A DNA stretch of 64,000 bases, taken from positions 913 to 64,912 of the forward strand of contig JACQBQ010000039.1 in the NCBI GenBank assembly GCA_016201905.1, written 5' to 3'. A program made the translations under genes and the position numbers. Source of the stretch: Candidatus Melainabacteria bacterium. GTDB lineage: Bacteria > Cyanobacteriota > Vampirovibrionia > 2-02-FULL-35-15. The stretch's first letter is position 1, and every line of letters begins with the position of its first letter. The notes below the pieces were generated by a model. The model was not told where the DNA came from. It made no database searches and saw only the letters and a list, made by a program, of their open reading frames with translations. This document shows positions 1 through 64,000 of the stretch, in pieces.

Positions 1-123
1 ACAAACTATTACTAGGCATAGAGTCAGAGCAAGATTACTAGAGTTGAAGACAATTTCCTTTAAATTTATGACTTTCTGCTTCTTCTCCTTTTTAGTTATA
101 TCTTTTTCAATTGTTTTTGGCAT
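1..123 (-). CDS. Partial CDS with only the N-terminal 41 codons, running off the left edge; possibly a further member of the GT-C/TPR array
   Basis: ATG at 123..121 on the minus strand, open to position 1. It translates to MPKTIEKDITKKEKKQKVINLKEIVFNSSNLALTLCLVIVC, a Lys-rich N-terminus followed by a hydrophobic segment. This is the same layout as the N-termini of the upstream paralogues. It starts 52 nt after the stop of 176..2254. It is absent from the ORF track because it is truncated. Confidence 0.3.
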   Translation of the reverse strand, partial: MPKTIEKDITKKEKKQKVINLKEIVFNSSNLALTLCLVIVC

Positions 124-175
124 ATTTTGTTTTTAAGTATAATTCATTTGTAATACTACTGATTTGTCAATTCAC

Positions 176-2254
176 TTAGCTCTCAGGAACCAGCTTAATG
201 TTATCTTTTGATTTTTTAGCCATGACTTGATTGTTTAATTGTATAAAAACATTATAGGCATCTTCCAGGCTTTCTTTTGAATGTGTTCTAATGCCATACA
301 AATATGAAAACAATGCAAATTGATTCGAGTGATTTATTTCCTTGTAAAACTGTTTTAAGTTAAATAGTGTTTGTGTATCATATGGGAAATATTTAAATGA
401 TTTTTTCAAATAGTTCTCAGCTTTTTGGAAGTCATTATATTTACTTTTGTGTAAAATTGCTAAAGGTATTAATATGACAGGAGTTAATTTTCTTTTTACG
501 CTGTAATTTAATGTTTTTTCAGCTTCGTCCAAATCATTTTTTGCAAATAAAAGTCCAAGATAAAGATCAAGTACCTGTGTATCGATAATGGATAAATCCT
601 GCATGTATGGCTTTAAAATTTCAAAAGCCATTTCTTTATTTCCTTCAAGCCCAATTTTTGTAAGTGCAAGCAGATATGCAGTTTTAGCCTGCATGGCTTT
701 TGGATCAAGCCCATAAGCCTTAATTACTTTTGGGATTTTGTTTTGATATTTTTGTTTTTCCTCTTCAAGCTTTAAAAGTGAATTTTCGAGAATTTCTATT
801 CCGCTGATAAGGTATTCATTACCTTTATCCTTATACTTCTCGCTGTTTGAAGAAAGTAAAAGACTTCCCAACATTTGGAGTCTTAGCGATTTAAACAAAT
901 CGTTTGGAGCTTCCCTTAGAGCTGATACAAATAGTGTTGAACTGTCTTTCCAGTCCAATGTTCGAATATAAGCTCTGATGCTTAAAGTAAGAAGGACTAG
1001 GAACATAATAAATATTTTGGAATGGTTCCAAAATCTATCTTTGTCAGTAGTTATATTTGAAAATAAAAAATGAGAAAGCCCGAATATGAGCATTAGTAAG
1101 GAAAAATACAGATATCGTTCACTTATTAGGCAGTATGTCGGAGAAAAAATATGCAGGAAAGGTAAAAGAGCAATAAAAAAAGGAGCAAATGCAGTAAAGA
1201 AATAAAAGCAAAACCTTTTTCTTATAAAAAAGAATGATAGGCATAAGAGTAAGATAAATGAATACATGAAAATAAATGAACAAATTGAATGGAATGAAAA
1301 TAATGTTTTTGAAAAATCTATTATCATTGTTTGATCGATAGATAGGCGTAGAGGAGAAACGATTAATTTTATAAAATGAAAGAAGATTTGAGGTGATAGC
1401 CAAAAAATTCGCTCAAGTGTGATTGAAATTGGAGTAATCTCTGGAGTGAAAATGTTTCCCCTGATAACAGAAGATAAGAAATAGCCTACATAAACCACTA
1501 GCGCTATTAACAGAGGGAGTGCTTTCTTAAAAGCGGTATTTAGAGATTGTAGAACTGTATCATGTGGATTGTGAAAAGAATGAATCGCATAGATATAGAA
1601 AAATAAAATGAGCGGAACTGTTATAGAATACTCAGAATTAAAAAGGGGGAATAAGAAAAAAATGAAAACAAGTATACGACTCCAGGGATTTTCTTTTGAA
1701 TCAGAATCTATCCAATTAACAAAATAAAATACTAAAATTAAGCAGAGAGTATAAGTCAAAATTGCTGCCCAGTTAGCTGTAAATAAAATTGATTCTATAT
1801 TTACTGGGTGTAGTGCCCATAACAGTGTGAGAAAAGAAACTAACAGATATCTTATTTTGCTCTTCTTTAGAGAAGAACTGCATTGGGTTTCAGAGACTTT
1901 GTTTAAAGTCATATAAAGAAGGAGTGTGTTTAGTAGATGCAATGAAAATGATAAAAAGTGATAAGAAAAAGCATTTTTTTTGAATAAACAATATACAAAT
2001 AATGTAACTAAAGTGTTGATTGGATCACAGCGAAGGTTTGAAATAGTTGAATAAAAAGGATTACTGGCTTCAAAGTGATTATTTAATCCAAAGTATTTAA
2101 TGTATTCAAGAAGTTGTGTGAAAGAAGCAGGTATTGGCAATATTGTTTCGTTAAATATAATCTGTTCGTCAAAATGTTTCCACGGATAGTTTAAGGTATG
2201 TGCAAAAAAAATAGAAACAATTGTTAGTGTTAAAAAACAAAATAAAGTTGCCAT
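176..2254 (-). CDS. TMTC/PMT-like GT-C polytopic membrane glycosyltransferase with C-terminal TPR-like repeats (array member 1 by coordinate)
   Basis: 692-aa ORF with a ~430-aa multi-TM N-terminal region and a helical-repeat C-terminus. Motifs: HFDEQIIFNE after TM1, LLWALHPVNIESIL, ERIFWLSPQIFFHFIKLIVSPLRLSIDQ, ISERYLYF, RTLDWKD. Closest paralogue is 2258..4417. Confidence 0.75.
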   Translation of the reverse strand: MATLFCFLTLTIVSIFFAHTLNYPWKHFDEQIIFNETILPIPASFTQLLEYIKYFGLNNHFEASNPFYSTISNLRCDPINTLVTLFVYCLFKKNAFSYHFLSFSLHLLNTLLLYMTLNKVSETQCSSSLKKSKIRYLLVSFLTLLWALHPVNIESILFTANWAAILTYTLCLILVFYFVNWIDSDSKENPWSRILVFIFFLFPLFNSEYSITVPLILFFYIYAIHSFHNPHDTVLQSLNTAFKKALPLLIALVVYVGYFLSSVIRGNIFTPEITPISITLERIFWLSPQIFFHFIKLIVSPLRLSIDQTMIIDFSKTLFSFHSICSFIFMYSFILLLCLSFFFIRKRFCFYFFTAFAPFFIALLPFLHIFSPTYCLISERYLYFSLLMLIFGLSHFLFSNITTDKDRFWNHSKIFIMFLVLLTLSIRAYIRTLDWKDSSTLFVSALREAPNDLFKSLRLQMLGSLLLSSNSEKYKDKGNEYLISGIEILENSLLKLEEEKQKYQNKIPKVIKAYGLDPKAMQAKTAYLLALTKIGLEGNKEMAFEILKPYMQDLSIIDTQVLDLYLGLLFAKNDLDEAEKTLNYSVKRKLTPVILIPLAILHKSKYNDFQKAENYLKKSFKYFPYDTQTLFNLKQFYKEINHSNQFALFSYLYGIRTHSKESLEDAYNVFIQLNNQVMAKKSKDNIKLVPES

Positions 2255-2257
2255 CTT

Positions 2258-4417
2258 TTATAATCTCCCAAAAATCTGCTCATATATAATTTTAGTCTGG
2301 ATTACTTGTGGATCATTAATATATTCTCTTAAAAGTTTTTGCAGGATATTTTTTGACATCTCTTTGTTGTTTAAAGCAAGATATACATGAGCTGCTTCCT
2401 TTAAACTTTCGGGATCGTGGGTTCTAAGCCCGTAAAGGTATGAATAAAATGCAAATTCTTTCGCATTGTTTAGTTTCTTGTAAAGCCTTTTTAAGCCAAA
2501 TAAAGTAGAAGGATCATATGGAAAATATTTAAAAGATTGATTTAAATATTTTTCAGTAAGTGTCAGATCGTTATATTTGAACTCGCATAAGTCTGACAAA
2601 GCTACAAATAATACTGGACTAAATCTTCTTTGGTTTAGTGCCTTATGTAAGATATTTTCAGCTGCATCAATATTTTTTGTATTAAATAAAATCTGATAGT
2701 AGAAATCCAGAATGATTGTATCTAAAAATCCTAGATTCTTTGCATATGGTTCAAATATTTTATAAGCCTTATAAGGATCACTATTATTAGAGTATTCAGT
2801 GAAAGCTAGTAAAAAGGCTACTTTTGCCTCAAGTGTTTTTGGATCTAACCCATAAAACTTAATGACTTGAGGTGTTTTATCCTGATATTTTATTTTTTTA
2901 TTCTTAAAGTAAATGAGTGCTTTCTTTAAGGTTCTTCTGGAAGCTTCGTTATATTTATTGATGGTATTTTGAGAGATGTCTTTCTGGAAAGTTTTTAATG
3001 AAGAAGCAACCATTTCTAATCTAAGCCCTTTATAAAGATTGTTGGGAGAAGTTTTAATAGCAGATGTAAGTAAAGTGTAACTATCGCTCCAGTCCAGGGT
3101 ACGGAAATAAGTTCTTGTACTTAATGTGCATAGGATTAAAAGCAAAATTATTACTGAAAGGTGGGGTATGAACTTCTTTTGTGAAAAATCTGAAATTAAT
3201 GAAAATAAAATATAAGAAAATCCAATTATAAGAAAAAAAAGTGGAGAGTAAAGGTATCTTTCACTTGCAAGGTTATAAATGGGCGACAGTATATGTAAGA
3301 AAGGGAATAGTGAGAAGAAAAACGGAATAAACAAAATAAAAAGATAAAAGAACCCTCTCCTCCTTACATAAAAAAATGAAATTAAAGAGAGAAAAAGTAA
3401 GCCAAACATAATTAGAAAACATAAAATTGCATAAGGGTGAAAAAGGTAATGGGAAAACTTGACTTGTGCTGTTTGATCGATTGATAAGGTTATCGGGAAG
3501 AAAATTAATTTCAGAAAATGTAAAAATATCTGTGGTGCTAGCCAAAATATTCGTTCTAATGTAACCTCAAGAGGAGTCTTGGCTATCATGTTTAAGTTTT
3601 CTTTTGTCAGAGAAGAAAAGAAATGAAAAATAAAAATTGCAAGTACCAGAAGTAGAGGCAGTAACTTTTTAAGAGAGTATAGTATAGTTTGAAAGGTAAA
3701 ATAATCGGAATGATTATTCTGATGATTAGCATAGATGTAGAAAAATAAAATCAAAGGAAGCGTCACCGAATGTTCGCAAATAAATAGTGATGAAATGAAT
3801 AGAATAAATGTAAGAATAAAAAATGAAAAATGATCTTCAGTCTTTGAATTAAAGAAACAAAATACTGTTGTAAAAGCTAAAGTATAGGAAAGAAGAGTTG
3901 GCCAATTGCATGCAAATAAAACCGGTTCCACTATTGCCGGGTGCAGTGACCATAAAAGAGTTAATAGAGAAATCAGGGAAAGCCTTGTCAAATTAGAAAT
4001 TAAAGAAGTAAGGCTATAATTCTTGGCAACACTGTTCAAAATTAAAAAAAGCAAGCAGGTGTTTATAGTGTGGAGAAGAATTGATGTCAGGTGATAAAGA
4101 GAGACATTCTTTTGAAACAAAAAAAATACAAAAAGTAAAATGAGGTTATTGATTTTGTCACACCTTATATTTGAAATGTTTGAGTATAGAGGATTGCTGG
4201 CTATGAAATGATTGTTAAGTCCAAACAGCTTTATCATTTCAAATATTTCTGAAAATGAGGCTGGAGCAGGCATTACTGTTTCATTGAAAATAATATCTTC
4301 ATCAAAGAACTTCCAAGAATAATTTATAGTGTGTAAGTAAAATAAAAAAACAACTGAGCCTGTTATAAGGCAAATAAACAGAGTCAAATAGTTTTGTTTG
4401 TTTGGATTTGCTTTCAA
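2258..4417 (-). CDS. TMTC/PMT-like GT-C membrane glycosyltransferase with TPR-like C-terminus (array member 2)
   Basis: 719-aa ORF, 3 nt from its neighbour. Motifs: FFDEDIIFNE, LLWSLHPAIVEPVL, ERIFWLAPQIFLHFLKLIFFPITLSIDQ, ASERYLYS, RTLDWSD. Confidence 0.75.
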   Translation of the reverse strand: MKANPNKQNYLTLFICLITGSVVFLFYLHTINYSWKFFDEDIIFNETVMPAPASFSEIFEMIKLFGLNNHFIASNPLYSNISNIRCDKINNLILLFVFFLFQKNVSLYHLTSILLHTINTCLLFLILNSVAKNYSLTSLISNLTRLSLISLLTLLWSLHPAIVEPVLFACNWPTLLSYTLAFTTVFCFFNSKTEDHFSFFILTFILFISSLFICEHSVTLPLILFFYIYANHQNNHSDYFTFQTILYSLKKLLPLLLVLAIFIFHFFSSLTKENLNMIAKTPLEVTLERIFWLAPQIFLHFLKLIFFPITLSIDQTAQVKFSHYLFHPYAILCFLIMFGLLFLSLISFFYVRRRGFFYLFILFIPFFFSLFPFLHILSPIYNLASERYLYSPLFFLIIGFSYILFSLISDFSQKKFIPHLSVIILLLILCTLSTRTYFRTLDWSDSYTLLTSAIKTSPNNLYKGLRLEMVASSLKTFQKDISQNTINKYNEASRRTLKKALIYFKNKKIKYQDKTPQVIKFYGLDPKTLEAKVAFLLAFTEYSNNSDPYKAYKIFEPYAKNLGFLDTIILDFYYQILFNTKNIDAAENILHKALNQRRFSPVLFVALSDLCEFKYNDLTLTEKYLNQSFKYFPYDPSTLFGLKRLYKKLNNAKEFAFYSYLYGLRTHDPESLKEAAHVYLALNNKEMSKNILQKLLREYINDPQVIQTKIIYEQIFGRL

Positions 4418-4419
4418 GT

Positions 4420-6558
4420 TTAAAACCCCTTAGTTCTTGTCTTCTCTAGAGATGAAATTCTATTTTCTGCTCTTAGAGCTTTGTCTTTTTTATTTAATAA
4501 GAAATAAATATTTTGTGCAACCTTTAAATCTTCTGCTGAGTGTGCTCTAAGTCCATAAATATATGAAAAGTCAGCAAATTTTTCATAATCTCCCTTTGCC
4601 TGATATATTTTTTTCAGTAAAGTAAGTGTTCTTATATCGTACGGGAAGTACTTAAATGCTTGCAATGCAAACTTTTCTATTTCTTTCAGGTAAGCTTTAT
4701 CTATTTTTGTTAAATCAGCTGTGATAAAAATTATTCGTAAAGAGTAAGGATCCCTTTCATGTAGAATTTTTAAAATCTCTTCAGATTCAGGTAACATGTT
4801 GTTTTGATAAAATAATGTTGAATAAAAAACGAGTGCATCAACAGGTAGGATAGAAAGATCTTTTATATGTTCCTGCATGATTTTTAAAGCTATTTTTGGA
4901 TCTTTATTTAATCTAAAACTAGTTTGTGCGTATACATATGCTGCCTTTGAAAGAAGTGTTTCTGGATCTAAGCCATAGGTTTTAAGAATAATTGGTGTTA
5001 CTACTTCATACATGTCTGTTTGTTTTTGAAGTTCAGTAATTGCTTGTTTGGCATATTTAATAGCAAGCTTTTTGTATTCTGGTTTAACTTCATCAAGTGG
5101 ACTATCACTTAAGATTTTATCCTGTGGTATTAATTCTTTATATTTAAATGCTTTGTAAAGAGGATTGTCAGTAGTTTTGATTACTGATTTATACAGTGTG
5201 TCATTATTTTTCCAGTCCAGCGTTCTTACATATGCTCTCCCTGAAGATATTGCTAAAAGTATTATTAATATTGAAATCATTAAGTTTGTGAAAGCTTTTT
5301 TATTCTCATATTCTGAAATCCTTAGAAATATAAGATGTGCAAATCCAAAAATTAAAATAAATGAGGAAAAATATAAATATCGTTCACTGGCTAAATTATA
5401 TGATTGAGCTAATACCTGTGAATAAGGTATTAAAGAAAGAAGAAGCGGAATAGTTATTACAAAGAAACTAGGGAATTTTTTGTTTGCTCTTACTAAAGAA
5501 ATAAGAGAGAGAAGTATAGAAATAAAAATAAAACCAATGCAAAAAATTGCAGATGGGTCAAAAAGAGTTTTTGCAATTTTTACAAAAAAAGTCTGGTCTA
5601 TTGAAAGATTAATCGGAAAAAAAATGAGCTTTATGAAATGGAAAATAATTTGAGGAGAAAGCCATAAGATTCTTTCTGTAATTAGAATGGGCGAAAATGT
5701 GCCAATATTGATTCTTGTTCTTGAAAACAAAAAGGATATTACAAATATAAGAGAAGCAGTTAATAATGGTAATGCCTCAAGAATAGTTTCCTTAAAACAT
5801 ATTGGAAATGATTTTGAGAATGAAATAGATTTATGATTGAAGTGTATTTTCATTACCAGTGTGTATGCCATAAGAATAAGTGGAAGCATAAAATTAAACT
5901 CTGCGGTAAAGAGTGCGATTACAAAAGGTACAAATAAAAAAATAAATCTGGAGAATGTAAATCTAACTAGTTTAAAATCCTGAGGTTGTAATTTTAAATA
6001 AATAAAAGCTGTTAGAAAGCAAAGAGTGTGACTTAAAACAATGTTTCCATTTGACAGTAGTAAAACTGATTCCATGTTTACCGGGTGAAGAGCCCACAGT
6101 AATGTAAGTGTAGAAATCAGAATCAGTTTAATTGATTTATTAACTTCATCTTTTAGGAAGAGCTTGGATACTGTATTTAGTATCAGGAATATAAGGATTG
6201 TATTTATTAGATGTAGACTTAGGCTGTAAAGATGATATGAGACAGGATTCTTCTTAAGAAAGAATAGAATCAGCAGCATAAATAGGTTATTGAATATAGG
6301 GTTACAACGAAACGAAATTATATTTGAGTAAAGAGTGTTGGTCGCTTCAAAGCAGTTATTTAGTCCCAGTAAAGATATCAGTTCAAACATTTCAGAGAAT
6401 GAACTACATATAGGAAGGTAGCTTTCTTGTAGAGGTACTATTTCATCATAAGCTTTTATCTGATAAAAAATTGTATGAGAGAAAAAAATAAATACAATTA
6501 GGCAGCTAATAATGCATGTTAAAGCAGTCAGATTGATCTTCTTTGACTTTTGTTTCAT
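4420..6558 (-). CDS. TMTC/PMT-like GT-C membrane glycosyltransferase with TPR-like C-terminus (array member 3)
   Basis: 712-aa ORF. Motifs: AYDEIVPLQE, LLWALHPVNMESVL, ERILWLSPQIIFHFIKLIFFPINLSIDQ, ASERYLYF, RTLDWKN. Closest paralogue is 6561..8714. Confidence 0.75.
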   Translation of the reverse strand: MKQKSKKINLTALTCIISCLIVFIFFSHTIFYQIKAYDEIVPLQESYLPICSSFSEMFELISLLGLNNCFEATNTLYSNIISFRCNPIFNNLFMLLILFFLKKNPVSYHLYSLSLHLINTILIFLILNTVSKLFLKDEVNKSIKLILISTLTLLWALHPVNMESVLLLSNGNIVLSHTLCFLTAFIYLKLQPQDFKLVRFTFSRFIFLFVPFVIALFTAEFNFMLPLILMAYTLVMKIHFNHKSISFSKSFPICFKETILEALPLLTASLIFVISFLFSRTRINIGTFSPILITERILWLSPQIIFHFIKLIFFPINLSIDQTFFVKIAKTLFDPSAIFCIGFIFISILLSLISLVRANKKFPSFFVITIPLLLSLIPYSQVLAQSYNLASERYLYFSSFILIFGFAHLIFLRISEYENKKAFTNLMISILIILLAISSGRAYVRTLDWKNNDTLYKSVIKTTDNPLYKAFKYKELIPQDKILSDSPLDEVKPEYKKLAIKYAKQAITELQKQTDMYEVVTPIILKTYGLDPETLLSKAAYVYAQTSFRLNKDPKIALKIMQEHIKDLSILPVDALVFYSTLFYQNNMLPESEEILKILHERDPYSLRIIFITADLTKIDKAYLKEIEKFALQAFKYFPYDIRTLTLLKKIYQAKGDYEKFADFSYIYGLRAHSAEDLKVAQNIYFLLNKKDKALRAENRISSLEKTRTKGF

Positions 6559-6560
6559 TC

Positions 6561-8714
6561 TTAATCCCTGCCACTTAAAATTTTCTCTAAAGATACAATC
6601 CTGTTTTCTGCTTTAAGGAGTCTGTCTTTGTTATTTAGGAGCAAGTATAAGTTATGTGCAATCTTTAAGTCTTCTAATGAATGTGTTCTAAGTCCATAAA
6701 CATATGAAAAGTAAGCATATTTTTCACGCTCTCCCTTCACTTTATATAATTTTGTTAGTAATAATAATGTTTTTGTATCGTATGGATAGTACTTAAAAGC
6801 TTTTAAGGCATATTTTTCTATCTCTGCTAAGTTTCCGTATTTGATTAAAATGAAATCACAAAGTGAAAAAACAATTCGTAGAGAGTAAGGATCTTTTTTA
6901 TATCCCAACCTTAGTAGTTCCTCAGCTTTATCCGGCTTATCGCTAAAGTAAAAAAGTGAAGAATAAAAAGCAAGTGCGTCAGTACTTAATAAGTCCGGGT
7001 CTTCTATATTATTTTGCATTATGCTAAGTGCTTTTTGAATATCATTGTTTAAACTGAAATCAACTTTCGCAAGCAGATATTCTGCTTTTGCAAGTAGTGT
7101 TCTTGGATCCAACCCGTAATTTTTAATTATGAGTGGTGTGCTCAATTGAAATTTATCTTTTTCAATTTTTAAAAGTTCAATAGCTTTCTTTAAGTTTTTA
7201 ATAGCAAGTTTTTTATATTTTGGCTCAACTGCTTCTTCCGGGTATTCTATTAAAAGCTTATCTTGTGAAGTAAGCTCCATATATCTAAATGCTTTGTATA
7301 GAGGATTATTAGTAGCTTTAATGGCTGATTTATAAAATGTAATGTTGTCTTTCCAGTCTAAAGTTCTAAAATAGTCCCTTGTAGTATAAGTGCACATTAG
7401 AGAAAATAAAATAAAAAGTAATATCTTCGTAGGCATTTTATTAATGCTTGTATTGATTTGGAAGTTGTTAAATAAAAGGTGTGAGAACCCAAATATTAAA
7501 AGAAACAACGGTAGATATAAATATCTTTCGCTTACAAGGTTATAAGACGGTGCCAGGATCTGCGAATAAGGTACAAGTGAAAGAAGAAATGATAAAAAAG
7601 TTATAAAGAAAAAAGGAAGCTTACTTGTTGCTTTAATTAAAGATAAAAATGACAGGCATATGATAATGAATATGAAGCTAAAGCAAAAAACAGCATAAGG
7701 GTCAAATAACGATTTTCCTAATCGCAATAAAAATGTTTGATCTATTGAAAGCTTAATTGGGAAAAAAACAAGTTTAAAAAAGTGAAATAGTATTTGGGGA
7801 GAAAGCCAAAAGATCCTCTCCAAAATTAGTATTAATGAATGAGAGCCAATGTTAATTCTGGAGGGTGAAAATATGAATGCTATTACAAATAAAAAAGCAG
7901 CTATAAACAATGGTAATGTTTCGCTTAAAGTTTCTCTAAGACAGATTGGAAAAGATTTTGAGAATGAAGTAGATTTATAGTTGAAATATAACTTCATGGC
8001 AATCGTGTATATAAAAAGAATAAAAGGCAGCATAAAGTTGTATTCTGCAGTAAATAGTGCAATCATAAATGGCAAAAATAAAATTAAAAATCTTGAGAGA
8101 GTTTGTTTTATTGGTTTAAAATCAAAAGGTAATTGCTTTATATAAATATAGACTGTTAGAAAACAAAGAGTATGTCCTATAAGGGTGTTGGTATTTGAAA
8201 GCAATAGAACTGATTCAATGTTTATAGGATGTAGTGCCCATAATAACGTTAGCAGTGAAATAATAGATAACCTGGTTTTATTGTTCTGTTCATCTTGTGC
8301 TGAAGTTATAGATTCAGATTTGTTTAAATATAAAGTAGCTTTATTCATCATAAGAAAAATAAGAGCAGCATTGATTAAGTGCAATACTAAACTGCACATA
8401 TGATAAGCAACAGAATTCTTTTGAAAAATTAACTGTACTAAAAGTACAAGAAAAGTGCCAGCAGGATTACTTCTTAGGGAGACAATGTCTGAATAAAGAG
8501 TGTTAGTTGCTTCAAAATAATGATTTAATCCTAATAAAGAAATTAATTCGTACATTTCAGAAAAAGAAAAACAAACAGGGAGGAAGCTCTCATGAAACGG
8601 CATAAGTTCGTCAAAAGCTTTTAATTGAAAAAAGGTCGTAGGGAGATAAAATATAAAAACCACAAGTAGAGTAGCCAGGCAAAATATCATTATCCAGTTA
8701 GTGTTTTTTTTCAT
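6561..8714 (-). CDS. TMTC/PMT-like GT-C membrane glycosyltransferase with TPR-like C-terminus (array member 4)
   Basis: 717-aa ORF. Motifs: AFDELMPFHE, LLWALHPINIESVL, ERIFWLSPQILFHFFKLVFFPIKLSIDQ, VSERYLYL, RTLDWKD. Its start overlaps the stop of the upstream gene (ATGA, 8711..8714). Confidence 0.75.
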   Translation of the reverse strand: MKKNTNWIMIFCLATLLVVFIFYLPTTFFQLKAFDELMPFHESFLPVCFSFSEMYELISLLGLNHYFEATNTLYSDIVSLRSNPAGTFLVLLVQLIFQKNSVAYHMCSLVLHLINAALIFLMMNKATLYLNKSESITSAQDEQNNKTRLSIISLLTLLWALHPINIESVLLLSNTNTLIGHTLCFLTVYIYIKQLPFDFKPIKQTLSRFLILFLPFMIALFTAEYNFMLPFILFIYTIAMKLYFNYKSTSFSKSFPICLRETLSETLPLFIAAFLFVIAFIFSPSRINIGSHSLILILERIFWLSPQILFHFFKLVFFPIKLSIDQTFLLRLGKSLFDPYAVFCFSFIFIIICLSFLSLIKATSKLPFFFITFLSFLLSLVPYSQILAPSYNLVSERYLYLPLFLLIFGFSHLLFNNFQINTSINKMPTKILLFILFSLMCTYTTRDYFRTLDWKDNITFYKSAIKATNNPLYKAFRYMELTSQDKLLIEYPEEAVEPKYKKLAIKNLKKAIELLKIEKDKFQLSTPLIIKNYGLDPRTLLAKAEYLLAKVDFSLNNDIQKALSIMQNNIEDPDLLSTDALAFYSSLFYFSDKPDKAEELLRLGYKKDPYSLRIVFSLCDFILIKYGNLAEIEKYALKAFKYYPYDTKTLLLLTKLYKVKGEREKYAYFSYVYGLRTHSLEDLKIAHNLYLLLNNKDRLLKAENRIVSLEKILSGRD

Positions 8715-11041
8715 TTTTTATTTTCAGGCATTAACATTATTAATTGTTCTAACTCTTTTGTATACTTTTTTGCTTCAACCACATCATTTGAATTTAAGTT
8801 GAATTTTATTAAACCAATAAGAATACTTTTATATATGTCAGCATTTAACGGATTATAATTGTATAGATTTTTTGCTGCTAAATATGCTTCAGTTAAGGTT
8901 GGAATAACTTTTTCTTTTTCATTTGAAAGATAATAATATTTGCTAAGCAGTAAAAGTGTTATTGGATTTTGCCTGTCAAGCATTAGTAATTTAATCAGAG
9001 GTTTGTGAGCTTTGTTTAACTCATTTAGTGATAGATATAGTTGTAAGGATTTTTGGTAACCCTGTATTGAATGTATTCTTAAGCCCAGCAAATACTCGTA
9101 TTTAGCTAAGTTTTCAGTATCTTTTTTTAATTCATAAAGTTTAATCATCCTTTTTAGCATACGCTTATAAGTGGGATAAAAATTGTACCCGAATTCAATA
9201 ATTCTGGATGCTTTGATCAATTCATTTTTGTTTAAATATAAATTGCTGAGTGTATAAATTATAGTTGGGGAAAATGGATACTTGTCCCATGCATATTCAA
9301 GTATTTTCTGGGATTTATCTACTTGCTTGGTTGCATTTAGTAATTTTGCATACAGATCAAGTTCTGCACAGCCAGCGTATTTTATGTTTGGTTCTATAAT
9401 AGGTTCGTAAAATCGCAGGATATTATCAGGGTTTTCATTAAAGTGATTAAGCCTTATATTTGAAATTGTGTATGATGAACTTATTAATAAAGAAGTTGGG
9501 TCTAAGCCATAAACTCTTAGCGTCTGAGGAATTTGAATATGTCTGTGTTGTTTTTCATTTAGTTCTGTAGCTGCCCCTACTAATTCTTTTATACTTTTAT
9601 CTAAAAACATCCTCATTTTATTTCTTTCACCGATGCTGTCAAAGTAATAACCAAGTATTGAGTGTATTTGCCCTTTGTATAAGTTATCCTTTTTGCATTG
9701 AAGAGCTGAGCTGTAAAGAGTGTAAGTATTTTCCCATGCTTTAAGTCCGGTAACTGTTTTTATACCGAGTAAAATAGGGATTATAACTAAAATCGAATAA
9801 AGAAGCTTTTTATTCAATAGTGGTGATTGTTCAAAAGTAATTCTTATTGAGTGAATTAAAATTACTGAAGTAAATATGCCAACAAATAGTGGAAAGTAAC
9901 AATACCTTTCTGCTATTAAACAATATGTCGGAGAAATAATATGCAAAAATGGAAAAACAGAAAACAAAAAACTATAAATCAATGGAAAGGTAAATTTTAT
10001 CTTACTGGTTTTATTGAGAAAGAAGAGAATAGCAGGTATTAAAAGAAATTCTAAAAAAATAATTAGTTTAAATAGTGCAAGAGGATTAAAAATGGAATCC
10101 GATAAGTTTACTAAATTAGATTGATTGATCGATAGGTTTACTGGATAAATAAACAATTTTAAGAAATGAAAAAATATGTGTGGTGTTATAAGCAAAACTC
10201 TTTCAAGGAGCGGGCTTGTGAGCTGTTCTGAATACAATGAATGAGGCAAAAGTATAAGTGAGTAATATAAAACAAAAGATATAAGTCCTAAAAAAAATGG
10301 AATGCAAATTTTAAATGAATCTATAAATGCTTTTAAAACTGACCTGGAAAAATTATATGCAAATGAAAATGAAATAAAATACAAAATCAGAGGTAAAGTA
10401 TAGTTGTGCTCGTTTATTAAAAGTGACAGAAAATATAACAGTGTCAGCGAAATAATTTCTAAGCTTGTGTTCTCAAAATTGTTTTTATAAATCTTTTTTG
10501 TAATGTATAAGATAAATGCAAATGAAAAAGTATAGTTAAATAACATTGTCCAGTTTGTAGCCAGTTGTACTGCTTCTATGTTTGTCGGGTGTAATGCCCA
10601 CAGTAATGTAAGCAAAGTTGAAATAATCCAAATTCTGTTTGTTGCAAGCTTTAAAAATGACAATAATTGATAAAAAATTAGCCAGGTAAAAGCTGTGTTT
10701 ATCAGGTGCATTAAAACCCCAAATAAGTGATAGTAGAAAGCATTTTTTTTAAATAGATAGAATATAAGGATGTTGAAAATAGCTCCCAATGCATTTGAAT
10801 ATCTCGCATTGATTATGTTTGAGAAGAATGCATTTTGAGAATCAGTGTGGTAATTAAATGCATAAGTACGAATTATTTCGAATAACTCAGTAATATTTAA
10901 TGGTATAGGGAAAAGAGATTCATTAGATATAAGCCTTTCATCAAAGAACTGCCATTCCCGATTTAGTGAAGGTAGGTAAACCAATAAAACAATAATAATT
11001 GTAGTAAATAAAAAAAATAATTTTTTAATCTCTTTTTCCAT
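8711..11041 (-). CDS. TMTC/PMT-like GT-C membrane glycosyltransferase with extended TPR-like C-terminus (array member 5)
   Basis: 776-aa ORF. Motifs: FFDERLISNE, LLWALHPTNIEAVQ, ERVLLITPHIFFHFLKLFIYPVNLSINQ, IAERYCYF. It carries a ~110-aa extra C-terminal helical-repeat extension that is also present in member 7. Confidence 0.75.
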   Translation of the reverse strand: MEKEIKKLFFLFTTIIIVLLVYLPSLNREWQFFDERLISNESLFPIPLNITELFEIIRTYAFNYHTDSQNAFFSNIINARYSNALGAIFNILIFYLFKKNAFYYHLFGVLMHLINTAFTWLIFYQLLSFLKLATNRIWIISTLLTLLWALHPTNIEAVQLATNWTMLFNYTFSFAFILYITKKIYKNNFENTSLEIISLTLLYFLSLLINEHNYTLPLILYFISFSFAYNFSRSVLKAFIDSFKICIPFFLGLISFVLYYSLILLPHSLYSEQLTSPLLERVLLITPHIFFHFLKLFIYPVNLSINQSNLVNLSDSIFNPLALFKLIIFLEFLLIPAILFFLNKTSKIKFTFPLIYSFLFSVFPFLHIISPTYCLIAERYCYFPLFVGIFTSVILIHSIRITFEQSPLLNKKLLYSILVIIPILLGIKTVTGLKAWENTYTLYSSALQCKKDNLYKGQIHSILGYYFDSIGERNKMRMFLDKSIKELVGAATELNEKQHRHIQIPQTLRVYGLDPTSLLISSSYTISNIRLNHFNENPDNILRFYEPIIEPNIKYAGCAELDLYAKLLNATKQVDKSQKILEYAWDKYPFSPTIIYTLSNLYLNKNELIKASRIIEFGYNFYPTYKRMLKRMIKLYELKKDTENLAKYEYLLGLRIHSIQGYQKSLQLYLSLNELNKAHKPLIKLLMLDRQNPITLLLLSKYYYLSNEKEKVIPTLTEAYLAAKNLYNYNPLNADIYKSILIGLIKFNLNSNDVVEAKKYTKELEQLIMLMPENKK

Positions 11042-11050
11042 AGATAATTT

Positions 11051-13078
11051 TTAAATCTTTTGCCCCTTTAAATCAAGATGTATCTGAGCTGCTTTTTGAT
11101 AAGCTTTTGTACTGTGACTCCTTAGTCCAATCAAATATGCAAACTTGGCTTGATTTTCAAGATCATTTTTTAAGGTGTAATATCTAAAAAATTGTATAAG
11201 AGTTTGTAAATCCCCTGGATAATATTTATAAGCATACTGTAATATATCAAATGCTTTTTCAAGAGTTTTATTACTTATTAAGTAGTAATTAGAAAGAGAA
11301 TGCAGTATTGACGAACAATATAGAAACCTGTTGTGTGCATTTTCTAAGACTTGTACGGCTTTGTCGGTTTGTCCTGCTTTCACAAGAATATTTGCATACA
11401 TGGCAATTTCATTTATAAAAGCTAAATGAAGTTTATTTTTTATATATGGCTCGTAGAAAGCTAATATTTTTTTTGCATCTTCGTGGTAATAGTCTTCTTT
11501 TACAGTGGTGATTAAGTATGCAGTTTTTATAATTAATGAATCATAATCAAGCCCATAAGATTGAAGTATAGCTGGCTGGCTTGGATATTTCTTTCTTAAG
11601 ATTTTAAATTGTTTTAATGCCATTTTTAAAAATGGCAGACTTCCCTCTAAAGATTTTTTTGCAGAAGCTTTTTTGCCTTTGATTTGTAGCTGGGTCGTAT
11701 AAGTAATCAGCTTTTGTGCTTTATACAGTGGATTGTTTTCTATTTTTATTGCTGATTCTAAAAGCTTATCTCCATTGGACCAGTCTTGAATCCTGATTAT
11801 TGTTCTGCCTGAGAGGAGAAGAAGTAGGGATGAAAGTAGTATAAGTGCAGACTTCAGTTTTTTTTGATCGATTAGTGAATGAAAAACACTAAACAAAATC
11901 ACAAGGAGTATGAATGAAGGGAAATAACAATATCTGTCAGCTATTAAACAATAGTTTGGTGAAAGAACATGTAAAAAAGGAAAAAGTGCAAAATAAAAAG
12001 CATAAATTAATAGACAGATTAGTCTAATGTCCTGATTTTTTCTTGAGAATAGTAAAATAACTGGAGAAAGAATAAAAAACAAGTATAAGAGGGTACAAAG
12101 TACCGAATGCAAATCAAAAAGCGTACTTGATAGGTGTATAAGATTTGATTGGTAAGTTGACAATGTTTTGGGGAAAAGTAAAAGCTTTAAAAAAGAGAGG
12201 AATATTTGTGGTACAAGCCATAGATTCCTTTCTATAAACAGATAAGTTGTGTTAGAGCCCAAGAAACTTTTTGTAGCGGGATTGTTTCTTATGAATGAAT
12301 ATAAAACAAAAATTGCTATACCAATGAAATATGGTGATGAAAGTTTGAATGAAGTAACACCAGCTTCTCTTATTGATCCGATTTTTTTATATGTATAAGC
12401 AAAGATAAAAAAGAATATAACTAATGGAAATGTGTAGGCATGCTCTGCAAAGAACATGGAAAGTAAGACCAATGCTGGAATAAGAAAGAACTCTAGAGAT
12501 GTAACCTTGAAATCATTATCGATGATTTTAAAAGTCTCATAAAGTATAAAGCCAAAACAAAAAGTATAAGTAAAAATCATATTCCAATTTGTTGCAAGCA
12601 GTACAGCTTCAGTGTTTGCACTATGTAATGCCCATATAGCAGTAAACAGAGAAATAAGAAATAGATTAGGAAGAGAGATTTTATTTGAAAACAATTTTGT
12701 AATTTTATAGAAAATAACCCAAATGAGCGCTGTATTTATCAGATGAATTAGTAGTTGAAGTGTGTGATAGGGGAAAGGGTTTTTCTTGAAAAAATATGAC
12801 ATTAAGACTACAGATATTGAAGTTAAAATGGGCTCACTACGAACAGATAGCTGGCTTGAGAAAAAAGTGTTCATTGATTCCAGATGACAGTTAAGTACAA
12901 AATATTTAATAATTTCAAAAATTTCACTTATGGAGGAAGGTGTTGGAAATAGTGATTCATCTTTTAGTATGCGTTCATCAAAAAAGAGCCAATCTCTATT
13001 TAAAGAAGGTATATATATTAAAAGAACTAAAAGTAAAGTTCCAAAAAGAAAGAAAAGTTTGTTTTTACTTCTTTCCAT
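11051..13078 (-). CDS. TMTC/PMT-like GT-C membrane glycosyltransferase with TPR-like C-terminus (array member 6)
   Basis: 675-aa ORF. Motifs: FFDERILKDE, AIWALHSANTEAVL, ERNLWLVPQIFLSFLKLLLFPKTLSTYQ, IADRYCYF, RIQDWSN. Closest paralogue is 13082..15556. Confidence 0.75.
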   Translation of the reverse strand: MERSKNKLFFLFGTLLLVLLIYIPSLNRDWLFFDERILKDESLFPTPSSISEIFEIIKYFVLNCHLESMNTFFSSQLSVRSEPILTSISVVLMSYFFKKNPFPYHTLQLLIHLINTALIWVIFYKITKLFSNKISLPNLFLISLFTAIWALHSANTEAVLLATNWNMIFTYTFCFGFILYETFKIIDNDFKVTSLEFFLIPALVLLSMFFAEHAYTFPLVIFFFIFAYTYKKIGSIREAGVTSFKLSSPYFIGIAIFVLYSFIRNNPATKSFLGSNTTYLFIERNLWLVPQIFLSFLKLLLFPKTLSTYQSNLIHLSSTLFDLHSVLCTLLYLFFILSPVILLFSRKNQDIRLICLLIYAFYFALFPFLHVLSPNYCLIADRYCYFPSFILLVILFSVFHSLIDQKKLKSALILLSSLLLLLSGRTIIRIQDWSNGDKLLESAIKIENNPLYKAQKLITYTTQLQIKGKKASAKKSLEGSLPFLKMALKQFKILRKKYPSQPAILQSYGLDYDSLIIKTAYLITTVKEDYYHEDAKKILAFYEPYIKNKLHLAFINEIAMYANILVKAGQTDKAVQVLENAHNRFLYCSSILHSLSNYYLISNKTLEKAFDILQYAYKYYPGDLQTLIQFFRYYTLKNDLENQAKFAYLIGLRSHSTKAYQKAAQIHLDLKGQKI

Positions 13079-13081
13079 AAG

Positions 13082-15556
13082 TTATATTCCTGCTTGAAGT
13101 AACTGTTGTTTAATATTTAGGATTTGTTTCTTTTCTATTTGTGTTAAATCCTTTATTCCTTCAAGTTCATTTAAGTATTTTCTTACACTTGAAAAATCTT
13201 TTAAGTGAGTATTCACATTAATTAAGCTTGTAAGTATTCCTTTAGTGACTCGTATATCTTTATTGGTACCAAGTGCCTTGTCAGCAAGATAAGCAGCATT
13301 TAGTATTTCAAGTATCTTACTTCTTTTCCCACTTACATCTAAGTATCTGCTCATAAGTAGTAATGAAAGAGGATCGTTTGCATTTAATCTAACAAGCTTC
13401 TTTAGTGTTTTATGAGCTTCAGGTAAATTATTTAAATCAAGATATATTTGAGCTGCCTTTTGATACCCCTTTGCGTAGTGATCTCTTAAACCAAGCAGAT
13501 AGGAAAACTTGGCTTGATTTATGAGGTCATTTTTTATTTCATAGTATCTAAGTAGTTTATACAATGTAATGCCCTTGTTAGGGAAATACTTGTAAGAATA
13601 TTGTAAAAGTTCAAAAGCTTTCTCCTGATTTTTTTCGTAATCCAAATAAAAATCTGCCAGTGCATGCATTAAGTCCATGTAATATGGAAATTTTTTAAAT
13701 CCATACTCCAGCACACTTTTAGCTTTTTCAATTTGCCCATCACTTAATAGAAGTTTTGCATAATAAAGAAGCTGATTACATGAGAGTAAATCAAGATCGT
13801 TCTTTATATACTTTTCAAAAAAAGCAAGTATATCTTTAGGTGGTACCTGATAGTTATCGCTTCTAATTATTGCAATTCCAAAAGCAGCTTTTAAAAGCTG
13901 AGTATCATAATCTAAACCGTACAATTTTAAAGTTACTGGCTGTACTGGATTCCTTTTTCTCAATATTCTTAACTGCTTAATTGCTTTTTGTAGTTCTTTT
14001 ATAGCTTCTTGATAATATTCTTCCATCTTGCCCATCATTTTTTGAGACCCAAAAACGTCACCTAATACGGTGAGTTTTTTGCCTTTGTAAAGGGGGTCTT
14101 TTTCAATTTTTATGGCTGAATCATAAAATGTGTAGGCATTGCTCCAGTCCTGAATTCTTACTAGTGTTCTGACTGTCATAAGGAAAAGTAAGCATAATAG
14201 GATAGAAATAACCGCACTAGGTCTTTTCCAATTTGAAAAGGTGCACAGACTTATATATATAAGGAATAAAAGTAAAAATGATGGGAAGTAACAGTACCTG
14301 TCTGCGATTAAGCAATATGTAGGTGTAATTATTTGCAGGTAAGGGATGAGTGAGAAGAGAAAAGCATAAAATAATATACAAATAAATTTAACATTTTGAT
14401 TTTTTACTAAGATGAATAAGGTCAATGGCAAAAGAATAAAAATCAAATAAAATAGTGTACAAAATATTGAATAAGGCTCAAAAATTGAATTAGCTAGATG
14501 TACATGATTTGATTGATATGCTGAAAGTGTCTTAGGGAAAACCAGTAGTTTTATAAAATGAAAAAAGATTTGAGGTGTAAGCCACAGATTTCTTTCAAGA
14601 AAAATATAAAAGGAAGATTCCTTTATATGGTTGTCTAAAGTTTCTTTGTTACTAAACAGAGAAGCCATGGGAGAGTCTGCTTGTAAAAATGAGGTTAATA
14701 AAAATAAAATCAAGCCTATAAAATAAGGGGAAGATAGTTTAAGTGAAGTAAGAAGTGAATATTTAAACTTGTTGGATTGCCTGAGCATAAATGCAAAAAT
14801 AACAAATAAGATAATTAATGGGAATGAATAGCCATGCTCTGCAAAAGACATTTGGAGTAAAAATAAGCAGGAGATTATAAATATCCTTAATTTTGAGTTT
14901 TTAAAGTTGTTCTCTAAAATTCTGGATATTTCATAGAGCAAAAATGCAAAGCAAAATGTAAAAGTGAGAATTCCATTCCAATTTGTTGCAAGCAGTACAG
15001 CTTCAGTATTTGCGCTGTGTAATGCCCAGAGAAGCGTAAATAAAGAAATGACTGTATAAACAAGGTGATTTTGTTCATTATTATGCAGATATTTAAATAC
15101 CTGTGAGATTTTTTTTAAGATAAACCATACAAGAACAGTATTAATAAGATGAATTACAAGTAGGAATGAGTGATAAAGGAAAGGGCTTGTTTTAAAAAAG
15201 TAAGAAATAAAAACAAAAATTGACCAGGCTAATGGTACTGAGCGAATTGTCATATGGTTTGAAAATGTGCTGTTCATTGACTCAGTATGGCAATTAACTA
15301 CAAATGTGTGTATATCTTCAAAGATTTCATCAAGCCTTGTTGGTATTGGTAGAAGTGTTTCAGCATAAATAATTTTTTCATCGAAAGGTTGCCAGGGCCT
15401 AAATAGTGAAAAAGAATAAATGATAAGGACAAGTAGCATTGTGCCTAAAAGGTATAGTGAGTTTATATTTGTAAATTTTTTAATTAGTGCCTGTAATAAA
15501 GTCTCTTTGTTATTTTTTTTGAAGGTATTTGGTTTTTTAAATCTTACTTTTGCCAT
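13082..15556 (-). CDS. TMTC/PMT-like GT-C membrane glycosyltransferase with extended TPR-like C-terminus (array member 7, first gene of the operon)
   Basis: 824-aa ORF. Motifs: PFDEKIIYAE, LLWALHSANTEAVL, ERNLWLTPQIFFHFIKLLVFPKTLSAYQ, IADRYCYF, RIQDWSN. It has a longer basic N-terminus and the C-terminal extension shared with member 5. Confidence 0.75.
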   Translation of the reverse strand: MAKVRFKKPNTFKKNNKETLLQALIKKFTNINSLYLLGTMLLVLIIYSFSLFRPWQPFDEKIIYAETLLPIPTRLDEIFEDIHTFVVNCHTESMNSTFSNHMTIRSVPLAWSIFVFISYFFKTSPFLYHSFLLVIHLINTVLVWFILKKISQVFKYLHNNEQNHLVYTVISLFTLLWALHSANTEAVLLATNWNGILTFTFCFAFLLYEISRILENNFKNSKLRIFIISCLFLLQMSFAEHGYSFPLIILFVIFAFMLRQSNKFKYSLLTSLKLSSPYFIGLILFLLTSFLQADSPMASLFSNKETLDNHIKESSFYIFLERNLWLTPQIFFHFIKLLVFPKTLSAYQSNHVHLANSIFEPYSIFCTLFYLIFILLPLTLFILVKNQNVKFICILFYAFLFSLIPYLQIITPTYCLIADRYCYFPSFLLLFLIYISLCTFSNWKRPSAVISILLCLLFLMTVRTLVRIQDWSNAYTFYDSAIKIEKDPLYKGKKLTVLGDVFGSQKMMGKMEEYYQEAIKELQKAIKQLRILRKRNPVQPVTLKLYGLDYDTQLLKAAFGIAIIRSDNYQVPPKDILAFFEKYIKNDLDLLSCNQLLYYAKLLLSDGQIEKAKSVLEYGFKKFPYYMDLMHALADFYLDYEKNQEKAFELLQYSYKYFPNKGITLYKLLRYYEIKNDLINQAKFSYLLGLRDHYAKGYQKAAQIYLDLNNLPEAHKTLKKLVRLNANDPLSLLLMSRYLDVSGKRSKILEILNAAYLADKALGTNKDIRVTKGILTSLINVNTHLKDFSSVRKYLNELEGIKDLTQIEKKQILNIKQQLLQAGI

Positions 15557-15604
15557 TTATAGAAATTGTACTTTTGAATATACACGGTTTTTTATACTCG
15601 TTTT

Positions 15605-15633
15605 AAAATATTAGGTTTTTATAAATTTGACAA
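15605..15633 (-). promoter_or_regulatory. Candidate sigma70-type promoter for the GT-C/TPR operon
   Basis: On the minus strand: TTGTCA (15633..15628), a 17-nt spacer, then TATTTT (15610..15605). It lies ~50 nt upstream of the ATG at 15556. This is a hexamer match only. Confidence 0.3.
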
Positions 15634-15855
15634 ATTATTATTAGTATATGTCTTTTATTTCCGTTAGGATTTCTCCTAAAGTTTCTCCAAATAATACATA
15701 ATTCAAGGTCAGGAGAAATTTACTAAAGGTTAGAATAACTACATTAACAGCTAGAAAGATAAAAAGAATAACTCGTATTACCCTTTAATATAAACTTAGA
15801 TAGTGTTAACAGGAACTTTATGATTGAGTTGAAGTTCAAACAAACTGGTGTATTC

Positions 15856-15884
15856 TTGACTTTGGCGTGTTAGACAAAATTATT
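15856..15884 (+). promoter_or_regulatory. Weak candidate promoter for the giant surface-protein gene
   Basis: TTGACT at 15856..15861, a 17-nt spacer, then ATTATT at 15879..15884. The -10 match is poor. It lies ~105 nt upstream of the ATG at 15991. Confidence 0.2.
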
Positions 15885-15990
15885 TTGAAGTTTTTTAATT
15901 AAAATTTCAAAATAGCTTGGTCTAAAACAAAAAAGTTATTGTGTAAGTTAAAGGATGTTAACAATAATAATTAAGAAGGAGTAGAAATTA

Positions 15991-18900
15991 ATGAAATTGA
16001 TTTCATCGAAAAAGACTAAGCGTAATGTTGCGCTCTTCTTTGTTCTCGCATTTATGCTTTCAAACCTTTTATCGCTTTTTGGGCCAAGTGCTCAAGCTGC
16101 GGTATCAGTTACAGCCCCATCAACTGGTACATGTTTTCAACACAATGGTACAGTTGCAAACGGTGCTCTAGTCACGGTTTATAATATTGGTACAATTCAG
16201 CTTTCATTGACAGCATCAGAAATTTCACCTGGTGTTGACGCAGCAGGCACAACTGCAGCAACAACAGCTGCTGTTTCTAACGCTGTTACAGCAGGTCACA
16301 TTGATACAGCTAGTGACATCATTGGAAATATTTTTACAATAACTCCTCCAACAGGTACAAACTTTGTAATAGTGCCTGGCTTCCAAGACACTACTGCTAG
16401 CCGTACAAACATACTTTTAAATGCAAATGCACAAATATCAAATGCATTATCTACTGACTCTACAAACGCAGCAGTAGATAGTACGCTTGATATAGATGTA
16501 GGTGTAGTAACAGCTGGTACAGTAGGACTTGGCAGAGCAGTAGTAGCAATTGCAAGAGACGCAGATGCAGGTTCAGCTACTTCTAACTTTGGTTCAGAAA
16601 CATATCCAAAATCTGGTACTGGAAGCAACACCGTAACAATTACTGTTAATGGCTTAGGTATTGCAATTCCTCCATCTGGAGATACAGCACTAAGTGGTAC
16701 ATTAACAGCAACACTTGATTCTACAGTTCCTTCTGGTACTGGAGCATCTGGTGGTAGTGGTACTCCTGCAGTAGCAAGTGCTATTTCAGGTTTATCCCAA
16801 ACAATTAACTTATGTACAGTAACCTCACCAGCCGGTAAGATTGAAGCAGTGCTAGATATTGATAATGACTCATCAGAGTTATATGATAAATCTGGTACTA
16901 CCAGCCAAAACCTGGTTGCTTTAGGTCAAATAGGAAGCAATACAACGATTGCAATATTTGATACAAATACAGTAGCAGCAGGTGTAAGCAGTTCTACCTT
17001 AGTTGATACAGAGGCCATTATTATTAAAGGTATTGGTACTGGAACAACAGGTGTTACAGCTACAGACCAAGCTATTGCAACTGGAGCCTTAACTAGTGAT
17101 ATTGATACTGATGCTGAGTTTCCATCAGCTACAGGGTTAGATATAACATCATCCTTGTTTGCAAATAACTCAGGTGCAGCAGGATCAGCTCCAATTACAA
17201 TTAACTTTGAAGATGACAACTCTTTAGCAGTTACTACCTTACAAGCAGTTGATATTGTTATTACTAACACAACTGCAGCAGGTGGAACTGGATTACCAAC
17301 GATTGCTGGATTTAGTGGTGCTCAAACTTCTAGATTTGGTTTCTTGGGAGCATTAAGAGCAGCACTTCACGAAGGTGGTAACGCTACCAGTTTGGCAAAT
17401 ACCGTATCTGGTACAGCCTGGGGTGTTGCGTCAATTATAGGCGGACCTACAGGCAGTATAGCAAATCAAGAGTCAACAAACCCGACTACTGGTGCACCAG
17501 GTTTAGCTACTTCTACTGCTAATGGAACTGGCGCTACTACTCTTGAACCTTTCCAGCCTTCATTTGTAGACTTAAGACTTTTCTGTTCAGCAAGCACAAA
17601 CCCAGTAGCAGGTTGGTTTGCTATCTTGAACAGCGGAGTTGCAGCAAATACTATTGGAACTACAGCAGGTGGTACTAAACAGTTAATTAAGAGATCACAA
17701 GCTGGACAAAAGTTTGCAGGACCAAATGCAACCTTATTCTTCCAAACATTGACAAACATTTCTGGGACACAAGCATCATCGTCACTTACAGCTGATGCAA
17801 CAAGACAATTTATAGTTGGAGAAAAGATAGTAGCAGTTGGACTTGATACAGTTAACGGTAGTAATGCACTGTTATATGCATCTTGTGCAAACAATGCCTT
17901 GACTATATACCCAATTCAAAATGGTTTTGACGCAGCTAGAGATGTTATTGCAATTACTCCAAAACTGCAAGTTACAAATGTTAGCAGTACATTCTCACAG
18001 GATGTAAATGTCATTGCAAACGTTTCTGGTAATAACTTATCAGGTACTACTTCATTAACACTGGCAACATTAGTTGGTGTACCAGCTACTGGCGGAAACT
18101 CTAGCTTAGCTTCAGCACAAGGTGTAGCAGTATCAGAAAACAGTAGTTTAGGTATTGATTGTTCAAGCGGAGGTCAGTCAAGTGTAGTTCTAAGTGGTGT
18201 AGCCACTGGTTCAGTTACTACAGCTGCAACTGCTGCTTGTACAGGTGGTGTAATTGCACCTCCATCTACCTTCTTTACTGGCGGAGCTCCTAATTCAGTT
18301 TCTGGAACTACAGTTATTGATGGTGCACCAGTTGTACAAGGTGAAGCAAGAGGTATTCTAGTCACTGAAAGCAGTGTAACTGGATTCAACCAATTGTTAA
18401 ATCAAGTTGGTGGTGGTGCTACTGGTACTGTATTTGAAGTTCAATTACCTACAGGTTGTGATGTTATTGATGATAGAGACGATAACAATACAGCAGTATC
18501 AAATTCAGCAAGTACAGGTGGTAACGATGTTACAAGGTTCTCCGTAACTCAAACTGGTGGTATTACAGCATCAGTAGCAGCCGGTGGATCAGGTGATGCA
18601 GCACTCACAAATGTGAATGTTGTAGCATCAGCATCAGGTACAACACCAGCTAGAGCATACTTTAGAATTAGTGCAGGAAATGGTTCAGCAGCTGATGCTG
18701 CAGTAACAGATAGTATCTTGTTCAGGATTGATTCACAAGATTTATTCTGTCCAACTACAGTAACTGGTGACCTTTCAGGAAAAATCCTTGCACAAAACAA
18801 AGTATCTGGTCCAACACTTACATCAAATCTTGGTACAGCCATGTTTGGTACAGCAACACAAGCATTAAGCTTTGCATTTGCTGATGATGTAGCTACTTCA

Positions 18901-20145
18901 GTAAAAGGTGAAGTTTCTACCAATACTAATCTTGGTCCAACACCAAGGTTTACAGGTACTGGTGGTGGCGTAACAAATTCACATCCGTTTAAGATTGTTG
19001 AATTGGATAACAGATCCTTCCCAATCGGTGGCAGGGTTTCTAAACGAAACTTAGATCCTGATAACACAACAACTGGTACAGTTATAACCAAAGGACAAAT
19101 TTGGATTATTCCTGCATCAGGAGCTGCATTTAGTGCTGCACCAGCAACGGCTGATGTCTCATTCTCAGACAACTCATTAGTTGTTGATGGAGCACCAGTA
19201 CTTGTAGCTAGTGCTACTCAGGATGCAAATGCACCATTAGGTACAATTCTTATTGGTATCAAGAAGAATACAGCTTCAGGTGCAACCGATCCAGCAACGA
19301 CGAAAACAACCGTTACAGTTAAGAACCTCAAGTTAGCAGCAGCTACAAGCAGTACAACTGATCTAGTTGCTTCAGTTGAGTTCTATTCACAAGATGCAGG
19401 TGTAGTAGTTAACACACCAGGTGTTGCGGCAGGAAATAGTTCGTCAACTCCGACACTATTTACTCCATTTGCACCAGGTTCAACAAAAGCTTCAACACAG
19501 CTTAATGTTGCAACTACTTCTGCAGTTCAGTTAGGAGCTGGTTCGTTAGCAAATAGCTTGATAACATCCAGGCTTACAACTGAAGGTGCACCTCAACTGA
19601 ATCCATTTGCGAAAGTTATTGCAACTCAAGCAAATGCAGATTCTTCAAAAATCACAGTTAGTGCAGTGGCTCCTACTGCAACAAGCAGTTCAGGCAGCTC
19701 TGCTCTAGCAACAGAAAACATTGTTACAGTTACTGGTGTTGCTGGTGCTGTAGATGGTGGTGCTGAAGTAGTTATTACTTCAGGACCTAATGCATCGACA
19801 GTATACGGGTCAACCACAGTAATTGCATCAACTGATGGTTCATTTACTGCAATGTTAAGAGGCGATTGTTCACCTCCTAACACTAGTCTTACTCTTATTG
19901 TTACTGAACAATTAAGTGGTAATAAATCAACGTCAGTTACCAAGACAGCACTATGTAATGGTGCAACTGGTGAAACTGCAGATAGCGTATTTGCTGCAAT
20001 AGCTGGATCAGATGGTCAAGCAACAGTAGCAAAAGTACTGTCGTACGTTTCAGCTCAAGGAGGTCTATCAGCAATAGTTACAGCAGGTGGTGCAAAACTA
20101 CAAGGCGTAATTAAAGCTGCTAAGGCTGCGCTCGGACTTAGCTAA
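15991..20145 (+). CDS. Very large secreted Thr/Ala/Ser/Gly/Val-rich surface protein (S-layer/adhesin-like); candidate glycoprotein
   Basis: 1384-aa ORF with AGGAG at 15977..15981, 9 nt before the ATG. N-terminal signal peptide MKLISSKKTKRNVALFFVLAFMLSNLLSLFGPSAQA/AVS. The sequence is visibly dominated by T, A, S, G, V and N with few charged or aromatic residues. The C-terminal part has a beta-rich Ig-like pattern (VTVTGVAGAVDGGAEVVITSG...STDGSFTAML). A strong terminator follows. Confidence 0.9.
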   Translation: MKLISSKKTKRNVALFFVLAFMLSNLLSLFGPSAQAAVSVTAPSTGTCFQHNGTVANGALVTVYNIGTIQLSLTASEISPGVDAAGTTAATTAAVSNAVTAGHIDTASDIIGNIFTITPPTGTNFVIVPGFQDTTASRTNILLNANAQISNALSTDSTNAAVDSTLDIDVGVVTAGTVGLGRAVVAIARDADAGSATSNFGSETYPKSGTGSNTVTITVNGLGIAIPPSGDTALSGTLTATLDSTVPSGTGASGGSGTPAVASAISGLSQTINLCTVTSPAGKIEAVLDIDNDSSELYDKSGTTSQNLVALGQIGSNTTIAIFDTNTVAAGVSSSTLVDTEAIIIKGIGTGTTGVTATDQAIATGALTSDIDTDAEFPSATGLDITSSLFANNSGAAGSAPITINFEDDNSLAVTTLQAVDIVITNTTAAGGTGLPTIAGFSGAQTSRFGFLGALRAALHEGGNATSLANTVSGTAWGVASIIGGPTGSIANQESTNPTTGAPGLATSTANGTGATTLEPFQPSFVDLRLFCSASTNPVAGWFAILNSGVAANTIGTTAGGTKQLIKRSQAGQKFAGPNATLFFQTLTNISGTQASSSLTADATRQFIVGEKIVAVGLDTVNGSNALLYASCANNALTIYPIQNGFDAARDVIAITPKLQVTNVSSTFSQDVNVIANVSGNNLSGTTSLTLATLVGVPATGGNSSLASAQGVAVSENSSLGIDCSSGGQSSVVLSGVATGSVTTAATAACTGGVIAPPSTFFTGGAPNSVSGTTVIDGAPVVQGEARGILVTESSVTGFNQLLNQVGGGATGTVFEVQLPTGCDVIDDRDDNNTAVSNSASTGGNDVTRFSVTQTGGITASVAAGGSGDAALTNVNVVASASGTTPARAYFRISAGNGSAADAAVTDSILFRIDSQDLFCPTTVTGDLSGKILAQNKVSGPTLTSNLGTAMFGTATQALSFAFADDVATSVKGEVSTNTNLGPTPRFTGTGGGVTNSHPFKIVELDNRSFPIGGRVSKRNLDPDNTTTGTVITKGQIWIIPASGAAFSAAPATADVSFSDNSLVVDGAPVLVASATQDANAPLGTILIGIKKNTASGATDPATTKTTVTVKNLKLAAATSSTTDLVASVEFYSQDAGVVVNTPGVAAGNSSSTPTLFTPFAPGSTKASTQLNVATTSAVQLGAGSLANSLITSRLTTEGAPQLNPFAKVIATQANADSSKITVSAVAPTATSSSGSSALATENIVTVTGVAGAVDGGAEVVITSGPNASTVYGSTTVIASTDGSFTAMLRGDCSPPNTSLTLIVTEQLSGNKSTSVTKTALCNGATGETADSVFAAIAGSDGQATVAKVLSYVSAQGGLSAIVTAGGAKLQGVIKAAKAALGLS

Positions 20146-20164
20146 TAGCTAAGTGCCATATTAT

Positions 20165-20194
20165 TGAGGCCCCTGTAACCCAGGGGCCTCTTTT
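20165..20194 (+). terminator. Rho-independent terminator after the giant surface-protein gene
   Basis: GAGGCCCCTG (20165..20174), loop TAACC, CAGGGGCCTC (20180..20189), then TTTT. Confidence 0.85.
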
Positions 20195-20308
20195 CAAATT
20201 AAATTAACATCATTTAAAAAATGAAAAAGGATTAAAAAAGAAAAAGATAGGATAGGTACGGTAAAAAAGATTTATTGGTTTTATTAGGAAAGGGTGGAGG
20301 AAAATAAA

Positions 20309-21709
20309 ATGGTTAATAGAGCAACTTTGGGTGTGTTAATAATGTTGCTTTTGTTTGGTCTTTTTGGATTTAATTGGCCAGCTGCAAAAGCACAAGTAGC
20401 AACACCAGCACAAGCAACGATAACTGTAAGTGGTGTACCAACAGGTACAAAAGGACTCGCAGTTGAAGTTACTGTTGATACAGCAGTAGTAACTTTAGAT
20501 TCATCAGCATCAAGCAGTGTTAGCGGTGCACTAGTGGTTACAGGAAGTATGTCAGAAGGCGTTGGAGTGATTAGTACAAGTAGTGACTTGCCAGCAAGTT
20601 TTACAATTACAGCACCATTTAAAGGTGTAACTGCTGGAACGTCAATGGTATCAGTTGGAAAAGTTTTAGATATGATTGGCGGAACTGCAATAGCAGGAGC
20701 ATCAGCAATGGTTGATGTTAGCTCAGTCTCAGTAGCTTCTTCTAGTACTAGCACATCATCTTCCTCCAGTAGTTCAACCTCTGGTGGTGCTGGAAAGCTA
20801 AGTACAGATACAATTACAGTTACAATTAATGGTGCACCAGTAGATGCTACGAATGCATTAAATGTAACGCTAGCATTTAGTGATGCAGGAGTTGTTTCAC
20901 TTGATACAGGTGTTACCTTTATGGGTACTGGTGCGACTCAGTTACTAACTGATGTTGATACTACTAAGAATGTTTTAACGGCAGTATGGAATAACAACAC
21001 TACTGACGGTAAAGCAGTTCTTACAGCTATGCTGAAAGCAGGCTCAATGGCTGGTACAACAATGATTAGCGTAAGCAAAGTAGAAGCAGCTGGTGGTACT
21101 GATATTACAAGCAATGTAGTTGCTACTGTAGATCCAAGCTCTGTAACGAATAGTGCAGGAACTTCATTAGTAGGAACTTTTGGATTAGTTGCTCCTGACT
21201 CAGTAACAGGTCCAGGTAAAGTAGCAGTAGCATTTACTGCTGATGGTACACCGTCCTCATTCTCAGCGACTCTAAACGGAAGTAAGGTTGAGTTCTTTGA
21301 TATGAGTTCAGTTGGTGTAGCGATTGTTAATATTCCATCAAGTGGTGACCTTACTCTAATGTTGGCAGTTACAGCTTCAGGAATGACTACAAGTGTAGAT
21401 CTTGGAACTATCTCTGTTGACCAAGGCAGTGGTAAGAAGCCATCAGTGAACTCAGCAAGCGCAAGCAATAAGAGTTCAGGTACAAACTTAATAGTTACTG
21501 GCAAAAAACTAAAGGATGCCACTATTGAGATAGTACCGACTGATAGAACGGCAACATCAACCACAGCTAAGGGAGCAAACATAAAAGCAACCTATGATTC
21601 TAGTGAATGTATACCAAGTGGTAGTTTCGTAAATGTTTCTACTGCAGGTGGTACAGCAGCTAAGAAGATCAAGGCACATGGTAGCTGTTCGAATAAGCTA
21701 GTTGAATAA
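20309..21709 (+). CDS. Secreted Ser/Thr/Ala/Gly-rich protein with two internal repeat modules and a poly-Ser linker
   Basis: The ORF track starts at GTG 20294. I prefer ATG 20309, which has GGAGG at 20296..20300. Signal peptide MVNRATLGVLIMLLLFGLFGFNWPAAKA/QV. Two modules end in AGTSMVSVGKV and AGTTMISVSKV, separated by SSSTSTSSSSSSSTSGG. The C-terminal part looks like an IPT/Ig-like beta domain. A terminator follows. Confidence 0.85.
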   Translation: MVNRATLGVLIMLLLFGLFGFNWPAAKAQVATPAQATITVSGVPTGTKGLAVEVTVDTAVVTLDSSASSSVSGALVVTGSMSEGVGVISTSSDLPASFTITAPFKGVTAGTSMVSVGKVLDMIGGTAIAGASAMVDVSSVSVASSSTSTSSSSSSSTSGGAGKLSTDTITVTINGAPVDATNALNVTLAFSDAGVVSLDTGVTFMGTGATQLLTDVDTTKNVLTAVWNNNTTDGKAVLTAMLKAGSMAGTTMISVSKVEAAGGTDITSNVVATVDPSSVTNSAGTSLVGTFGLVAPDSVTGPGKVAVAFTADGTPSSFSATLNGSKVEFFDMSSVGVAIVNIPSSGDLTLMLAVTASGMTTSVDLGTISVDQGSGKKPSVNSASASNKSSGTNLIVTGKKLKDATIEIVPTDRTATSTTAKGANIKATYDSSECIPSGSFVNVSTAGGTAAKKIKAHGSCSNKLVE

Positions 21710-21762
21710 CGTTAAGGCAATAGGTATCTAGTTATCTATTGTACGCTTTACAAAATATAAAA

Positions 21763-21792
21763 GAGGCACAAGTACTTGTGCCTCTTTTTTTT
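21763..21792 (+). terminator. Rho-independent terminator
   Basis: GAGGCACAAG (21763..21772), loop TA, CTTGTGCCTC (21775..21784), followed by T8. Confidence 0.85.
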
Positions 21793-21883
21793 CTGAATTT
21801 TCCTAAACATTGACAGTAAAAATGATAAATAATATAAGTTAGTGTTTGCTAGAATAGGTTACAAAAGTTGAGGAGATAACCGT

Positions 21884-22771
21884 ATGAAAAAGTTAATTAT
21901 TTTAGGAGTCCTATTGGCTAATCTAGGTTTTCTTTCTGCCTTAGCAGGAGATAAGCCAGCTAAACCAAAGATTGATATACATCCTACTGAAGGATATTCC
22001 CTTCAAATATCAATTAATGATATTCCCAAAAATCAGCAAACTCTTTTTATTCCAATTAAAATAGACACAATGGTTCTGGATTTTGATCAAGTTGTACTTG
22101 AAGGACTATCAACTCAAAATATACTTGCTGTTGTTTCAAGCTCAAAAGATAAGGTCGGTCCTGGTATTGGATTACTTAAGTTTGATGAAAATGGACTTCC
22201 TCCTTCTTTGTCATTAAAGGTTCTTTTAAAACGTACAGGTGATGGACAAACCTCAGTTTCCTTATTGAAGGTTGCTGATGAACCTGCTTTGCTTTCAAAA
22301 GGAGCAGTACTAAGTGATGGAGTTACAGTCAGCATTAAGGAAAATCCTGAACTAGAAATCACTGAAAAGGTTGAAAAAAACAGGCCAAGGCTCTTTATAA
22401 CTGAAAATAAGATAACGCTAGATGTGAAAAGAACTGGACAAAAAGAAGAGACAGTCTTTATACCATTAATATTTGATCAAAGCTTGGTTGATTTAGATGA
22501 AACTTTTGGATATGCCATTATTGGTCCTGGCATATCTGCTAAAGCTTTTAGCTCAAGCTCACTCCATGAAGGTGGACCTGGGGTTGAAATACTCTTGAGT
22601 TCTGAGGCAGATAAGGATTTTAGTATTGATGTTGACTTGATCCCGAAAAAAGTAGGTAAAGCAAAGCTAGCAGTAGCTTTCCCACTGAAAGGTCACATTG
22701 CAATAGTGAAAGGTCCTATAGTTGATATAAATCCTACGGTGATTTCTGTAGCTAGTACAGAAAAGAAGTAA
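21884..22771 (+). CDS. Secreted protein of unknown function with two internal repeat modules (cohesin-like pattern, tentative)
   Basis: 295-aa ORF with GAGGAG upstream. Signal peptide MKKLIILGVLLANLGFLSALAG. Two modules begin QTLFIPIKIDTMVLDFDQVVLEG and ETVFIPLIFDQSLVDLDETFGY. Confidence 0.8.
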   Translation: MKKLIILGVLLANLGFLSALAGDKPAKPKIDIHPTEGYSLQISINDIPKNQQTLFIPIKIDTMVLDFDQVVLEGLSTQNILAVVSSSKDKVGPGIGLLKFDENGLPPSLSLKVLLKRTGDGQTSVSLLKVADEPALLSKGAVLSDGVTVSIKENPELEITEKVEKNRPRLFITENKITLDVKRTGQKEETVFIPLIFDQSLVDLDETFGYAIIGPGISAKAFSSSSLHEGGPGVEILLSSEADKDFSIDVDLIPKKVGKAKLAVAFPLKGHIAIVKGPIVDINPTVISVASTEKK

Positions 22772-22801
22772 ATAACAGAAAATAAGTTTTAAGGAGAAAT
22801 T

Positions 22802-22900
22802 ATGAAACAGAAGCAGCAAAGAGGTTTAAAGCGTGCAATGAAAGTCTTAAAGAGAAAAAGAAAGAAAAGAATGCTTAATAAAATTGAAAAGATTAAATGA
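22802..22900 (+). CDS. 32-aa extremely basic micro-ORF, translationally coupled to the aminotransferase gene
   Basis: AAGGAG at ~22791..22796, ATG at 22802. Translates to MKQKQQRGLKRAMKVLKRKRKKRMLNKIEKIK. Its TGA stop (22898..22900) overlaps the ATG of the next gene (22897) as ATGA. It is below the ORF-track size cut-off. Confidence 0.4.
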   Translation: MKQKQQRGLKRAMKVLKRKRKKRMLNKIEKIK

Positions 22901-24042
22901 CAAAGCTAATAAACCTAAAACAAAACCAGAAAAAAATCCCAATTATTGATCTTGTCTGCCACTATAGATCTATTCAAAATGAAATCGAGAAAGTGACTTT
23001 TGATGTGCTCTCATCAGGACATTATATTCTGGGGAAAAATGTAGAAGCATTTGAAGAAGAACTATCAAAATACTTAGGATGTAAGAATGTCGTTTCCTGT
23101 GCAAATGGAACAGATGCAATTGTTCTGGCTTTAAAGGCCCTGGATATAAAGCCAGGAGATGAAATTATAACTGTATCGCACAGTTTTTTTGCTACAAGTG
23201 AGGCTATTGCTTTAGTAGGCGGAATTCCTGTTTTTGCAGATATAAGAGAAGATGATTTTAATATTGATCCTGAAAAAATCGAAGCTTTAATTACAAAAAA
23301 AACAAAAGCAATTATACCTGTCCATTTATATGGCCAGCCATGTGAAATCAGCTCTGTGATTGAGATTGCAAAGAAGTATGGATTATATGTGATTGAAGAC
23401 TGTGCTCAATCTATAGGAGCTAAGTTTAATGGGAAAAACGTGGGTACTTTTGGTGATATTAGTACTTTGAGTTTTTTCCCGACAAAAAACCTAGGAGCCT
23501 GTGGTGATGGAGGAGCTGTAATTACTAATGATTATAAACTTGCAACAAAAATAAAACAGCTTAGGATTCATGGCTCATCCAAGCGCTATGTGCATGATTA
23601 TATTGGCATGAATAGTAGGCTTGATGAGTTGCAAGCTGCCATATTAAGAATTAAATTGCCTTACTTGGATAAATGGAATCATGAACGCTATAAAGCAGCT
23701 AAATATTATGATGAACTTTTTAAAGATGTAAAGCAAGTGACTACTCCAATTGTTAAATCTAATTCCCAGCACGTTTTCCACCAATATACAATCAGATTAA
23801 ATCAAAGAGACTTCTTATGTGAAAAACTTAGAGAAAAAAACATTGAAACAATAATTTATTATCCAGTACCCATACATTTACAAAGTGTGTTTAGTTATTT
23901 AGGTCGCCAAAAAGGCTCATTACCAGTGACTGAAAAGATATGCAATGAGATTTTATCTTTGCCAATATACCCGGAAATCACAAAAGACATTCAAGAATAT
24001 ATAGTAGAAAATATTAAAAGTATTCTTGCTGTTGGTCCTTGA
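22897..24042 (+). CDS. DegT/DnrJ/EryC1/StrS-family PLP-dependent sugar aminotransferase (PglE/WecE-like)
   Basis: 381 aa. Family hallmark SFFPTKNLGACGDGGAVITND (PLP-lysine region), plus HLYGQPCE and NSRLDELQAAIL. Confidence 0.9.
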   Translation: MTKLINLKQNQKKIPIIDLVCHYRSIQNEIEKVTFDVLSSGHYILGKNVEAFEEELSKYLGCKNVVSCANGTDAIVLALKALDIKPGDEIITVSHSFFATSEAIALVGGIPVFADIREDDFNIDPEKIEALITKKTKAIIPVHLYGQPCEISSVIEIAKKYGLYVIEDCAQSIGAKFNGKNVGTFGDISTLSFFPTKNLGACGDGGAVITNDYKLATKIKQLRIHGSSKRYVHDYIGMNSRLDELQAAILRIKLPYLDKWNHERYKAAKYYDELFKDVKQVTTPIVKSNSQHVFHQYTIRLNQRDFLCEKLREKNIETIIYYPVPIHLQSVFSYLGRQKGSLPVTEKICNEILSLPIYPEITKDIQEYIVENIKSILAVGP

Positions 24043-25953
24043 TTAAACACCTGCAGGAACTTTGCTTTCTAATTTGTTTAGCTTATGTGTTTCAGTTGAA
24101 AGTTTGTTTTTAAATGTTTGAATATCGCAAGTCGGTAGCAGGTTATATAGTTCATCAATACTGGCTTTCACAAGATTGCCTGGAGTATCTTTGGACTTAA
24201 TCACTAGTATTTTTTTGTGTTTTGTGATGTCTGTGCCTTCATAATATCCCACAAGTTCTTCTTTGAGTTTTTCGCCGGGTCTTAAACCTGTAACTTTTAC
24301 TTTGATTTGATCGAAATCGTAACCAGACAGTTTAATAAAGTCTTTTGCTAATTGATAAATGCTGATTTCATTACCCATATCTAAAACCATTATTTCAGAT
24401 GATTTCCCGGCAGCGCTTGCTTTAATTACAAGTTGTGCGGCTTCTAGCAATGTCATAAAAAATCTATATGCGTTCTTGTCTGTAATAGTAATTTGCAAGT
24501 TGTTTTTGAGTTGTCTTTCCCATATAGGAATTACACTGCCACGACTTCCTATTACGTTTCCGAATCTGACTGAAATGTATTTGGTCTTAGGATATTCTTT
24601 AGCGCATGCATTAACAATAAGTTCAGCAAGTCTTTTTGTGAATCCTAAAACATTTACTGGATTTACTGCTTTATCTGTTGAAATATTTACAAATGTTTCA
24701 GTATTTAATAATCCTGCAATCTCTGCAATATTTTTTGTTCCAATAGCATTATTTTCAAATGCTTCTTTAGGGTGGTCTTCCATAAGTGGTACATGTTTAT
24801 GAGCTGCGGCATGGAAAATGACTTCTGGAGCAGCTTTGTGGATGTGATAGTGAAGCTGTTTGTAATTCCTGATGTCACAAATTATCGGAGTAAAGTTTGA
24901 TGTTAATGCACTAAGATCTTGTGAGAGTTGAAAAATGCTATTTTCACCTCTTCCTAAAATATAAATGTGCTTAGGTGAAAAGTTTTTAACTAATTGTTTG
25001 GTTAGCTCGCTTCCAATTGAGCCGCCAGCTCCTGTAATTAAAATCGTTTTATTGTTTATAAAATTTGCAACTTCTGGAATAGACATATCAACAGGTTCTC
25101 TGCCAAGTAAATCTTCTAAGCTTACTTTTCTGATTTGTTCAATTGTTACTTGACCACCAGCTAGTTGGTCTACCCCGGGAATTATTTTTGTTTCCAGATT
25201 TGTTTTCTGACATAGTTCAACTATTTCTCTCAACTGTTTTGGTGGCATTGAAGGTATTGCAATTATAATTTGTTCAATATTTTGTTCTTTAACTATTTTG
25301 TCTAAAGAATTAATTTGTCCAGTTACTCTTACACTGTTCGATAGCTTAATGTTTTGTTTCCTTAAATCATCGTCTAAGGCACAAATAACTTCAATGTCTA
25401 GTTCAGGATGCTGGGCAATTTTTCTTACTAGCTCCTGAGCTGCTTGTCCTGCACCTATTAAGAGTGTTCGTGTTTTTGTTCTTTGTATTTTAGACTGTTG
25501 TCTTTTTTTAATTGCTCTGTTTGCTATCTGCCACTTTCTTGTAAGCCTTGCAAAGGATAGAAAAATAAGACTTAGAGATGAATCCATTATGATTACACCA
25601 AAAGGAATTGCAAAAATATAATTTTCTGAAGTGAAACCAATTGCTCTTGGTATGGCTAAAAGTAAAGAAGAAAAGACGATTGGTTTTGTAAGTTCTAAAA
25701 TCTCGTTAATTTCTGTGTAGCGCCACATCTTGCTGTATATTTGAAAAACAAATAAAAAAATGGTTCTTAATGCAACAACAAAAGGTAAAACAGTTGGTAA
25801 CTGTGATTTCCAAAACCAGCTTTGAACCCCAGGTGATAAGTGATGTTCTAGTCTTAGTTTGTATGAAACTATTAGAGAAAGAGAAAATAAGGAGATATCA
25901 ATTACTATTCTTAAAATCTTTTTTATGGAATAAACCCACTCTTTGATTGCCAC
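24043..25953 (-). CDS. CapD/PglF/WbpM-like membrane-anchored nucleotide-sugar 4,6-dehydratase (polysaccharide biosynthesis protein)
   Basis: 636 aa. N-terminal TM helices, then two Rossmann motifs (LLIGAGQAAQEL and ILITGAGGSIGSEL), and STDKAVNPVNVLGFTKRLAE. Convergent with the aminotransferase gene with no gap. Confidence 0.88.
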   Translation of the reverse strand: MAIKEWVYSIKKILRIVIDISLFSLSLIVSYKLRLEHHLSPGVQSWFWKSQLPTVLPFVVALRTIFLFVFQIYSKMWRYTEINEILELTKPIVFSSLLLAIPRAIGFTSENYIFAIPFGVIIMDSSLSLIFLSFARLTRKWQIANRAIKKRQQSKIQRTKTRTLLIGAGQAAQELVRKIAQHPELDIEVICALDDDLRKQNIKLSNSVRVTGQINSLDKIVKEQNIEQIIIAIPSMPPKQLREIVELCQKTNLETKIIPGVDQLAGGQVTIEQIRKVSLEDLLGREPVDMSIPEVANFINNKTILITGAGGSIGSELTKQLVKNFSPKHIYILGRGENSIFQLSQDLSALTSNFTPIICDIRNYKQLHYHIHKAAPEVIFHAAAHKHVPLMEDHPKEAFENNAIGTKNIAEIAGLLNTETFVNISTDKAVNPVNVLGFTKRLAELIVNACAKEYPKTKYISVRFGNVIGSRGSVIPIWERQLKNNLQITITDKNAYRFFMTLLEAAQLVIKASAAGKSSEIMVLDMGNEISIYQLAKDFIKLSGYDFDQIKVKVTGLRPGEKLKEELVGYYEGTDITKHKKILVIKSKDTPGNLVKASIDELYNLLPTCDIQTFKNKLSTETHKLNKLESKVPAGV

Positions 25954-25972
25954 AGCTGCTTACTCCTAGTAT

Positions 25973-26152
25973 TTATTTAATTTCTTTATGGAGTGTGTAT
26001 CTTTTTAAATAGGGGTTGTACTTTTTTAATTCCAGTCTTTCAGTTTGTTTTCTTTTATTTTTTGAAGTAGTATACCTAGAAGGTGGTTTTCCTTCTTTTT
26101 TTGCTTCAGTGCATTCAAGTGTTATTACTATGCGATCTTTCTTTTTTGCCAT
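25973..26152 (-). CDS. rpmG: 50S ribosomal protein L33
   Basis: 59-aa ORF missed by the track. Translates to [59 protein letters not shown], the classic L33 pattern (RY.T.KNK...ERLELKKY.P....HTLHKEIK). AAGGA lies 9 nt upstream. It has only one Cys, so it is the non-zinc form. Confidence 0.88.
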
Positions 26153-26264
26153 TATTTCAGTCCTTATATCTAAGTCTCCTTATTATATAAAAAATATGGA
26201 TGAATTTCAAAAGAAGTCTGTATCTCGTATACCGTATTCCATTTGAGATATGGAATACGAATAG

Positions 26265-26489
26265 CTAATGCTTATCTCTTTCTGTGCAACATTCCTTGCT
26301 ATTTGATTCGTTTAAGTGGGCAATAGCATTTAATAGATCACTATTTGTTAAATGGTTTTCAATTAAAAACTTTTTAATTAAAGGGCTGTCAGATAACCAA
26401 CCTACTTTTAGCAAGTGATGAAGATGATCCTTTGCATCATATGTTTTATTCCTAGTTATGCTTTCTGCATCAAGATTTAATTCGTTCAT
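26265..26489 (-). CDS. Hypothetical protein (74 aa)
   Basis: The ORF lies 1 nt downstream of the phosphatase gene on the same strand. A 10-bp-stem hairpin follows it (26233..26259). No recognisable motifs. Confidence 0.45.
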   Translation of the reverse strand: MNELNLDAESITRNKTYDAKDHLHHLLKVGWLSDSPLIKKFLIENHLTNSDLLNAIAHLNESNSKECCTERDKH

Positions 26490-26490
26490 T

Positions 26491-27123
26491 TTAAAGCTCT
26501 CTTTGAACTGCTAATTTTAGTACTTCTTTATTATAATAAATTAATTTTCCATGTTCGTGTTTTGTTGTCGGATTAAATTTTATAAGAGTTAAACTGCAGT
26601 TAGCAGTTGTAAATAGTGTTAGTTCTTCACCACTTAACTTCTTAAAATAACCAACCTGTGTTTTTATACTTCCTCCATGAGTAAATACTGCGATTCTATC
26701 GTTTAAACTGTGGCTCAATAAAATTTTATCAATGGCTCTTTTAGTTCTCTTGAAGTGAGACTCAAAGCTCTCAAACCAATGTGGCCGAACATAATAATTT
26801 GCATGCCAGGCATTGTATTCTTTAGGATATTTTTCTTTTACCTTGTCATAAGTAAGTCCTTCCCAAATACCAAAATGTGCTTCACGTAAGTCTTTATCTG
26901 TTTTTATTTTGAGATTTAATTTGTCTGCTGTGGGTTTTGCTGTCTGTACTGCCCGGTCAAGATCACTTGAATATACTGCGCTTAAGTCACCAATATTAAA
27001 ATGTTTACTTAAATCTTTTGCTTGGTCTTTGCCTAACTCAGATAGTCCGGTATCAGTCTGTCCTTGAACTGTACTGGTTTTGTTTCCTTCACTTTGTCCA
27101 TGTCTTATTAAGATTATTTCCAT
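26491..27123 (-). CDS. Histidine phosphatase family protein (phosphoglycerate mutase-like)
   Basis: N-terminal LIRHGQSEGN (RHG catalytic motif) and a later FTHGG motif. 210 aa. Confidence 0.85.
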   Translation of the reverse strand: MEIILIRHGQSEGNKTSTVQGQTDTGLSELGKDQAKDLSKHFNIGDLSAVYSSDLDRAVQTAKPTADKLNLKIKTDKDLREAHFGIWEGLTYDKVKEKYPKEYNAWHANYYVRPHWFESFESHFKRTKRAIDKILLSHSLNDRIAVFTHGGSIKTQVGYFKKLSGEELTLFTTANCSLTLIKFNPTTKHEHGKLIYYNKEVLKLAVQREL

Positions 27124-27186
27124 ATGTTTTTAAATGTAAATTGAGTATTACTTTAACTAATATATTAAAATACTGTAGCATTCAAA

Positions 27187-28692
27187 GTGTTTCTGGAGGG
27201 ACAATTGAAAGATTTAGTTAACAAATCAGCAAAAGAATTAAACAAACTTTTTTTAAGTAAAGAGATCTCAGCAAAAGAAATTGTTAATGCATTCTATAAA
27301 CAAATTGAAATTGTAGAGCCTAAAATCCAAGCCTTAAATTCTCTTACTAAAGACTTAGCTTATAAGCAAGCAGAAGAATTAGATCAAAAAGTTTCTCGCT
27401 CTGATAAGTTAGGACCAATTGCAGGGGTACCTATTATTGTTAAAGATGTGCTTTGTGTAAAAAATTACCATGCAACATGTAGTTCTAAGATATTAGAGAA
27501 TTTTATTGCGCCATATGAATCTACTGCTACCAGTAACCTCTGGAGTGCTGGTGCTATCTGTCTTGCAAAGTCAAATATGGATGAATTTGCAATGGGAAGC
27601 TCCACAGAGAACTCGGCATTTAAAAAAACAAAAAACCCCTGGAATCTAAACACAGTTCCTGGTGGTAGCTCTGGTGGTTCGGCAGCCAGTGTTGCAGCGA
27701 TGGAAGCCCCAGTAAGTCTTGGAACCGATACAGGTGGTTCTGTCAGGCAACCAGCTAGTTTTTGTGGTGTTGTTGGTTTAAAACCTACTTATGGAAGAGT
27801 CTCAAGGTTTGGCTTGATAGCTTTTGCAAGCAGCCTGGATCAAGTTGGTCCATTTGCAAGAGATGTATATGACACTGCTTTGATTTTGCAACATATGAGT
27901 GGCTATGATCCAAAAGATAGCACTTCATTAAATGTTGATGTGCCGGATTATATAAGTAAACTAAACATTGGAAATTTAAAAGGAAAGAAAATAGGCTTGA
28001 TTAAAGAACTTATAGGTGATGGTATTGAAAGTGAAGTCAGGAAGTCAGTAGAAAACTCAATTAAAATTTTAAAAGACCTTGGAGCAGAAATTGTTGAAAT
28101 ATCTTTGCCGAATGTAAAATATTCTGTCCCTGTATATTATATTCTTGCAACGGCTGAAGCAAGTTCAAATTTGGCGAGGTATGATGGGGTTAAATATGGA
28201 CATCGTGCACAAGGTACTAAAGAAGTTTTACCAATGTATACTAAGACCAGGCAGGAAGGTTTTGGAGCTGAAGTTAAAAGAAGAATAATGCTTGGCACCT
28301 ATGCGCTAAGCTCTGGTTATTATGAGGCTTATTATAAAAAAGCCCAACAAGTAAGAAAGCTGGTAACGCAGGACTTCTTAAATTCATTTGAAAAAGTAGA
28401 TCTGATGATTACACCTACTTGCCCAACTACAGCTTTTGAGCTGGGTTCTAAAGTGGAAGATCCTCTTAGTATGTATCTCTCCGATATTGCAACTATACCT
28501 GCCAGCTTGGCAGGACTCCCTGCTATTTCTGTACCATGTGGTTTTGACTCAAAAAATTTACCAATTGGTTTGCAAATTATTGCACCAGCTTTAAGTGAAG
28601 AGCTATTGTTAAGTGCTGCTTATGAGTTTGAAAAAACGTGTAATTTATTTAATAAAACAAATATGAAAGTGTCAGCAGTGGTAGTAGGATAA
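27187..28692 (+). CDS. gatA: Glu-tRNA(Gln)/Asp-tRNA(Asn) amidotransferase subunit A
   Basis: Amidase signature GGSSGGSAASVAA and GTDTGGSVRQPASFCGVVGLKPTYGRVSR. GTG start as given in the track. Confidence 0.92.
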   Translation: MFLEGQLKDLVNKSAKELNKLFLSKEISAKEIVNAFYKQIEIVEPKIQALNSLTKDLAYKQAEELDQKVSRSDKLGPIAGVPIIVKDVLCVKNYHATCSSKILENFIAPYESTATSNLWSAGAICLAKSNMDEFAMGSSTENSAFKKTKNPWNLNTVPGGSSGGSAASVAAMEAPVSLGTDTGGSVRQPASFCGVVGLKPTYGRVSRFGLIAFASSLDQVGPFARDVYDTALILQHMSGYDPKDSTSLNVDVPDYISKLNIGNLKGKKIGLIKELIGDGIESEVRKSVENSIKILKDLGAEIVEISLPNVKYSVPVYYILATAEASSNLARYDGVKYGHRAQGTKEVLPMYTKTRQEGFGAEVKRRIMLGTYALSSGYYEAYYKKAQQVRKLVTQDFLNSFEKVDLMITPTCPTTAFELGSKVEDPLSMYLSDIATIPASLAGLPAISVPCGFDSKNLPIGLQIIAPALSEELLLSAAYEFEKTCNLFNKTNMKVSAVVVG

Positions 28693-28697
28693 AAGAA

Positions 28698-29063
28698 GTG
28701 AAGAACTTGGAAAAAATAATTTGCGTAGTTGTTTTTCTTTTGTTTATTCCTAATATTGCTTTTGCAGGTTTTTTTACAATGAATGCAGTCCCACCAGCTG
28801 GACATAATACAGGCGGACAATCTGCACAGATTGAAGAAATACCTGTACAAGACTCTCAAGACAGACTCATTCAAAAACGTAGAGAAGAAGCACATAAATT
28901 AGTAGCTGAGGGTAAGGAATTGATTAAAAAAGGAGAGAAAAGAAAAAATCAAAGTTTAATTATTAAAGGAAAGATAAAAAAAGAAATTGGTGAAAAACAG
29001 TTAAAGCTTTTAAAAGAACAGGTAGAAAATAAGAAAAAAGAAGATAGTCATGATGGCTGGTAA
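28698..29063 (+). CDS. Hypothetical secreted/membrane-anchored Lys-rich protein
   Basis: 121-aa ORF with an N-terminal hydrophobic signal-like segment (IICVVVFLLFIPNIAFA) and a Lys/Glu-rich C-terminus. Overlaps the next gene by 14 nt. Confidence 0.5.
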   Translation: MKNLEKIICVVVFLLFIPNIAFAGFFTMNAVPPAGHNTGGQSAQIEEIPVQDSQDRLIQKRREEAHKLVAEGKELIKKGEKRKNQSLIIKGKIKKEIGEKQLKLLKEQVENKKKEDSHDGW

Positions 29064-29622
29064 TAAAAGACATCCAAATCTTTTCACGAGAGATAATTCT
29101 CTAATCTTGCTTATAGATTATCAGGAAAAGTTTGTTCCTGTTTTGCATAATAATGAGCAAACTATTAAAAATATAAAACTACTTTTATCTGGTGCAAATA
29201 TTTATAAAGTACCGATTCTTGTGTCTGAGCAAGTGCCTGAGAAGCTTGGTGTAACAATAAATGACTTTAAAGAATACTTAAAAGGAGCAAAATTCTTTTC
29301 AAAGAAGACAATGAGCTGCTGTGGTCAAGCAGGTTTTATTGATGAATTAAAAAACAAAAATATAAAACAAATTGCAGTCTGTGGAATTGAAGCTCATGTT
29401 TGTGTCCTTCAGACCACATTAGACTTGCTGCAAAACGGTTTTCAGGTACATTTAATTACTGATGCAATAAGTACAAGGGTTCCTCATAATAAAGAAATTG
29501 CAGTTGAAAAAATTAAAAGTGCAGGAGCTATAGTTAGCTCGGTAGAAACAATTCTTTTTGAAATGGCTTATGAAGCTGGTACAGAGGAGTTTAAGAGATT
29601 ACAGCAATTGTTTAAGAATTAA
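29050..29622 (+). CDS. Isochorismatase-family cysteine hydrolase
   Basis: 190 aa. LLIDYQEKF near the N-terminus and VCGIEAHVCVLQT (catalytic Cys region), typical of the isochorismatase/YcaC family. Confidence 0.8.
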   Translation: MMAGNKRHPNLFTRDNSLILLIDYQEKFVPVLHNNEQTIKNIKLLLSGANIYKVPILVSEQVPEKLGVTINDFKEYLKGAKFFSKKTMSCCGQAGFIDELKNKNIKQIAVCGIEAHVCVLQTTLDLLQNGFQVHLITDAISTRVPHNKEIAVEKIKSAGAIVSSVETILFEMAYEAGTEEFKRLQQLFKN

Positions 29623-29624
29623 TT

Positions 29625-29666
29625 TCAGGAGGCAGGGTCGCGCGATTCTGCTTCCTGAGTTATAAT
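29625..29666 (+). promoter_or_regulatory. GC-rich hairpin immediately followed by a perfect TATAAT, upstream of cysK
   Basis: Stem TCAGGAGGCAG (29625..29635) pairs with CTGCTTCCTGA (29648..29658), including one G-T pair. The 12-nt loop is GGTCGCGCGATT. TATAAT lies at 29661..29666, and GAGGAG plus the ATG at 29692 follow. No T-run. Confidence 0.3.
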
Positions 29667-29691
29667 TTAAATATTAAGTGAGGAGTAAGCA

Positions 29692-30660
29692 ATGAAAATA
29701 GCAAATGATATTACTGAACTAATTGGTAAGACGCCACTTGTTAGATTAAACAAATTAAACAAGCAATATGGACTTGATCCTTCCGTGATAATTGCATGTA
29801 AATTAGAAAGTCAAAATCCACTAGGCTCTGTAAAAGACAGAATCGGTGTAAGCATGATTTGTGAAGCTGAAAAAGAAGGGAAAATTAAACCAGGGCAGAC
29901 AGTACTTGTTGAACCGACAAGTGGAAATACAGGAATTGCGTTAGCATTTGTTGCAGCAGCAAAGGGTTACAGACTAATTCTTGCTATGCCTGACACTATG
30001 AGCATGGAAAGAAGAGTTCTCCTAAAAGCTTTTGGTGCTGAGCTGGTCTTAACGCCAGGAGCTATGGGAATGAAAGGAGCTGTAGCAAAAGCAGAGGAGA
30101 TTGTTAAAGAAACACCAAATGCATATATGCTCCAGCAGTTTAAAAATCCTGCTAATCCTTTAATTCACAAGCAGACAACTGCTCTTGAAATCTGGAATGA
30201 TACAGATGGAAAAGTAGACATAATTATCAGTGGTGTTGGAACAGGTGGAACGATAACAGGCTGTGGTCAAGCACTCAAGCAAAAAAAATCATCTTTGAAG
30301 CTTGTAGCAATTGAACCAAAAGAATCTCCGGTATTGGCTGGTGGTCAGCCTGGTCCTCATAAGATTCAAGGCATTGGTGCTGGATTTATACCTGATATTT
30401 TGGATAGATCTGTTATTGATGAGGTTTTTCATGTGACAAGTGACAAAGCACTTGAATTCGGGAGAAAGCTTGCAAAAGAAGAAGGTATTTTGGCTGGTAT
30501 AAGCTCAGGGGCAGCTATTTATGCAGCGTTAGAAATTGGTAAAAGGCCAGAAAATAAGGGTAAATTAATAGTAGCTATTCTGCCAAGCACAGGTGAGCGA
30601 TATTTATCAACGGCACTTTTTGCTGATTTAGCAGAACCTGCAATGGCAACAGCTAAATAA
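29692..30660 (+). CDS. cysK: Cysteine synthase A (O-acetylserine sulfhydrylase)
   Basis: [16 protein letters not shown] (PLP-lysine motif), [10 protein letters not shown], and 322-aa full-length similarity to the CysK pattern. Confidence 0.93.
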
Positions 30661-30668
30661 AAAAGCAA

Positions 30669-31442
30669 ATGATACTTTGGCTATATGATGAAGTAAAAAA
30701 TATTCAAAAGAAAGATCCAGCAGCTGGATCTTTTCTGGAAGTTCTTTTGTGTTATCCAGGTTTGCATGCAATTTTATTTCACAACTTTGCACATTTCTTA
30801 TATAAGCTGCAGATTCCAATTTTGCCCAGATTAGTTTCCCATATTTCAAGGTGGTTTACAGGAATAGAAATTCACCCAGGTGCAAAATTTGGAAAGAGGG
30901 TTTTTATAGATCATGGTAAGGGTGTGGTTATTGGTGAGACGTCAGTAGTTGGGGATGATGTAGTTATTTACCAGGGTGTTACATTGGGTGGAACAAGTAC
31001 TAAGAAAGTAAAAAGACATCCAACGCTTGGAAATAATATTGTTGTTGGATGTGGAGCAAAAATACTAGGAAATATAACTGTAGGTGATAACTGCCAGATT
31101 GGTGCAAACTCAGTTGTAATTAAAGATGTGCCAGCCAATTCAACAGTAGTCGGTATTCCAGCAAGGATTGTAATGCACCAGGGCAGAAAAGTATCTGAGC
31201 GCGATCCACTAAATCATAATCTTTTACCTGATCCTGAAGCAGATGCAATTAACTGTTTGGTAACAAAAATAAAAGAACTAGAAGAAGCAATAAAAGTTTT
31301 GTCAAAGGAAACTAACTCAAAAGGAGTAGACAAAATCCTGGATCAATACACACTGCCAAAGTCTTTGGATGATAATGGTTCACAACCAAAAAAAGACACC
31401 ATTCAAAACATTGATGATTATATTCATGGCATGGGAATTTAA
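30669..31442 (+). CDS. cysE: Serine O-acetyltransferase
   Basis: [44 protein letters not shown] hexapeptide-repeat core. Adjacent to cysK. Confidence 0.9.
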
Positions 31443-31443
31443 C

Positions 31444-33099
31444 TTATAACTCTACCTCAGGAGGGACTATAAATAAATATCTCTCAAACTCACTATTTAA
31501 GAGCAAATAACCAAGTTCGCTTTTTGTATCTTTTATATAAGAAGAAAGTTTTTTAATTTTCTTTTCGGAAGTATAGATCATTACCTCATCGCTATCTGTA
31601 TGATATGGCTTTGATGTCGTTTCATCGTATGTAAAGTAGTAATCGGTTATAAGTTCTTTTGGATACATTGTAATATCAGTATTTAATTCATTGTTTACTT
31701 TAGTCTTTATAGAATTAATTAATTCTTGATTTGGCTTAGCTGGTTTGTTATTTTTTTCGCATGAGTAAGAACAAAAGAAATGGTGGGCTGTAAATCGCAA
31801 TGTTAAGTCATGTAGTATAGGGTCATTTGTGTGCTTTCCCCATTTTCGGATTTGATTGAAAACAAGCTGGTCATCCATTTCCACAAACTCAGCTTCTGTA
31901 TGGTTTCCAAAAAGCCATGTCTGGATCAATAAATCAGTTCTTCCAAGTGAAGCAAGCTCGTTATTTCTAACCAAATACTGAGCTCTAAGTAGAATTTTTT
32001 CAAGGACATTATTTGCGGATTCTCTTCTGTAATGTTTTAAAAGATAATAACGGATTATATGTCTGTCCAGAAGATAATGCATAATAGGGTTTGCAGCATC
32101 TTCATGAATGGCTAAATATGGCTCACACTTATTAGCACTTTCGTCTCTGTCCAGAACAACAAAACTGTTCAGTATTCTTTTAATATTGTCAACGACCTCA
32201 TTAATTGAACTTAATGCTTTGACCATTTTTTCATTTTTTATATCGCCTTCTTCTTCAAGAATTGCATTTACTACAATTCTGTCGCCTAAATAGTTTGACA
32301 GTCTATCTAAATCTATCTGGCTGGATAGTAATTGTACAAAAATATTTTTGTGGTCTTTTGAAATTATTTGTACTGCGCTTGAAAACACATCCAGTCTATA
32401 TTTTTCTTCAGTGCTTGTTTTTTTCTGAATATATGGATTGTTATTAGTGTCAAACAATTGATCTTTAAGTTCGTTTAACAAAATTTTTGTCCAGTACTCA
32501 TGATCATATTCTTTTGGGATTTTACCGCCTCTGCCCCTTGGCTTTTTAAAAGCTCTTTCAGTTAAATGACTAAATGGACCATGACCTAAGTCATGAATTA
32601 AAAAACATAGTTTTGCAGCATCCAGGTCAGCAGCGTTAAAATTAAGTTTTGACTGGAGCTTATTTATTACATGGTCACCAAAAGCATAAGTTAAACAGGA
32701 GTGAGTATATCTGGTAAACCATGGAACCTGTTTAAATGCAAAAGGCAAAAGCTCAACCTGACTAATCCCTTTTAGCCTTCGGAATATTTCTGTACCAGTA
32801 ATTATTTCTTTGATTAATGGATTTGTTTGTCTTATTTCAATACCGATTTTGTCTAAATGCGGCACAAAACTTTCTAAGATAATGCTTAGCTCACGAAGAT
32901 CTTCCTGCAAAAGATTTACAGCGCCGTGAAGCATAAAACGGGGATAGTGTCCTTCAACGTTTGTTGGTTTTATGCTTGGATTAAGAGATTTATTGTTATC
33001 TGTCTTTCCGTTTTTTTTAACCAGGTTAATACCTTCAAAATCACTGTGATTAGGATTTTTTAAAGCTTTTTTTCCTTGTTGTTCTATATCTTTTTCCAT
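31444..33099 (-). CDS. HD-domain phosphohydrolase (dNTP triphosphohydrolase/SAMHD1-like family)
   Basis: 551 aa. IHDLGHGPFSH metal-binding motif preceded by RYTHS. ~60-aa Lys/Asn-rich N-terminal extension. Confidence 0.7.
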   Translation of the reverse strand: MEKDIEQQGKKALKNPNHSDFEGINLVKKNGKTDNNKSLNPSIKPTNVEGHYPRFMLHGAVNLLQEDLRELSIILESFVPHLDKIGIEIRQTNPLIKEIITGTEIFRRLKGISQVELLPFAFKQVPWFTRYTHSCLTYAFGDHVINKLQSKLNFNAADLDAAKLCFLIHDLGHGPFSHLTERAFKKPRGRGGKIPKEYDHEYWTKILLNELKDQLFDTNNNPYIQKKTSTEEKYRLDVFSSAVQIISKDHKNIFVQLLSSQIDLDRLSNYLGDRIVVNAILEEEGDIKNEKMVKALSSINEVVDNIKRILNSFVVLDRDESANKCEPYLAIHEDAANPIMHYLLDRHIIRYYLLKHYRRESANNVLEKILLRAQYLVRNNELASLGRTDLLIQTWLFGNHTEAEFVEMDDQLVFNQIRKWGKHTNDPILHDLTLRFTAHHFFCSYSCEKNNKPAKPNQELINSIKTKVNNELNTDITMYPKELITDYYFTYDETTSKPYHTDSDEVMIYTSEKKIKKLSSYIKDTKSELGYLLLNSEFERYLFIVPPEVEL

Positions 33100-33153
33100 T
33101 TTGTTTTCATATAGCGTAAAATAATTCTAGATTGAAGAAGATAAATCATTAAT

Positions 33154-35052
33154 ATGGAAAGAAGTTACGACATTATTGTAGTTGGTGCAGGGCACTCTGG
33201 TTGTGAAGCAGCGCATGCCAGTGCAATGCTTGGTGCAAAAACTTTACTCCTTGCTTTGAACCTTGACACTATAGCACTTATGCCTTGTAATCCGGCTGTT
33301 GGTGGACCAGCAAAGTCTCATCTTGTCAAAGAAATTGATGCTCTTGGTGGCCTTATGGGTGTTGCAGCTGATGCTACTTATCTTCAGTTAAAAACTTTAA
33401 ATGCAAGCAAGGGCCCAGCTGTTAGATCCCTTAGAGCTCAATCTGACAAAAAAGAGTACTCATTATGGGTCAAGAATTACTTAGAAAATATACCCAATCT
33501 TGATATTTATCAAGCTATGGTAACTAAGCTTATTGTTGATGAAACTTCACAAAAAGGCTTTGTAAGAGGTGTTGAAACCTCGCTTGGCGAAGTCCTCTAT
33601 GCAAAATCAGTGATAATAACAACAGGTACATTTTTAGCTGGTAAGGTTTACGTAGGCTTAAAATCAAACACTGCTGGGCGTGCCGGTGAGTTTGCTTCTT
33701 ATGGTTTAACTGATTCACTTATTTCTCTGGGCTTCAAATCAAAAAGACTTAAAACAGGTACGCCACCGAGAATTGATGGTAGAACAATAAATTTTTCAAT
33801 TTTAGAAGAGCATTGGGGAGATGAAAAACCTTCTTTCTTTTCCTTTTTACCAGATAGACCTATACGAAAACAAATACCATGCCACCTGACCAGAACAAAC
33901 AGTAAAACGCATGAAATTATATTAGCTAATCTGGATAAGTCGCCGATTTATTCAGGCATTATTGAATGTGTTGGTCCCAGATACTGTCCATCAATAGAAG
34001 ATAAAGTAGTCAGATTTAAAGATAAATCATCGCATCATTTATTTTTAGAGCCGGAAGGAAGAAGTACAAAAGAAATTTATTTACAGGGGTGTTCTACGAG
34101 TTTACCCATTGAAATCCAGTGGCAAATTGTTCGTTCACTGCCAGGGCTTGAGAATGCTCAGATAATGCGACCGGCATATGCTGTGGAATATGATTATTTC
34201 CCAGGTACTCAGTTTAATCATGGACTTATGTCTAAAAATGTTGATGGTTTATTTATTGCTGGTCAAGTGCTTGGCACAAGCGGGTATGAAGAAGCTGCAG
34301 CTCAAGGGATAGTAGCAGGTATAAATGCAGCAAGATTTATAAAAAATCTGGAGCCAATTATTTTTGAACGTAATTCAAGTTATATTGGAACGTTAATTGA
34401 TGACATTGTAACCAAAGAAATGGATGAGCCTTATAGAATGCTCACTTCAAGGTCTGAGTACAGGCTGCTTCTACGTCAGGATAATGCAGATCAAAGATTG
34501 ACACCGCTAGGGCGTGAAATAGGACTTGTAAATGATTTTAGATGGAAAGTGTTTAATGAAAAAATAGAGAAGATGAAAAATGAAAAAATAAGACTTGAAA
34601 AAACAAAAGTTCAGTCTACTAAAGAAAACAATGAAATTTTAAATAAATATAATCAATCTATAGATGAACCAATATCTTTATATGATCTCTTGAAGAGACC
34701 GGGAGTTACGTATGAGTGTATTAAAGACCTTCGTAGAGGCTTGGCATGCCAAGCCTCTACTGCTGATATTCCTGAGTTTGAAATAGAAACAGAAGTTAAA
34801 TATGGTGGCTATATAAATAGACAACTGTTTCAAATATCTCAGCAGGATAAATTTGAAAAAATAAAAATACCGCAAGAATTAGACTTTTTAGAGCTAAAAC
34901 ACCTGTCAAATGAAGCCAGAGAAAAACTAAACAAAATTAAACCAATAACAATAGGACAAGCATCTAGAATTGGTGGTGTATCGCCTGCTGATATTACTGT
35001 TTTACTTGCAACGATAAAACAAAAGAAAACTTCAGAGTTAGCTTCTGTTTAA
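33154..35052 (+). CDS. mnmG: tRNA uridine 5-carboxymethylaminomethyl modification enzyme MnmG (GidA)
   Basis: IVVGAGHSGCEAA FAD motif, GTPPRIDG, GPRYCPSIEDK, GTSGYEEAAAQG. 632 aa. Confidence 0.95.
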   Translation: MERSYDIIVVGAGHSGCEAAHASAMLGAKTLLLALNLDTIALMPCNPAVGGPAKSHLVKEIDALGGLMGVAADATYLQLKTLNASKGPAVRSLRAQSDKKEYSLWVKNYLENIPNLDIYQAMVTKLIVDETSQKGFVRGVETSLGEVLYAKSVIITTGTFLAGKVYVGLKSNTAGRAGEFASYGLTDSLISLGFKSKRLKTGTPPRIDGRTINFSILEEHWGDEKPSFFSFLPDRPIRKQIPCHLTRTNSKTHEIILANLDKSPIYSGIIECVGPRYCPSIEDKVVRFKDKSSHHLFLEPEGRSTKEIYLQGCSTSLPIEIQWQIVRSLPGLENAQIMRPAYAVEYDYFPGTQFNHGLMSKNVDGLFIAGQVLGTSGYEEAAAQGIVAGINAARFIKNLEPIIFERNSSYIGTLIDDIVTKEMDEPYRMLTSRSEYRLLLRQDNADQRLTPLGREIGLVNDFRWKVFNEKIEKMKNEKIRLEKTKVQSTKENNEILNKYNQSIDEPISLYDLLKRPGVTYECIKDLRRGLACQASTADIPEFEIETEVKYGGYINRQLFQISQQDKFEKIKIPQELDFLELKHLSNEAREKLNKIKPITIGQASRIGGVSPADITVLLATIKQKKTSELASV

Positions 35053-35261
35053 GCAGTTGGAATCCCAGTTCTAATTGCTGCAAGTTCAATAAAATCATCT
35101 ACAGTATCAACAGGAAGTCCTCTGAGTCTTGTTACTGCTCTAAGAGCCTCTTCGTTTTCTAAAAGTGATTGTACCGTTGCTTCACCATTAGCAGCTGATC
35201 TGAGTAATGCATTTAATTTGTGAGCTGGTGTAAAAGGAACAGATGTTGTTCTTATTGACAT
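35049..35261 (-). CDS. Hypothetical protein (70 aa)
   Basis: GGGAG lies 5 nt upstream of the ATG. The sequence is Ala/Leu/Arg/Thr-rich, unlike neighbouring Lys/Asn/Ile-rich proteins. Its stop overlaps the mnmG stop by 4 nt (convergent). Confidence 0.45.
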   Translation of the reverse strand: MSIRTTSVPFTPAHKLNALLRSAANGEATVQSLLENEEALRAVTRLRGLPVDTVDDFIELAAIRTGIPTA

Positions 35262-35425
35262 AAAAATCTCCCTTTAATTTAATTTTAGTGGTTACTTATT
35301 ATGTTACTTGATTTAATAGAATAACGTAATAGGGTAAAACCTCTGATTTGGTTAAGATTTAGACACTTTAACTTCTTAAACAAGTTAATTTTCTCTAATT
35401 TTTAAAAATATTTTCCATTTTAATA

Positions 35426-35764
35426 TTGAATATATATTTTGAGTGGTTTAATTATTATCTAAGTATGGGTAAAGTAATTAGACCAATATTTGGTGATGAA
35501 AATAATTCACTGGTTCATTATGGTGAGCTTGGCAGGCCATATGAAACTAATATACAAAACCCAGAAAAGAAAACGTCTAGTGAATCTAATACTAAAGAAA
35601 TTTTATATAAAACAAGTCCTTATGGAGCAATTTTTAGACAAATTATAGATCCTGCTTTGAGGGAATTAAGATCCAGAAAATGGAATCCAAGAGATAGAGC
35701 AACAACGGAAAGAAGCCTTTTAGAACAACTTCTTTATCTGGCTGAAAGTAAGCTAGAGAGCTAG
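35426..35764 (+). CDS. Hypothetical protein (start uncertain: TTG 35426 or ATG 35465)
   Basis: ORF only, with no recognisable motif and no clear SD. Confidence 0.35.
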   Translation: MNIYFEWFNYYLSMGKVIRPIFGDENNSLVHYGELGRPYETNIQNPEKKTSSESNTKEILYKTSPYGAIFRQIIDPALRELRSRKWNPRDRATTERSLLEQLLYLAESKLES

Positions 35765-35782
35765 TGTGATATATTTTATTTC

Positions 35783-36899
35783 ATGGACATTACAGAATTA
35801 CAAATCAAATTAAAAAACTTAAACGATGCATGGCAATCCACTAGGGGGTTGCTTTGATTTAAATAAGCTTGATTTAGAAATAAAAAGACTTGAAGAAGAA
35901 TTGTCTAAGCCAGATGTTTGGAATGATCCTAAAAAAGCAGGAAAAATAAGCAGTGATTTTAGCTATTTAAAGAACAAAAAAGAAAAGTTCTTAATCTGGT
36001 CAAATAAAGTCTCTGAACTAAACGATCTCTTTGGTCTTGTGACTAAAGAAGAAGAAAAAAATATTTTATGCGAAATAGAAAACGAAATCTCAAAATTAGA
36101 TAAAGAACTTAACTTATATAAAACAGAACAGCTTTTATCTGGTGAGTATGATAACTGTGATGCAATAGTTTCAGTTAATGCAGGAGCAGGTGGTACCGAT
36201 GCTCAGGACTGGGCAGAAATGCTCCTTAGAATGTATCAAAGATGGGCTGAAATGTTTCATGGGTATAAGTTTGAAGTACTTGAAAAGTCAGATGGTGAAC
36301 AAGCAGGTATAAAAAGTGCTACGTTTAAAGTTTCAGGTCCATTAGCTTTTGGTTATTTAAGAGCTGAAAAAGGTGTACACAGACTGGTTAGAAAGTCTCC
36401 ATATAAAGCAGGAAAAGACAGCCGTCAAACGAGTTTTGCAGGGCTTGAAGTTACTCCAGTAATTCCAGAGCTTGATTCAAAGATAGAACTAAAACCTGAA
36501 GAACTTGAAATAGATACAATGCGATCTGGTGGAGCTGGTGGACAGAACGTAAATAAAGTAGAAACAGCAGTAAGAATCAGGCATATTCCAAGTGGAATAG
36601 TAGTTCGCTGTGACCAAGAGAGAAGCCAACTACAAAACAAAGAAAGAGCTATGGAAATATTACGCAGTAAACTTTTTGCAAAAATGGAAGAAGAACATGA
36701 GGCGAAGCTCCAAAAATTAAAAGGAGAAACTGTTTCTGCTACTTTTGGAAATGCAATTAGATCTTATGTTCTGGATGAAGGGCGAGTAAAAGATGCTCGC
36801 ACAAAATATGAAACACGTGATGTGCAAAGGGTTTTAGATGGAGATCTGGATGATTTTATACAGGAGTATTTGAAATTAACAGTGTTGTCAATATCTTAA
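35783..36899 (+). CDS. prfB: Peptide chain release factor 2, expressed via programmed +1 frameshift
   Basis: ORF0 runs from ATG 35783 ([24 protein letters not shown]) to an in-frame TGA at 35855..35857. The +1 frame continues as [14 protein letters not shown]... and matches the 35826..36899 track ORF. GGQ motif [24 protein letters not shown] is present, and HRLVRKSPY corresponds to the RF2 SPF region. Confidence 0.93.
35843..35857 (+). promoter_or_regulatory. prfB +1 frameshift site (internal SD-like AGGGGG plus CTT TGA)
   Basis: AGGGGG at 35843..35848, 3 nt spacer, CTT TGA T at 35852..35858. This is the same architecture as the canonical AGGGGGTATCTTTGAC site in E. coli prfB. Confidence 0.9.
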
Positions 36900-36912
36900 A
36901 ACTAAGCAGCCT

Positions 36913-37002
36913 TCATTGATGCTTCTTTTCTTCTTCTGTTTTACCCCAGGGTTTTATGACAGTAAAATTTACAATTACTAATACTAAAAATACAACAATC
37001 AT
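36913..37002 (-). CDS. 29-aa single-TM micro-ORF downstream of the 84-aa membrane protein gene
   Basis: Translates to MIVVFLVLVIVNFTVIKPWGKTEEEKKHQ. Starts 19 nt after the stop of 37022..37276. No clear SD. Supported mainly by the parallel arrangement at 41610..41946. Confidence 0.3.
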   Translation of the reverse strand: MIVVFLVLVIVNFTVIKPWGKTEEEKKHQ

Positions 37003-37021
37003 ACTTATAAGACATGGAATA

Positions 37022-37276
37022 TCATTTGATGTCATCTTTAAATCTCCTAGGTTTATCTAAAATGCTACGCCTTTGTTCAACTAAAGTCAATCCCCAGATA
37101 AGTAAGCATATTGAACCAAATAAATTTATGAGAAACCAAACTAGGCCAAGCTCATGAAATGATTTTACATTTTCAAGAACTATTCTTCCAAATGGTGTTA
37201 TCACTGCAAATCCAATAAAGTTAAAAGTATAAGCTCTATATTTATCTTCTTCAGTGATCATGTAGGCATTGTACAA
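37022..37276 (-). CDS. Small membrane protein (84 aa), paralogue of 41737..41946
   Basis: TTG start. Shared pattern YRAYTFNFIGFAVITPFGRIVL versus YRAETFRIFGLSVMAPFGKVIL, plus a second hydrophobic helix. Confidence 0.6.
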   Translation of the reverse strand: MYNAYMITEEDKYRAYTFNFIGFAVITPFGRIVLENVKSFHELGLVWFLINLFGSICLLIWGLTLVEQRRSILDKPRRFKDDIK

Positions 37277-37293
37277 AAATTATTTTAAAGATC

Positions 37294-37312
37294 ATGTAAC
37301 CAAGGGTTACAT
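37294..37312. repeat. 19-bp palindrome ATGTAAC-N5-GTTACAT (copy 1 of 3)
   Basis: ATGTAAC at 37294..37300, CAAGG, GTTACAT at 37306..37312. Lies 18 nt upstream of the TTG start of the 84-aa membrane protein gene. Confidence 0.7.
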
Positions 37313-37348
37313 TCAGAATAATTTTAAATATCTTTTAAGTAAGATGAA

Positions 37349-37373
37349 GAAAAAATGTAACCGAGAGTTACAT
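37349..37373 (-). terminator. Rho-independent terminator after rplT, built from palindrome copy 2 (ATGTAAC-N5-GTTACAT)
   Basis: On the minus strand: ATGTAAC TCTCG GTTACAT (37373..37355) followed by TTTTTT. It lies immediately after the rplT stop. Confidence 0.7.
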
Positions 37374-37375
37374 AC

Positions 37376-37723
37376 TTATGCAGCCTTTACTTGTGAAACC
37401 AATTGCTTGAAAGCTTCTTTGTCATTTATAGCCAGATCAGATAATGACTTTCTGTTTAATTTAATACTTGATTTATTTAAAGCATTGATAAATTTACTGT
37501 AGCTTAAACCAAGCTCTCTGCAAGCTGCATTAATCCTTGTAATCCACAGTGCTCTAAAATCTCTTTTCTTTTGGCGTCTGTGTCTGTAAGCATATTTCCA
37601 GGCTTTCATTACTGCCTGATTTGCTGATTTATAAAGTTTGCTTTTTGAGCCAACAAAACCTTTTGCAGCTTTTAAAACTTTTTTATGTCTTTTTCTTGTT
37701 GCTCTTCCTCTTTTGACTCTCAT
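37376..37723 (-). CDS. rplT: 50S ribosomal protein L20
   Basis: [23 protein letters not shown]...[14 protein letters not shown], the canonical L20 sequence. Confidence 0.95.
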
Positions 37724-37735
37724 TTGCTTTTACCT

Positions 37736-37948
37736 TTATTTTGCATATTTTAAATATGGCAATTGTTTGTATACATGATCTACCAATGTTTCATGTACTT
37801 GAAATTTTGGGGTTCTGATATGCCTTTTCTTTTTTGATGACATGTGTTCATTTATATGCTGCTTCCCTGCACCTTTGGCCAAGACTTTGCCCTTAGCTGT
37901 TATTTTAAAACGCTTTTTTGCAGCATGATTTGTATGTAGTTTCGGCAT
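37736..37948 (-). CDS. rpmI: 50S ribosomal protein L35
   Basis: [22 protein letters not shown]...KKKRHIR, L35 pattern. Located between infC and rplT. Confidence 0.92.
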
Positions 37949-38024
37949 TGTTTTTTACAGACGAAATTAAATTATACAACGTTAAATCTGTGTGAAACCT
38001 GTAGAGACGCTGTTGATTGCGTCT

Positions 38025-38585
38025 CTATTTCTTATGTGTATGTGCTTGCGGTACTAAGATTACCAGAGCTGTTTTACCTTCCATCTTTGGAGCTTTTTCA
38101 GGAACTCCCCATTGGGAAGTGTCTGTTACAAAGCGGTTTAAAAGCTCCATGGCAAGACTCTTATGTTCCATTTCTCTCCCACGAAGGGCCACCATAACTT
38201 TAACTTTATCGCCGTCATGAGTTAGAAATTTTTCAGCTTTTCTTACGTTTACCTGATAGTCATGTTTTTCAATTTTATAACTCATTTTTATTTCTTTGAC
38301 ATCAACAATGTGTTGTTTTTTTCTTGCTTCACGTGCTTTTTTTTCTGCTTCAAACTTGAACTTCCCATAATCCATAATTTTTGCTACGGGGGTTTGTTGA
38401 TCCTGGCTGCTAACTAGTACGAGATCGTAACCTCTTTCTTTTGCGATTTTTACTGCCTGCAGCGTAGGCATTACACCTAGCATTTCTCCTGTTTCAGAAA
38501 TTAATCTGACTTCACGTGCACGAATCCTTTCATTTATATTTGGAAGCTCTCTATAAGGTCTTCTCTCAAATCTTTCAAATCTCAC
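38025..38585 (-). CDS. infC: Translation initiation factor IF-3
   Basis: INERIRAREVRLISETGEMLGV... and the C-terminal domain match IF-3. The track ORF extends to 38639. I prefer GTG 38585, which has GGAGG at 38598..38594 six nt upstream and gives a normal IF-3 length. Confidence 0.88.
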   Translation of the reverse strand: MRFERFERRPYRELPNINERIRAREVRLISETGEMLGVMPTLQAVKIAKERGYDLVLVSSQDQQTPVAKIMDYGKFKFEAEKKAREARKKQHIVDVKEIKMSYKIEKHDYQVNVRKAEKFLTHDGDKVKVMVALRGREMEHKSLAMELLNRFVTDTSQWGVPEKAPKMEGKTALVILVPQAHTHKK

Positions 38586-38624
38586 CAAGTATCCTCCTTT
38601 TTGTTTACTAGTAATTGCTAACGA

Positions 38625-38738
38625 TTTGCTAAAAACCACGGTGGAGCATTGATTTCCCGAATGCCCCGACAGGGTCCACCGTAGGTGGAAGGAGGGGTTG
38701 AGGGAAACAATGCGGAACGCAAGATGGTTTTTAGCAAA
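38625..38738. ncRNA. 114-nt imperfect rod-like hairpin with a GC-rich centre; candidate structured RNA (small SRP/4.5S-like on plus strand, or infC leader on minus strand)
   Basis: Paired arms: TTTGCTAAAAACCA (38625..38638) with TGGTTTTTAGCAAA (38725..38738); GCATTG with CAATGC; TTTCCC with GGGAAA; CCCC with GGGG; apical TCCAC-CGTAG-GTGGA (38676..38690). On the plus strand the sub-apical loop reads CAGG(G) / AGGA, resembling the SRP RNA domain IV CAGG / AGCA loop. However, the apex is not a GNRA tetraloop. Confidence 0.4.
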
Positions 38739-38753
38739 ATACTACAGCTATAT

Positions 38754-38808
38754 AAAAAACTTGCCGAAGGCGGGAGTTGCCCGCCAGAGGCGGGTCCGCC
38801 TTTGGCGG
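38754..38808 (-). other. Cluster of five alternating complementary GC-rich blocks followed (on the minus strand) by T6; tRNA terminator and/or attenuator-like element
   Basis: Plus-strand blocks: GGCGGG 38769..38774, CCCGCC 38780..38785, GGCGGG 38789..38794, CCGCC 38796..38800, GGCGG 38804..38808. Adjacent blocks can pair in mutually exclusive ways. The A6 at 38754..38759 is a T6 on the minus strand, downstream of the last hairpin. Confidence 0.45.
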
Positions 38809-38845
38809 AAACCCAAATCATTTCTGCTAACTTATGATTCAAGCT

Positions 38846-38929
38846 TGCCGAAGAAGGGATTTGAACCCTTAAGGACTTTCGCCCGCTACGCCCTGAACGT
38901 AGTGTGTTTGCCAATTTCACCACTTCGGC
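38846..38929 (-). tRNA. tRNA-Leu (anticodon CAG), class II with long variable arm; no encoded CCA
   Basis: Minus strand sequence: GCCGAAGTGGTGAAATTGGCAAACACACTACGTTCAGGGCGTAGCGGGCGAAAGTCCTTAAGGGTTCAAATCCCTTCTTCGGCA. Acceptor GCCGAAG/CTTCGGC. Anticodon stem CTACG/CGTAG with loop TTCAGGG. Variable arm GGGC-GAAA-GTCC. T-arm AAGGG-TTCAAAT-CCCTT. Confidence 0.92.
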
Positions 38930-39053
38930 AAAAGATCCACAATCAGAATTCTTTGCGATAAAGATTGATGACAGAGAATTAAATTTTCTATCTGTCATCA
39001 TTTAACTATTTAATTTTTTTAAAACTTTTAAATCTATCATTAACTTATAATTA

Positions 39054-40640
39054 TTACTTCCCCGTTTTCTGTAAAATAAAATCAATATCTACTCCAAATT
39101 CTCTCTTAAATTCTTTACTTTTTCCTACAGCAGACCATCTTTCAAGTGCACAGTCATAATCTTCAATGCTGCTTTTTAATTTACATTTTAGCCTTTTTTT
39201 TGTGGAATTAGGGCTAATTTCAATATCTTTTATAGCACATTTATGTCCTTTATCCAAACCCTCAGCAATTCTTAAAATTGAACTTAGCTCTTTAACCAGC
39301 TTTTTATGCTCTCTTGGCAGGTTTTGGAAGTTTGGATGGTTATCTTTTGGATTGCTTTGTCTGTGATACCTTGCAATATTTGCTACCAGTTCTACCTCTT
39401 CATCGTTAAATCCTAATAGTCCGCTATGTCTGATTAGGTAATAAGAGTGTTTATGATGATCATTATGTGTAACGAGTGATCCAATATCATGCAATATTGC
39501 AGCAGCTTCTAAAAGTTCTTTTTCTTTCTCACTGTAATTATGTAGCAGACCTTTGGTTTGATCGAAAATTACAGAACTAAGCTTTTTTACGTGGAATGCA
39601 TGATCTTTTAAAAACTTATATTTATTTGCAAGTTCTAAGACACTTCTTTCCCTTATGGTCTGTTGGTATTGTAATCTGTCTTTGATTATTCCTTTTTGTA
39701 AAAGCTTGTCAATAACAAGTCCTTCCCTTAAAGCTCTGTCACAATAAACAATTTCGCTTACTTTAAGGTTTCTCATGACTACTTTTAAAATTATGCTGCC
39801 GGCTAAAATTATTTCTGCCCTGTTTTTGCTTATGTCAAATGCCTCTGAACGTTTTTCTTTTTTGGTGGCAAGCATCTTGTCGATAATTGAACATATTGAT
39901 TCATAAGTAATTTTGTATTGATTTAAATTCGGAGTTCTTTCAGAGTCTACAAAATTATGCATCCTATAATCAATGTTTGCAATTGTTTGAACTGTTCCTG
40001 AAGTGCCCACAAGAAAATCAAAACCGCCAATTTCCTGTATTTGTAGAATCTTCGTAGAGAGTAATCCCTCTATATGATTTTCCATATATTCAAGTTTTTG
40101 TACAAGATTAGTCTCATCCTGTAAATCTTTTTCTGTAAGCCTTACAGCGCCGACTTTTGTACTAGATAGATGGTAAATGAATTGTTCATCTCCAATTATT
40201 ATTTCTGTACTGCCACCACCAATATCAACAATTCCTATTTTTCTTCCCTGTAATTTAGTGGCTGAGAGAACTCCAAGATAAATTAATCTTGCTTCTTCTA
40301 CACCGGAGATTACATGAGCATCAATGCCAAGCTCATTTCTAACCTGACTAAGCCATTCTCTGCCATTTGAAGCTTCTCTTACGGCACTTGTTGCACTTCC
40401 AAATATTTCAGTTGCATGATGTCCTTCGGCAAGTTTTTTAAACCTTTTTAAGGTTTCTAATCCTCTTTTCATATCTTCAGGACTTAATTCTTTTTTTTCT
40501 TTTGGTTCATGAAATGTGCCAAGTCGAACAGTTTCCCTAAGTCTATCTAAAACTTTAAATGACTGTGACTCAGGATTAATTTCAACGACAATAATATGAA
40601 AGGAATTTGATCCAATATCTATTGCAGCAATACGTTCCAT
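39054..40640 (-). CDS. ppx: Exopolyphosphatase / guanosine pentaphosphate phosphohydrolase family protein with C-terminal HD domain
   Basis: AAIDIGSNSFHIIV and DIGGGSTE (actin-like ATPase fold of Ppx/GppA), plus a C-terminal LHDIGS...HHKHS HD region. 528 aa. Confidence 0.88.
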   Translation of the reverse strand: MERIAAIDIGSNSFHIIVVEINPESQSFKVLDRLRETVRLGTFHEPKEKKELSPEDMKRGLETLKRFKKLAEGHHATEIFGSATSAVREASNGREWLSQVRNELGIDAHVISGVEEARLIYLGVLSATKLQGRKIGIVDIGGGSTEIIIGDEQFIYHLSSTKVGAVRLTEKDLQDETNLVQKLEYMENHIEGLLSTKILQIQEIGGFDFLVGTSGTVQTIANIDYRMHNFVDSERTPNLNQYKITYESICSIIDKMLATKKEKRSEAFDISKNRAEIILAGSIILKVVMRNLKVSEIVYCDRALREGLVIDKLLQKGIIKDRLQYQQTIRERSVLELANKYKFLKDHAFHVKKLSSVIFDQTKGLLHNYSEKEKELLEAAAILHDIGSLVTHNDHHKHSYYLIRHSGLLGFNDEEVELVANIARYHRQSNPKDNHPNFQNLPREHKKLVKELSSILRIAEGLDKGHKCAIKDIEISPNSTKKRLKCKLKSSIEDYDCALERWSAVGKSKEFKREFGVDIDFILQKTGK

Positions 40641-40652
40641 AAGGATAGAAAA

Positions 40653-41606
40653 TTAAATAAAATGCTTGAAAGCCTTTTTCATCTCCAGTTTAACAAGTTT
40701 ATTATTACTTTGTTTTAAATAAGCCCCACTGCCTTTTAATACTTCTCCAATGATTTTGACTTTATTGATTTTTTTTAGTTTTTTACAATCAGTTTTACTT
40801 GCTGTACCGACTAATTGATAATCTTCACCGCCATACAGAACTAGATTTAGCAGAGGCTTTTTAAGTATTTTTGCTGTCTTAGTTAGATTTTGTGAAACTG
40901 GAATTTTATCTTCATAGGTAACAATTTTAACTTTACTTTCTTTTGCTATTTGAATAAGACAATCTGCTAAACCATCGCTTGCATCCATTAATGCTGCTCT
41001 TTTTATTAAACTAACAATTTGTTGACCGATGTTGATTTGCGGTGTTGGCTTTTTGTGAATGTTAATTAGTTTTTGTGCGTATGTGCCTATGTGCGCATGT
41101 GCTATTTCTTTTAATAGTAAAAACCCACAAGCACTATCTCCAAAACTACCTGTAGCAAAAACAAGATCGCCTGCTTTTGCATTTGATCTTTTCCCGATAT
41201 TTCTTGTAACTAATTTTCCTAAGATGGTTATTGTAATATTGATTTCTTTAGATCTGGCTAGATTACCACCAATTATTTGAGTTTTGTATTTTTTTGCGCA
41301 GCTATTAATGCCAGTATAAAATTTTTTAATCCAGTTTAAATTTATAGACTTTGGTAGTGAAAGTGCAATCAGTGCATAGAGAGGCTTCGCTCCCATACTG
41401 GCTATATCGCTTAGGTTTAATGCAAGGGCTTTCCAACCAATTTCTTCTGGGATGTAATCTTTTAAAGTGAAGTGAGTGTTCTCTACAAGTGTGTCTATAG
41501 TCGCCACAAGATTCTTTTCAATAATTGCAGCATCATCAAAGAGGTATTTGTTTGAGTTTGTAATAATTTTTCTAATTACACTTAAGATTTCTTGTTCAGT
41601 TGGCAC
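40653..41606 (-). CDS. thiL: Thiamine-monophosphate kinase
   Basis: AIR-synthase-like fold motifs: DDAAII, NLSDIASMGAKPLYALIAL, IIGGNL, SDGLADCL. GTG start at 41606. Confidence 0.85.
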   Translation of the reverse strand: MPTEQEILSVIRKIITNSNKYLFDDAAIIEKNLVATIDTLVENTHFTLKDYIPEEIGWKALALNLSDIASMGAKPLYALIALSLPKSINLNWIKKFYTGINSCAKKYKTQIIGGNLARSKEINITITILGKLVTRNIGKRSNAKAGDLVFATGSFGDSACGFLLLKEIAHAHIGTYAQKLINIHKKPTPQINIGQQIVSLIKRAALMDASDGLADCLIQIAKESKVKIVTYEDKIPVSQNLTKTAKILKKPLLNLVLYGGEDYQLVGTASKTDCKKLKKINKVKIIGEVLKGSGAYLKQSNNKLVKLEMKKAFKHFI

Positions 41607-41609
41607 AGG

Positions 41610-41726
41610 TTATGGTTTATTTTTCTTTTGCCAAGGTAATTCATTCATTAAGGCTAAATATAGGTAATAGATGGCTAAACCACCAGCACTAAACATTACT
41701 AACATTATTATAATCATGGGGTCCAT
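41610..41726 (-). CDS. 38-aa single-TM micro-ORF downstream of the 69-aa membrane protein gene
   Basis: AGGAG (41737..41733) lies 6 nt before ATG 41726. Translates to MDPMIIIMLVMFSAGGLAIYYLYLALMNELPWQKKNKP. The stop is 3 nt before the thiL GTG. Below the ORF-track cut-off. Confidence 0.5.
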   Translation of the reverse strand: MDPMIIIMLVMFSAGGLAIYYLYLALMNELPWQKKNKP

Positions 41727-41736
41727 ATTTTTCTCC

Positions 41737-41946
41737 TTACTCTACAAGAATTGCATAACCTCTTTGTATAAGGATTATACCAAAAAGTACAAGTATTAAA
41801 CTAATTACAAAATAGATTACTAGTTGAATATCCATTTCTTCAAATTTTAAATCTGATAAAGCAAGAATTACTTTTCCAAAAGGTGCCATAACTGAAAGTC
41901 CAAATATCCTAAAGGTCTCTGCTCTGTACTCATTGTCTTTCATCAT
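41737..41946 (-). CDS. Small membrane protein (69 aa), paralogue of 37022..37276
   Basis: YRAETFRIFGLSVMAPFGKVIL motif shared with the 84-aa protein, plus a second TM helix LVIYFVISLILVLFGIILI. Confidence 0.6.
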   Translation of the reverse strand: MMKDNEYRAETFRIFGLSVMAPFGKVILALSDLKFEEMDIQLVIYFVISLILVLFGIILIQRGYAILVE

Positions 41947-42003
41947 AAAACTTTTATAACATATAGTAACCTTAACTTTCTACAAGGTTTTCTCTGTATT
42001 CGT

Positions 42004-42022
42004 ATGTAACTTTTGGTTACAT
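42004..42022. repeat. 19-bp palindrome ATGTAAC-N5-GTTACAT (copy 3 of 3)
   Basis: ATGTAAC at 42004..42010, TTTTG, GTTACAT at 42016..42022. It abuts the polA stop codon (42023..42025) and lies 58 nt upstream of the 69-aa membrane protein start. Confidence 0.7.
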
Positions 42023-44896
42023 TTACCCACACTCATACCAATTTTCTCCCCATGAAAGATTCACGACAAGGGGTACTTTTAATGGCTGATCTAATTCCAT
42101 AGATTCTTTTACCATCTTTTCGATTTTATCTTTTTCTTTTGGGTGGACGTCTAAGACAAGTTCGTCATGGACTTGCAGGATTAATTTAGATTTATATTCT
42201 TTTTCTTTTAGCTCTTTATATACCTTTAGCATTGCAAGTTTCATAATGTCTGCTGCAGTACCCTGTAGAGGGGCATTACATGCTGCTCTTTCATCTTCAC
42301 GCTGCAGTGCTTTATTTCTAATGTTCAGGTTTTTAAAATATCTCCTTCTGCCATAAATAGTTTCAGCATAACCTTTTTCTCTGGCTTCTTCCAAAAGATT
42401 TTCAAAAAACGGTTTTACTTTTTTAAAAGATTCAAAGTATTTTTTAATAAAATCCTGTGCTTCTTTTTGACTGATGTTTAATTGTCTGGCTGTAGCAAAA
42501 GGACCCTGCTGATAGATTAATGCAAAGTTTAAAGTTTTCCCGTGTGATCGCATCTCAGGTGTAATCTTTTTTTCTGAAACCCCATATATTTCCATGGCTG
42601 TTCTTTTATGAATGTCTTCACCAGCCTTGAAGGCTTCAATAAGTACAGGATCTTCTGACATGTGGGCAAGTATTCTGAGCTCTATTTGTGAATAATCAGC
42701 GCTTAACAAAAACCCTTTATCAAAGCTTGTTGTAAATGCTTTTCTGATTTTCCTCCCAAGCTCAGATTTAATTGGAATATTTTGTAGATTTGGGTTGCTT
42801 GAGCTTAGCCTTCCTGTAGATGTAATAGTCTGATTAAAGTCACAGTGAATGTTTCTGGTCTCTTTATTTATTTGTTCGGGAAGTGAATCTGTGTAAGTAG
42901 AAATGAGTTTACTTAGCTGACGATATTCTAAAATATTTTCTATAATTCCACTTTTATCATGGTGAGCAAGTGCTTCAAGTGTTCTTGCATCGGTGGAATA
43001 CTGACCTGACTTTGTAATTTTTCCTTCATTCTCAAGACCAAGTTTATCGAACAATATTTTTCCTAGCTGCTGTGGAGAGTTTATGTTAAATGGTTCACCT
43101 GCAACTTTAAAAATATTTTCTTCTAATTCTTGAACTTTCTTGGTAATTTCATGTGATAAATCTTTTAAGACTTTAGTATCTATTCTTACGCCGTTTAATT
43201 CTATATCTGAAAGTACTGGAACTAAAGGATTTTCAATTTCTTCAAGAATCTTGGCAAGTGGTTTTTCTAAATTAGTTTTATAGTGCTTTGCAAGTTCAAG
43301 GGTGTAAGTAGTGTCGCTGGCTGAATATGGAGCAACCTTTTCAATGCTTACTTCAGCCATAGATAACTGTTTTTTGCCGGAGCCTATTAGCTCGTCGATC
43401 TTTGTCATCCTGAAACCTAAAATCCTTGCAGCTTGATCTTTTAAACCATGCTTTTCGTCAGGATTTGAGACATAACTAGCTAACATGGTGTCATAAATAT
43501 TTTCTCCAAGATTGATTCCATGTCTTTTTAAAATCTTATATTCAAACTTACAGTTTTGTGCAATTTTTTCTTTTTTTGAATCTTCAAGTATCGGTTTTAG
43601 ACTTTTTAAAACATGCTCTGATTTTAGTTGTTTTCCTTCATTGTGACCTATTGGTATGTAGCATGCTTTTATTTGTTCTGATTTTTCTAAGCTTGATTTT
43701 TCGTTTTGAAAGTATGAAAGTCCTATGCCTACTATTTCACAGGTCATAGTGTTTGTAGAAGTAGTTTCTAAATCTATACACACAAATTTTTTATCTTTTA
43801 ACTCTTTAATTAGTTTTTCAAGCTCACTTTCAGTGCTTATAGTGGTTACTTCTAAATCTGGTGTTTTTAAATTTTCCAGTGGATCGCTAGAAATATTTCC
43901 AATGTTACCATTGTTGTGTACATTGCCAATATCGAGCTTCATTTGCTCTGATCTTTTTATAATGAGATTTTTTGTATCCTTTATATCCACTGCCTTTCCT
44001 TCGTTAAATGAAGAAAGAACATTTGGTAATCTTTTTATAAAGCTATTAAATTCAAACTTTTGTAAAAAACTTACAAGCTTATCCATTTCTGGCATGTTTA
44101 AGTGGGCATCTTTTAAGTTTATGTTTATTGGCACATCAGTATGAATTGCAGCTAGTTTTTTTGAAAGGTAAGCACTTTTTTCACCGTTAATAATTTTTTC
44201 CTGAAGTCCTTTCTTTTCAATTTTTTTTATATTTTTAAAAACATTATCTAAGGTTCCATATTCAGTTAAAAGTTTTGCTGCAGTTTTTTCACCGATTCCT
44301 TTTATTCCTGGAATATTGTCAGAGCTGTCACCGCAAAGACTTTTAAAATCAATTACTTGTTCAGGCCATATTCCCCAGTAGTCAAAGACCTCTTGTCTTC
44401 CATATTCTTTTAATTCTCCTTTTGAAGGAACGAGAACTTTAATTCTGTCATTGACCAACTGAAATGCATCACGATCACCTGTAAGAATTAAAACATCTTG
44501 TCCTTCTTTGTATGCTTTTTTTGCAAGGGTTCCAATTACATCATCAGCCTCATAGCCGGGTAGCTCATAAATAGGAATTTCAAAACTTTCCAATCCTTCT
44601 CTGATATATGGCCACTGGGTAGAGAGCTCTTCTGGCATTTCCTCAGGGCGGTTTGCCTTATATAGATCATATGCTTTGTGTCTAAAAGTAGGTTCTTTAC
44701 AATCATAAGCTGCTGCAATTGCTTTTGGTTTGGTTTTATCCAGAAGATCAAAAATTGCTTTAAAGAAACCATATGTAGCCCATGTCGGTATGCCACTCAA
44801 TGTGCGCATATTTGTCCGCTCCATTGCAAAAAACATTCTAAATGCAAGATTTGGAGCATCGATTAAAATTATTGTGTTGTTTTGTTGCAAAGACAA
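42023..44896 (-). CDS. polA: DNA polymerase I
   Basis: 957 aa. N-terminal 5'-3' exonuclease domain (LILIDAPNLAFRMFF..., GIKGIGEKTA), then family A polymerase motifs LLSADYSQIELRILAH, HGKTLNFALIYQQG, LILQVHDELVLDV. Confidence 0.95.
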   Translation of the reverse strand: MSLQQNNTIILIDAPNLAFRMFFAMERTNMRTLSGIPTWATYGFFKAIFDLLDKTKPKAIAAAYDCKEPTFRHKAYDLYKANRPEEMPEELSTQWPYIREGLESFEIPIYELPGYEADDVIGTLAKKAYKEGQDVLILTGDRDAFQLVNDRIKVLVPSKGELKEYGRQEVFDYWGIWPEQVIDFKSLCGDSSDNIPGIKGIGEKTAAKLLTEYGTLDNVFKNIKKIEKKGLQEKIINGEKSAYLSKKLAAIHTDVPININLKDAHLNMPEMDKLVSFLQKFEFNSFIKRLPNVLSSFNEGKAVDIKDTKNLIIKRSEQMKLDIGNVHNNGNIGNISSDPLENLKTPDLEVTTISTESELEKLIKELKDKKFVCIDLETTSTNTMTCEIVGIGLSYFQNEKSSLEKSEQIKACYIPIGHNEGKQLKSEHVLKSLKPILEDSKKEKIAQNCKFEYKILKRHGINLGENIYDTMLASYVSNPDEKHGLKDQAARILGFRMTKIDELIGSGKKQLSMAEVSIEKVAPYSASDTTYTLELAKHYKTNLEKPLAKILEEIENPLVPVLSDIELNGVRIDTKVLKDLSHEITKKVQELEENIFKVAGEPFNINSPQQLGKILFDKLGLENEGKITKSGQYSTDARTLEALAHHDKSGIIENILEYRQLSKLISTYTDSLPEQINKETRNIHCDFNQTITSTGRLSSSNPNLQNIPIKSELGRKIRKAFTTSFDKGFLLSADYSQIELRILAHMSEDPVLIEAFKAGEDIHKRTAMEIYGVSEKKITPEMRSHGKTLNFALIYQQGPFATARQLNISQKEAQDFIKKYFESFKKVKPFFENLLEEAREKGYAETIYGRRRYFKNLNIRNKALQREDERAACNAPLQGTAADIMKLAMLKVYKELKEKEYKSKLILQVHDELVLDVHPKEKDKIEKMVKESMELDQPLKVPLVVNLSWGENWYECG

Positions 44897-44922
44897 TTTC
44901 TAGAAAAATCTTAACAAGCTTT

Positions 44923-45855
44923 TTACTTTTCGCCTATTCTTTGATTGCCAAATATAAAGAAGACTCCAGCTAGACGATCTAAGCATAACGCTAATTCTGT
45001 AGCATTTTTTACCCTATTTGAAAAAAAGTCAAAATGTTTGAATAGATCAGGTATTGCAGCAAGAACCCATAAGAAGCCCGAGATGGCAAAATTAGAGAAT
45101 CCTTTTGACTTTTCATTGCTGGTTTGAGATTTTTGTTTTATATTTGTATTTTTCTTCATGTCAGTTGCAAGAGCTATACCTGCAAGCCCTCCAAAGAAAT
45201 GTCTAATAGTAGCTCCTAATTTTGTAAGTCCTGCAAACGAGACTGATGAGCCTAGTATCATCAAGCTTGAACAAAGGAAAAATGATCGAGGAAATAAGCC
45301 CTCTCTTTCAAATGGCTTATCATGTAATTCTTTAGCTAATTTTGGTATATGTTTTAAAGTAGTCTTGAAACCTTCTACCCAGCCTTCCTCTTTAAAACTA
45401 TCGTAGTATTGAGGATTTCCTTTTTCATCTAGAACTGGTTTGCCTTCTTTAATTTTTTTAGTTCTTGAAATTATACTATCAAAGTGATTTAATCCCGCTG
45501 ATAGACCTCTAGCAAGAAACAGATTATATCCCGTGGTAAAAATTGCAATTGGCAGTTCTAAAAAACCACCAATCAAAGCAATAATATTTTTTTTCTCAAT
45601 TGCAATCATTCCATTTAGAAGTCCTTGTACAGCTGTAGCACATTTTGAAAGGAAGCCACTTAATTTTTCAATAGATTCTTGAGCTGAGTCTAGAAAAGAT
45701 AGATTGCCATTTAATGTTGTAAGTAAATTACATGTTGCAGCAATTCCATTAAAAGTAAGATTAATATTTGTTTTGGTCTTGTCACTTATAAAGCTCTCAG
45801 CAACAAGCTTTTGCTGACTAACTAGGTCTGATCCACCCACTGCTAAAGTAGTCAT
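44923..45855 (-). CDS. Hypothetical multi-pass membrane protein, paralogue of 45858..46865
   Basis: 310 aa. Aligns with its neighbour (for example NGIAATCNLLTTLNGNLSFL... ATAVQGLL...IGGFLELPIAIFTTG..LFLARGLSAGLNHFDSII versus NGGAAALNLLTFISGNLPIL...AVATQGII...IGYVLELPTALLSSG..LWFNRGLAQGLGQFQGII). Several hydrophobic segments. Confidence 0.7.
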   Translation of the reverse strand: MTTLAVGGSDLVSQQKLVAESFISDKTKTNINLTFNGIAATCNLLTTLNGNLSFLDSAQESIEKLSGFLSKCATAVQGLLNGMIAIEKKNIIALIGGFLELPIAIFTTGYNLFLARGLSAGLNHFDSIISRTKKIKEGKPVLDEKGNPQYYDSFKEEGWVEGFKTTLKHIPKLAKELHDKPFEREGLFPRSFFLCSSLMILGSSVSFAGLTKLGATIRHFFGGLAGIALATDMKKNTNIKQKSQTSNEKSKGFSNFAISGFLWVLAAIPDLFKHFDFFSNRVKNATELALCLDRLAGVFFIFGNQRIGEK

Positions 45856-45857
45856 GT

Positions 45858-46865
45858 TTAATTTATATTATCCTTGCTTCTACTAATTCGTAAATTTTCT
45901 AATGTATAAAGTAATGAAGCACCTCGATCTGAAGTCAATGATAAGTTTGTAAGGCAGTTTATACCTCCTGAAAGAATTGGGATTCGCTTGTAAATATCAA
46001 CCACTGCAGCAAGGATCCAAGTTAGTCCTCCCCAGACAAAGAGTGAATTAAAGTTTAATAAATTATTTTTACTTTTATCCTGGCCTTTTTTGTCTCTAAT
46101 TAATCCGAAGTCTACAAATGTACCAAAAATGTCTCTGATTATAGCCCCAAATGTTCTAAGTCCTAACATTCCTAAAAATGTTCCAACTATTTGACCGCTG
46201 GAAGCTACAAAAAGACTATGCGACATATTAAAGAAAGAAGATGGGTTATTAATTAGTTCTGAAGTTAACCTTGGAATAGCTTTTGCAGTTGTTGTTAAGC
46301 TTGTGACCCAACCTTCCCACCACTTATTATTTTTCTTGCTGAAATCACCACCAATATATAAGGGTTCCCCTTTTTGATCAAAAGCTAATTTGCCATTGTC
46401 TAAAACTTGTAGCCTATCTATAATTCCCTGAAATTGACCTAATCCTTGTGCTAGTCCTCTATTAAACCATAGCTCATCTCCACTACTAAGCAAAGCTGTT
46501 GGTAGTTCAAGTACATATCCTATAAATGGTACTAAATTTCTTTTTTTCCATGTGTCAATTGAAAGAATTATTCCTTGTGTTGCTACGGCAATTTTTGTCA
46601 TAAAATCACTAGCTGACTCAAGCTTTTCTTTTAATGAGCCAAGTATAGGTAAGTTACCACTTATAAAAGTGAGAAGATTGAGCGCTGCTGCACCACCATT
46701 GGTTACACAGTTTAAGATCTCTTTTGTTTTATCAATTGTTGCAATGTTAGATCCTTCAGTTTGTCTCTGTAATTGAGTTTCTCCATGCCTTTTTGTTGGG
46801 CACATGACAAATGAGGCAGCTTGACTGCCTGTTGACTTAGGTCCTTTGATCGCAAGATCATCCAT
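45858..46865 (-). CDS. Hypothetical multi-pass membrane protein, paralogue of 44923..45855
   Basis: 335 aa, 2 nt from its paralogue. Has a ~45-aa polar N-terminal extension. No recognisable family motifs. Confidence 0.7.
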   Translation of the reverse strand: MDDLAIKGPKSTGSQAASFVMCPTKRHGETQLQRQTEGSNIATIDKTKEILNCVTNGGAAALNLLTFISGNLPILGSLKEKLESASDFMTKIAVATQGIILSIDTWKKRNLVPFIGYVLELPTALLSSGDELWFNRGLAQGLGQFQGIIDRLQVLDNGKLAFDQKGEPLYIGGDFSKKNNKWWEGWVTSLTTTAKAIPRLTSELINNPSSFFNMSHSLFVASSGQIVGTFLGMLGLRTFGAIIRDIFGTFVDFGLIRDKKGQDKSKNNLLNFNSLFVWGGLTWILAAVVDIYKRIPILSGGINCLTNLSLTSDRGASLLYTLENLRISRSKDNIN

Positions 46866-47040
46866 TACTGAAATACTTCCCTTATTAAGTTTTTATTTTA
46901 AAAGTCTATAAGCTTCTTAAATAACTTGGCTACATTATAAACATTTAGAAGTACATATTTAACTTTTTAAACAAAATATTTAATATATTTTAATCCTTAT
47001 TTAATTCAAAAACTCTTAACCTAGAAGGTAATTCTTAACC

Positions 47041-48675
47041 TTATAGCTTAATGTCATATAACTTGCTGTACTTTTCTTTAATATAGTTAATAAAATAATC
47101 TAGATTTAAGGGTTCACCGGTTACTCTTTTAATAATTTCAGAAGGTGTTTCTGTCCTACCGTACTTGTGAATTTTTTCCCTTAGCCATTCTCTAAGGGGT
47201 GAAAATTTTCCACTTGCAATTTGCTTTTCAATATTTGGAATTTCTTTTTTAATAGTGTTGTAAAACTGTGCTGCATAAAGACTTCCCAATGTATAGGTCG
47301 GAAAATAACCAATATCACCAGAAAACCAATTAGAACTTTCCAGTACTACTTCAAATTTGTTGTCATATGATATCCCTGTATATTCTTTTAGCTTATCGTT
47401 CATAAAGTCTGGGATTTCATGAGCTTTTAATTTTCCTTCAGTAAAAGCTTTTTCTGTTTCAAATAAAACCATTATATGAATATGGGAAGTGATTTCGTCA
47501 GAGTGAAATGCTGGAACAGCTTCTACTTTGTTTATTGCTTTGTAAAACTCTTCATGTGAAATATCTTTAAGTTGCTCAGGAAACTGTTTCTGTAATTTTG
47601 GGAAGGCATATTCCCAAAAAGGCATGCTTTGCCCAATTATTGTTTCGTATAGGCGGGATTGGGATTCATGTATACCAAGAGAAGCGCCATCAAATAAAGG
47701 TGTCTTGGCTAATGATGGATCTAAGCCTAATTCATAAAGTCCATGGCCTCCTTCATGAAGAGCAGTAATTACAGTGTAATAAATATTGTTTTCATAAATG
47801 TTTATGCTTAAACGTACGTCATTTAATGCAACGCACTGGCTAAAAGAAGAAGAAGATCTATCTAAGCGTCCCTTTGAAAAGTCAAAGCCAATTTTTTTTA
47901 GAAGACTTTTGCAAAATTTTAACTGTTCAGAAGGTTTATAGTACTTGTTAAGAAAACTTGTATCTATTTTTTTTGACGAGCTGTTGATTAGTTTTATAAG
48001 TGGAAACAATTCAGTTTTAAGCTTCCCAAAAATCTTGTCTAGCTCACTGGCTGTCATTTCTGGCTCATGTATAGAAAGTAAAGCAGTATATGGAGAATCT
48101 TTATAGCCCATGTGTTCTACAATTTGACGCTTGGTTGAGATTACCTTTTCAAGTGCCGGAGCAATTTTATTATGATAATTAGCTTCAATAGCTGTTGCTT
48201 CTGCATATGCTGTTGCTTCTGCATATGTTGCTGCTTGAACAAATTGTTCGAGAATGTGAGGAGATATATTTTTTGTTCTGTCATATAAAATCCTTAGTTC
48301 TTTTACAAGTGCCTGGTCAACTTTGTCTAAATTATAAAATATATGGTTTTGTTCGAAGTATTCTAAATAGGCTGTTGCTTTTTCAGATGTTAAAATATCA
48401 TGTTCTTGTTTTGATAAATGAGAAGTTATCCATACTCTGCTTTCGCTTCCATCTTTTGGCATGAAAGTTGAAGTGTCCCAGTCTGAAAATTGTTTAAGAG
48501 ATGTTACTGCTTGTACTTCTTCAACAAATTTTTTAAAAGAAACTAAATTATTCTCAAGTGAATCTTGATTTATGTCAGATAATAGTTTTTTGTACTCATT
48601 ACTTTGTATGTTGTGGCCATTTGTATGCCCAATCCGAAGAGATGGAATTAATTGTAGCGGTTGAATTCCTACCAT
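47041..48675 (-). CDS. M32 family carboxypeptidase (carboxypeptidase Taq-like metallopeptidase)
   Basis: HEGGHGLYE (HExxH), HESQSRLYE, GYFPTYTLGSLYAAQ. 544 aa. Contains an in-frame 18-bp tandem duplication (48191..48226). Confidence 0.88.
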   Translation of the reverse strand: MVGIQPLQLIPSLRIGHTNGHNIQSNEYKKLLSDINQDSLENNLVSFKKFVEEVQAVTSLKQFSDWDTSTFMPKDGSESRVWITSHLSKQEHDILTSEKATAYLEYFEQNHIFYNLDKVDQALVKELRILYDRTKNISPHILEQFVQAATYAEATAYAEATAIEANYHNKIAPALEKVISTKRQIVEHMGYKDSPYTALLSIHEPEMTASELDKIFGKLKTELFPLIKLINSSSKKIDTSFLNKYYKPSEQLKFCKSLLKKIGFDFSKGRLDRSSSSFSQCVALNDVRLSINIYENNIYYTVITALHEGGHGLYELGLDPSLAKTPLFDGASLGIHESQSRLYETIIGQSMPFWEYAFPKLQKQFPEQLKDISHEEFYKAINKVEAVPAFHSDEITSHIHIMVLFETEKAFTEGKLKAHEIPDFMNDKLKEYTGISYDNKFEVVLESSNWFSGDIGYFPTYTLGSLYAAQFYNTIKKEIPNIEKQIASGKFSPLREWLREKIHKYGRTETPSEIIKRVTGEPLNLDYFINYIKEKYSKLYDIKL

Positions 48676-48762
48676 AATAGCTTCTAAGTCTTATTTTGCT
48701 TAGAAGTTTATCAATTGACTTATTGCAAATCAAATGAAAGAGTATTGTAAGGAGAAAGAAAG

Positions 48763-50562
48763 CTATCTCTTAATTTTCTTTTCTAGTTCGGCTTTATTTA
48801 CTGGTTTTGATGGCAAAGTATTTGCATCTATACCCATCATTTCATGACTGCTTCCACCTGGTGGTACTATAGGCCAAACATTTGCCTCATAGTGAAGTTC
48901 AAAATTTAATAATATTGGTTTTTTAAGACGGACTGCTTCTTCAATTGCTGGCTCAACACCTTCTGGCTTTTCAATTTTTATTCCTTTTATGCCAAAAGCC
49001 TCAGCTAGTTTTACATAATCTGGGCTTCCAGAGCCCCAATCAATGTAGCTATAACGCTTATCATAAAAGAGTTCCTGCCACTGACGAACCATTCCAAGAT
49101 TATTATTGTTAAATAAAACAATTATTACTGGAAGATCGTGAGCTACCATTGTGCCAAGCTCCTGAAAGTTCATCTGAAATCCACCGTCACCTGTTATGGC
49201 TACTACTGGGACGTTAAGCCCCATGTCTTTTATAGCTGCTTTAGCGCCAAGAGCTGCCGGGAAACCATAGCCCATTGCACCTAGACCACTGGAGCTGCAC
49301 CAGCGACGTGGCTTATTTATTTCTAAATACTGTGCTGCCCACATCTGATGCTGTCCGACATCTACTGTGTAAATAGCATCCTTACAGTATTTATTTAAAG
49401 CTAAAAGAATTTGTTGTGGTGAGATTTGAGTTTTGTCTTTTGGTACATCAAGAGGATATTTCTTTTTCCAGTCCTCAATTTGTTTTATCCACTCTTCGGT
49501 ATTGGATTTTCTGGCATTTATTTTTTCGTTTAACTCAACTAAAACAGTTTTTGCATCCCCAACAATTGGAATGTCAATTACATCTCTCATATTTCTATTT
49601 TTTCCAATTTCGGCTGGGTCTATATCTATATGAATTACCTTTGCATCTGGAGCAAATGTTTCAATTTTTCCAGTGACACGATCGTCAAAGCGTACTCCAA
49701 CAGCGACTAACAAATCACACTCATGAATGGCATAATTTGCATAGGCAGTGCCATGCATGCCTAGCATACCGTAGTTTAAAAAATGATTGTCCGGAAATGC
49801 ACCTTTGCCCATTACTGTGTAAGTTACAGGTAGTGAACATGTTTCAGCAAGCTTCAAAAGCTCTTCTGAGGCACCACTTGAAATAATGCCACCACCTATG
49901 TAGAGGATAGGCTTTTTAGCTTCTAAAATTGCTTTAGCTGCTGCATGTATTTGACGGGCATTACCTTTCAATGTAGGTTTATAGCCTGGTAGTGTAAATT
50001 TGTTTTCCATTCCTTCATAGTAATCAAACACTGTACCTAAAACATCTTTTGGCAGGTCAATAAGCGTAGGCCCTGGTCTTCCGGTAGAAGAAATTAAAAA
50101 TGCTTTTCTAACTGTTTTAGGAATTTGTGTTGGTTCAAGAACAAGGTAACTATGTTTAACAACAGGCATTGTAATTCCGGTTATGTCTGCTTCCTGAAAA
50201 AAATCTTTTCCAATTCCATAAGTAGGCACCTGTCCTGTAAGAGCAATTACTGGAACTGAATCCATGTGAGAGTTGCATAAGCTGGTTACAATGTTTGTAG
50301 CTCCAGGACCACTTGTAGCCAGGATAATACCAGGCTTACCACTTACCCTTGCATAGCCATCTGCCATAAATCCTGCACACTGTTCATGGCGGACCAGTAT
50401 ATGATTTATGTCATCCCTTTTATAAAGGTCATCATAAAGGCCAAGTACTGCGCCACCAGGATAACCAAAAATAGTTTTTACACCCTCGTTTACAAGACAG
50501 TTTAAAAGTGCTTGAGAACCTTTTAGTTTTGTTGTTTGTTTATTTGTCTTTTCATCAGTCAT
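48763..50562 (-). CDS. ilvB: Acetolactate synthase, large (catalytic) subunit
   Basis: Thiamine-diphosphate enzyme. N-terminal FGYPGGAVLGLYD, TPP-binding ITGDGGFQMNFQELGT...NNNNLGMVRQWQ. 599 aa. Confidence 0.9.
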   Translation of the reverse strand: MTDEKTNKQTTKLKGSQALLNCLVNEGVKTIFGYPGGAVLGLYDDLYKRDDINHILVRHEQCAGFMADGYARVSGKPGIILATSGPGATNIVTSLCNSHMDSVPVIALTGQVPTYGIGKDFFQEADITGITMPVVKHSYLVLEPTQIPKTVRKAFLISSTGRPGPTLIDLPKDVLGTVFDYYEGMENKFTLPGYKPTLKGNARQIHAAAKAILEAKKPILYIGGGIISSGASEELLKLAETCSLPVTYTVMGKGAFPDNHFLNYGMLGMHGTAYANYAIHECDLLVAVGVRFDDRVTGKIETFAPDAKVIHIDIDPAEIGKNRNMRDVIDIPIVGDAKTVLVELNEKINARKSNTEEWIKQIEDWKKKYPLDVPKDKTQISPQQILLALNKYCKDAIYTVDVGQHQMWAAQYLEINKPRRWCSSSGLGAMGYGFPAALGAKAAIKDMGLNVPVVAITGDGGFQMNFQELGTMVAHDLPVIIVLFNNNNLGMVRQWQELFYDKRYSYIDWGSGSPDYVKLAEAFGIKGIKIEKPEGVEPAIEEAVRLKKPILLNFELHYEANVWPIVPPGGSSHEMMGIDANTLPSKPVNKAELEKKIKR

Positions 50563-50667
50563 ATCGTTTTTATTCCAAGGTATTTAAATATCATACTAGA
50601 GTTATCATTAAAGATGTAAGGTTAAATATTAAGAGACAATAAAATTTTCAATTATCTAAAAGCAATA

Positions 50668-50907
50668 GTGAACTGGGTAAAGATATTAAGCCGTAAAGGT
50701 AACAATTCTTCCAGATCGCTTCATGAAGAATTTCAATTACCTCAGGATTTCATTTTTTGCCACAAAGACAAAGTACACATTTTTGTGCGTGGATTAGCTG
50801 ATGGTAAATTACATGCTGCTAAAAACAGAAATTATTCTGACTTCAGATTTTATAAAAAAGATGGACTAAAAGTTTTTTGTGCTGTTTGTAGAAAAAGACT
50901 TGTTTAG
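50668..50907 (+). CDS. Hypothetical protein (79 aa), doubtful
   Basis: GTG-start ORF lying between two minus-strand genes. Has CH...CAVC spacing that could be a small zinc-binding motif. No SD identified. Confidence 0.25.
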   Translation: MNWVKILSRKGNNSSRSLHEEFQLPQDFIFCHKDKVHIFVRGLADGKLHAAKNRNYSDFRFYKKDGLKVFCAVCRKRLV

Positions 50908-50911
50908 CAAG

Positions 50912-52162
50912 CTAGGCTTTTTTTACTTTTCCGTTCAATTTTAAAATCCCATTTGTAGCTTTGCTTCTTGTTTCTTCCCAAAAACCATTTATATCTACAT
51001 AAATGCAGTTTGAATTATTTACAAGTTCTGTAATCTTTTTAAGATCTTCAAACTCTTTATGTCCTGTCATTAAAATTACTGCATCTGCTTTACTCAAAAC
51101 AGAAGAGTCAGCATATTCCGGAAGATATGGATCGTAGCATCCTACGACATAATCTTTGTAGTAAAGTAGTTTTCGTAATTTATAACTAAGCGAAGATCTT
51201 GGATCATCTGAGTTTGGCTTGTTTGACATGCCTAAGATTACAACCTTGTTTAATTTGTAGTTTTCAAGTTTTTGAACAACCTGTGCTGGAATTGATTCAT
51301 TGATTTTAAATGCTGTTGTAACCAGCTCAGTAAACGGCACTCTGTCTACTAAGAACCAACCTTCTTTGTGCATGCCTGGTCCGGCAGCATTAAGATTTGG
51401 ATTTGGGATTTGTAATTCTTGATTTGTCTCATTCCTTAGAGCATCCAAAATTTTGTGTATGTTTACACCGTAACTTTCTGCAATTAAATAAAACTCATTT
51501 GCACAGGCATTTTGAATGTAAGTGTACATGTTTTTCATAAGCTTACCCAGAAGAGCTTCTTCAGGTGTGACCCAATTCAATTTACCCTTTGTAAGGGTTT
51601 TGAAAAATTTACTTGCAACATTAAAACTATTTTCATCATATGCACCAATTGGTTGAGGAGTTTTTAAAGTGTCATGGATACTTGGAGTTTCATCTGTAAT
51701 TTCAGGTGCAAACGCAAGGTAAATATTTTTCCCTACTTTTAAACCTGTTTTGTCTTCTATAAGCGTTTTAATTCTGCCAACAATTCCGGGTGCTAAAGTA
51801 TTTCTAAAAACGATTAGTTGGTTTTCCTTGAAATACTCTGCCAGGTCAAAAATTACCCCTGCAACTGGCTCCAGGCTTGGGTTTAAGTTTGAATCGACAG
51901 GTGTTCCAATGGTAATAATTACTACTTCAGCTTTTGCCACAAGATCATAGTTAGTAGTTAAGGTTAGTGTTTTTTTCTTTAATGCTTGTTCTAGATAAAT
52001 TTCTGCTTCATGTTCAATAAATGGTAAACAACCTTGTTTAATTTCATTAATTCTTTCCTCATCAATATCAATGCTTGTGACATTGTGTCCTTTGTTAGCC
52101 GATATTAAAGAAATTCTTAGTCCTAATCTGCCGCAGCCACCAATAATTGCAACATTACTCAT
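50912..52162 (-). CDS. UDP-glucose/GDP-mannose dehydrogenase-family protein (nucleotide-sugar dehydrogenase-like), apparently lacking the catalytic Cys
   Basis: N-terminal Rossmann VAIIGGCGRLGL, IITIGTPVD...FRNTLAPG, and a C-terminal UDP-binding-domain pattern VVILGMSNKPNSDDPRSSLSYKL...YDPY. The position of the family GGxC..KD motif reads AAGPGMHKEGW. Confidence 0.75.
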   Translation of the reverse strand: MSNVAIIGGCGRLGLRISLISANKGHNVTSIDIDEERINEIKQGCLPFIEHEAEIYLEQALKKKTLTLTTNYDLVAKAEVVIITIGTPVDSNLNPSLEPVAGVIFDLAEYFKENQLIVFRNTLAPGIVGRIKTLIEDKTGLKVGKNIYLAFAPEITDETPSIHDTLKTPQPIGAYDENSFNVASKFFKTLTKGKLNWVTPEEALLGKLMKNMYTYIQNACANEFYLIAESYGVNIHKILDALRNETNQELQIPNPNLNAAGPGMHKEGWFLVDRVPFTELVTTAFKINESIPAQVVQKLENYKLNKVVILGMSNKPNSDDPRSSLSYKLRKLLYYKDYVVGCYDPYLPEYADSSVLSKADAVILMTGHKEFEDLKKITELVNNSNCIYVDINGFWEETRSKATNGILKLNGKVKKA

Positions 52163-52513
52163 AATTGCTCCTTTTGTTTTTTAATTCTCCAAACAGCAAT
52201 ATACCCTTACAATTGTTAAAAAAGATAAGCTGTTTGGTTTAGGTTTTTATAGCTTTATTCTTAATTTGGTTAAAAATAAGAGGTTTCTAAAGGCATTATT
52301 TTTAATTAATATTTTTGTAATGATTTTAGGTTAAGAAAAAGTTCCTTTTTGAGGTTAAGGGTTGATAAAATCGGCTTAAAAGCTAGATTTTAAAACAGTC
52401 TGGTTTTTGTTTAATATAAGAGTCAAAATTATTTAAGCAAGTTTATTATGAAAACAAATTTTCATTGTGAAAATGCTCTTGGCCCTTATTTGGAAGTTAA
52501 AAGCTAGATTCTT

Positions 52514-54166
52514 ATGTCACCAGTATTTAAAGCAATAAGAGCTATTGTGGACAATCCACAAAAAGTGGAGGAAGTTAAAACTTTTCTTCGTGGTTTACCC
52601 ATTGCTGAAAAAGACAAAGAAAAAATAAACAGTGGTATTGAGTTATGTGGGAATTCCAAACTTCAAGAAGGACCTTATGAAGTAGTAACTGATCCAAATG
52701 GAAAAAGTTTTCTTGAAGTTCCAACTACAGAGTTTATTAAGATACGTAATTTGATTTCATCTCAGAATAATATTTCTTCTGAGTACTATTCTCCTGAAGA
52801 TACAGATAAATTGGTGGGATTAACCTCTCAAGAGGACTCTATGCTTAGTGCTTTAAATAATATCAAAGACTTCTGGCACAGGGCATTTGGAAGAAGAACA
52901 GGCTTGTTCTCGTGGGTTTTGTCATGGACTTTTAAGCGTTTTGGTTTTAGTGAATTTGAAAAAGTTGAGGAAACACTTAATAGCCCTTCTTTTGTTCAAG
53001 GTTTTGCAAAATACTACAAGATGGCAAAAAATGAATCTAAAGAAAAATCCAATGCTTTTTTGGGAGAGCTTTTTAAAGAAAATGAGCCACAGCAAAAACT
53101 AGCTAAGCTTGCTTTAAAGACTATAAATATTTTTAATAAGCTTCCGGAGCCATTTGTGAAAATATTTCCTTTGATCTTTTGCATTCAAAATGTAACAGTG
53201 CCAATTTTGTCTAAGTTCTTTTTTAAAGAAGGTCTTTTTAGTAAGTTACTAAACACTTTATTTGTGGTAAATCCATGGCTTGATGAGTTTATATCTTCAA
53301 TAATGGGAGTTTTTCAGAAGGAAATTAAAGGGACAAAAGAAAGTCTGAAAGGCTATTCTAAAACACAAGAAGATAATCCCAATAAAATAGAGGATTCTTC
53401 ACCAGTTAATTCAATAGTTCTAACATCCTTGGATAAAGAGCAGTATAAATTAAAGAAAGCAGTAGACAAAGTAAATGAAGCTTTTGATAGACTGCTTGGT
53501 AGAAAAAACAACATATCTTCAATAGCTTTGAATATTATTTTAAGGCTTTATGGTTTTAAGGACTACCAGGATTTTGCTGAAAGAACAATTAAGAAAGAAA
53601 GCTTTGTCCGAAACTTATATAAATGCCTGGAAGAATTTAGCAAGGAAAATCAAGAAGGGGGCACCATAATTGACAAGAAGCTTTCAGAAAAGGTAAAAAA
53701 ATATTTCCCTGATTCTACTAAAGAACAACAAAAAGAACAACAAGTAGCAAAAATAATTTTAGCGGTTATTTCGATGACAAATAATTTATCGGAAAAATTT
53801 GTTAAAAGCGGACCAAAAATATTTGGGCAAATTTATTCCTTCCAATATTTATTTATGCCTTTAGTATCAAAGTTTTTAGGGAATAAAGGATTTATTGGAA
53901 AACTTTTAGGATTTTTTGCAATAGTAAACCCGCTTGTAAATGATTTTTGCATGGATCCTATTGCTACTTTTCAGGAAGAAGTATTAAGTATTAGGAAAGA
54001 AACAGAATCCATCAAACATTTGTTACCACAGCTTCCTAAGGTCCAAATCGGTAACCCTGTTAACTATGTTGTAAAAACTGCAAAATCTGTATGGGACTCA
54101 GTTCGTAATTTTGTTCAAGGGAAGTTTTCTGGTAAGGCAGCTAGAGTAGAACCTGGGCTTGGTTAG
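52514..54166 (+). CDS. Hypothetical protein with internal duplication (two ~230-aa modules)
   Basis: 550 aa. Module 1 reads ...FGRRTGLFSWVLSWTFKRFGFSEFEK...LPEPFVKIFPLIFCIQNVTVPILSKFFFKEGLFSKLLNTLFVVNPWLDEFI. Module 2 reads ...LGRKNNISSIALNIILRLYGFKDYQD...LSEKFVKSGPKIFGQIYSFQYLFMPLVSKFLGNKGFIGKLLGFFAIVNPLVNDFC. Confidence 0.7.
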   Translation: MSPVFKAIRAIVDNPQKVEEVKTFLRGLPIAEKDKEKINSGIELCGNSKLQEGPYEVVTDPNGKSFLEVPTTEFIKIRNLISSQNNISSEYYSPEDTDKLVGLTSQEDSMLSALNNIKDFWHRAFGRRTGLFSWVLSWTFKRFGFSEFEKVEETLNSPSFVQGFAKYYKMAKNESKEKSNAFLGELFKENEPQQKLAKLALKTINIFNKLPEPFVKIFPLIFCIQNVTVPILSKFFFKEGLFSKLLNTLFVVNPWLDEFISSIMGVFQKEIKGTKESLKGYSKTQEDNPNKIEDSSPVNSIVLTSLDKEQYKLKKAVDKVNEAFDRLLGRKNNISSIALNIILRLYGFKDYQDFAERTIKKESFVRNLYKCLEEFSKENQEGGTIIDKKLSEKVKKYFPDSTKEQQKEQQVAKIILAVISMTNNLSEKFVKSGPKIFGQIYSFQYLFMPLVSKFLGNKGFIGKLLGFFAIVNPLVNDFCMDPIATFQEEVLSIRKETESIKHLLPQLPKVQIGNPVNYVVKTAKSVWDSVRNFVQGKFSGKAARVEPGLG

Positions 54167-54325
54167 CAATATCCCCAGAGATGGTATTTCTATCCCTAGG
54201 TTTACTTAAGGTAGATCACCGAAATTTGAAATCTTACAATGGTTACCCCTTCTATTGTCTTTTGTTTAGATTTTCTCTGCCGAAGCATAGCTTAGATGAT
54301 GAAGTTCTAATAGCAGGAAATTACT

Positions 54326-54532
54326 ATGGCAACTGTAACTGAAGAATTTAGATATCTGGCAAAAGAACTAAGCGAACTCTATCAGAAGAGAAAAGAGCTA
54401 GCCAAAGATATTATTTTTAAAGAAGATAAATTAAGAAAATTAGGTCTTATGCTTGAGTTTGTAGATAACCTAGAAGAGAAACTAGACGATGAATGTGATG
54501 GTTCTGACGGATTTCAGGAACAAGAAGTTTAA
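54326..54532 (+). CDS. Hypothetical coiled-coil/acidic small protein (68 aa)
   Basis: ORF with AGGAA 8 nt upstream. Heptad-like charged sequence with an acidic C-terminus. Confidence 0.4.
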   Translation: MATVTEEFRYLAKELSELYQKRKELAKDIIFKEDKLRKLGLMLEFVDNLEEKLDDECDGSDGFQEQEV

Positions 54533-54762
54533 ATAGTCTCGATTATTTCCAAGTAGACTTCTTTGGAGTTTGGTTTATTTACTGTTTTCGTTTTAATTGG
54601 GCTTGCATTGCTAAATGAGCTTAGCTGTTCAAGAACCAGCCCTGCTTCGCTTTTTAGACAGCTTAGGGTGACCGTTTTATTGTGCCTTAGCTCCCTTGCA
54701 GCATAGGCTATTTGCCAGTTAAGCAGGTGAGGCTGTTCTTTTCCATATGATTGATTATCCAT
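54529..54762 (-). CDS. Hypothetical protein (77 aa)
   Basis: AGGAG lies 7 nt upstream of the ATG. Convergent with 54326..54532, with a 4-nt overlap. Confidence 0.45.
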   Translation of the reverse strand: MDNQSYGKEQPHLLNWQIAYAARELRHNKTVTLSCLKSEAGLVLEQLSSFSNASPIKTKTVNKPNSKEVYLEIIETI

Positions 54763-54866
54763 ATAAATCTCCTTAAATAAGGTTGTAAACTCTTATATTT
54801 GGTTCCTTAATAGTTTCTTAACTTTATGATAGCAAATTAGCTTTGAGAAAAGATAGAGGAGAAAGC

Positions 54867-55343
54867 TTAAATTTTTTTAAGCTTTTCTATAGTGTTTGTA
54901 GTAGAAAATCCTGGCACAATTGGAAATTGAACAGTTTTGCCACCGTAATTCCGAACAAGAACAGCTTCAGGGAGGTTATCTAAATCATAATCTCCACCTT
55001 TAACATATATTTCTGGTTTAAAAAGTTCTAGAAATTTTTCAGCACTTTCTTCATCAAATGTAGTCACAAAGTCAATGCATTCAAGTGCTGCTAAGATCTC
55101 AGCTCTTTCGTTTTGAGAATTTATTGGGCGATTGTTACCTTTTAACTTTTTAACTGAGCTGTCACTGTTTATTCCGACCACTAAAATGTCTCCTAATTTT
55201 TTTGCTTTTTGAAGTGACCTTATATGACCTACATGCAAAATATCAAAGCAGCCATTAGTTGCTACTACTACAAGTTTTTTATTTTTAGATCTAAGGAAAT
55301 CTATTTTGTGTTTAAGCTGGTTTGGTGGAATGATTTCTGCCAT
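54867..55343 (-). CDS. Cytidylyl/adenylyltransferase-family protein, D-glycero-beta-D-manno-heptose-1-phosphate adenylyltransferase-like (RfaE domain II / HldC)
   Basis: NGCFDILHVGHIRSL (HxGH nucleotidyltransferase motif), VGINSDSSVKKLKGNNRPIN, YVKGGDY. 158 aa. Confidence 0.8.
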   Translation of the reverse strand: MAEIIPPNQLKHKIDFLRSKNKKLVVVATNGCFDILHVGHIRSLQKAKKLGDILVVGINSDSSVKKLKGNNRPINSQNERAEILAALECIDFVTTFDEESAEKFLELFKPEIYVKGGDYDLDNLPEAVLVRNYGGKTVQFPIVPGFSTTNTIEKLKKI

Positions 55344-56132
55344 TTATCCGAATCTGCCTGTAATATAATCCTCTGTTCTTTTGTCCTTTGGACTACTGAA
55401 GATTTCTGCAGTTGCACTGTATTCAACCAGAAAACCTGTTCTTGCTTCTGTAGTCCAGAAAAATGCAGTGTTATCAGAAATTCTGCTAGCCTGTTGCATA
55501 TTGTGGGTGACAATAACTATTGTCAGTTCTTTTTTAAGTTCATTTAAAAGGTCTTCTATCTTCAATGTAGCAATAGGATCAAGTGCTGAACATGGCTCAT
55601 CTAGCAGTAAAATTTCCGGCTCAACTGCAAGAGCTCTTGCTATGCAAAGTCTTTGTTGCTGACCACCTGAAAGTTCATAAGCATGATCTCCGAGTTTATC
55701 ATTTACTTCATCCCATAGAGCAGATTGTTTTAGGCTTTTTTCAATAATTTCATCAAGTACTTTTTTTTCTTTTATGCCGTGCATTCTTGGACCATATGCA
55801 ATATTGTCATAAATGCTCATAGGAAATGGATATGGTCTTTGAAAAACCATTCCAACTTTTCTTCTAAGCTCAATTAAATTAGTACCATTTCGATAAATGT
55901 CTTCATTATGAATTAAAACTGTGCCTGTTACTTTAGCTCCAGCTACAGTGTCATTCATTCTGTTTAGTGTTCTAAGTACTGTGGACTTTCCGCATCCTGA
56001 AGGCCCGATTAATGCAGTGATTTTATTGGCTTCAATTGTTAGGTTGACATCTTTTACAGCCAGAAAATTGTTATAAAAACAATTAACATTTTCTAATTTA
56101 ATCACTGTTTTTTTTGAGGTTTCGGTGAGCAT
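55344..56132 (-). CDS. pstB: Phosphate ABC transporter ATP-binding protein PstB
   Basis: Near-canonical PstB throughout: [94 protein letters not shown]. Confidence 0.93.
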
Positions 56133-56143
56133 TTATTTATAAT

Positions 56144-56188
56144 AGCGCAAAACTGAAAAGACATGCCAGAGCATGTCTGTACTGCGCT
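56144..56188 (-). terminator. Nested hairpin with a T-rich tail between the hisC-like gene and pstB
   Basis: The inner stem pairs AGACATGC (56159..56166) with GCATGTCT (56171..56178). The outer stem pairs AGCGCA (56144..56149) with TGCGCT (56183..56188). On the minus strand the inner stem is followed by TTTCAGTTTT. Confidence 0.55.
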
Positions 56189-56325
56189 TCTTTCGGTTAT
56201 GCTATCCACATATTAACGAGTAAATCTTTTGTTATTCAGATATAAACACAAAGAATTTTAACACAATGTATTAAATCCTTTTAAGGATTAGTGGTATTTG
56301 GCTAATAATAAATAATTAAAAAGAA

Positions 56326-57441
56326 TTAATCTCTTATAGATCTTTCTCTTAATACTTCCAAAACTTTTACATTGTGCTCTCTTTTTCCAATTGAAATCCT
56401 TAAAAGATATTCTCCACCTTTTCCAAAAGTAGAACATTCCCTAACAATAATTCCTCTTTCTAATAGTTCATTTGCAAGAAGACTTGCCTTTTGTGGATAA
56501 GTATCTAGAGTAATAAAATTTGCGTCTGACTTTAGGTGTTTAATGTTTGCCTTTGAAAGTTCTTTGTAGTAAAAATTCTTTCCTTCTTCTACCATTCTTA
56601 TGGTTTTTTCAAAAAAGTCATGATCATCTAAAGCAGCTAGTGCTGCAGCTTGACCTGGTCTTGATACAACAAATGGTGTAATTGAATTTAAATAATAATT
56701 TGCAAGGTTTTTGTGTATAAATGCATAACCAACCCTGTAACCAGCTAGTCCATAGATTTTTGAAAATGTTCTGCCTATGATTAAATTAGGATATTTTTCA
56801 ATCCACTTTACAAGCGACTTCCCTGCAAATTCTGCATAGGCTTCATCTAAAAAAACAATTTTATCTGTGGAGTCAAGAATTTTCTTTATGTCTTCAGTTT
56901 TCATTAAGTTTCCAGTAGGATTGTTGGGTGAGCAGATAAAAATCATTTTGGTTTTTTTGTTTATAAGACTTAGTATTTTACCTATGTCCATCTGATAGTT
57001 TTTTAAAAGTGGAATTAATCTTGGCTTAGCACCAGCCCAAAGAGTTACCAGCTCATAACATGAAAATGTTGGTATAGAAATAATAGTTTCATCACCATTA
57101 TTTAAAAATAACCTGGCTAACATTTCAAAAATGTGATCCATTCCATTTCCAACAACAACTTCAATATTTTTTAATCCGTGTGTTTTTTTTATTTCTTTTG
57201 ATAATTCATCAGAGACTACATCGGGATATATGTTTACTTTTTCAAGGGCAAGAGTTGCTGCTATTTTTGCCTTTAATGAAGAACCTAAAACATTTTCATT
57301 ACTACTTAGCTTTAAGATCCTTGAAGGGTCTAAATTATATTTATCTGCTATTTCTTCAATTGACTTTCCTGCTGTATACTGATGCATGTTAAGAATAACT
57401 GCACGTAGGTTCTTTTTAGCGTTTTTTTTTGCTGTTTGCAT
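56326..57441 (-). CDS. hisC: Histidinol-phosphate aminotransferase-like class II aminotransferase
   Basis: LSSNENVLGS, FICSPNNPTGN, FLDEAYAEF, RTFSKIYGLAGYRVGY (PLP-lysine). 371 aa. Confidence 0.8.
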   Translation of the reverse strand: MQTAKKNAKKNLRAVILNMHQYTAGKSIEEIADKYNLDPSRILKLSSNENVLGSSLKAKIAATLALEKVNIYPDVVSDELSKEIKKTHGLKNIEVVVGNGMDHIFEMLARLFLNNGDETIISIPTFSCYELVTLWAGAKPRLIPLLKNYQMDIGKILSLINKKTKMIFICSPNNPTGNLMKTEDIKKILDSTDKIVFLDEAYAEFAGKSLVKWIEKYPNLIIGRTFSKIYGLAGYRVGYAFIHKNLANYYLNSITPFVVSRPGQAAALAALDDHDFFEKTIRMVEEGKNFYYKELSKANIKHLKSDANFITLDTYPQKASLLANELLERGIIVRECSTFGKGGEYLLRISIGKREHNVKVLEVLRERSIRD

Positions 57442-57445
57442 TTTT

Positions 57446-58009
57446 ATGCTGGAAACTATTAAAGAATTCTTTAAACACTATGGTAGCACTGGTTTATTTT
57501 TAAATGCATTTTTTGATGGATTTTGTTTACCATTACCACCAGATTTTTTATTATCTACTCTTGTTATACAAAAAATTGGAAATCCTACAATACTTGCAGT
57601 AATTTGTAGTTTAGGTTCAGTTATAGGTGGTTGCCTTGGTTATTGTGTTGGCAGGTTTGGTGGAAGAAAACTCGTAGATAAAATTTTCCCAAACCTTATA
57701 TTTATAGATAAAGCAGAAATACTTTTTAAAAAATTTGGTGTATGGGCAATTGTCATTGATGCTTTTACGCCGATTCCTTATAAAGCGCTAACGCTTGGCA
57801 GTGGCTTAATGAAATTTAATCCTATACTTTTTGCGCTGGTTAGTTTTCCGGTAAGAGGTATCAGGTATGTTTTAGTGGCAAATACTGCAAGCTTTATTGG
57901 AGATCAGCTCAGGGCTCAGTTTGAAAGAACATTTTTGCTCATTGTAATCGGATTAATTCTGATTATAGGACTTGGATTGATTATAAAAAATAAGCTTGTG
58001 AAGCAGTGA
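57446..58009 (+). CDS. DedA/YqaA-family (VTT domain) membrane protein
   Basis: MLETIKEFFKHYGSTGLFLNAFFDGFCLPLPPDFLL is a typical DedA-type N-terminus. The track start at 57386 would overlap hisC by 56 nt, so I prefer ATG 57446, but the start remains uncertain. Confidence 0.6.
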   Translation: MLETIKEFFKHYGSTGLFLNAFFDGFCLPLPPDFLLSTLVIQKIGNPTILAVICSLGSVIGGCLGYCVGRFGGRKLVDKIFPNLIFIDKAEILFKKFGVWAIVIDAFTPIPYKALTLGSGLMKFNPILFALVSFPVRGIRYVLVANTASFIGDQLRAQFERTFLLIVIGLILIIGLGLIIKNKLVKQ

Positions 58010-58109
58010 TTATCATGTCAGCAATTACGTACTCCGTTTTACTTAATACACTCAACAAATTCTGGTATCATAAATCTAAGTAAAACCTAAGAACATTAGA
58101 AAATAAAAT

Positions 58110-60056
58110 ATGAGCATAATAAATATTGGTATTTTAAAACAATTCCTTGAAAAGCAATATGCACGTCATCTTGTATTTAAAACTAATAATTTGGAGATTC
58201 TTTTAGTCTGCTGGCTACCAGGTCAGGGAGCAGAAGCTCATGAGCATGGACAGTCTGATGCTATTACGCTTGTTTTAGAGGGTGAAATGTCTTATACCAC
58301 TTTTCACCCGGAAGGTTCTATAGTTTCAGGTACATTACGTACTGGAGACATAGAACATATTCCACCAGGAGTAAAACACAGAGTAATGAATAATTCAAAT
58401 GAAAAGCTGGTAACATTGCATATTTATTCTCCGCCACTTGAAGCAAGTCTTTTATGTACATCGCTTGGTTATGCTAACAAAATAAAACTACAGGAAATGC
58501 AGCTACCTGAAAAAACTATACGCTACTTGATGGCTGATAAAACTTACGATCAGCTAAATGAACTCAAAACACCTTTGAAAAATAAAGAGAAAACAACAAG
58601 TCAAATATTTCTGAAGGAAAAATCAAACCGTGAAACCATTGTAATTATTGGAGGTGGTTTCAGTGGAACACTTGTAGCTACTCACCTGATGAAAAACAAT
58701 ACCGGTACTCCTCTGCAAATTATGCTTATAGAAAGAGCTCCAAGATTTGCAAGGGGGTTTGCATATTCAACAAACAGTCCATTACATCTGCTGAACGTTC
58801 CGGCAGGCAAAATGAGTGCATTTCCAGATGATCCAGACCACTTCCTAAGATGGGTACAAAATCGGGATTTAACCATACAGGAACAGTCTTTTGTTCCAAG
58901 AATGCTTTATGGGGAATATCTTGAGGCTGTATTGCATGATGCGGAGGTAAATAAATCCCCAAAAACAAGTTTTAAAAGATTGAACGATGAAGCTGTTTCA
59001 ATAGAACCATTTCCTGACAACATAGGTGCAATTATAAATCTGGAAAGTGGCATAAAAATCCCTGCAAATCGTATCGTACTTGCAGTAGGTAATTATCTTC
59101 CAAGAAATCCAAGTGTCTCTCAATCTTCTTTTTATCAAAGCAAAAGATATGTCAGAGACCCATGGTCATCAAATGCATTGACAATGATTTCGCCTGATGA
59201 TCCGGTTTTACTTGTAGGAACAGGACTCACCATGATAGATAAAGCAGTCGAATTAAAATGTCGTGGTCATAGAGGTATTATTCATGCGATTTCACGGCAT
59301 GGTAATCTGCCACAGCCACACAATACTGAAATTAAACACTTGAAGGTTGATTTTGAATTTAATCAGCCATTGACTGTTAAAAGCTTACTGCATAATCTGA
59401 GAGAAAAAGTTAAATCCACTAAAGAAAAAGGAGGAGATTGGCGTCTAGTAATAGATTCACTTCGTCCACATGTACAGAACCTATGGAGCTCAATGTCAAT
59501 TGTTGAAAGAAAAAGATTCTTTCGACATGTTCGTCCTTACTGGGATGTTCACCGTCATCGCATTCCACCTCAGGTAGCTACCATAATTAACTCTATGCTT
59601 GAATCTAAACAACTCTTGATTCATTCTGGAAGAATTAAAGAATATGAAGAGAATGAGAGCCATGTAAACGTAACTTTTCAAAAAAAAGGTTCAAGTGAAA
59701 AAATGATTCTACAAATTGCAAGAATAATAAACTGCACTGGCTCAGAATTAGATTTTTGCCAGATTCAGGATCCGCTTGTTATTAATTTATTTGAACAAGG
59801 ATTAATTGCTCCAGATAAGCTTGCGCTTGGTCTTGACGCCACTAGTAACGGTGCATTAAAAGACAAATATGGAAATACTTCTAACATACTTTATACCTTA
59901 GGTCCTCCACTTAAAGGTCAACTCTGGGAAACTACTGCAGTACCTGAAATACGCGAACAAGCTATTACTTTAGCTGAAGAAATTGTAAGAGCAGCTGCTC
60001 TCTTAAAACGATCAGGTAAAAGCCTTGTAGAAAAAGATTTTAACTATATTATTTAG
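58110..60056 (+). CDS. Fusion protein: N-terminal cupin domain plus FAD/NAD(P)-binding oxidoreductase-like domain
   Basis: Cupin pattern GQGAEAHEHGQSDAITLVLEGEM...HIPPGVKHRVMN. This is followed by the dinucleotide-binding motif IVIIGGGFSGTLVATHL and a second LLVGTGLTMID motif. 648 aa. Confidence 0.65.
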   Translation: MSIINIGILKQFLEKQYARHLVFKTNNLEILLVCWLPGQGAEAHEHGQSDAITLVLEGEMSYTTFHPEGSIVSGTLRTGDIEHIPPGVKHRVMNNSNEKLVTLHIYSPPLEASLLCTSLGYANKIKLQEMQLPEKTIRYLMADKTYDQLNELKTPLKNKEKTTSQIFLKEKSNRETIVIIGGGFSGTLVATHLMKNNTGTPLQIMLIERAPRFARGFAYSTNSPLHLLNVPAGKMSAFPDDPDHFLRWVQNRDLTIQEQSFVPRMLYGEYLEAVLHDAEVNKSPKTSFKRLNDEAVSIEPFPDNIGAIINLESGIKIPANRIVLAVGNYLPRNPSVSQSSFYQSKRYVRDPWSSNALTMISPDDPVLLVGTGLTMIDKAVELKCRGHRGIIHAISRHGNLPQPHNTEIKHLKVDFEFNQPLTVKSLLHNLREKVKSTKEKGGDWRLVIDSLRPHVQNLWSSMSIVERKRFFRHVRPYWDVHRHRIPPQVATIINSMLESKQLLIHSGRIKEYEENESHVNVTFQKKGSSEKMILQIARIINCTGSELDFCQIQDPLVINLFEQGLIAPDKLALGLDATSNGALKDKYGNTSNILYTLGPPLKGQLWETTAVPEIREQAITLAEEIVRAAALLKRSGKSLVEKDFNYII

Positions 60057-62933
60057 TTAGTGCCTTACTAATATATTTTCTTTCTTTATTAACGAATCAT
60101 CAGATATAACAACAGTTTTGTTATTTTTAATTTTGCTTTTATTAAACTTCAAAAAAAACAAAAGAAGTAAAAGAATAAGGACTGCAAAAGAAGTAATTGA
60201 AAAGCCTATTATAAAAAATTTAGGGAAATAATAAAATTCAATTAAATAACTGCCCGCACCTGGCAAATACACTGCTCGCTGAACAAGGTTTGCCTGATAA
60301 TGATTGCCTTTCCTGTTATTGATTTTTACTTTCCAGTTACTATTTAAGTTATTTCCAAGAACCAAAAAGCCACTTTTGTCTAAATCAACTTTTAGTGTGA
60401 TTTGATCAGGTTCATACTTTACAAGTTCTACTTTATAATTAATGTCAGAGGGTTGCTCTAAAATATCATTTGAAGATAAATCCTTATAATCTATAGGCAA
60501 AGACATTAAAATCACTGCTTGTTTTGGGTTAAAATCTTTATTATCCAGTTCAACAATCGTATCTTTAGGAGAATCAATTACTTTATATCCGCTAACCACA
60601 AATGCCCGGGGATAATAATTTAAGTTTTCGTATATTGAGCAATCTCCATGATAAACTCTCTTTAAATTATTAGTTTTAAGATTTAAATATTTTGGTGTAA
60701 GTATAAACCTCACATTTAATAAATCAAGTATTTTGCTGTTAGCACAATTTATAGGATACATTTCATTTGAATTTTCAAAAGCATTTAATATGTTCCTTCT
60801 ATAAATTTTGTTAAGATCTTTAATTTTAAGATATGAGAGTAAATTAAAAATATCATTCTGGACAAATGAGCTATAGCCTGACAATGTTTCAATTCTATAA
60901 GGCATTAATGTATTAGGTTCAGGCATTTGAATATTACGTAATTTTTCATATGGATCTTGACGAATATATGAAAGGACTCTAAATGGTTCTTTTGATTTTT
61001 TTTGTTCATTTAAAATAAACTCTAAGCTACCGCCTTTAGGTACTGGCTTATAGCTGCTTCTATCTGACCAGGTTACAAAGAACGATGAAAAATACATCAG
61101 ATCAACTGTTGTAACTAAAATTACCGTTGTAACTAGAAAAGCTCGCATGTTTTTCTTAAATCTTGAAATATAATCTATAAAAATCTGAAAACCAATTCCA
61201 CTTAGAAACGGCACACAATAGCTATAAACATTTAAAAACTTAATGTGCTGCATTTCATTAAATCCTGGAATAAGATTTTTTATGAGAAAAAATAAGGGTG
61301 ATCCCATACAAATAAGCATTGAAAGGGTAATTGTTGTATAGAAAAACGATATAAGCTTGTTTTTAAAAAATACTTTAAGCGTAAGAATGGATAAAAGGAA
61401 TGGTAAAAAGCCAAAATAAATATAATGTTTATAAAAATTAAGTCTGTAATAGATATAAGCTGGATCTGCAGCAGGGATGCTTACAAAGGACCATGTTGGA
61501 TTCCCACCATAATACGGATAAATTAACCCTAGTAAATTCTTAAATGAAATTGATTGAAACTTTATAATTGTATCTGAAATTGGAACTCTATTTGAATTAT
61601 AAAATAATTGAAAAAATGGAATTATTACTGATGAACCAATTGAAATTGCAAAGAAAGAAACGAAACAAATACTTACAACATTTTTAAGTATCCTGGGGTT
61701 AGGAGAAAAAATACTAAGAAAAAGTCGGAAACATGCAAACATTAAAAAGAATAGGGTTGTATATTCAACATACTGAAGATGACCAGATGAAAAAATCAAA
61801 CCAAGAAAAAATGAAGAGATTATCAAATTTTTATTTAGAAGCTTATTTTCATTAAGATTTTTTTCATAAAAAAGAAGTAAAAAAGGCAGGGTAGCACTAA
61901 TCATTAGCATATATTCATAGCTAAATCTAGTTGCATTAAAAGGATGAAACATATAAACAATACCAGTAAAAAGTGAAGCTGCAAAACCTAAGCCCCAATA
62001 CCGTGCCAGAGCAAAAGCTCCAATTCCACACAAGGCAAAAAACAAAAAAGTTACAACTAAATCAGCAGTAAAGTGATCAAATAGTAAGTAACTCAAAAAA
62101 TAAATTGGGTAAAGGTAATTAAGCTGTGGCTCTGCCTGAAATTCAGCACCAGTTAAAATATACGGGTTCCAAAAATGTATTTTCCTGCTTTTCAGCGAAT
62201 CAGAAAAATATTCTCTATATGGTGTAAATTCCTGAATAAGATCTGAATTATAATAATTATGAACCTTAGAAACATTTGAATAATTATTACATTGAAGTTT
62301 AAAATCTCTAAGATATAAAAATGCCTGCTCAGTGTTGCTTTTGTTTGTAAAAATTACCTGCAAACTGTACTGATTCAGGTCAGAAACTGATTTCAGTTTA
62401 CTAATCAAAGGATTTAAATAAAATTTGTTTTTTACCCAGGAATGTTTTTTGTCCACATCAAGATACACATATGAATGAGGAGGATAAAAGGTTTCACCGG
62501 TATTCTTGTTAATAAGAACAAATAATGAAGTAGTTATACTTGATGATTCATCTACAACTTGTCTATCTTCAAAACTTATAAAGTAGTTTGAATTTTTTAT
62601 ACCTCCTGTTTTATTTGCCAGCTCCTCATCCAGATTAATCTCATTTTCCAGCTTAATTGATTTATTTGGAGCAATTTTTAGACTAAGAGTCTTTTTATCT
62701 ATAGTTTGTTTACCTTGCTGGAAACTCCCTTCCCATAGCGTAGTTTTAATTGTTTTTTCACTTACATTATAGTAACGCCAGGGAAACATTTTCATATCAC
62801 GAATATCGATAGGAGTATCTACCTTTCCAAGAAAAGCAGGAAAAAGAAAAATTAAGGCAACTAAAACAAAAAGGAAAGAAGCCTTTTGATATTCATTAAC
62901 TAAGATTGTTTTTTTTAGAATTAAATTAAACAT
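60057..62933 (-). CDS. Large polytopic membrane protein with GT-C/YfhO-like architecture (family assignment tentative)
   Basis: 958 aa. One N-terminal TM, a ~230-aa extracytoplasmic region, then ~10 TM helices (approx. aa 270-640), a ~280-aa soluble domain and a final C-terminal TM (FFIIGFSITSFAVLILLLLLFFL). Confidence 0.6.
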   Translation of the reverse strand: MFNLILKKTILVNEYQKASFLFVLVALIFLFPAFLGKVDTPIDIRDMKMFPWRYYNVSEKTIKTTLWEGSFQQGKQTIDKKTLSLKIAPNKSIKLENEINLDEELANKTGGIKNSNYFISFEDRQVVDESSSITTSLFVLINKNTGETFYPPHSYVYLDVDKKHSWVKNKFYLNPLISKLKSVSDLNQYSLQVIFTNKSNTEQAFLYLRDFKLQCNNYSNVSKVHNYYNSDLIQEFTPYREYFSDSLKSRKIHFWNPYILTGAEFQAEPQLNYLYPIYFLSYLLFDHFTADLVVTFLFFALCGIGAFALARYWGLGFAASLFTGIVYMFHPFNATRFSYEYMLMISATLPFLLLFYEKNLNENKLLNKNLIISSFFLGLIFSSGHLQYVEYTTLFFLMFACFRLFLSIFSPNPRILKNVVSICFVSFFAISIGSSVIIPFFQLFYNSNRVPISDTIIKFQSISFKNLLGLIYPYYGGNPTWSFVSIPAADPAYIYYRLNFYKHYIYFGFLPFLLSILTLKVFFKNKLISFFYTTITLSMLICMGSPLFFLIKNLIPGFNEMQHIKFLNVYSYCVPFLSGIGFQIFIDYISRFKKNMRAFLVTTVILVTTVDLMYFSSFFVTWSDRSSYKPVPKGGSLEFILNEQKKSKEPFRVLSYIRQDPYEKLRNIQMPEPNTLMPYRIETLSGYSSFVQNDIFNLLSYLKIKDLNKIYRRNILNAFENSNEMYPINCANSKILDLLNVRFILTPKYLNLKTNNLKRVYHGDCSIYENLNYYPRAFVVSGYKVIDSPKDTIVELDNKDFNPKQAVILMSLPIDYKDLSSNDILEQPSDINYKVELVKYEPDQITLKVDLDKSGFLVLGNNLNSNWKVKINNRKGNHYQANLVQRAVYLPGAGSYLIEFYYFPKFFIIGFSITSFAVLILLLLLFFLKFNKSKIKNNKTVVISDDSLIKKENILVRH

Positions 62934-63090
62934 AAAAATATAAACTATTGCTATTAGCTAGTATTGTAATACTAGAGTCAAAAATTTACCCTAATCTATA
63001 TATTTGAAACGAGAGATAAAAGAAACTAATTTCTGTTTGTGAAATAGGTTTATTAACCTATTAAAATAAGCAATGACAAAATCTCAGATT

Positions 63091-63858
63091 CTATCTCAGT
63101 GCATAAAAGTCACTAGGCATAGGCACTATGCCAGAAAGATTTCTTAAAAGATCAATTTCTGTAATAACCCCTTTAAGTTTTTTATCTTCATCTACTACTG
63201 GCAAGCAACCAAATTTATTTACAATCATTATTTCAATGGCATCATTTAACGGTGTATTTAAAGCAACTGTTATTACTTCACTACTTAACATAATGTCTCT
63301 TACCCGAACAATATCTGCTTTGCCGGAGAAAGCTTTAAGCAATTCATTATAAGTAATAAGTCCTACTAATCTGAGATTGCTGTCTACCACCGGAACATTT
63401 CTAATCTTATCCAAATTTAAAACATCTAAAAGCGAAATCTCTTCATCTTCTTTAAAATAAATAAATTTAGGATTCATTATATCTTTAACACTTATAGTTA
63501 AAAGTGTTTTTAAAAGATCAACTTCTGTAACAGCTCCCATAAGTTTTTTATTTCCATCTACCACCGGCAAACAGCCAAACTTATTTATAATCATTATTTC
63601 AATAACACCTTTTAATGGGGTTTCCGGACTAACTGTTTTTACTTCAGCTAGCATAATGTCTCTTACCCGAATAACATCTCCCTTTTTTGAAAAAGCTTTT
63701 AACAGCTCTCTATAGGTAATGAGTCCTACCAGTCTAAGATTATTGTCAACTACAGGAATATTTCTGACTTTTTCCAAAGTTAAAATATCTGAAGGTGTAA
63801 TCTCTCTATCTTCCCTGAGATAAGGGATTTTGGTATTCATTATGTCTTTGACACGCAT
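63091..63858 (-). CDS. Stand-alone CBS-domain protein with four CBS motifs (internal tandem duplication of a CBS pair)
   Basis: Residues ~1-125 and ~126-255 are near-repeats. The first copy is VKDIMNTKIPYLRED...NIPVVDNNLRLVGLITYRELLKAF...VRDIM...NKFGCLPVVDGNKKLMG. The second copy is VKDIMNPKFIYFKED...NVPVVDSNLRLVGLITYNELLKAF...VRDIM...NKFGCLPVVDEDKKLKG. Confidence 0.85.
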   Translation of the reverse strand: MRVKDIMNTKIPYLREDREITPSDILTLEKVRNIPVVDNNLRLVGLITYRELLKAFSKKGDVIRVRDIMLAEVKTVSPETPLKGVIEIMIINKFGCLPVVDGNKKLMGAVTEVDLLKTLLTISVKDIMNPKFIYFKEDEEISLLDVLNLDKIRNVPVVDSNLRLVGLITYNELLKAFSGKADIVRVRDIMLSSEVITVALNTPLNDAIEIMIVNKFGCLPVVDEDKKLKGVITEIDLLRNLSGIVPMPSDFYALR

Positions 63859-64000
63859 ATTAACTACCCATTTTTATCTCTAATCAACTATAAGCTATAG
63901 TCCCATTTCCTTCAAATTATATGCACTAAAATTATTCATTATTATGCAAAAACCAATATGAATATAAATAAAATTAGGCTAGCACTAAGATGTTAATAGG

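What the first reader, a model, noticed from the sequence alone, without database searches (positions are those of the whole stretch)
1..25953. Candidate multi-paralogue protein O-glycosylation system: GT-C/TPR array, Ser/Thr-rich secreted proteins and amino-sugar genes
Seen in sequence:
- A >15-kb operon of seven tandem GT-C-like membrane proteins with TPR-like domains is transcribed divergently from three signal-peptide-bearing proteins.
- Two of those proteins are extremely rich in Thr and Ser.
- They are directly followed by a DegT/PglE-like aminotransferase and a CapD/PglF-like dehydratase.

Established knowledge:
- PMT and TMTC GT-C enzymes transfer sugar from a polyprenyl/dolichyl-phosphate donor to Ser/Thr of secreted proteins on the non-cytoplasmic face.
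- In TMTCs the TPR region is thought to engage the acceptor protein.
- PglF and PglE make UDP-4-amino-4,6-dideoxy-HexNAc precursors, which are used in bacterial protein glycosylation.

Inference: the paralogues may be a set of O-glycosyltransferases with different acceptor or donor specificities acting on the adjacent surface proteins. I am not aware of a characterised bacterial system with this layout.

Caveat: no polyprenyl-phosphate sugar synthase (GT2), flippase, acetyltransferase or initiating phosphoglycosyltransferase is visible in this window.
Basis: partly seen in the sequence, partly recalled or inferred. Interest (0 to 1): 0.85.

Follow-up and report, generated by a model that had tools for sequence, protein, structure and literature searches.

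The report
Tandem TMTC-like glycosyltransferases beside surface-protein genes
An uncultured Melainabacteria genome carries at least seven tandem copies of a membrane sugar-transferase related to the animal TMTC protein O-mannosyltransferases, always next to three secreted, Ser/Thr-rich proteins, so it is a plausible but untested bacterial protein-glycosylation system of a layout not yet described.

Summary
Seven co-directional paralogues (176-15556, minus strand) are packed with -4 to +9 bp between them, and an eighth is cut by the window edge. They sit divergent from three signal-peptide proteins, followed by a DegT aminotransferase and a convergent CapD/PglF-type dehydratase.

Pfam and NCBIfam see only TPRs. 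A profile of the membrane domains links them to bacterial TPR proteins (hhalign probability 100%, E 4.5e-54), of which 9 of 54 hit Pfam TMTC_DUF1736. A confident AlphaFold model (pLDDT 94) has a GT-C fold; the best PDB matches are PglB, PIG-U and ArnT. The EL1 Asp-Glu, the EL5 Arg and other motifs are invariant in all seven.

The array lies next to S1 in every long relative contig examined, and the paralogue classes keep their order. All relatives belong to one shallow, broadly syntenic Melainabacteria clade. In relatives the locus continues into a flippase-like gene, RmlA, RmlB, a GT4 and methyltransferases.

Protein O-glycosylation of S1-S3 is the best reading (about 0.5). A cell-envelope glycan or lipid acceptor is not excluded. 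No polyprenyl-phosphate sugar synthase was seen. I found no characterised bacterial TMTC-like enzyme in the literature searched.

The parts
1..123 (-). N-terminus of an eighth TMTC-like paralogue (class F), cut by the window edge
   Evidence: The ORF MPKTIEKDITKKEKKQKVINLKEIVFNSSNLALTLCLVIVC starts at base 123. It is 41% identical over 41 aa to the N-terminus of the class F gene that follows class E in L031.
176..2254 (-). Paralogue G1 (692 aa), class E: GT-C membrane domain plus periplasmic TPR
   Evidence: FDE, R, H..E, E and ERY motifs are kept.
2258..4417 (-). Paralogue G2 (719 aa), class D
   Evidence: (TPR_19, E 8e-6).
4420..6558 (-). Paralogue G3 (712 aa), class C; recent duplicate of G4 (59% identity in the membrane domain)
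6561..8714 (-). Paralogue G4 (717 aa), class C
8711..11041 (-). Paralogue G5 (776 aa), class B
11051..13078 (-). Paralogue G6 (675 aa), class A; the protein that was modelled
   Evidence: AlphaFold2 full length: pLDDT 94.6, pTM 0.93. Membrane domain alone: pLDDT 93.8. Foldseek best matches are PglB, PIG-U and ArnT.
13082..15556 (-). Paralogue G7 (824 aa), class A, first gene of the operon
   Evidence: TPR_14 E 1.1e-10. 114 homologues, named only as Melainabacteria hypothetical proteins.
15557..15990 (.). 434-bp divergent intergenic region between the array and S1; AAGGAG ribosome-binding site just upstream of the S1 start codon
   Evidence: Sequence. The consensus promoter scan found no more sites than in shuffles.
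15991..20145 (+). S1: 1384-aa secreted protein rich in Thr/Ala/Ser/Gly; candidate major surface (S-layer-like) protein and candidate acceptor
   Evidence: S+T 25.1%, charged residues 10.3%. No Pfam, NCBIfam or PDB match. 43 homologue clusters, 47-66% identical over the aligned part (four of them cover only 20-57% of S1); the sources that name them say Melainabacteria. 64-65% identical to two relatives.
20294..21709 (+). S2: 471-aa secreted protein, S+T 28%, with a 15-residue Ser/Thr run at residues 149-163 (the real start is probably the ATG at 20309)
   Evidence: Conserved at 55-66% identity in relatives.
21759..21788 (+). Terminator-like hairpin (13-bp stem followed by a T run) after S2
21884..22771 (+). 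S3: 295-aa secreted Lys-rich protein, not S/T-rich (13.6%)
   Evidence: Conserved at 50-62% identity.
22897..24042 (+). DegT/DnrJ/EryC1-family sugar aminotransferase
   Evidence: Pfam E 6.6e-128. Best NCBIfam matches are PseC (262 bits) and dTDP-4-amino-4,6-dideoxygalactose transaminase (246 bits), both below cut-off.
24043..25953 (-). Membrane-anchored CapD/PglF/WbpM-type NDP-sugar 4,6-dehydratase, convergent with DegT
   Evidence: Polysacc_synt_2 E 1.2e-100 and CoA_binding_3. PseB 176 bits, below cut-off.

Best explanation
The array encodes at least eight paralogous inner-membrane glycosyltransferases of the GT-C fold. They form a divergent, clade-specific branch of the bacterial TMTC-like (GT105-type) superfamily.

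**Architecture**
- Each protein has an 11-helix membrane domain. Its periplasm-facing loops carry an invariant Asp-Glu (EL1), an Arg (EL1), His...Glu (EL2), Glu (EL3) and Glu/Asp-Arg-Tyr (EL5).
- A periplasmic TPR superhelix follows the membrane domain.

**Proposed mechanism (by analogy with TMTC, PMT and ArnT)**
- Each enzyme takes a sugar from a polyprenyl-phosphate-linked donor that has been flipped to the periplasmic face.
- It transfers the sugar to Ser/Thr hydroxyls of exported proteins, and the TPR domain holds the acceptor.
- The prime acceptors are the products of the divergently transcribed genes: S1 (a 1384-aa Thr/Ser/Ala/Gly-rich secreted protein, probably the main surface protein) and S2, perhaps S3.
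- The six or seven conserved paralogue classes would differ in the site, domain or sugar they handle.

**Shown:** paralogy, operon layout, GT-C fold, homology to TMTC-like proteins, retention of catalytic-type motifs, conserved linkage to S1-S3, and embedding in a region that also encodes deoxy/amino-sugar genes.

**Inferred:** topology, lipid-linked donor, protein acceptor, identity of S1-S3 as acceptors, and division of labour among paralogues.
For: **Layout and fold**
- Seven tandem paralogues at 30-50% identity, with operon spacing.
- AlphaFold2 models: pLDDT 94.6 and pTM 0.93 for the full length; pLDDT 93.8 for the membrane domain.
- Foldseek on the membrane domain: PglB 6gxc/5ogl/3rce (E 9e-4, probability 1.0, TM 0.40-0.42), PIG-U, ArnT 5f15, ALG6 and AftA. 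All are GT-C proteins.

**Homology**
- The membrane-domain profile finds 23,623 proteins at E<=1e-3.
- The distant hits are TPR proteins with the consensus FVxDD...YRP...HPxxTEAV...KE...AERYLY...DW. Of 54, 9 hit Pfam TMTC_DUF1736, best E 2.1e-9.
- hhalign between the window's membrane domains and these proteins: probability 100%, E 4.5e-54, 399 columns.
- All seven keep the acidic pair and the other loop motifs. These correspond to the residues assigned to catalysis, metal binding and donor binding in TMTC and PMT (PMC7801869, PMC6801728).

**Topology**
- The helices of the model and the positive-inside rule fit the 1-6-4, 11-TM plan with an extracytoplasmic C-terminus (by eye).

**Linkage to S1-S3**
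- The array is divergent from S1 in the window, L001, L003/L007, L008/L012, L009, L011, L014, L020, L021, L023, L027 and L028.
- Homologues in two further MAGs carry adjacent locus tags.
- The linkage persists while paralogue number varies from 5 to at least 9, and while classes are lost or duplicated.
- S1 and S2 carry twice the background S+T.

**Glycan context**
- A DegT gene is followed 2 bp later by a paralogue in L006.
- In relatives the locus continues into a flippase-like protein (TIGR00374, 72.9 bits against a cut-off of 43.2), RmlA, RmlB, a GT4 and methyltransferases.
Against: - There is no experimental evidence for any bacterial TMTC-like protein in the literature I could search.
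- No polyprenyl-phosphate sugar synthase (GT2) is seen in the window or in the fetched flanks.
- The Lys before the EL3 Glu contacts the donor phosphate in PMT and TMTC. It is absent in all seven paralogues.
- No window protein reaches Pfam TMTC_DUF1736, PMT or PMT_2 even at E<=1.
- Structural similarity to solved GT-C enzymes is only at fold level (TM about 0.4), and Pmt1/2 is not among the best 50 matches.
- All genomes with the layout belong to one shallow clade whose housekeeping flanks are also syntenic.
- S1 is evenly S/T-enriched and well conserved. It is not mucin-like, and 25% S+T is also typical of unglycosylated beta-rich surface proteins.
- A second S1 paralogue lies about 25 kb from the array in one genome.
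- Periplasmic TPR domains also occur in polysaccharide secretion machines (my own knowledge).
Confidence: 0.5

Rival explanations
1. The paralogues are GT-C enzymes that build or decorate a non-protein envelope component: a periplasmic or surface polysaccharide, LPS/lipid A, or a glycolipid. Each would add one linkage from a polyprenyl-phosphate sugar, as the mycobacterial EmbC/A/B, Aft and Mpt enzymes or ArnT do. The TPR domains would scaffold the machinery or bind the polymer. S1-S3 would be neighbours only, or proteins that bind the glycan.
For: - The fold matches include ArnT and AftA.
- Tandem GT-C paralogues that build a polysaccharide have a precedent in embCAB (my own knowledge).
- Both flanks of the block encode nucleotide-sugar enzymes: CapD and DegT on one side, and RmlA, RmlB, a GT4 and methyltransferases on the other in relatives.
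- DUF2298-type polytopic proteins follow the array in relatives.
- The donor-phosphate Lys of the protein O-mannosyltransferases is missing.
- Periplasmic TPR domains are common in exopolysaccharide export proteins (my own knowledge).
Against: - The only characterised members of the GT-C-plus-TPR architecture, the TMTCs, act on proteins (PMC7801869).
- No CBM-type carbohydrate-binding domain is present. The C-terminal domain is TPR throughout.
- No Wzx/Wzy, polymerase, export or chain-length genes lie in the window or the fetched flanks.
- The divergent pairing with S1 is kept even where the array gains or loses classes, and where the block appears inverted.
Confidence: 0.3
2. The paralogues form a general periplasmic protein O-glycosylation system that acts on many exported proteins. 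S1-S3 are not special clients. The adjacency reflects co-regulation of envelope genes, or simply inherited synteny within a shallow clade.
For: - Housekeeping genes flanking the block (histidine phosphatase, amidase) are syntenic in the same genomes. Conserved neighbourhood is therefore partly phylogenetic inertia.
- An S1 paralogue exists away from the array.
- Actinobacterial Pmt and the Bacteroidota system modify many proteins (PMC12871550; my own knowledge).
Against: - The array and S1 share a 434-bp divergent control region in the window. Where both are visible they stay adjacent in that divergent orientation in every relative, with a gap of roughly 330-490 bp, despite rearrangements around them: DegT lost in L020, and the block inverted relative to CapD in L038.
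- The S1 family and this array clade have the same narrow distribution.
Confidence: 0.15
3. The proteins are catalytically inactive membrane-anchored TPR scaffolds or chaperones that help to export or assemble S1-S3, much as PIG-U is a non-catalytic protein with a GT-C fold.
For: - PIG-U, a GT-C-fold subunit without transferase activity, is among the best structural matches.
- The EL3 Lys is lost, and the Asp of the EL4 motif is replaced in G5-G7.
Against: - The EL1 Asp-Glu, the EL1 Arg, the EL2 His/Glu, the EL3 Glu and the EL5 Arg are invariant in all seven paralogues. They are invariant or present in at least 90% of the 64 clade members aligned.
- Such conservation across six or seven ancient classes is hard to explain without catalysis.
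Confidence: 0.04

Closest known systems
Metazoan TMTC1-4 (CAZy GT105), protein O-mannosyltransferases of cadherins and protocadherins
   Same: - N-terminal 11-TM GT-C domain followed by an extracytoplasmic TPR domain.
- Acidic pair in the first loop, with YRP-like, HPxxTEAV-like and ERY-like motifs.
- Several paralogues per genome.
- Sequence link through bacterial relatives that hit Pfam TMTC_DUF1736.
   Different: - Bacterial, and 7-10 copies in one operon.
- Asp-Glu instead of Asp-Asp.
- The EL3 Lys is absent.
- No direct DUF1736 hit.
- Donor and acceptor are unknown. Dolichol-P-mannose cannot be the donor in a bacterium.
PMT family (GT39): fungal Pmt1-7, POMT1/2, actinobacterial Pmt with Ppm1
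   Same: - GT-C enzymes that transfer a sugar from a polyprenyl-phosphate donor to Ser/Thr of exported proteins on the non-cytoplasmic face.
- Asp-Glu motif in loop 1.
- Paralogue families with different substrate ranges.
   Different: - No PMT, PMT_2 or MIR domain hits.
- Pmt1/2 is not among the best 50 structural matches.
- The accessory domain is TPR, not MIR.
- No Ppm1-type synthase was found nearby.
Mycobacterial EmbC-EmbA-EmbB and the Aft/Mpt GT-C enzymes
   Same: Several GT-C paralogues, three of them in tandem (embCAB), each using a polyprenyl-phosphate monosaccharide on the periplasmic face. AftA appears among the weak structural matches.
   Different: - Those enzymes act on polysaccharide acceptors.
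- They carry carbohydrate-binding C-terminal domains, not TPRs.
- They are not paired with secreted protein genes.
ArnT (GT83) with ArnB
   Same: - GT-C fold, matched by Foldseek to 5f15 at probability 0.63.
- The amino sugar is made by a DegT-family aminotransferase and delivered on undecaprenyl phosphate.
   Different: - ArnT modifies lipid A and has no TPR domain.
- No ArnA or ArnC homologues are in the window.
PglB/STT3 oligosaccharyltransferases together with the PglF/PglE bacillosamine enzymes
   Same: - PglB is the best structural match for the membrane domain (E 9e-4, TM 0.40-0.42).
- The window has PglF-like and PglE-like genes.
   Different: - The periplasmic catalytic domain of PglB is replaced here by TPRs.
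- No STT3 Pfam hit.
- No PglC, PglD or PglK equivalents in the window.
- The similarity is at fold level only.

Membership tests
TMTC-like GT-C (CAZy GT105 / Pfam TMTC_DUF1736 superfamily) | Polytopic N-terminal GT-C domain (11 TM, 1-6-4 plan) followed by a C-terminal TPR domain on the non-cytoplasmic side | tested here: met
   - The AlphaFold2 model shows the helices and a C-terminal all-helical repeat domain.
- TPR Pfam hits.
- Full-length Foldseek matches are TPR superhelices, and the membrane domain matches GT-C enzymes.
- Sidedness is inferred by eye from the positive-inside rule, not computed.
TMTC-like GT-C (CAZy GT105 / Pfam TMTC_DUF1736 superfamily) | Invariant acidic pair in the first extracytoplasmic loop (DD in TMTC) | tested here: met
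   F/Y-D-E is invariant in all seven paralogues, and D34 and E35 are present in at least 90% of the 64 clade members aligned. It is Asp-Glu as in PMTs, not Asp-Asp.
TMTC-like GT-C (CAZy GT105 / Pfam TMTC_DUF1736 superfamily) | [quoted passage not shown] | tested here: not met
   None of the seven proteins hits it at E<=1. The link is indirect: 9 of 54 distant relatives hit the model (best E 2.1e-9), and those relatives align to the window proteins with hhalign probability 100%, E 4.5e-54.
TMTC-like GT-C (CAZy GT105 / Pfam TMTC_DUF1736 superfamily) | EL3 Lys-Glu motif; the Lys contacts the donor phosphate | tested here: not met
   The Glu is invariant, but the preceding residue is Ala, Asn, Cys or Ser in all seven. 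The wider bacterial relatives have Lys-Glu.
TMTC-like GT-C (CAZy GT105 / Pfam TMTC_DUF1736 superfamily) | EL2 HPxxTEAV-like motif, EL1 Arg (YRP) and EL5 (E/D)RY Arg | tested here: met
   LH(P/S)xxxE, R and (E/D)RY are invariant in all seven.
TMTC-like GT-C (CAZy GT105 / Pfam TMTC_DUF1736 superfamily) | Transfers mannose from a polyprenyl-phosphate donor to Ser/Thr of folded protein domains | not testable with these tools
   This needs biochemistry or glycoproteomics.
PMT (GT39) | Pfam PMT / PMT_2 / PMT_4TMC domains and a luminal MIR domain | tested here: not met
   No such hits at E<=1. Pmt1/2 structures are not among the best 50 Foldseek matches.
ArnT (GT83) | Close structural or sequence similarity to ArnT; lipid A acceptor | tested here: inconclusive
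   Foldseek match to 5f15 has probability 0.63, TM 0.33, E 0.5. No Pfam hit. The acceptor cannot be tested here.
O-antigen ligase / Wzy_C / PglL-type O-oligosaccharyltransferase | Pfam Wzy_C domain | tested here: not met
   No hit at E<=1 in any of the seven.
PglB/STT3 oligosaccharyltransferase (GT66) | STT3 domain with its periplasmic catalytic domain | tested here: not met
   PglB is the best fold match (E 9e-4, TM 0.40-0.42). There is no STT3 Pfam hit, and the C-terminal domain is TPR.
PglF/PglE-type UDP-4-amino-4,6-dideoxy-HexNAc pathway | Membrane-anchored Polysacc_synt_2 4,6-dehydratase plus a DegT aminotransferase, with an acetyltransferase for bacillosamine | tested here: inconclusive
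   - Both enzyme families are present.
- No equivalog cut-off is reached: PseB 176 bits against 408, PseC 262 against 424.
- The only hexapeptide transferase in the window is CysE (243 bits against 211).
- DegT is absent at this position in L020.
Bacterial S-layer protein (for S1) | Known S-layer or anchoring domains (for example SLH), or a demonstrated lattice | tested here: not met
   No Pfam, NCBIfam or PDB sequence match at all. The S-layer idea rests only on size, signal peptide, composition and a strong ribosome-binding site.

The most novel reading that the evidence does not exclude
This would be the first bacterial TMTC-type protein O-glycosylation system, and a combinatorial one. Six or seven anciently diverged paralogue classes, kept in fixed gene order, would each install a sugar on a different site, domain or residue context of one giant surface protein (S1) and its partners. 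The donors would be flipped polyprenyl-phosphate deoxy- or amino-hexoses made by the flanking Rml, CapD and DegT genes. That would give a prokaryotic model, and a possible evolutionary source, for the animal TMTC/cadherin pathway.
Probability: 0.25. Interest if true: 0.85.

Novelty: new variant of a known kind. Interest (0 to 1): 0.62.

Why it matters
- TMTC-type enzymes were recognised only recently in animals. The PDB copy searched here returned no TMTC structure, either by fold or by sequence.
- I found no characterised bacterial counterpart. Yet the profile search shows tens of thousands of bacterial relatives (23,623 cluster representatives at E<=1e-3).
- This locus places 8-10 such enzymes beside obvious candidate substrates and sugar-precursor genes. 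That gives a concrete, expressible test bed for what bacterial GT-C-plus-TPR proteins do, how the TPR domain chooses acceptors, and how paralogues divide the work.
- It also bears on the cell surface of Melainabacteria, the non-photosynthetic sisters of cyanobacteria, about which almost nothing is known.
- If the acceptor turns out to be a glycan instead, the locus would still define a new multi-enzyme periplasmic glycan assembly line.

Tried and rejected
**Searches that gave nothing useful**
- Direct Pfam and NCBIfam scans of the seven proteins gave only weak TPR hits and nothing on the membrane domain.
- A profile of the full-length paralogues against PDB sequences found only TPR proteins.
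- Foldseek with the full-length model was swamped by TPR superhelices such as SPY, OGT and APC/C. I re-modelled the membrane domain alone to get past this.
- S1, S2 and S3 gave no meaningful Pfam, NCBIfam or PDB sequence match even at permissive thresholds.
- S2 and S3 are not detectably related to each other, and S1 has no internal repeats.
- The consensus promoter scan of the divergent region found no more sites than in shuffles.
- Rfam and tRNA scans found only one tRNA-Leu far from the locus.
- Literature searches for bacterial TMTC-like, GT105 or DUF1736 enzymes found no characterised bacterial member.

**Look-ups that failed**
- The window's G1 protein is not on record by exact sequence.
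- An accession was not in the annotated collections.
- A metagenome scan with the DUF2298-like protein found nothing. The second scan, with the array alignment, worked.

**Readings rejected**
- O-antigen ligase/Wzy: no Wzy_C hit.
- PMT (GT39): no PMT or MIR hits.
- PglD-like acetyltransferase at 30669-31442: it is CysE, next to CysK.

Full report
**1. What is in the sequence**

Bases 176-15556 carry seven ORFs on the minus strand, of 692, 719, 712, 717, 776, 675 and 824 aa. Spacing runs from a 4-bp overlap to a 9-bp gap, and no ORF of 100 aa or more lies on the opposite strand inside the block. The seven proteins align end to end at 30-50% identity with about 65 invariant columns. I call them G1 (176-2254) to G7 (13082-15556).

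An eighth reading frame starts at base 123 on the same strand and runs off the window. Its 41 residues are 41% identical to the N-terminus of the gene at the equivalent position in a relative. The array is therefore at least eight genes long, and the window cuts it.

Across a 434-bp intergenic region, three plus-strand genes encode proteins with Sec-type signal peptides, read by eye:
- S1: 15991-20145, 1384 aa.
- S2: 20294-21709, 471 aa.
- S3: 21884-22771, 295 aa.

S1 and S2 have 25.1% and 28.2% Ser+Thr, against 12% in eight housekeeping proteins of the window. S3 has 13.6%. The enrichment is even along the chains, apart from one 15-residue S/T run in S2. 'Extremely rich' therefore overstates it.

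A DegT-family aminotransferase follows (22897-24042, Pfam E 6.6e-128). Convergent with it is a membrane-anchored CapD/Polysacc_synt_2 dehydratase (24043-25953, minus strand, E 1.2e-100).

The rest of the window is housekeeping: GatA-type amidase, CysK and CysE, MnmG, RF, Ppx, ThiL, PolA and others. It holds no GT2, flippase or initiating transferase.

**2. What the seven proteins are**

Curated libraries see only TPR repeats in the C-terminal third and nothing in the membrane domain. A profile against PDB sequences likewise finds only TPR proteins.

I searched a profile of the seven membrane domains alone against 1.84 billion cluster representatives. It found 23,623 proteins at E<=1e-3, but only 85 at E<=1e-30. 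This is a small, divergent clade inside a very large superfamily.

The distant hits are TPR proteins whose membrane domains share the consensus FVxDD ... YRP ... GYHLxN..H..N ... VHPxxTEAV ... KE..LP ... AERYLYxP ... RNxDW. Nine of 54 hit Pfam TMTC_DUF1736, best E 2.1e-9. Profile-profile comparison of the window's membrane domains with this set gives probability 100%, E 4.5e-54 over 399 columns.

AlphaFold2 with a 64-sequence alignment gives a very confident model of G6 (pLDDT 94.6, pTM 0.93). The membrane domain alone gives pLDDT 93.8.
- Foldseek with the whole model returns only TPR superhelices.
- With the membrane domain, the best matches are all GT-C-fold proteins: PglB (E 9e-4, probability 1.0, TM 0.40-0.42), the GT-C-like PIG-U, ArnT, ALG6 and AftA.
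- This similarity is at fold level. Pmt1/2 is not among the best 50.

All seven paralogues keep the following:
- an F/Y-D-E in the first loop;
- an Arg later in that loop;
- YH...HLxN;
- LH(P/S)xxxE;
- a Glu in the third loop;
- an ER..W..PQ...KL..P..LS motif in the long fourth loop, which corresponds to the DUF1736 region;
- an (E/D)RY in the fifth loop.

These correspond to the motifs that Eisenhaber and colleagues and Albuquerque-Wendt and colleagues assign to catalysis, metal binding and dolichol-phosphate binding in TMTC and PMT enzymes (PMC7801869, PMC6801728).

There are two departures:
- The Lys that precedes the EL3 Glu and contacts the donor phosphate in PMT and TMTC is absent in all seven. 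It is also absent from the clade consensus but present in the wider bacterial relatives.
- The Asp of the EL4 'LSxDQ' motif is replaced in G5-G7.

Reading the model's helices against the sequence, the positively charged loops fall on alternate sides. This fits the 11-TM, 1-6-4 plan with the N-terminus in the cytoplasm and the TPR domain in the periplasm. That is my inference, not a computed topology.

**3. Relatives and conservation**

Homologues of G7 number 114 clusters at E<=1e-3. Those with names are 'hypothetical protein, Candidatus Melainabacteria' from groundwater metagenomes, and several lie on the same long contigs.

S1 has 43 homologue clusters, 47-66% identical over the aligned part; four of them cover only 20-57% of S1. 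The sources that name any say the same organisms, and none has a Pfam domain.

In every long contig I could read, the layout is the same. These are L001, L003/L007, L008/L012, L009, L011, L014, L020, L021, L023, L027 and L028. An array of five to at least nine paralogues sits divergent from S1-S2-S3.

A neighbour-joining tree of 42 full-length paralogues resolves classes that keep their order outward from S1:
- A: G7 and G6.
- B: G5.
- C: G4 and G3.
- D: G2.
- E: G1.
- F: distal, present in relatives.
- Classes A and C show lineage-specific duplications. One genome (L012) lacks A and B.

The TPR domains of the window's paralogues are somewhat more diverged than the membrane domains, at a mean of 32% against 38% identity.

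Two cautions apply:
- The same genomes are also syntenic for the neighbouring histidine phosphatase and amidase, the latter at 79-83% identity. The clade is shallow, and conserved adjacency is partly inherited.
- DegT is not fixed. L020 has CapD directly beside S3 with no DegT. In L006, DegT is followed 2 bp later on the same strand by a paralogue.

One genome has a second S1 paralogue about 25 kb away, between thiL and ppx. In L038 the distal end of the array abuts CapD. This suggests that the whole [S genes + array] block is inverted there.

**4. The locus is larger than the window shows**

In relatives, class E is followed in turn by:
- one to three class F paralogues;
- one or two DUF2298-like polytopic proteins;
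- a radical SAM/SPASM protein;
- an LPG_synthase_TM-family protein, which passes NCBIfam's 'flippase-like domain' model at 72.9 bits against a cut-off of 43.2;
- a more distant TMTC-like paralogue (class G);
- a methyltransferase.

Contig L016 overlaps this stretch at 53-79% identity in the same order. It continues with RmlA (334.6 bits against 320), RmlB (455 against 365), a GT4 glycosyltransferase and two more methyltransferases.

A flippase candidate and deoxy-sugar genes belong to the same neighbourhood. A polyprenyl-phosphate sugar synthase was still not seen.

**5. Most likely mechanism**

I read the array as a set of periplasm-facing GT-C glycosyltransferases of the TMTC-like kind. They would use lipid-linked sugar donors, with the TPR domain holding the acceptor.

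The most probable acceptors are the secreted proteins encoded across the divergent promoter region, above all S1 and S2. The paralogue classes would differ in site or sugar specificity. I put this at about 0.5.

Shown:
- paralogy and operon layout;
- GT-C fold;
- homology to TMTC-like proteins;
- retention of catalytic-type residues;
- linkage to S1-S3;
- the glycan-biosynthesis context.

Inferred: topology, donor type, and protein rather than glycan acceptor.

Rivals:
- **Envelope glycan or lipid acceptor (0.3).** The enzymes would build or decorate an envelope glycan or lipid in the manner of EmbCAB/Aft or ArnT. The sugar-nucleotide genes on both flanks, the lost EL3 Lys, and the fact that periplasmic TPRs also serve polysaccharide machines all favour it.
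- **General protein-glycosylation system (0.15).** S1-S3 would not be special clients.
- **Non-catalytic scaffolds (0.04).** The invariant motifs make this unlikely.

**6. Comparison with what is known**

The system works most like TMTC1-4 and, more loosely, the PMTs.

On membership in the TMTC superfamily:
- Supported by architecture, by most motifs and by profile-profile homology.
- Not supported by a direct DUF1736 hit or by the EL3 Lys.
- I therefore file it as a divergent bacterial branch, not as a TMTC orthologue.

It is not a PMT, a Wzy_C-type ligase or an STT3/PglB enzyme by their defining domains.

The literature library returned no characterised bacterial TMTC-like or GT105 enzyme. 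The Bacteroidota review notes that even that phylum's O-oligosaccharyltransferase is still unknown.

**7. Verdict**

- The functional link to S1-S3 is plausible and conserved, but unproven and drawn from a narrow clade.
- The link to PglF/PglE is weak.
- I rate this a new variant of a known kind, with interest 0.62.

Noticed in passing
Related loci L031 6718-18827, L032, L044, L049, L016: Beyond the window's left edge, relatives continue the locus in this order: class F paralogues, DUF2298-like membrane proteins, a radical SAM/SPASM protein, a flippase-like LPG_synthase_TM protein, a distant class G TMTC-like paralogue and methyltransferases. L016 adds RmlA, RmlB and a GT4.
   Followed up: yes
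window 237-248 of G7 and the aligned positions in G1-G6 (EL3 loop): The Lys that precedes the conserved EL3 Glu is a donor-phosphate contact in PMT and TMTC according to PMC7801869 and PMC6801728. It is absent in all seven paralogues and in the clade consensus, but present in the wider bacterial relatives. This may point to a different donor.
   Followed up: partly
L038 7769-17074: The distal (class F) end of the array lies directly beside CapD, the histidine phosphatase and the amidase. Relative to the window, the whole S-gene-plus-array block seems to be inverted in that genome.
   Followed up: no
L018 10001-13933: MAG nzgw193 has a second S1 paralogue (1310 aa, 52% identity) inserted between thiL and ppx. 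Those two genes are adjacent in the window (39054-41606).
   Followed up: partly
L008 and L010 record titles: Contigs carrying the Melainabacteria-type S1 and array are labelled 'uncultured Gammaproteobacteria' (CAZRTB010000002.1) and 'Blastocatellia bacterium' (JAHFUF010000776.1). These are probably mis-binned or mislabelled.
   Followed up: no
window 60057-62933 (-): A 958-aa polytopic membrane protein with a large extracytoplasmic region and a C-terminal TM helix has no Pfam or NCBIfam hit. By eye it resembles YfhO-type GT-C proteins, but this was not tested.
   Followed up: partly
window 52514-54166 (+): A 550-aa protein without any family match seems to consist of two similar halves, each ending in a hydrophobic 'FVK...P...SKF...G...KLL...VNP' segment.
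   Followed up: no
window 1-22000: Composition differs sharply within the locus. The array is 29.7% G+C and S1/S2 are 41%, against 33.6% for the rest of the window. The plus strand also has a positive GC skew over the minus-strand array. Amino-acid composition probably explains this rather than foreign origin.
   Followed up: partly
P0296 (799 aa) compared with window 15991-16820: The first 240 or so residues of mature S1 form a module that occurs twice in tandem in a shorter related protein (47-53% identity). S1 is therefore modular.
   Followed up: partly
window 50912-52162 (-) and 54867-55343 (-): A nucleotide-sugar dehydrogenase (TIGR03026, 244 bits, above cut-off) and a cytidylyltransferase-like protein lie 25-30 kb from the array. 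They may be further envelope-glycan genes.
   Followed up: no

What the first reader, a model, noticed from the sequence alone, without database searches (positions are those of the whole stretch)
176..15556. Seven consecutive paralogous TMTC/PMT-like genes arranged as nested tandem duplications
Seven minus-strand ORFs of 675-824 aa are separated by -4 to +9 nt.

All of them share:
- a D-E pair directly after TM1 (F/Y-D-E-x3-4-E)
- LLWALHP.N.E.V, or HSANTEAV in two members
- ER..WL.PQI..HF.KL...P..LS..Q
- (S/A)(E/D)RY(L/C)Y
- a transition (RTLDW / RIQDW) into a helical-repeat C-terminus

These correspond to the loop-1 acidic motif, the HP.HTEAV-type motif and the ER.LYLPS-type motif of animal TMTC proteins.

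Similarity is clearly pairwise: members 1 and 2, members 3 and 4, and members 6 and 7, with member 5 closest to the 6/7 pair. This implies repeated local duplication. Members 5 and 7 share an extra ~110-aa C-terminal repeat extension. A further gene starts at 123 and may extend the array beyond the window.
Basis: partly seen in the sequence, partly recalled or inferred. Interest (0 to 1): 0.8.

Follow-up and report, generated by a model that had tools for sequence, protein, structure and literature searches.

The report
Tandem array of membrane glycosyltransferase paralogs
Seven (probably eight or more) back-to-back genes encode diverged copies of a membrane sugar-transferase fused to a protein-binding repeat domain; they sit next to genes for large serine/threonine-rich secreted proteins, so they are most likely a dedicated surface-protein glycosylation system in an uncultured relative of the cyanobacteria.

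Summary
Seven minus-strand ORFs (675-824 aa; gaps -4 to +9 nt) are clear paralogs, and an eighth starts at base 123.

Each has an 11-helix membrane domain followed by a TPR-like helical-repeat domain (AlphaFold pLDDT 95.8). Pfam and NCBIfam see nothing in the membrane domain. GT-C membership rests on three indirect lines:
- A family profile reaches bacterial TM+TPR proteins at E 1e-29 to 1e-39. Some of these pass Pfam PMT or come close to TMTC_DUF1736.
- Every high-probability structural match of the membrane domain is a GT-C glycosyltransferase (AglB, PglB, STT3, DPY19, ALG3, Pmt1).
- The published TMTC/GT-C catalytic motifs are invariant in 118 homologs.

The duplications are mostly ancient. 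Related groundwater 'Melainabacteria' MAGs carry collinear arrays of 4 to at least 11 copies, in a fixed class order. Only members 3 and 4 are a lineage-specific duplicate.

Divergently upstream, in six genomes, lie a 1384-aa and a 471-aa secreted Ser/Thr-rich protein and two amino-sugar genes. These proteins are candidate acceptors.

Best reading: periplasmic, lipid-phosphate-sugar-dependent protein O-glycosyltransferases with class-specific acceptor recognition. It is a new variant of a known kind and of moderate interest.

The parts
1..123 (-). N-terminal 41 codons of an eighth family member that runs off the window; probably class X1
   Evidence: Translation. Best local matches are N-termini of X1-class genes in L010 and L001 (scores 58 and 52; shuffled maximum 46). 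The position matches the conserved class order.
176..2254 (-). Member 1 (692 aa), class A: 11-TM GT-C-like domain (aa 1-435) plus helical-repeat domain
   Evidence: 869 bits to the family profile. Ortholog L007:14217-16298 at 53% identity.
2258..4417 (-). Member 2 (719 aa, TTG start), class B
   Evidence: It clusters with L001, L003, L004 and L007 class-B genes in the tree.
4420..6558 (-). Member 3 (712 aa), class C; lineage-specific duplicate of member 4
   Evidence: 58% identity to member 4, and the two are sisters in the NJ tree.
6561..8714 (-). Member 4 (717 aa), class C; the modelled protein
   Evidence: AlphaFold2 model with pLDDT 95.8 and pTM 0.94: 11 TM helices, then helix pairs from residue 457. 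N-terminal model with pLDDT 84.4. Foldseek neighbours are GT-C enzymes.
8711..11041 (-). Member 5 (776 aa), class E; carries the C-terminal TPR extension; 4-nt overlap with member 4
   Evidence: Orthologs in L001, L002, L003 and L007. TPR_19 and PEP_TPR_lipo-type weak hits.
11051..13078 (-). Member 6 (675 aa), class G; lacks the C-terminal extension
   Evidence: 49% identity to member 7.
13082..15556 (-). Member 7 (824 aa), class G; first gene of the array; carries the C-terminal TPR extension
   Evidence: TPR_14 at 41.6 bits and TPR_19 at 31.3 bits, both above Pfam cut-offs.
15557..15990 (.). 434-bp divergent intergenic region between the array and the Ser/Thr-rich protein gene; presumed to hold promoters in both directions
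   Evidence: Read directly. The promoter scan is not above chance, so the promoter role is inferred from gene arrangement only.
15991..20145 (+). 1384-aa secreted protein, 25% Ser+Thr and 25% Ala+Gly, no known domain; candidate glycosylation acceptor
   Evidence: Translation with a Sec-type signal peptide. Composition, and conserved position next to the array in L002, L003, L005, L006 and L007 at 53-59% identity. No Pfam hit and no PDB sequence hit.
20294..21709 (+). 471-aa secreted Ser/Thr-rich protein with a poly-Ser tract; second candidate acceptor
   Evidence: 28% Ser+Thr and conserved synteny in L003, L005, L006 and L007.
21884..22771 (+). 295-aa secreted protein of unknown function, conserved in the cluster
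   Evidence: Homologs at the same place in L005 and L006. No Pfam hit.
22897..24042 (+). DegT/DnrJ/EryC1-family sugar aminotransferase
   Evidence: Pfam PF01041, 427 bits. 67% identical orthologs at the same place in L005 and L006.
24043..25953 (-). Polysacc_synt_2 (PglF/CapD-type) membrane-anchored nucleotide-sugar 4,6-dehydratase
   Evidence: Pfam PF02719, 337 bits. 66-67% identical orthologs in L005 and L006.

Best explanation
The array is an operon of at least eight paralogous inner-membrane glycosyltransferases of the GT-C fold. Their architecture is that of animal TMTC proteins: 11 transmembrane helices with the N-terminus in the cytoplasm, followed by a periplasmic TPR-like domain.

Inferred mechanism, by analogy with GT-C enzymes:
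- The invariant Asp35-Glu36 pair in the first periplasmic loop (member-4 numbering) acts on the acceptor hydroxyl and/or a metal ion.
- Invariant Arg81, Arg300 and Arg397 hold the donor phosphate.
- The TPR domain presents the acceptor protein.

The most likely acceptors are the Ser/Thr-rich secreted proteins encoded divergently next door. The conserved paralog classes would then differ in which acceptor segments, or which sugars, they handle.

What is shown: the paralogy, the domain architecture and topology, the conservation of catalytic-type residues, the conserved class order, and the conserved synteny.

What is inferred: enzymatic activity, the donor, the acceptor, and the division of labour.
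For: Architecture and topology:
- The AlphaFold2 model of member 4 has pLDDT 95.8 and pTM 0.94, with 11 TM helices followed by repeated helix pairs.
- K+R density is 0.277 in the predicted cytoplasmic loops against 0.062 in the outer loops, over 118 homologs.

GT-C placement:
- The N-terminal profile finds 48,976 cluster representatives at E<=1e-3 but only 115 at E<=1e-30, so this is a tight family inside a very large superfamily.
- The next-nearest relatives are bacterial TM+TPR proteins with YDD, YRP, HPvHTEAV, SKEMAxTLP, AERYLYLPS and RNxDW motifs, which align column for column with the window family.
- Two of these relatives pass Pfam PMT (28.9 bits, cut-off 22.7). Seven of 18 hit TMTC_DUF1736 at E<=1 (best 25.9 bits, cut-off 27), in the loop equivalent to residues 282-338.
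- In the Foldseek search with the N-terminal model, all seven hits with probability >=0.72 are GT-C enzymes: AglB 5gmy and 7e9s, PglB 5ogl, DPY19 7zlh, STT3 9n9j_I, ALG3 9s6r and Pmt1 6p25. Non-GT-C hits have probability <=0.21.

Catalytic-type residues over 118 homologs:
- Invariant: D35, R81, H112, E167, N174, E224, R300, R397, Y398.
- E36 in 113, with D in the other five.
- These match the roles assigned to the DD/DE motif, the EL1 basic residue, the TM3 HP.HTEAV motif and the EL5 AER motif in TMTCs and solved GT-Cs (PMC7801869).

Operon and context:
- Gaps of -4 to +9 nt between the seven genes.
- The class order G-E-C-B-A-X1-X2 is conserved in related MAGs.
- The 1384-aa and 471-aa secreted Ser/Thr-rich proteins and the DegT and PglF-like genes sit at the same position in five other genomes.

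Domain divergence: TPR domains differ more than TM domains between classes but not between orthologs.

Precedent: bacterial GT-C enzymes that glycosylate Ser/Thr-rich extracytoplasmic protein regions from polyprenyl-phosphate sugars (PMC11092751).
Against: - No curated model (Pfam, NCBIfam) hits the membrane domain of any window protein. The family consensus gives only sub-threshold hits, to DUF6056 and Glucos_trans_II.
- HMM searches of PDB sequences with the family profile, and with the broadened profile, find no GT-C.
- hhalign against E. coli ArnT, alone or as a low-diversity alignment, is not significant.
- Foldseek E-values are weak (0.011-1.1) and TM-scores modest (0.31-0.43).
- No polyprenyl-phosphate glycosyltransferase (GT2) or flippase gene was found in the 64-kb window.
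- The Lys of the SKE motif and the Asp of the RxD motif, present in the bacterial TMTC-like relatives, are replaced in this family. The acceptor site is therefore not the canonical one.
- The link to the Ser/Thr-rich proteins rests on synteny alone.
Confidence: 0.6

Rival explanations
1. The paralogs are GT-C glycosyltransferases that build or decorate a non-protein polymer, such as a periplasmic or cell-wall polysaccharide or a lipid-linked glycan. Each paralog would make a different linkage, as the Emb and Aft arabinosyltransferases do in mycobacteria or ArnT does on lipid A. The TPR domains would serve for complex assembly.
For: All GT-C evidence applies equally. Several specialised GT-C paralogs per glycan is an established pattern in mycobacterial arabinan synthesis (own knowledge). 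Sugar-nucleotide genes lie nearby. The acceptor-side residues differ from those of TMTC-like relatives.
Against: TPR domains are protein-binding modules, and in TMTCs they accompany protein acceptors (PMC7801869). The only tightly conserved non-enzyme neighbours are two secreted Ser/Thr-rich proteins. No polysaccharide export, polymerase or ligase genes were seen in the window.
Confidence: 0.2
2. The paralogs do not divide labour among acceptors. Instead they assemble into one hetero-oligomeric enzyme complex, as Pmt1-Pmt2 or EmbA-EmbB do, so the conserved stoichiometric set is needed for a single activity.
For: The class order and class content are conserved across genomes. Translational coupling is suggested by gaps of -4 to +9 nt. 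PMTs act as dimers (PMC7759382 abstract).
Against: Copy number varies from 4 to at least 11. Whole classes (G and E) are absent from L005 and L006. Individual classes were duplicated independently in three genomes. None of this is expected for a fixed complex. All copies keep the full catalytic residue set.
Confidence: 0.12
3. The proteins are not enzymes. They would be membrane-anchored TPR scaffolds or chaperones for secretion or assembly of the neighbouring surface proteins, and the GT-C-like domain would be a degenerate membrane anchor.
For: No curated glycosyltransferase model hits them. The canonical D/K pair of relatives is lost.
Against: Residues equivalent to the GT-C catalytic and phosphate-binding positions are invariant over 118 diverged sequences (30-58% identity). 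This argues for retained catalysis. The TM domain is more conserved than the TPR domain.
Confidence: 0.05

Closest known systems
Animal TMTC1-4 protein O-mannosyltransferases (Pfam TMTC_DUF1736 plus TPR)
   Same: Both have an N-terminal 11-TM GT-C domain followed by TPR repeats on the non-cytoplasmic side. Both have an acidic pair right after TM1, an HP...E.V motif at the end of TM3, a long TM7-TM8 loop with a hydrophobic non-membrane helix ending in L-S-x-D, an (A/S)ER motif before TM10, and several paralogs per genome (PMC7801869).
   Different: The acidic pair is DE rather than DD. The Pfam TMTC_DUF1736 model does not hit the window proteins. The loop motif ends in DQ rather than DW. The Asp/Lys pair equivalent to TMTC1 D169/K219 appears replaced (the mapping is inferred). 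The host is bacterial, there are no cadherin substrates, and the C-terminal repeats are so diverged that most score below Pfam TPR cut-offs.
Uncharacterised bacterial TM+TPR 'TMTC-like' proteins (for example P0186-P0257, from Elusimicrobia, Terriglobia and others)
   Same: Same architecture, and alignable over the whole TM domain at E 1e-29 to 1e-39. These are the direct bridge to Pfam PMT, PMT_2 and TMTC_DUF1736.
   Different: Only about 20% identity. They carry canonical TPRs, YDD rather than FDE, and SKE and RxD motifs that the window family lacks. None of the four loci inspected holds an array like this one; L013 has two to three adjacent copies.
ArnT (GT83) and fungal or actinobacterial PMT (GT39)
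   Same: GT-C fold, a DE catalytic pair in loop 1, and a polyprenyl-phosphate monosaccharide donor (PMC7801869). Pmt1 appears among the structural neighbours.
   Different: There is no MIR domain: the TM7-TM8 loop is only about 57 residues. The C-terminal domain is a TPR domain, not ArnT's periplasmic domain. hhalign to ArnT is not significant.
Oligosaccharyltransferases AglB, PglB and STT3 (GT66)
   Same: These are the best structural neighbours of the TM domain (probability 0.95-1.0), and they share the conserved Arg before TM10 that binds the donor phosphate.
   Different: No WWD motif and no OST-type C-terminal domain. Weak E-values (0.011-0.07).
Streptococcal Pgf and PgtC2 GT-C systems that glycosylate Ser/Thr-rich protein regions
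   Same: A bacterial GT-C enzyme with an outward-facing active site modifies Ser/Thr-rich extracytoplasmic protein segments, using a lipid-phosphate sugar made by a GT-A enzyme (PMC11092751).
   Different: Those enzymes belong to a different GT-C family (YfhO-type), have no TPR domain and occur as one or two genes, not as an array. No homology was tested here.

Membership tests
GT-C glycosyltransferase superfamily | Polytopic membrane domain (8-13 TM helices) with the N-terminus in the cytoplasm and long first and later extracytoplasmic loops | tested here: met
   The AlphaFold model has 11 TM helices, with EL1 at residues 29-100 and EL4 at 282-338. The positive-inside rule holds: K+R density 0.277 inside against 0.062 outside.
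GT-C glycosyltransferase superfamily | Conserved acidic residue or pair (DxD, DD, DE) in the first extracytoplasmic loop | tested here: met
   D35 in 118/118 homologs. E36 in 113/118, with D in the other five. Present in all seven window proteins.
GT-C glycosyltransferase superfamily | Structural similarity of the TM domain to solved GT-C enzymes | tested here: inconclusive
   All seven Foldseek hits with probability >=0.72 are GT-C enzymes (AglB, PglB, DPY19, STT3, ALG3, Pmt1). However, E-values are 0.011-1.1 and TM-scores 0.31-0.43.
GT-C glycosyltransferase superfamily | Significant match of the window proteins themselves to a curated GT-C family model | tested here: not met
   No Pfam or NCBIfam hit in the TM domain. 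The family consensus gives only sub-threshold DUF6056 and Glucos_trans_II hits. PDB HMM searches are empty.
GT-C glycosyltransferase superfamily | Homology to curated GT-C families through intermediate sequences | tested here: met
   The family profile reaches P0203 at E 6.7e-33. P0203 and one other relative score 28.9 bits on Pfam PMT (cut-off 22.7). PMT_2 and TMTC_DUF1736 hits occur in further relatives.
GT-C glycosyltransferase superfamily | Use of a polyprenyl-phosphate-linked sugar donor | not testable with these tools
   Needs biochemistry. Invariant R81, R300 and R397 are candidate phosphate ligands, by analogy only.
TMTC family (Pfam PF08409 TMTC_DUF1736 plus TPR) | 11 TM helices followed by a C-terminal TPR domain on the non-cytoplasmic side | tested here: met
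   (model). TPR proteins are the top structural matches of the full model. (topology). Pfam TPR_14 and TPR_19 are above cut-off in member 7, and TPR_19 in member 2.
TMTC family (Pfam PF08409 TMTC_DUF1736 plus TPR) | Match to the DUF1736 model (TM7-TM8 loop) at Pfam's gathering score | tested here: not met
   No hit in any window protein. Even the bridging bacterial relatives reach only 23.2-25.9 bits against a cut-off of 27.
TMTC family (Pfam PF08409 TMTC_DUF1736 plus TPR) | HP.HTEAV-type motif at the end of TM3 and AER-type Arg before TM10 | tested here: met
   H162 in 107/118, P163 in 115/118, E167 in 118/118. E396 in 115/118, R397 in 118/118. Motif definitions are from PMC7801869.
TMTC family (Pfam PF08409 TMTC_DUF1736 plus TPR) | Asp before TM4 and Lys after TM5 (D169/K219 of TMTC1; acceptor-side salt bridge) | tested here: not met
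   In alignment A5 the RxD and SKE motifs of the bacterial relatives face N/T/A and A/N/C/T in the window family. Only the Glu (E224) is kept. The mapping to TMTC1 numbering is inferred.
PMT family (GT39) | MIR (beta-trefoil) domain inserted in the large luminal loop | tested here: not met
   The TM7-TM8 loop is about 57 residues and helical in the model. No MIR hit in Pfam.
ArnT family (GT83) | Profile-level similarity to ArnT | tested here: inconclusive
   hhalign probability is 0.1-0.7%. The ArnT alignment available had an effective diversity of only 1.6, so the test had little power.
Oligosaccharyltransferase (GT66: STT3, PglB, AglB) | WWD[YW]G motif in a C-terminal soluble domain | tested here: not met
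   No WWD in any of the seven proteins. The C-terminal domain is a helical repeat.

The most novel reading that the evidence does not exclude
The cluster is a self-contained, multi-enzyme periplasmic O-glycosylation machine. Each conserved TMTC-like class would use its own TPR domain to recognise a different region or site class of one giant Ser/Thr-rich surface (S-layer-like) protein encoded next door. That would make it a bacterial, genetically linked enzyme-substrate counterpart of the animal TMTC-cadherin pathway, in which the acceptor code of TPR-bearing GT-C enzymes could be read directly.
Probability: 0.3. Interest if true: 0.75.

Novelty: new variant of a known kind. Interest (0 to 1): 0.55.

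Why it matters
TPR-bearing GT-C enzymes are very numerous in bacteria: about 49,000 cluster representatives match this family's membrane-domain profile. The literature searches done here turned up no characterised bacterial member. For the animal TMTCs, how the TPR domain selects acceptors is still open.

This locus has three useful properties:
- It puts up to eleven diverged paralogs, in a fixed order, directly beside candidate substrates and sugar-precursor genes.
- It therefore offers enzyme-substrate pairs that can be tested by heterologous co-expression.
- It provides a natural series for mapping which TPR changes go with which acceptor sites.

It also shows that current Pfam and NCBIfam models miss a whole clade of GT-C enzymes. 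If the proteins turn out to act on a polysaccharide instead, the finding is an ordinary, if unusually large, glycosyltransferase gene cluster.

Tried and rejected
- Single-sequence Pfam and NCBIfam scans of all seven proteins gave only weak C-terminal TPR hits.
- HMM searches of PDB sequences found only TPR proteins (full-length profile), nothing (N-terminal profile), or one chance hit at E 0.17 (broadened profile).
- Foldseek with the full-length model was swamped by TPR proteins. I therefore modelled the N-terminal domain separately and searched again.
- hhalign of the family against E. coli ArnT alone, and against a 14-sequence ArnT alignment, was not significant. The ArnT homologs returned were all at least 76% identical to each other, so the test was weak.
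- The family consensus against Pfam gave only sub-threshold DUF6056 and Glucos_trans_II hits.
- The promoter and terminator scan of 1-16100 was not above chance.
- The exact-sequence look-up of member 1 found nothing. A 478-aa fragment of member 4 lies on a 2-kb Logan contig (SRR12113409) that adds no context.
- I considered horizontal transfer because the array has 29-30% GC against 33-36% for most of the window. I rejected it as unsupported: the low GC fits the Phe/Ile/Leu/Asn/Lys-rich membrane proteins, and the array is syntenic in relatives.
- I looked for a polyprenyl-phosphate GT2 or a flippase in the window and found none.
- Literature searches found no description of tandem TMTC-like arrays or of characterised bacterial TMTC homologs.
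Full report
**1. The observation**

The window holds seven minus-strand ORFs at exactly the stated coordinates. They encode 692, 719, 712, 717, 776, 675 and 824 aa and are separated by 3, 2, 2, -4, 9 and 3 nt. They align over their whole length with 48% mean column identity and 65 invariant columns.

- m1-m2: 47%
- m3-m4: 58%
- m6-m7: 49%
- m5 to m6 or m7: 40-41%
- all other pairs: 31-42%

The listed motifs are present, with small exceptions. Member 5 has ERVLLITPH and GLKAW. Member 6 has S in place of the H of HF.KL. Members 5 and 7 share an alignable C-terminal extension.

The 41 codons visible from base 123 leftwards look like a family N-terminus. They match best the N-termini of the class that follows the member-1 class in related arrays (score 58; shuffled maximum 46). 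The array therefore has at least eight members and runs off the window.

**2. What the proteins are**

Pfam and NCBIfam detect only weak TPR signals in the C-terminal third, and nothing in the first ~450 residues.

A search of the large protein collection with member 4 found 149 relatives. All are unnamed or 'hypothetical'. The named ones come from groundwater 'Candidatus Melainabacteria' MAGs.

With a 118-sequence alignment, AlphaFold2 gives a very confident model of member 4 (pLDDT 95.8, pTM 0.94). It shows:
- 11 transmembrane helices;
- a long first outer loop (residues 29-100) with two short helices and a beta-hairpin;
- a second long loop (residues 282-338) with a hydrophobic helix;
- from residue 457, a stack of helix pairs.

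Lys+Arg density is 0.277 in the loops predicted to be cytoplasmic and 0.062 in the others. The N-terminus is therefore inside, and the conserved loops and the repeat domain face the periplasm.

**3. Placement in the GT-C superfamily**

The full model matches TPR proteins (consensus TPRs, OGT, SPINDLY, APC subunits), so I modelled the membrane domain alone (pLDDT 84.4). Its Foldseek neighbours with high probability are all GT-C glycosyltransferases:

| Enzyme | PDB entry | Probability |
|---|---|---|
| AglB | 5gmy, 7e9s | 1.00, 0.99 |
| PglB | 5ogl | 0.99 |
| DPY19 | 7zlh | 0.95 |
| STT3 | 9n9j_I | 0.95 |
| DPY19 | 7zlg | 0.85 |
| ALG3 | 9s6r | 0.72 |
| Pmt1 | 6p25 | 0.72 |

Transporters and receptors score 0.21 or less. 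The E-values (0.011-1.1) and TM-scores (0.31-0.43) are weak, so on its own this is suggestive only.

A profile of the N-terminal domains was searched against 1.84 billion cluster representatives. It found 48,976 proteins at E<=1e-3, 14,447 at E<=1e-10, and only 115 at E<=1e-30. The window family is thus a tight clade inside a very large superfamily.

The next-nearest relatives (E 1e-29 to 1e-39) are bacterial proteins with the same TM+TPR architecture. Their motifs align with those of the window family as follows:

| Bacterial TM+TPR relatives | Window family |
|---|---|
| YDD | FDE |
| YRP | R81..P |
| HPvHTEAV | LHP.N.E.V |
| SKEMAxTLP | AEY..LP |
| AERYLYLPS | SERYLY.P |
| RNxDW | RTLDW |

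Two of these relatives pass Pfam's PMT cut-off (28.9 bits against 22.7). Three hit PMT_2. Seven of 18 hit TMTC_DUF1736 at E<=1, the best at 23-26 bits against a cut-off of 27. Those DUF1736 hits fall in the loop that aligns with residues 282-338 of member 4.

The motifs correspond to those described for TMTC1-4 and rationalised on ArnT, PMT and OST structures in PMC7801869:
- the DD/DE catalytic pair in loop 1;
- a basic residue before the second loop-1 helix;
- HP.HTEAV at the end of TM3;
[quoted passage not shown] In 118 homologs D35, R81, H112, E167, N174, E224, R300, R397 and Y398 are invariant. E36 is E in 113 and D in the other five.

Direct tests against solved structures by sequence failed or lacked power:
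- PDB HMM searches;
- hhalign to ArnT;
- the family consensus against Pfam.

I therefore treat superfamily membership as well supported. Membership of the TMTC family in the strict sense is not established.

One difference may matter. The Lys of SKE and the Asp of RxD in the bacterial relatives are both replaced in this family. By inference these are the D169/K219-type acceptor-side pair.

**4. History of the array**

One scan of species-representative genomes returned 12 loci from 'Melainabacteria' or 'Caenarcanales' MAGs, one of them labelled Gammaproteobacteria. In these loci the family occurs as same-strand tandem arrays of 4 to at least 11 genes. L001 has 11 in 22 kb and is cut at both ends.

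A neighbour-joining tree, together with gene order, shows conserved classes in a conserved order: G (one or two copies) - E - C (one or two) - B (one or two) - A - X1 - X2. The window members map as follows:
- Members 7 and 6 are class G, member 5 is E, members 4 and 3 are C, member 2 is B and member 1 is A. The truncated eighth gene is probably X1.
- Members 3 and 4 are sisters, so this duplication is lineage-specific.
- Classes C and B were duplicated independently in L001 and L002.
- L005 and L006 lack classes G and E.

The 'nested tandem duplication' picture is therefore right as history. Most of it predates the divergence of these genomes, whose orthologs are about 50% identical.

Between paralogs the TM domain is more conserved than the TPR domain (37.7% against 31.6% identity). 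TM identity exceeds TPR identity in 92% of the 1,770 pairs. Between cross-genome orthologs the two domains are equally conserved (46-55% against 47-53%). That is the pattern expected if each class has its own conserved acceptor specificity.

I built no maximum-likelihood tree and computed no support values.

**5. Context**

Across a 434-bp divergent intergenic region lies a 1384-aa protein with a Sec-type signal peptide. It is 25% Ser+Thr, 25% Ala+Gly and only 10% charged residues, and has no Pfam or PDB match. Four further genes follow it:
- a 471-aa secreted Ser/Thr-rich protein with a poly-Ser tract;
- a 295-aa secreted protein of unknown function;
- a DegT-family sugar aminotransferase;
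- a PglF/CapD-type dehydratase.

The same genes, in the same order, flank the array in L002, L003, L005, L006 and L007. The large protein is 53-59% identical in those loci.

The rest of the window is ordinary chromosome: gidA, prfA-like, polA, infC, ppx and others. No polyprenyl-phosphate GT2 or flippase gene was found in it.

**6. Mechanism proposed**

The proposal is by analogy with GT-C enzymes (PMC7801869) and with bacterial GT-C systems that glycosylate Ser/Thr-rich extracytoplasmic segments (PMC11092751).
- Each paralog binds a polyprenyl-phosphate sugar at the periplasmic face.
- Asp35/Glu36 activate the acceptor hydroxyl or bind a metal ion.
- Arg81, Arg300 and Arg397 hold the donor phosphate.
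- The TPR domain holds the unfolded or extended acceptor.
- The neighbouring Ser/Thr-rich proteins are the likely acceptors.

The structure, topology, conservation and synteny are shown. The activity, donor, acceptor and division of labour are inferred. My confidence in this reading is about 0.6.

The rivals are:
- GT-C enzymes acting on a non-protein glycan (0.2);
- one hetero-oligomeric complex (0.12);
- non-catalytic scaffolds (0.05).

**7. Novelty and verdict**

The kind of protein is known: a GT-C transferase with a TPR domain. Bacterial homologs of TMTCs have been noted in passing.

What appears new:
- a clade invisible to curated models;
- its organisation as a conserved, ordered array of up to eleven paralogs;
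- its fixed linkage to candidate substrates.

My literature searches found nothing on this.

I rate it a new variant of a known kind, with interest 0.55.

Noticed in passing
window 15991-20145 (+): The 1384-aa secreted protein (25% Ser+Thr, 25% Ala+Gly, 10% charged) has no Pfam or PDB sequence match. Its gene has about 41% GC against about 30% in the adjacent array. It may be an S-layer-like surface protein.
   Followed up: partly
window 20294-21709 (+) and 21884-22771 (+): Two further secreted proteins of unknown function. The first contains the poly-Ser tract SSSTSTSSSSSSSTS. Both are conserved at the same position in related MAGs.
   Followed up: partly
window 22897-25953: A convergent DegT aminotransferase and PglF/CapD-type dehydratase pair, which suggests synthesis of a 4-amino-4,6-dideoxy-hexose-type sugar. 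It is conserved next to the Ser/Thr-rich genes in L005 and L006.
   Followed up: partly
L011:3250-7638 and L012:1611-5803; also L006:20277-22019: In relatives, a DUF2298 membrane protein, a radical SAM/SPASM enzyme and an LPG_synthase_TM-family membrane protein lie between or after family genes (in L006 only a weak, sub-threshold DUF2298 hit). They may be further parts of the same pathway.
   Followed up: no
L005 (CAZRTB010000002.1): The record is titled 'uncultured Gammaproteobacteria'. It carries the same array and the same flanking genes as the Melainabacteria MAGs, so the label is probably wrong.
   Followed up: no
window 44923-45855, 45858-46865, 52514-54166, 60057-62933: Four sizeable ORFs (310, 335, 550 and 958 aa) with no Pfam match.
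   Followed up: no
window 4415-4417 (-): Member 2 appears to start at TTG. The N-terminus read from that codon aligns with the other members.
   Followed up: partly
L013 (Terriglobia MAG) 5071-12963: A distant genome also has two to three adjacent TM+TPR genes of the wider superfamily. Small tandem sets may therefore be common beyond this clade.
   Followed up: no

Follow-up and report, generated by a model that had tools for sequence, protein, structure and literature searches.

A large secreted Ig-like protein of Melainabacteria, encoded beside a membrane-TPR gene array, is a candidate surface-coat protein

In a 64,000-nucleotide stretch of a Candidatus Melainabacteria genome (hereafter the window), we characterized a gene for a 1384-residue protein (hereafter the giant). 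We tentatively interpret the giant as an S-layer-type surface (glyco)protein specific to its lineage, one that would be the main structural protein of the cell surface in a groundwater lineage of Melainabacteria (Vampirovibrionia). Its Sec-type signal peptide supports secretion. An earlier note, made from the letters alone, had proposed predicting its structure; AlphaFold returned strings of Ig-like beta-sandwiches followed by a C-terminal four-helix module. At all eight syntenic loci that we examined, the gene is flanked on one side by an array of genes for polytopic membrane proteins with TPR domains and on the other by genes for two conserved secreted proteins, p471 and p295 (Table 1).

Table 1. 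Features of the giant gene and its surroundings, in window positions.
Feature	Position	Strand	Remarks
Seven tandem membrane + TPR paralogues	176-15556	-	675-824 aa; polytopic N-terminal domain, C-terminal TPR domain
Conserved non-coding block	15803-15873	+	~70 nt; 118-188 nt 5' of the giant start codon
Shine-Dalgarno sequence	15973-15981	+	AAGAAGGAG; last base 9 nt 5' of ATG at 15991
Giant ORF	15991-20145	+	1384 aa, ATG start
Sec-type signal peptide, residues 1-36	15991-16098	+	From translation; predicted cleavage after AQA36, boundary at 16099
N-terminal beta-rich domain, residues ~37-280	16099-16830	+	Bounded by invariant C48, C275
Central beta-sandwich region, residues ~281-700	16831-18090	+	Invariant C532, C632; borders approximate
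C-half beta-sandwich region, residues ~701-1326	18091-19968	+	Invariant C724, C750, C823, C920, C1293, C1322
C-terminal helical module, residues ~1327-1384, with stop codon	19969-20145	+	Ends ...GVIKAAKAALGLS
Intrinsic-terminator-like hairpin + TTTT	20166-20194	+	Hairpin 20166-20190; 10-bp stem with 8 G-C pairs, 5-nt loop
p471, secreted partner	20309-21709	+	466 aa from ATG 20309; signal peptide
Bidirectional hairpin	21759-21788		After p471
p295, secreted partner	21884-22771	+	Signal peptide; Cys-free; two similar beta-rich halves
DegT/PglE-like aminotransferase	22897-24042	+	Pfam DegT_DnrJ_EryC1, 6.6e-128
PglF/WbpM-like membrane 4,6-dehydratase	24043-25953	-	Pfam Polysacc_synt_2, 1.2e-100

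The giant is a native chromosomal gene. Its 4.2-kb length in DNA of ~30% G+C, 39 full-length homologues and conserved synteny exclude a chance ORF. The reading frame given in the earlier note was confirmed, as were the ribosome-binding site and terminator assigned to it. The block AAGGAGTAGA-ATT-ATG shows little or no variation across an alignment of eight loci. The terminator hairpin has a folding energy of -21.8 kcal/mol (z = -4.4; 0/200 shuffles folded as well) and was skipped by a simple terminator scan because its T-run has only four Ts, not five. The conserved non-coding block farther upstream has many invariant positions in the same alignment, set in intergenic DNA that has diverged, and contains an inverted repeat, GGAACTTTAT-N11-AGTTCA (15812-15838). 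This motif has one exact copy in the window, is absent from 100/100 shuffles, and recurs as a single copy 5' of the full-length gene at 13 related loci; it was not found at loci of the second paralogue or of the half-size paralogues. No covariation was found in the block, so an RNA structure is unsupported, and we regard it as a candidate promoter/operator or 5'-leader element. The G+C content of the gene (41%) is entirely due to codon positions 1 and 2; its GC3 (17%) falls below that of the neighbouring genes (23-26%). Its codon bias also exceeds theirs, with GGT making up 64% of Gly codons versus 37%. On sequence grounds, this strong codon bias, together with the invariant Shine-Dalgarno sequence and the conserved upstream element of 70 nt, suggests that expression is high and regulated.

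In the signal peptide, K7, K8, K10 and R11 make the n-region basic, residues 13-31 form the hydrophobic core, and the c-region PSAQA is followed by AV. This layout, which is common to the homologues, agrees with the cleavage after AQA proposed earlier; processing probably occurs after AQA36. The protein is, as had been noted, rich in small and hydroxylated residues (A 13.9%, T 13.9%, S 11.1%, G 11.1%, V 8.5%) and poor in Lys, Arg and Glu (2.4%, 1.6% and 1.7%). The contrast drawn with the rest of the window holds for the 33 other tabulated ORFs as a set, which are Lys/Ile/Leu-rich, but not for the next gene, p471, the only one to share the giant's composition. The mature protein has a mass of 132 kDa and a pI of 4.4, and a motif check bore out the absence of both LPXTG and a lipobox. 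The label 'low-complexity' did not survive: we found no tandem or internal repeats, homopolymers do not exceed three residues, and the longest S/T run is five. Together with the full-length homologues, the ten invariant cysteines and the confidence of the AlphaFold models, this marks the giant as a compositionally biased, conserved, folded multi-domain protein.

The N-terminal domain, modelled mostly at pLDDT 80-95, may be closed by a disulfide between the two cysteines that bound it, and occurs duplicated in tandem in the separate proteins P0041-P0043 (765-799 aa, 47-53% identity). The model of the N-half (mean pLDDT 77, pTM 0.83) consists almost wholly of strands and drew only generic Ig-like matches in Foldseek. 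The C-half (mean pLDDT 82.5, pTM 0.80) matched PrgB Ig-like domains, antigen I/II, the Haloferax volcanii S-layer protein 7ptp, Sap and SbsC, and exists free-standing in the half-size paralogues P0148-P0150, which align from residue ~700 to the end. The high pTM of both models suggests that the domains may be packed in a fixed arrangement rather than forming a floppy stalk. At the C-terminus, four short helices (641-652, 657-666, 670-676 and 678-691 of the C-half model; pLDDT 85-93) form a module conserved in 39/39 homologues, with G1357, G1358, L1359, G1366, G1367, L1370, I1374, L1381 and G1382 invariant in an alignment of 26 sequences. It bears a degenerate EF-hand-like loop, with the canonical D-x-D-x-DG in only a few homologues and a Pfam EF-hand match reaching only E = 0.07-0.2. 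The possibility that this segment is a general sorting tag is contradicted by its distribution among 1.84 billion representative proteins, where it recurs only in members of the same family and the half-size paralogues; it may serve in anchoring or oligomerisation.

The full-length homologues (50-66% identity, 1310-1388 aa) are all unnamed and lack Pfam domains, and the giant itself has no sequence match in Pfam, NCBIfam, PHROG or PDB. Conservation is uniform along its length, with no hypervariable tip. A profile search of the same 1.84 billion proteins gave 25 matches, and those with a traced source came from Melainabacteria assemblies or from short contigs labelled otherwise. Among the sources traced, then, the giant appears specific to Melainabacteria, non-photosynthetic relatives of cyanobacteria. 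The earlier note had named phage-tail-like homologues as counter-evidence; no phage-like relatives were found. Across loci the giant is 51-61% identical, versus 73-94% for housekeeping neighbours, indicating that it evolves faster.

The surroundings of the gene are conserved as well, with synteny extending over 8 genomes. Directly downstream in 7/7 loci tested lies p471 (48-66% identity), which is Thr/Ser/Ala/Gly/Val-rich like the giant and has three beta-rich segments with a poly-Ser linker between; p295 was likewise found in 7/7 loci (44-62% identity). Neither has a match in the family databases or PDB (for p471: Pfam, NCBIfam, PHROG, PDB). Downstream, 8/8 syntenic loci have a gene for a PglF-like dehydratase and 6/8 one for a PglE-like aminotransferase, and their adjacency suggests that these amino-sugar genes are linked to the giant. 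Immediately upstream, every syntenic locus carries three to five or more array-type genes. The array paralogues are 30-50% identical, and their membrane domain comprises TM1, a loop of ~80 residues with an invariant Asp-Glu pair (D59/E60), and about ten more hydrophobic segments, with many charged intramembrane residues also invariant; TPR matches in Pfam reach 1e-10. The earlier note had proposed checking for GT-C/TPR neighbours: a membrane + TPR array is indeed present in 8/8 loci, but the GT-C identity of its membrane domain, GT-C-like in topology, was not supported by any sequence method used. The membrane domain had no Pfam or PDB match, none of 57 array-family members matched Pfam PMT, PMT_2, DUF1736 or DUF2723, and the best profile match, TMEM260 (9rql, E = 1.8), was lost when the profile was restricted to the membrane domain. 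By their architecture, the array proteins are nonetheless candidate GT-C-type protein glycosyltransferases. Because no mucin-like Ser/Thr clusters were found in the giant, its O-glycosylation is something we infer from genomic context. Nor is the link to glycosylation universal, as the loci of a sister family in other Melainabacteria have no TPR array, p471 or p295 nearby.

We hypothesize that the giant is exported by Sec, cleaved after AQA36, and would then fold and form disulfides in the periplasm. There the neighbouring TPR proteins, acting as GT-C-like enzymes with lipid-linked sugars, would O-glycosylate it, their TPR domains recognising its beta-sandwich domains. The giant would then cross the outer membrane and present its large beta-region as an exposed layer, with the C-terminal helical module, perhaps together with p471 and p295, anchoring or oligomerising it. 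S-layer proteins are bipartite, with a large, Ig-like-dominated lattice segment and a small alpha-rich anchor (PMC8559796). The predicted layout of the giant matches this logic, and three S-layer proteins (7ptp, 6qx4 and 5ftx) are among its Foldseek matches. None of the recognised domains that anchor S-layers (SLH, CWB2 etc.) was found in it, and we identified no route across the outer membrane, a Sec signal alone delivering a protein only to the periplasm of a diderm. S-layer proteins are also usually cysteine-poor and diverge faster than the giant, which counts against this interpretation.

The earlier assignment to an S-layer or adhesin type was right in that all fold matches are to surface proteins (adhesins, S-layer proteins and pilins), but these are generic Ig-like matches, with TM-scores of at most 0.43, that do not choose between the two; the modelled similarity fits adhesins equally well. 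We therefore considered a surface adhesin or fibril outside any lattice, in which a rigid Ig-like rod would project from the outer membrane and attach the cell to particles, to a biofilm matrix, or to cells of a prey or host. Gram-positive adhesins and pilins do head the Foldseek matches, with PrgB Ig-like domains (E = 5e-10), ClfB and the C-terminal domains of antigen I/II among them. As in modular adhesins, the N-terminal domain reappears, duplicated, in the secreted P0041-P0043, and Vampirovibrio, the one Melainabacteria relative that the literature describes from culture, is predatory (PMC4451040). We consider this unlikely, though the strongest of the alternatives, as the giant lacks repeated stalk modules, length variation by repeat expansion, a variable tip, and any LPXTG motif, autotransporter barrel or T1SS/RTX signature, and its expression signature and high pTM better suit a structural coat. 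Less probable still is a scaffold retained in the envelope, for example as a structural bridge from the peptidoglycan to the outer membrane. The ten cysteines would suit periplasmic oxidative folding, the neighbouring membrane + TPR proteins would work on the periplasmic side, and no signal beyond Sec was recognised; this last absence says little, because substrates of type II secretion also bear a Sec signal only. Moreover, the fold matches are all extracellular surface proteins, and the giant's composition and acidic pI are those typically seen in proteins exposed at the surface. A released substrate-binding or enzymatic exoprotein (polysaccharide-binding, or with unrecognised catalytic domains) would accommodate ~1300 residues without family assignment and some model regions of lower confidence, but is the least probable reading, since neither sequence nor fold revealed a catalytic or carbohydrate-binding family, the secondary structure is almost all beta-sandwich strands, and both the expression bias and the conserved association with p471 and p295, themselves secreted and unassigned, favour a structural role.

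Returning to the surface-coat interpretation, the closest known systems are the Ig-like S-layer (glyco)proteins Haloferax volcanii csg (7ptp), Geobacillus SbsC (5ftx) and Bacillus anthracis Sap (6qx4). Like them, the giant is large, acidic, Thr/Ser/Ala/Gly-rich and secreted, consists of an Ig-like beta-sandwich chain with a small alpha-helical terminal module, has strong expression signals and adjoins sugar-modifying genes. The Foldseek matches to these three have E = 1e-7 to 6e-3 with TM-scores of only 0.08-0.16. Unlike them, the giant has ten conserved cysteines, a diderm host and no SLH, SCWP-binding or archaeosortase-type anchor; it shares no sequence homology with them, and its lattice is a hypothetical one. 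The best matches, the Gram-positive adhesins Enterococcus PrgB (8beg) and streptococcal antigen I/II (3qe5, 3opu), reach E = 5e-10 to 1e-6 at probability 1.0, reflecting tandem Ig-like domains, with TM-scores no higher than 0.43 and 7-11% sequence identity. In contrast to these, the giant comes from a diderm and has no LPXTG motif or detected isopeptide-domain families. The cyanobacterial RTX-type S-layer proteins Synechocystis Sll1951 and Synechococcus SwmA are large, acidic, type I-secreted and reported to be glycosylated, with RTX repeats and a C-terminal T1SS signal in place of an N-terminal signal peptide. They share with the giant a wider phylum, size and acidity. The giant differs in carrying a Sec signal and in matching neither RTX nor haemolysin-type families, and homology was not detected.

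For the array proteins, the comparison is with the eukaryotic GT-C + TPR O-mannosyltransferases TMEM260 and TMTC1-4. The two groups have no significant sequence or profile similarity and are alike in architecture only: TM1, a long loop with acidic residues, ~11 TM helices and a TPR domain. In TMEM260/TMTC, the acidic loop residues are essential and the TPR domain lies on the non-cytoplasmic side, and in TMEM260 the element that this domain recognises is one strand of an Ig-like (IPT) fold (bioRxiv 10.64898/2026.03.17.711096; PMC11292533). The presumed substrate of the array proteins, the adjacent giant, is likewise predicted to be a chain of Ig-like domains.

The protein under study here, a secreted protein of 1384 aa that we call the giant, is encoded by a real open reading frame that carries expression signals of its own, much as the earlier note had read it: a Shine-Dalgarno sequence, AAGAAGGAG, with 9 nt between its end and the ATG, and a terminator made of a G+C-rich 10-bp hairpin and TTTT, 20 nt past the stop codon (dG -21.8 kcal/mol, z = -4.4). 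Residues 1-36 form a signal peptide of the classical Sec type with AQA at its end, where cleavage is predicted, and a Sec-type signal peptide is kept in the homologues. The biased composition also held up, with 58% of the residues being Ala, Thr, Ser, Gly or Val and 5.7% Lys, Arg or Glu, a composition common to the next downstream gene only; neither LPXTG nor a lipobox occurs anywhere in the giant. The label 'low-complexity' had to be dropped: the DNA has no tandem repeats, self-BLAST of the protein found no internal repeats, homopolymers do not exceed 3 residues and Ser/Thr runs reach at most 5. The G+C content of the gene is 41% compared with about 30%, the excess lying wholly at codon positions 1 and 2. 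GC3 is 17%, compared with 23-26% in neighbouring genes, and synonymous codon use is more skewed than in those neighbours (GGT supplies 64% rather than 37% of Gly codons). The lower GC3 and skewed codons point to a native gene that shows, judged by codon use, the signature expected of high expression. We rejected horizontal transfer as the source of the elevated G+C, given the restriction of the excess to positions 1 and 2, the low GC3 and the conserved synteny.

To place the giant in a family, we searched 5.8 billion clustered proteins. This search returned 39 full-length homologues (50-66% identity), all unnamed and all without a Pfam domain; the few with a source name are labelled as metagenome-assembled genomes of Candidatus Melainabacteria. 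Conservation is even along the full length, ten cysteines are invariant and family length is narrow (1310-1388 aa). The giant itself gave no Pfam or NCBIfam match at E <= 0.01, no PDB sequence match at E <= 1 and no PHROGs match. Using the family alignment, we modelled it with AlphaFold as two overlapping halves (residues 30-720, mean pLDDT 77, pTM 0.83; residues 690-1384, mean pLDDT 82.5, pTM 0.80). In these models, ~1290 residues of beta-sandwich are followed by a ~55-residue module of four short helices, and the high pTM suggests that the predicted domains are held in a fixed packing, not as beads on a flexible string. Foldseek searches of the PDB matched generic tandem Ig-like surface proteins only (TM-scores <= 0.43, identities 7-12%): the Ig-like domains of PrgB (E = 5e-10), the C-terminal domains of antigen I/II, the in-situ Haloferax volcanii S-layer protein 7ptp (E = 1e-7), pilins, integrin legs and the S-layer proteins Sap and SbsC. 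Matches in a viral structure library were likewise generic Ig-like ones (TM-scores <= 0.25, with one 164-residue target at 0.35). Because these viral matches are generic and the gene lies in a housekeeping context, we rejected a phage-tail origin.

The C-terminal segment is kept in all homologues (consensus EIAGSDG.ATI.EVLSYV...GGL.AIV.AGG.KL.GVIKAAK.ALGLS) and forms an amphipathic helical module whose last residues are GLS. The 12-residue Ca-binding loop of EF-hands (D-x-[DNS]-x-[DNG]-G ... E, flanked by helices) is retained in canonical form by a few homologues, IDADSDGTFTVAEV being one instance; the ligand positions are lost in most, including the window copy, whose loop (I-A-G-S-D-G-Q-A-T-V-A-K) lacks positions 1, 3 and 12 and gives no EF-hand match. 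An EF-hand or dockerin identity for the segment was rejected: it is degenerate, with Pfam EF-hand matches only at E = 0.07-0.2, below cut-offs. The earlier note had asked whether this segment recurs as a sorting tag in other secreted proteins of the genome. Searching 1.84 billion representative proteins with a profile built on residues 190-1384 returned 25 proteins at E <= 0.001, and the tail is seen only in family members, fragments and the half-size paralogues (P0148-P0150). These paralogues, of ~690 aa, consist of a signal peptide and the giant's C-terminal half, and their tail is slightly better conserved than the remainder (41-51% compared with 37-40%). Since the tail is confined to the family and only modestly better conserved, it is a family-specific terminal module and no general sorting tag.

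Most of one gene order is common to all eight syntenic loci that we examined, and within it the giant evolves faster than its housekeeping neighbours (51-61% compared with 73-94% identity). The two secreted partner proteins, p471 and p295, always come after the giant. p471 has a poly-Ser linker, and its final domain reads like an IPT/TIG fold in the sequence; PDB profile searches with both partners, in which cohesin-like or IPT-like modules had been suspected from sequence reading, gave no match. Elsewhere in the window lies an ORF with a high content of Phe, Tyr, Asn and Leu that has no Pfam match and that we rejected as a relative of the TPR paralogues (hhalign probability 0.9%).

Positions of the giant gene, its neighbours and related loci; 'order' is the gene order shared by the syntenic loci
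Feature	Position (strand)	Size	Remarks
Membrane+TPR paralogue array	176-15556 (-)	3 to 7 or more genes	First in order, minus strand
Non-coding gap		~430-500 nt	Between array and giant
Conserved upstream block	15803-15873	~70 nt
Giant	15991-20145 (+)	1384 aa
p471-type secreted protein	20309-21709 (+)	~465-482 aa	Directly after giant
Bidirectional hairpin	21759-21788	13 bp	Between p471 and p295 genes
p295-type secreted protein	21884-22771 (+)	~293-325 aa	After p471-type gene
DegT/PglE-like aminotransferase	22897-24042 (+)		After p295-type gene, in most loci
PglF/WbpM-like dehydratase	24043-25953 (-)		Minus strand, after aminotransferase position
rpmG			Last in order; checked in four loci
AIRS-domain gene and ppx	compare 40641-40652		Directly adjacent, no gene between
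Phe/Tyr/Asn/Leu-rich ORF	60057-62933 (-)	958 aa
Second full-length copy, P0035	L003 / L016 10001-13933	1310 aa
Half-size paralogues	L019-L025, match ~10001-12050
P0043 gene	L007 2693-4990		One locus examined
Sister family loci	L026-L028, 10001 to ~14800

When the 250 nt that precede the giant gene in eight loci are aligned, a block with many invariant positions stands out from otherwise diverged DNA; the Shine-Dalgarno region is also invariant. At the core of the block is an inverted repeat, GGAACTTTAT-N11-AGTTCA, which has a single match in the window and none in 100 shuffles. The core motif is present once upstream of the full-length giant gene in 13 loci and is absent at second-copy and half-size loci. 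This block may be a promoter/operator or leader element. Considered as a structured RNA, it has invariant predicted stems, no covariation and no Rfam match. A GTGTATTC stretch conserved in the block is partly complementary to the invariant Shine-Dalgarno region, with no covariation for the pairing.

Scanning one genome per species (185,579 species) located the giant gene in about ten assemblies, mostly explicit groundwater Melainabacteria, one of these being labelled Candidatus Caenarcanales. Other phylum names appear on a few giant-bearing contigs (L010 / L023, CAZRTB01, 'uncultured Gammaproteobacteria'; L018, 'Blastocatellia'), and the protein P0167 is likewise labelled Gammaproteobacteria; L010 holds the entire cluster. 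Errors of binning or labelling probably account for these names. In most giant-bearing genomes there is, besides, one half-size paralogue, which sits at an unrelated locus of housekeeping genes and is flanked in the one annotated case (L019) by 2-oxoacid:ferredoxin oxidoreductase genes and glmS. One genome, GCA_023250155.1, has a second full-length copy, P0035 (52% identity), which sits 18 nt past an AIR-synthase-related (AIRS-domain) gene, has ppx on its other side and is without the upstream element. Three proteins of 765-799 aa (P0041, P0042 and P0043) reuse the giant's N-terminal domain as a tandem pair, followed by linkers (Ser-rich and Cys-rich) and by a C-terminus that is basic and unrelated; the P0043 gene has surroundings unlike those of the giant, among small MerR-type and HTH-type regulator genes.

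Following up weak matches from the search of representative proteins, we identified a sister family whose proteins are 1490-1617 aa long. It comprises 26 further members, which share 32-52% identity with the query P0166; the label Candidatus Melainabacteria appears on one cluster member, and the others have no source name. The sister family shares ~28% identity with the giant across 217 residues and has a different C-terminus. Its gene lies between ruvA and three flagellin genes, and thus two abundant surface-structure gene sets adjoin; the conserved order runs on through enolase to a CMP-sugar cytidylyltransferase-like gene. No TPR paralogue, p471 or p295 gene was found within 10 kb of the sister gene, so the link between the giant and its neighbours is kept within the lineage and not beyond it. 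The full-size homologue in the sister lineage lies within 10 kb of the same 2-oxoacid:ferredoxin oxidoreductase genes, which hints that this neighbourhood is the ancestral position of the gene. We found no description of either family in the literature. By sequence comparison, the giant family appears to have no detectable relatives outside Melainabacteria and to be previously undescribed; as a kind, a large Ig-like surface protein is already familiar.

Taken together, these observations agree with an exported Ig-like protein that has several domains, is stabilised by disulfides and expressed at a high level, and ends in a small helical module. That build, together with faster evolution than housekeeping genes, constant length and conservation throughout, favours an S-layer-type coat, and our leading reading, held tentatively, is that the giant is a major surface-coat protein, possibly glycosylated by its neighbours. 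Searches of Pfam, NCBIfam and PDB sequences found no recognised envelope-anchoring domain in it (SLH, CWB2, SCWP-binding or an RsaA-type LPS-binding N-terminus). S-layer proteins rank among the most abundant in a cell; for the giant, the invariant Shine-Dalgarno region, the low GC3, the skewed synonymous codons and the terminator of its own bear on abundance indirectly. The giant might instead be an adhesin that forms no lattice, which we consider rather unlikely. LPXTG-anchored adhesins (MSCRAMM, antigen I/II, PrgB) are characterised by Ig-like domains of the DEv-IgG / isopeptide type; Foldseek gives a probability of 1.0, with TM <= 0.43 and identity of 7-11%, and no Pfam domain of that type was found in the giant. 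Such adhesins end in LPXTG, a hydrophobic segment and a basic tail, whereas the giant has no LPXTG; unlike repeat-based adhesins, it also keeps its length and conservation throughout. A role as a periplasmic scaffold seems improbable, and some other kind of exoprotein more doubtful still.

The earlier note had suggested asking whether homologues of this candidate coat protein lie beside GT-C/TPR genes. The membrane+TPR array is indeed present in 8 of 8 syntenic loci; assignment of its membrane domain to GT-C was negative by sequence. The window holds seven complete tandem paralogues of 675-824 aa, with mutual identities of 30-50%, and copy number among genomes ranges from 3 to 7 or more. They have ~100 relatives, the few named ones labelled Melainabacteria. 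The N-terminus of each paralogue is basic, and the first transmembrane segment (TM1) leads into a ~80-residue loop with an invariant D59-E60, past which come 8-12 further hydrophobic segments with many invariant charged residues. At the C-terminus is a TPR domain, with TPR_14/TPR_19 matches to 2.5e-15 in 49 of 57 members and profile matches to TPR proteins in the PDB down to 1.4e-10. For the membrane domain, a single-sequence Pfam search at E <= 10 was negative, and none of the 57 members gave a Pfam match at that threshold, with PMT, PMT_2/ArnT, TMTC DUF1736 and TMEM260 DUF2723 all absent. Across three PDB profile searches the best GT-C match was a non-significant one to TMEM260 (E = 1.8), lost with a membrane-only profile, and hhalign against E. 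coli ArnT gave a probability of 0.15%.

The TPR domain of TMEM260 recognises a strand of Ig-like IPT domains (bioRxiv 10.64898/2026.03.17.711096; PMC11292533). On a speculative reading, to which we attach little probability, the cluster would be a bacterial system devoted to protein O-glycosylation in which a new GT-C-like family acts domain by domain on one giant. Under this scheme, the array would be an expanding set of GT-C-like membrane enzymes, 3 to 7 or more in number, each with a TPR 'reader' of its own, and different array enzymes would modify different Ig-like domains of the giant in the periplasm. Such a system would correspond, in prokaryotes, to the domain-specific O-mannosylation pathways of TMTC and TMEM260, with a membrane domain diverged enough to constitute a new glycosyltransferase family. 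PglB-type N-glycosylation of the giant was rejected: it has one D/E-x-N-x-S/T site, 3 of its 23 N-x-S/T sequons are conserved, and no STT3/PglB family member was found among the five flanking genes scanned.

Hardly any Melainabacteria, the nearest non-photosynthetic relatives of cyanobacteria, have been cultured. In two genomic studies (PMC3787301, PMC4451040), LPS genes and SLH-domain proteins were the sole basis for inferring their envelope, and SLH-domain proteins alone for inferring an S-layer. For one groundwater lineage, the giant is now a concrete candidate for the role of dominant surface protein, with a sister family in other lineages, and it defines a conserved cluster of giant, two partner proteins, membrane+TPR array and amino-sugar genes. 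If the membrane+TPR paralogues are glycosyltransferases, they would represent a new GT-C-like family and offer a tractable bacterial model of TPR-guided glycosylation of Ig-like domains. If the giant is one more lineage-specific surface protein, the value lies mainly in annotation, with ~100 'hypothetical' proteins given a provisional role.

Among known systems, the protein O-mannosyltransferases that combine GT-C and TPR domains have the same architecture as the membrane+TPR paralogues, without a sequence-level link to the paralogues' membrane domain. RTX and other type I-secreted S-layer proteins have no N-terminal signal peptide and carry Ca-binding GGxGxD repeats and a T1SS signal at the C-terminus, whereas the giant has a signal peptide and no RTX or HemolysinCabind match in Pfam. 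S-layer proteins more generally are bipartite, with a large lattice-forming segment, often Ig-like, and a small anchoring segment that is often alpha-rich (PMC8559796). Like them, the giant would be exported, by its Sec-type signal peptide, and its predicted beta-sandwiches and four-helix module match their bipartite build.
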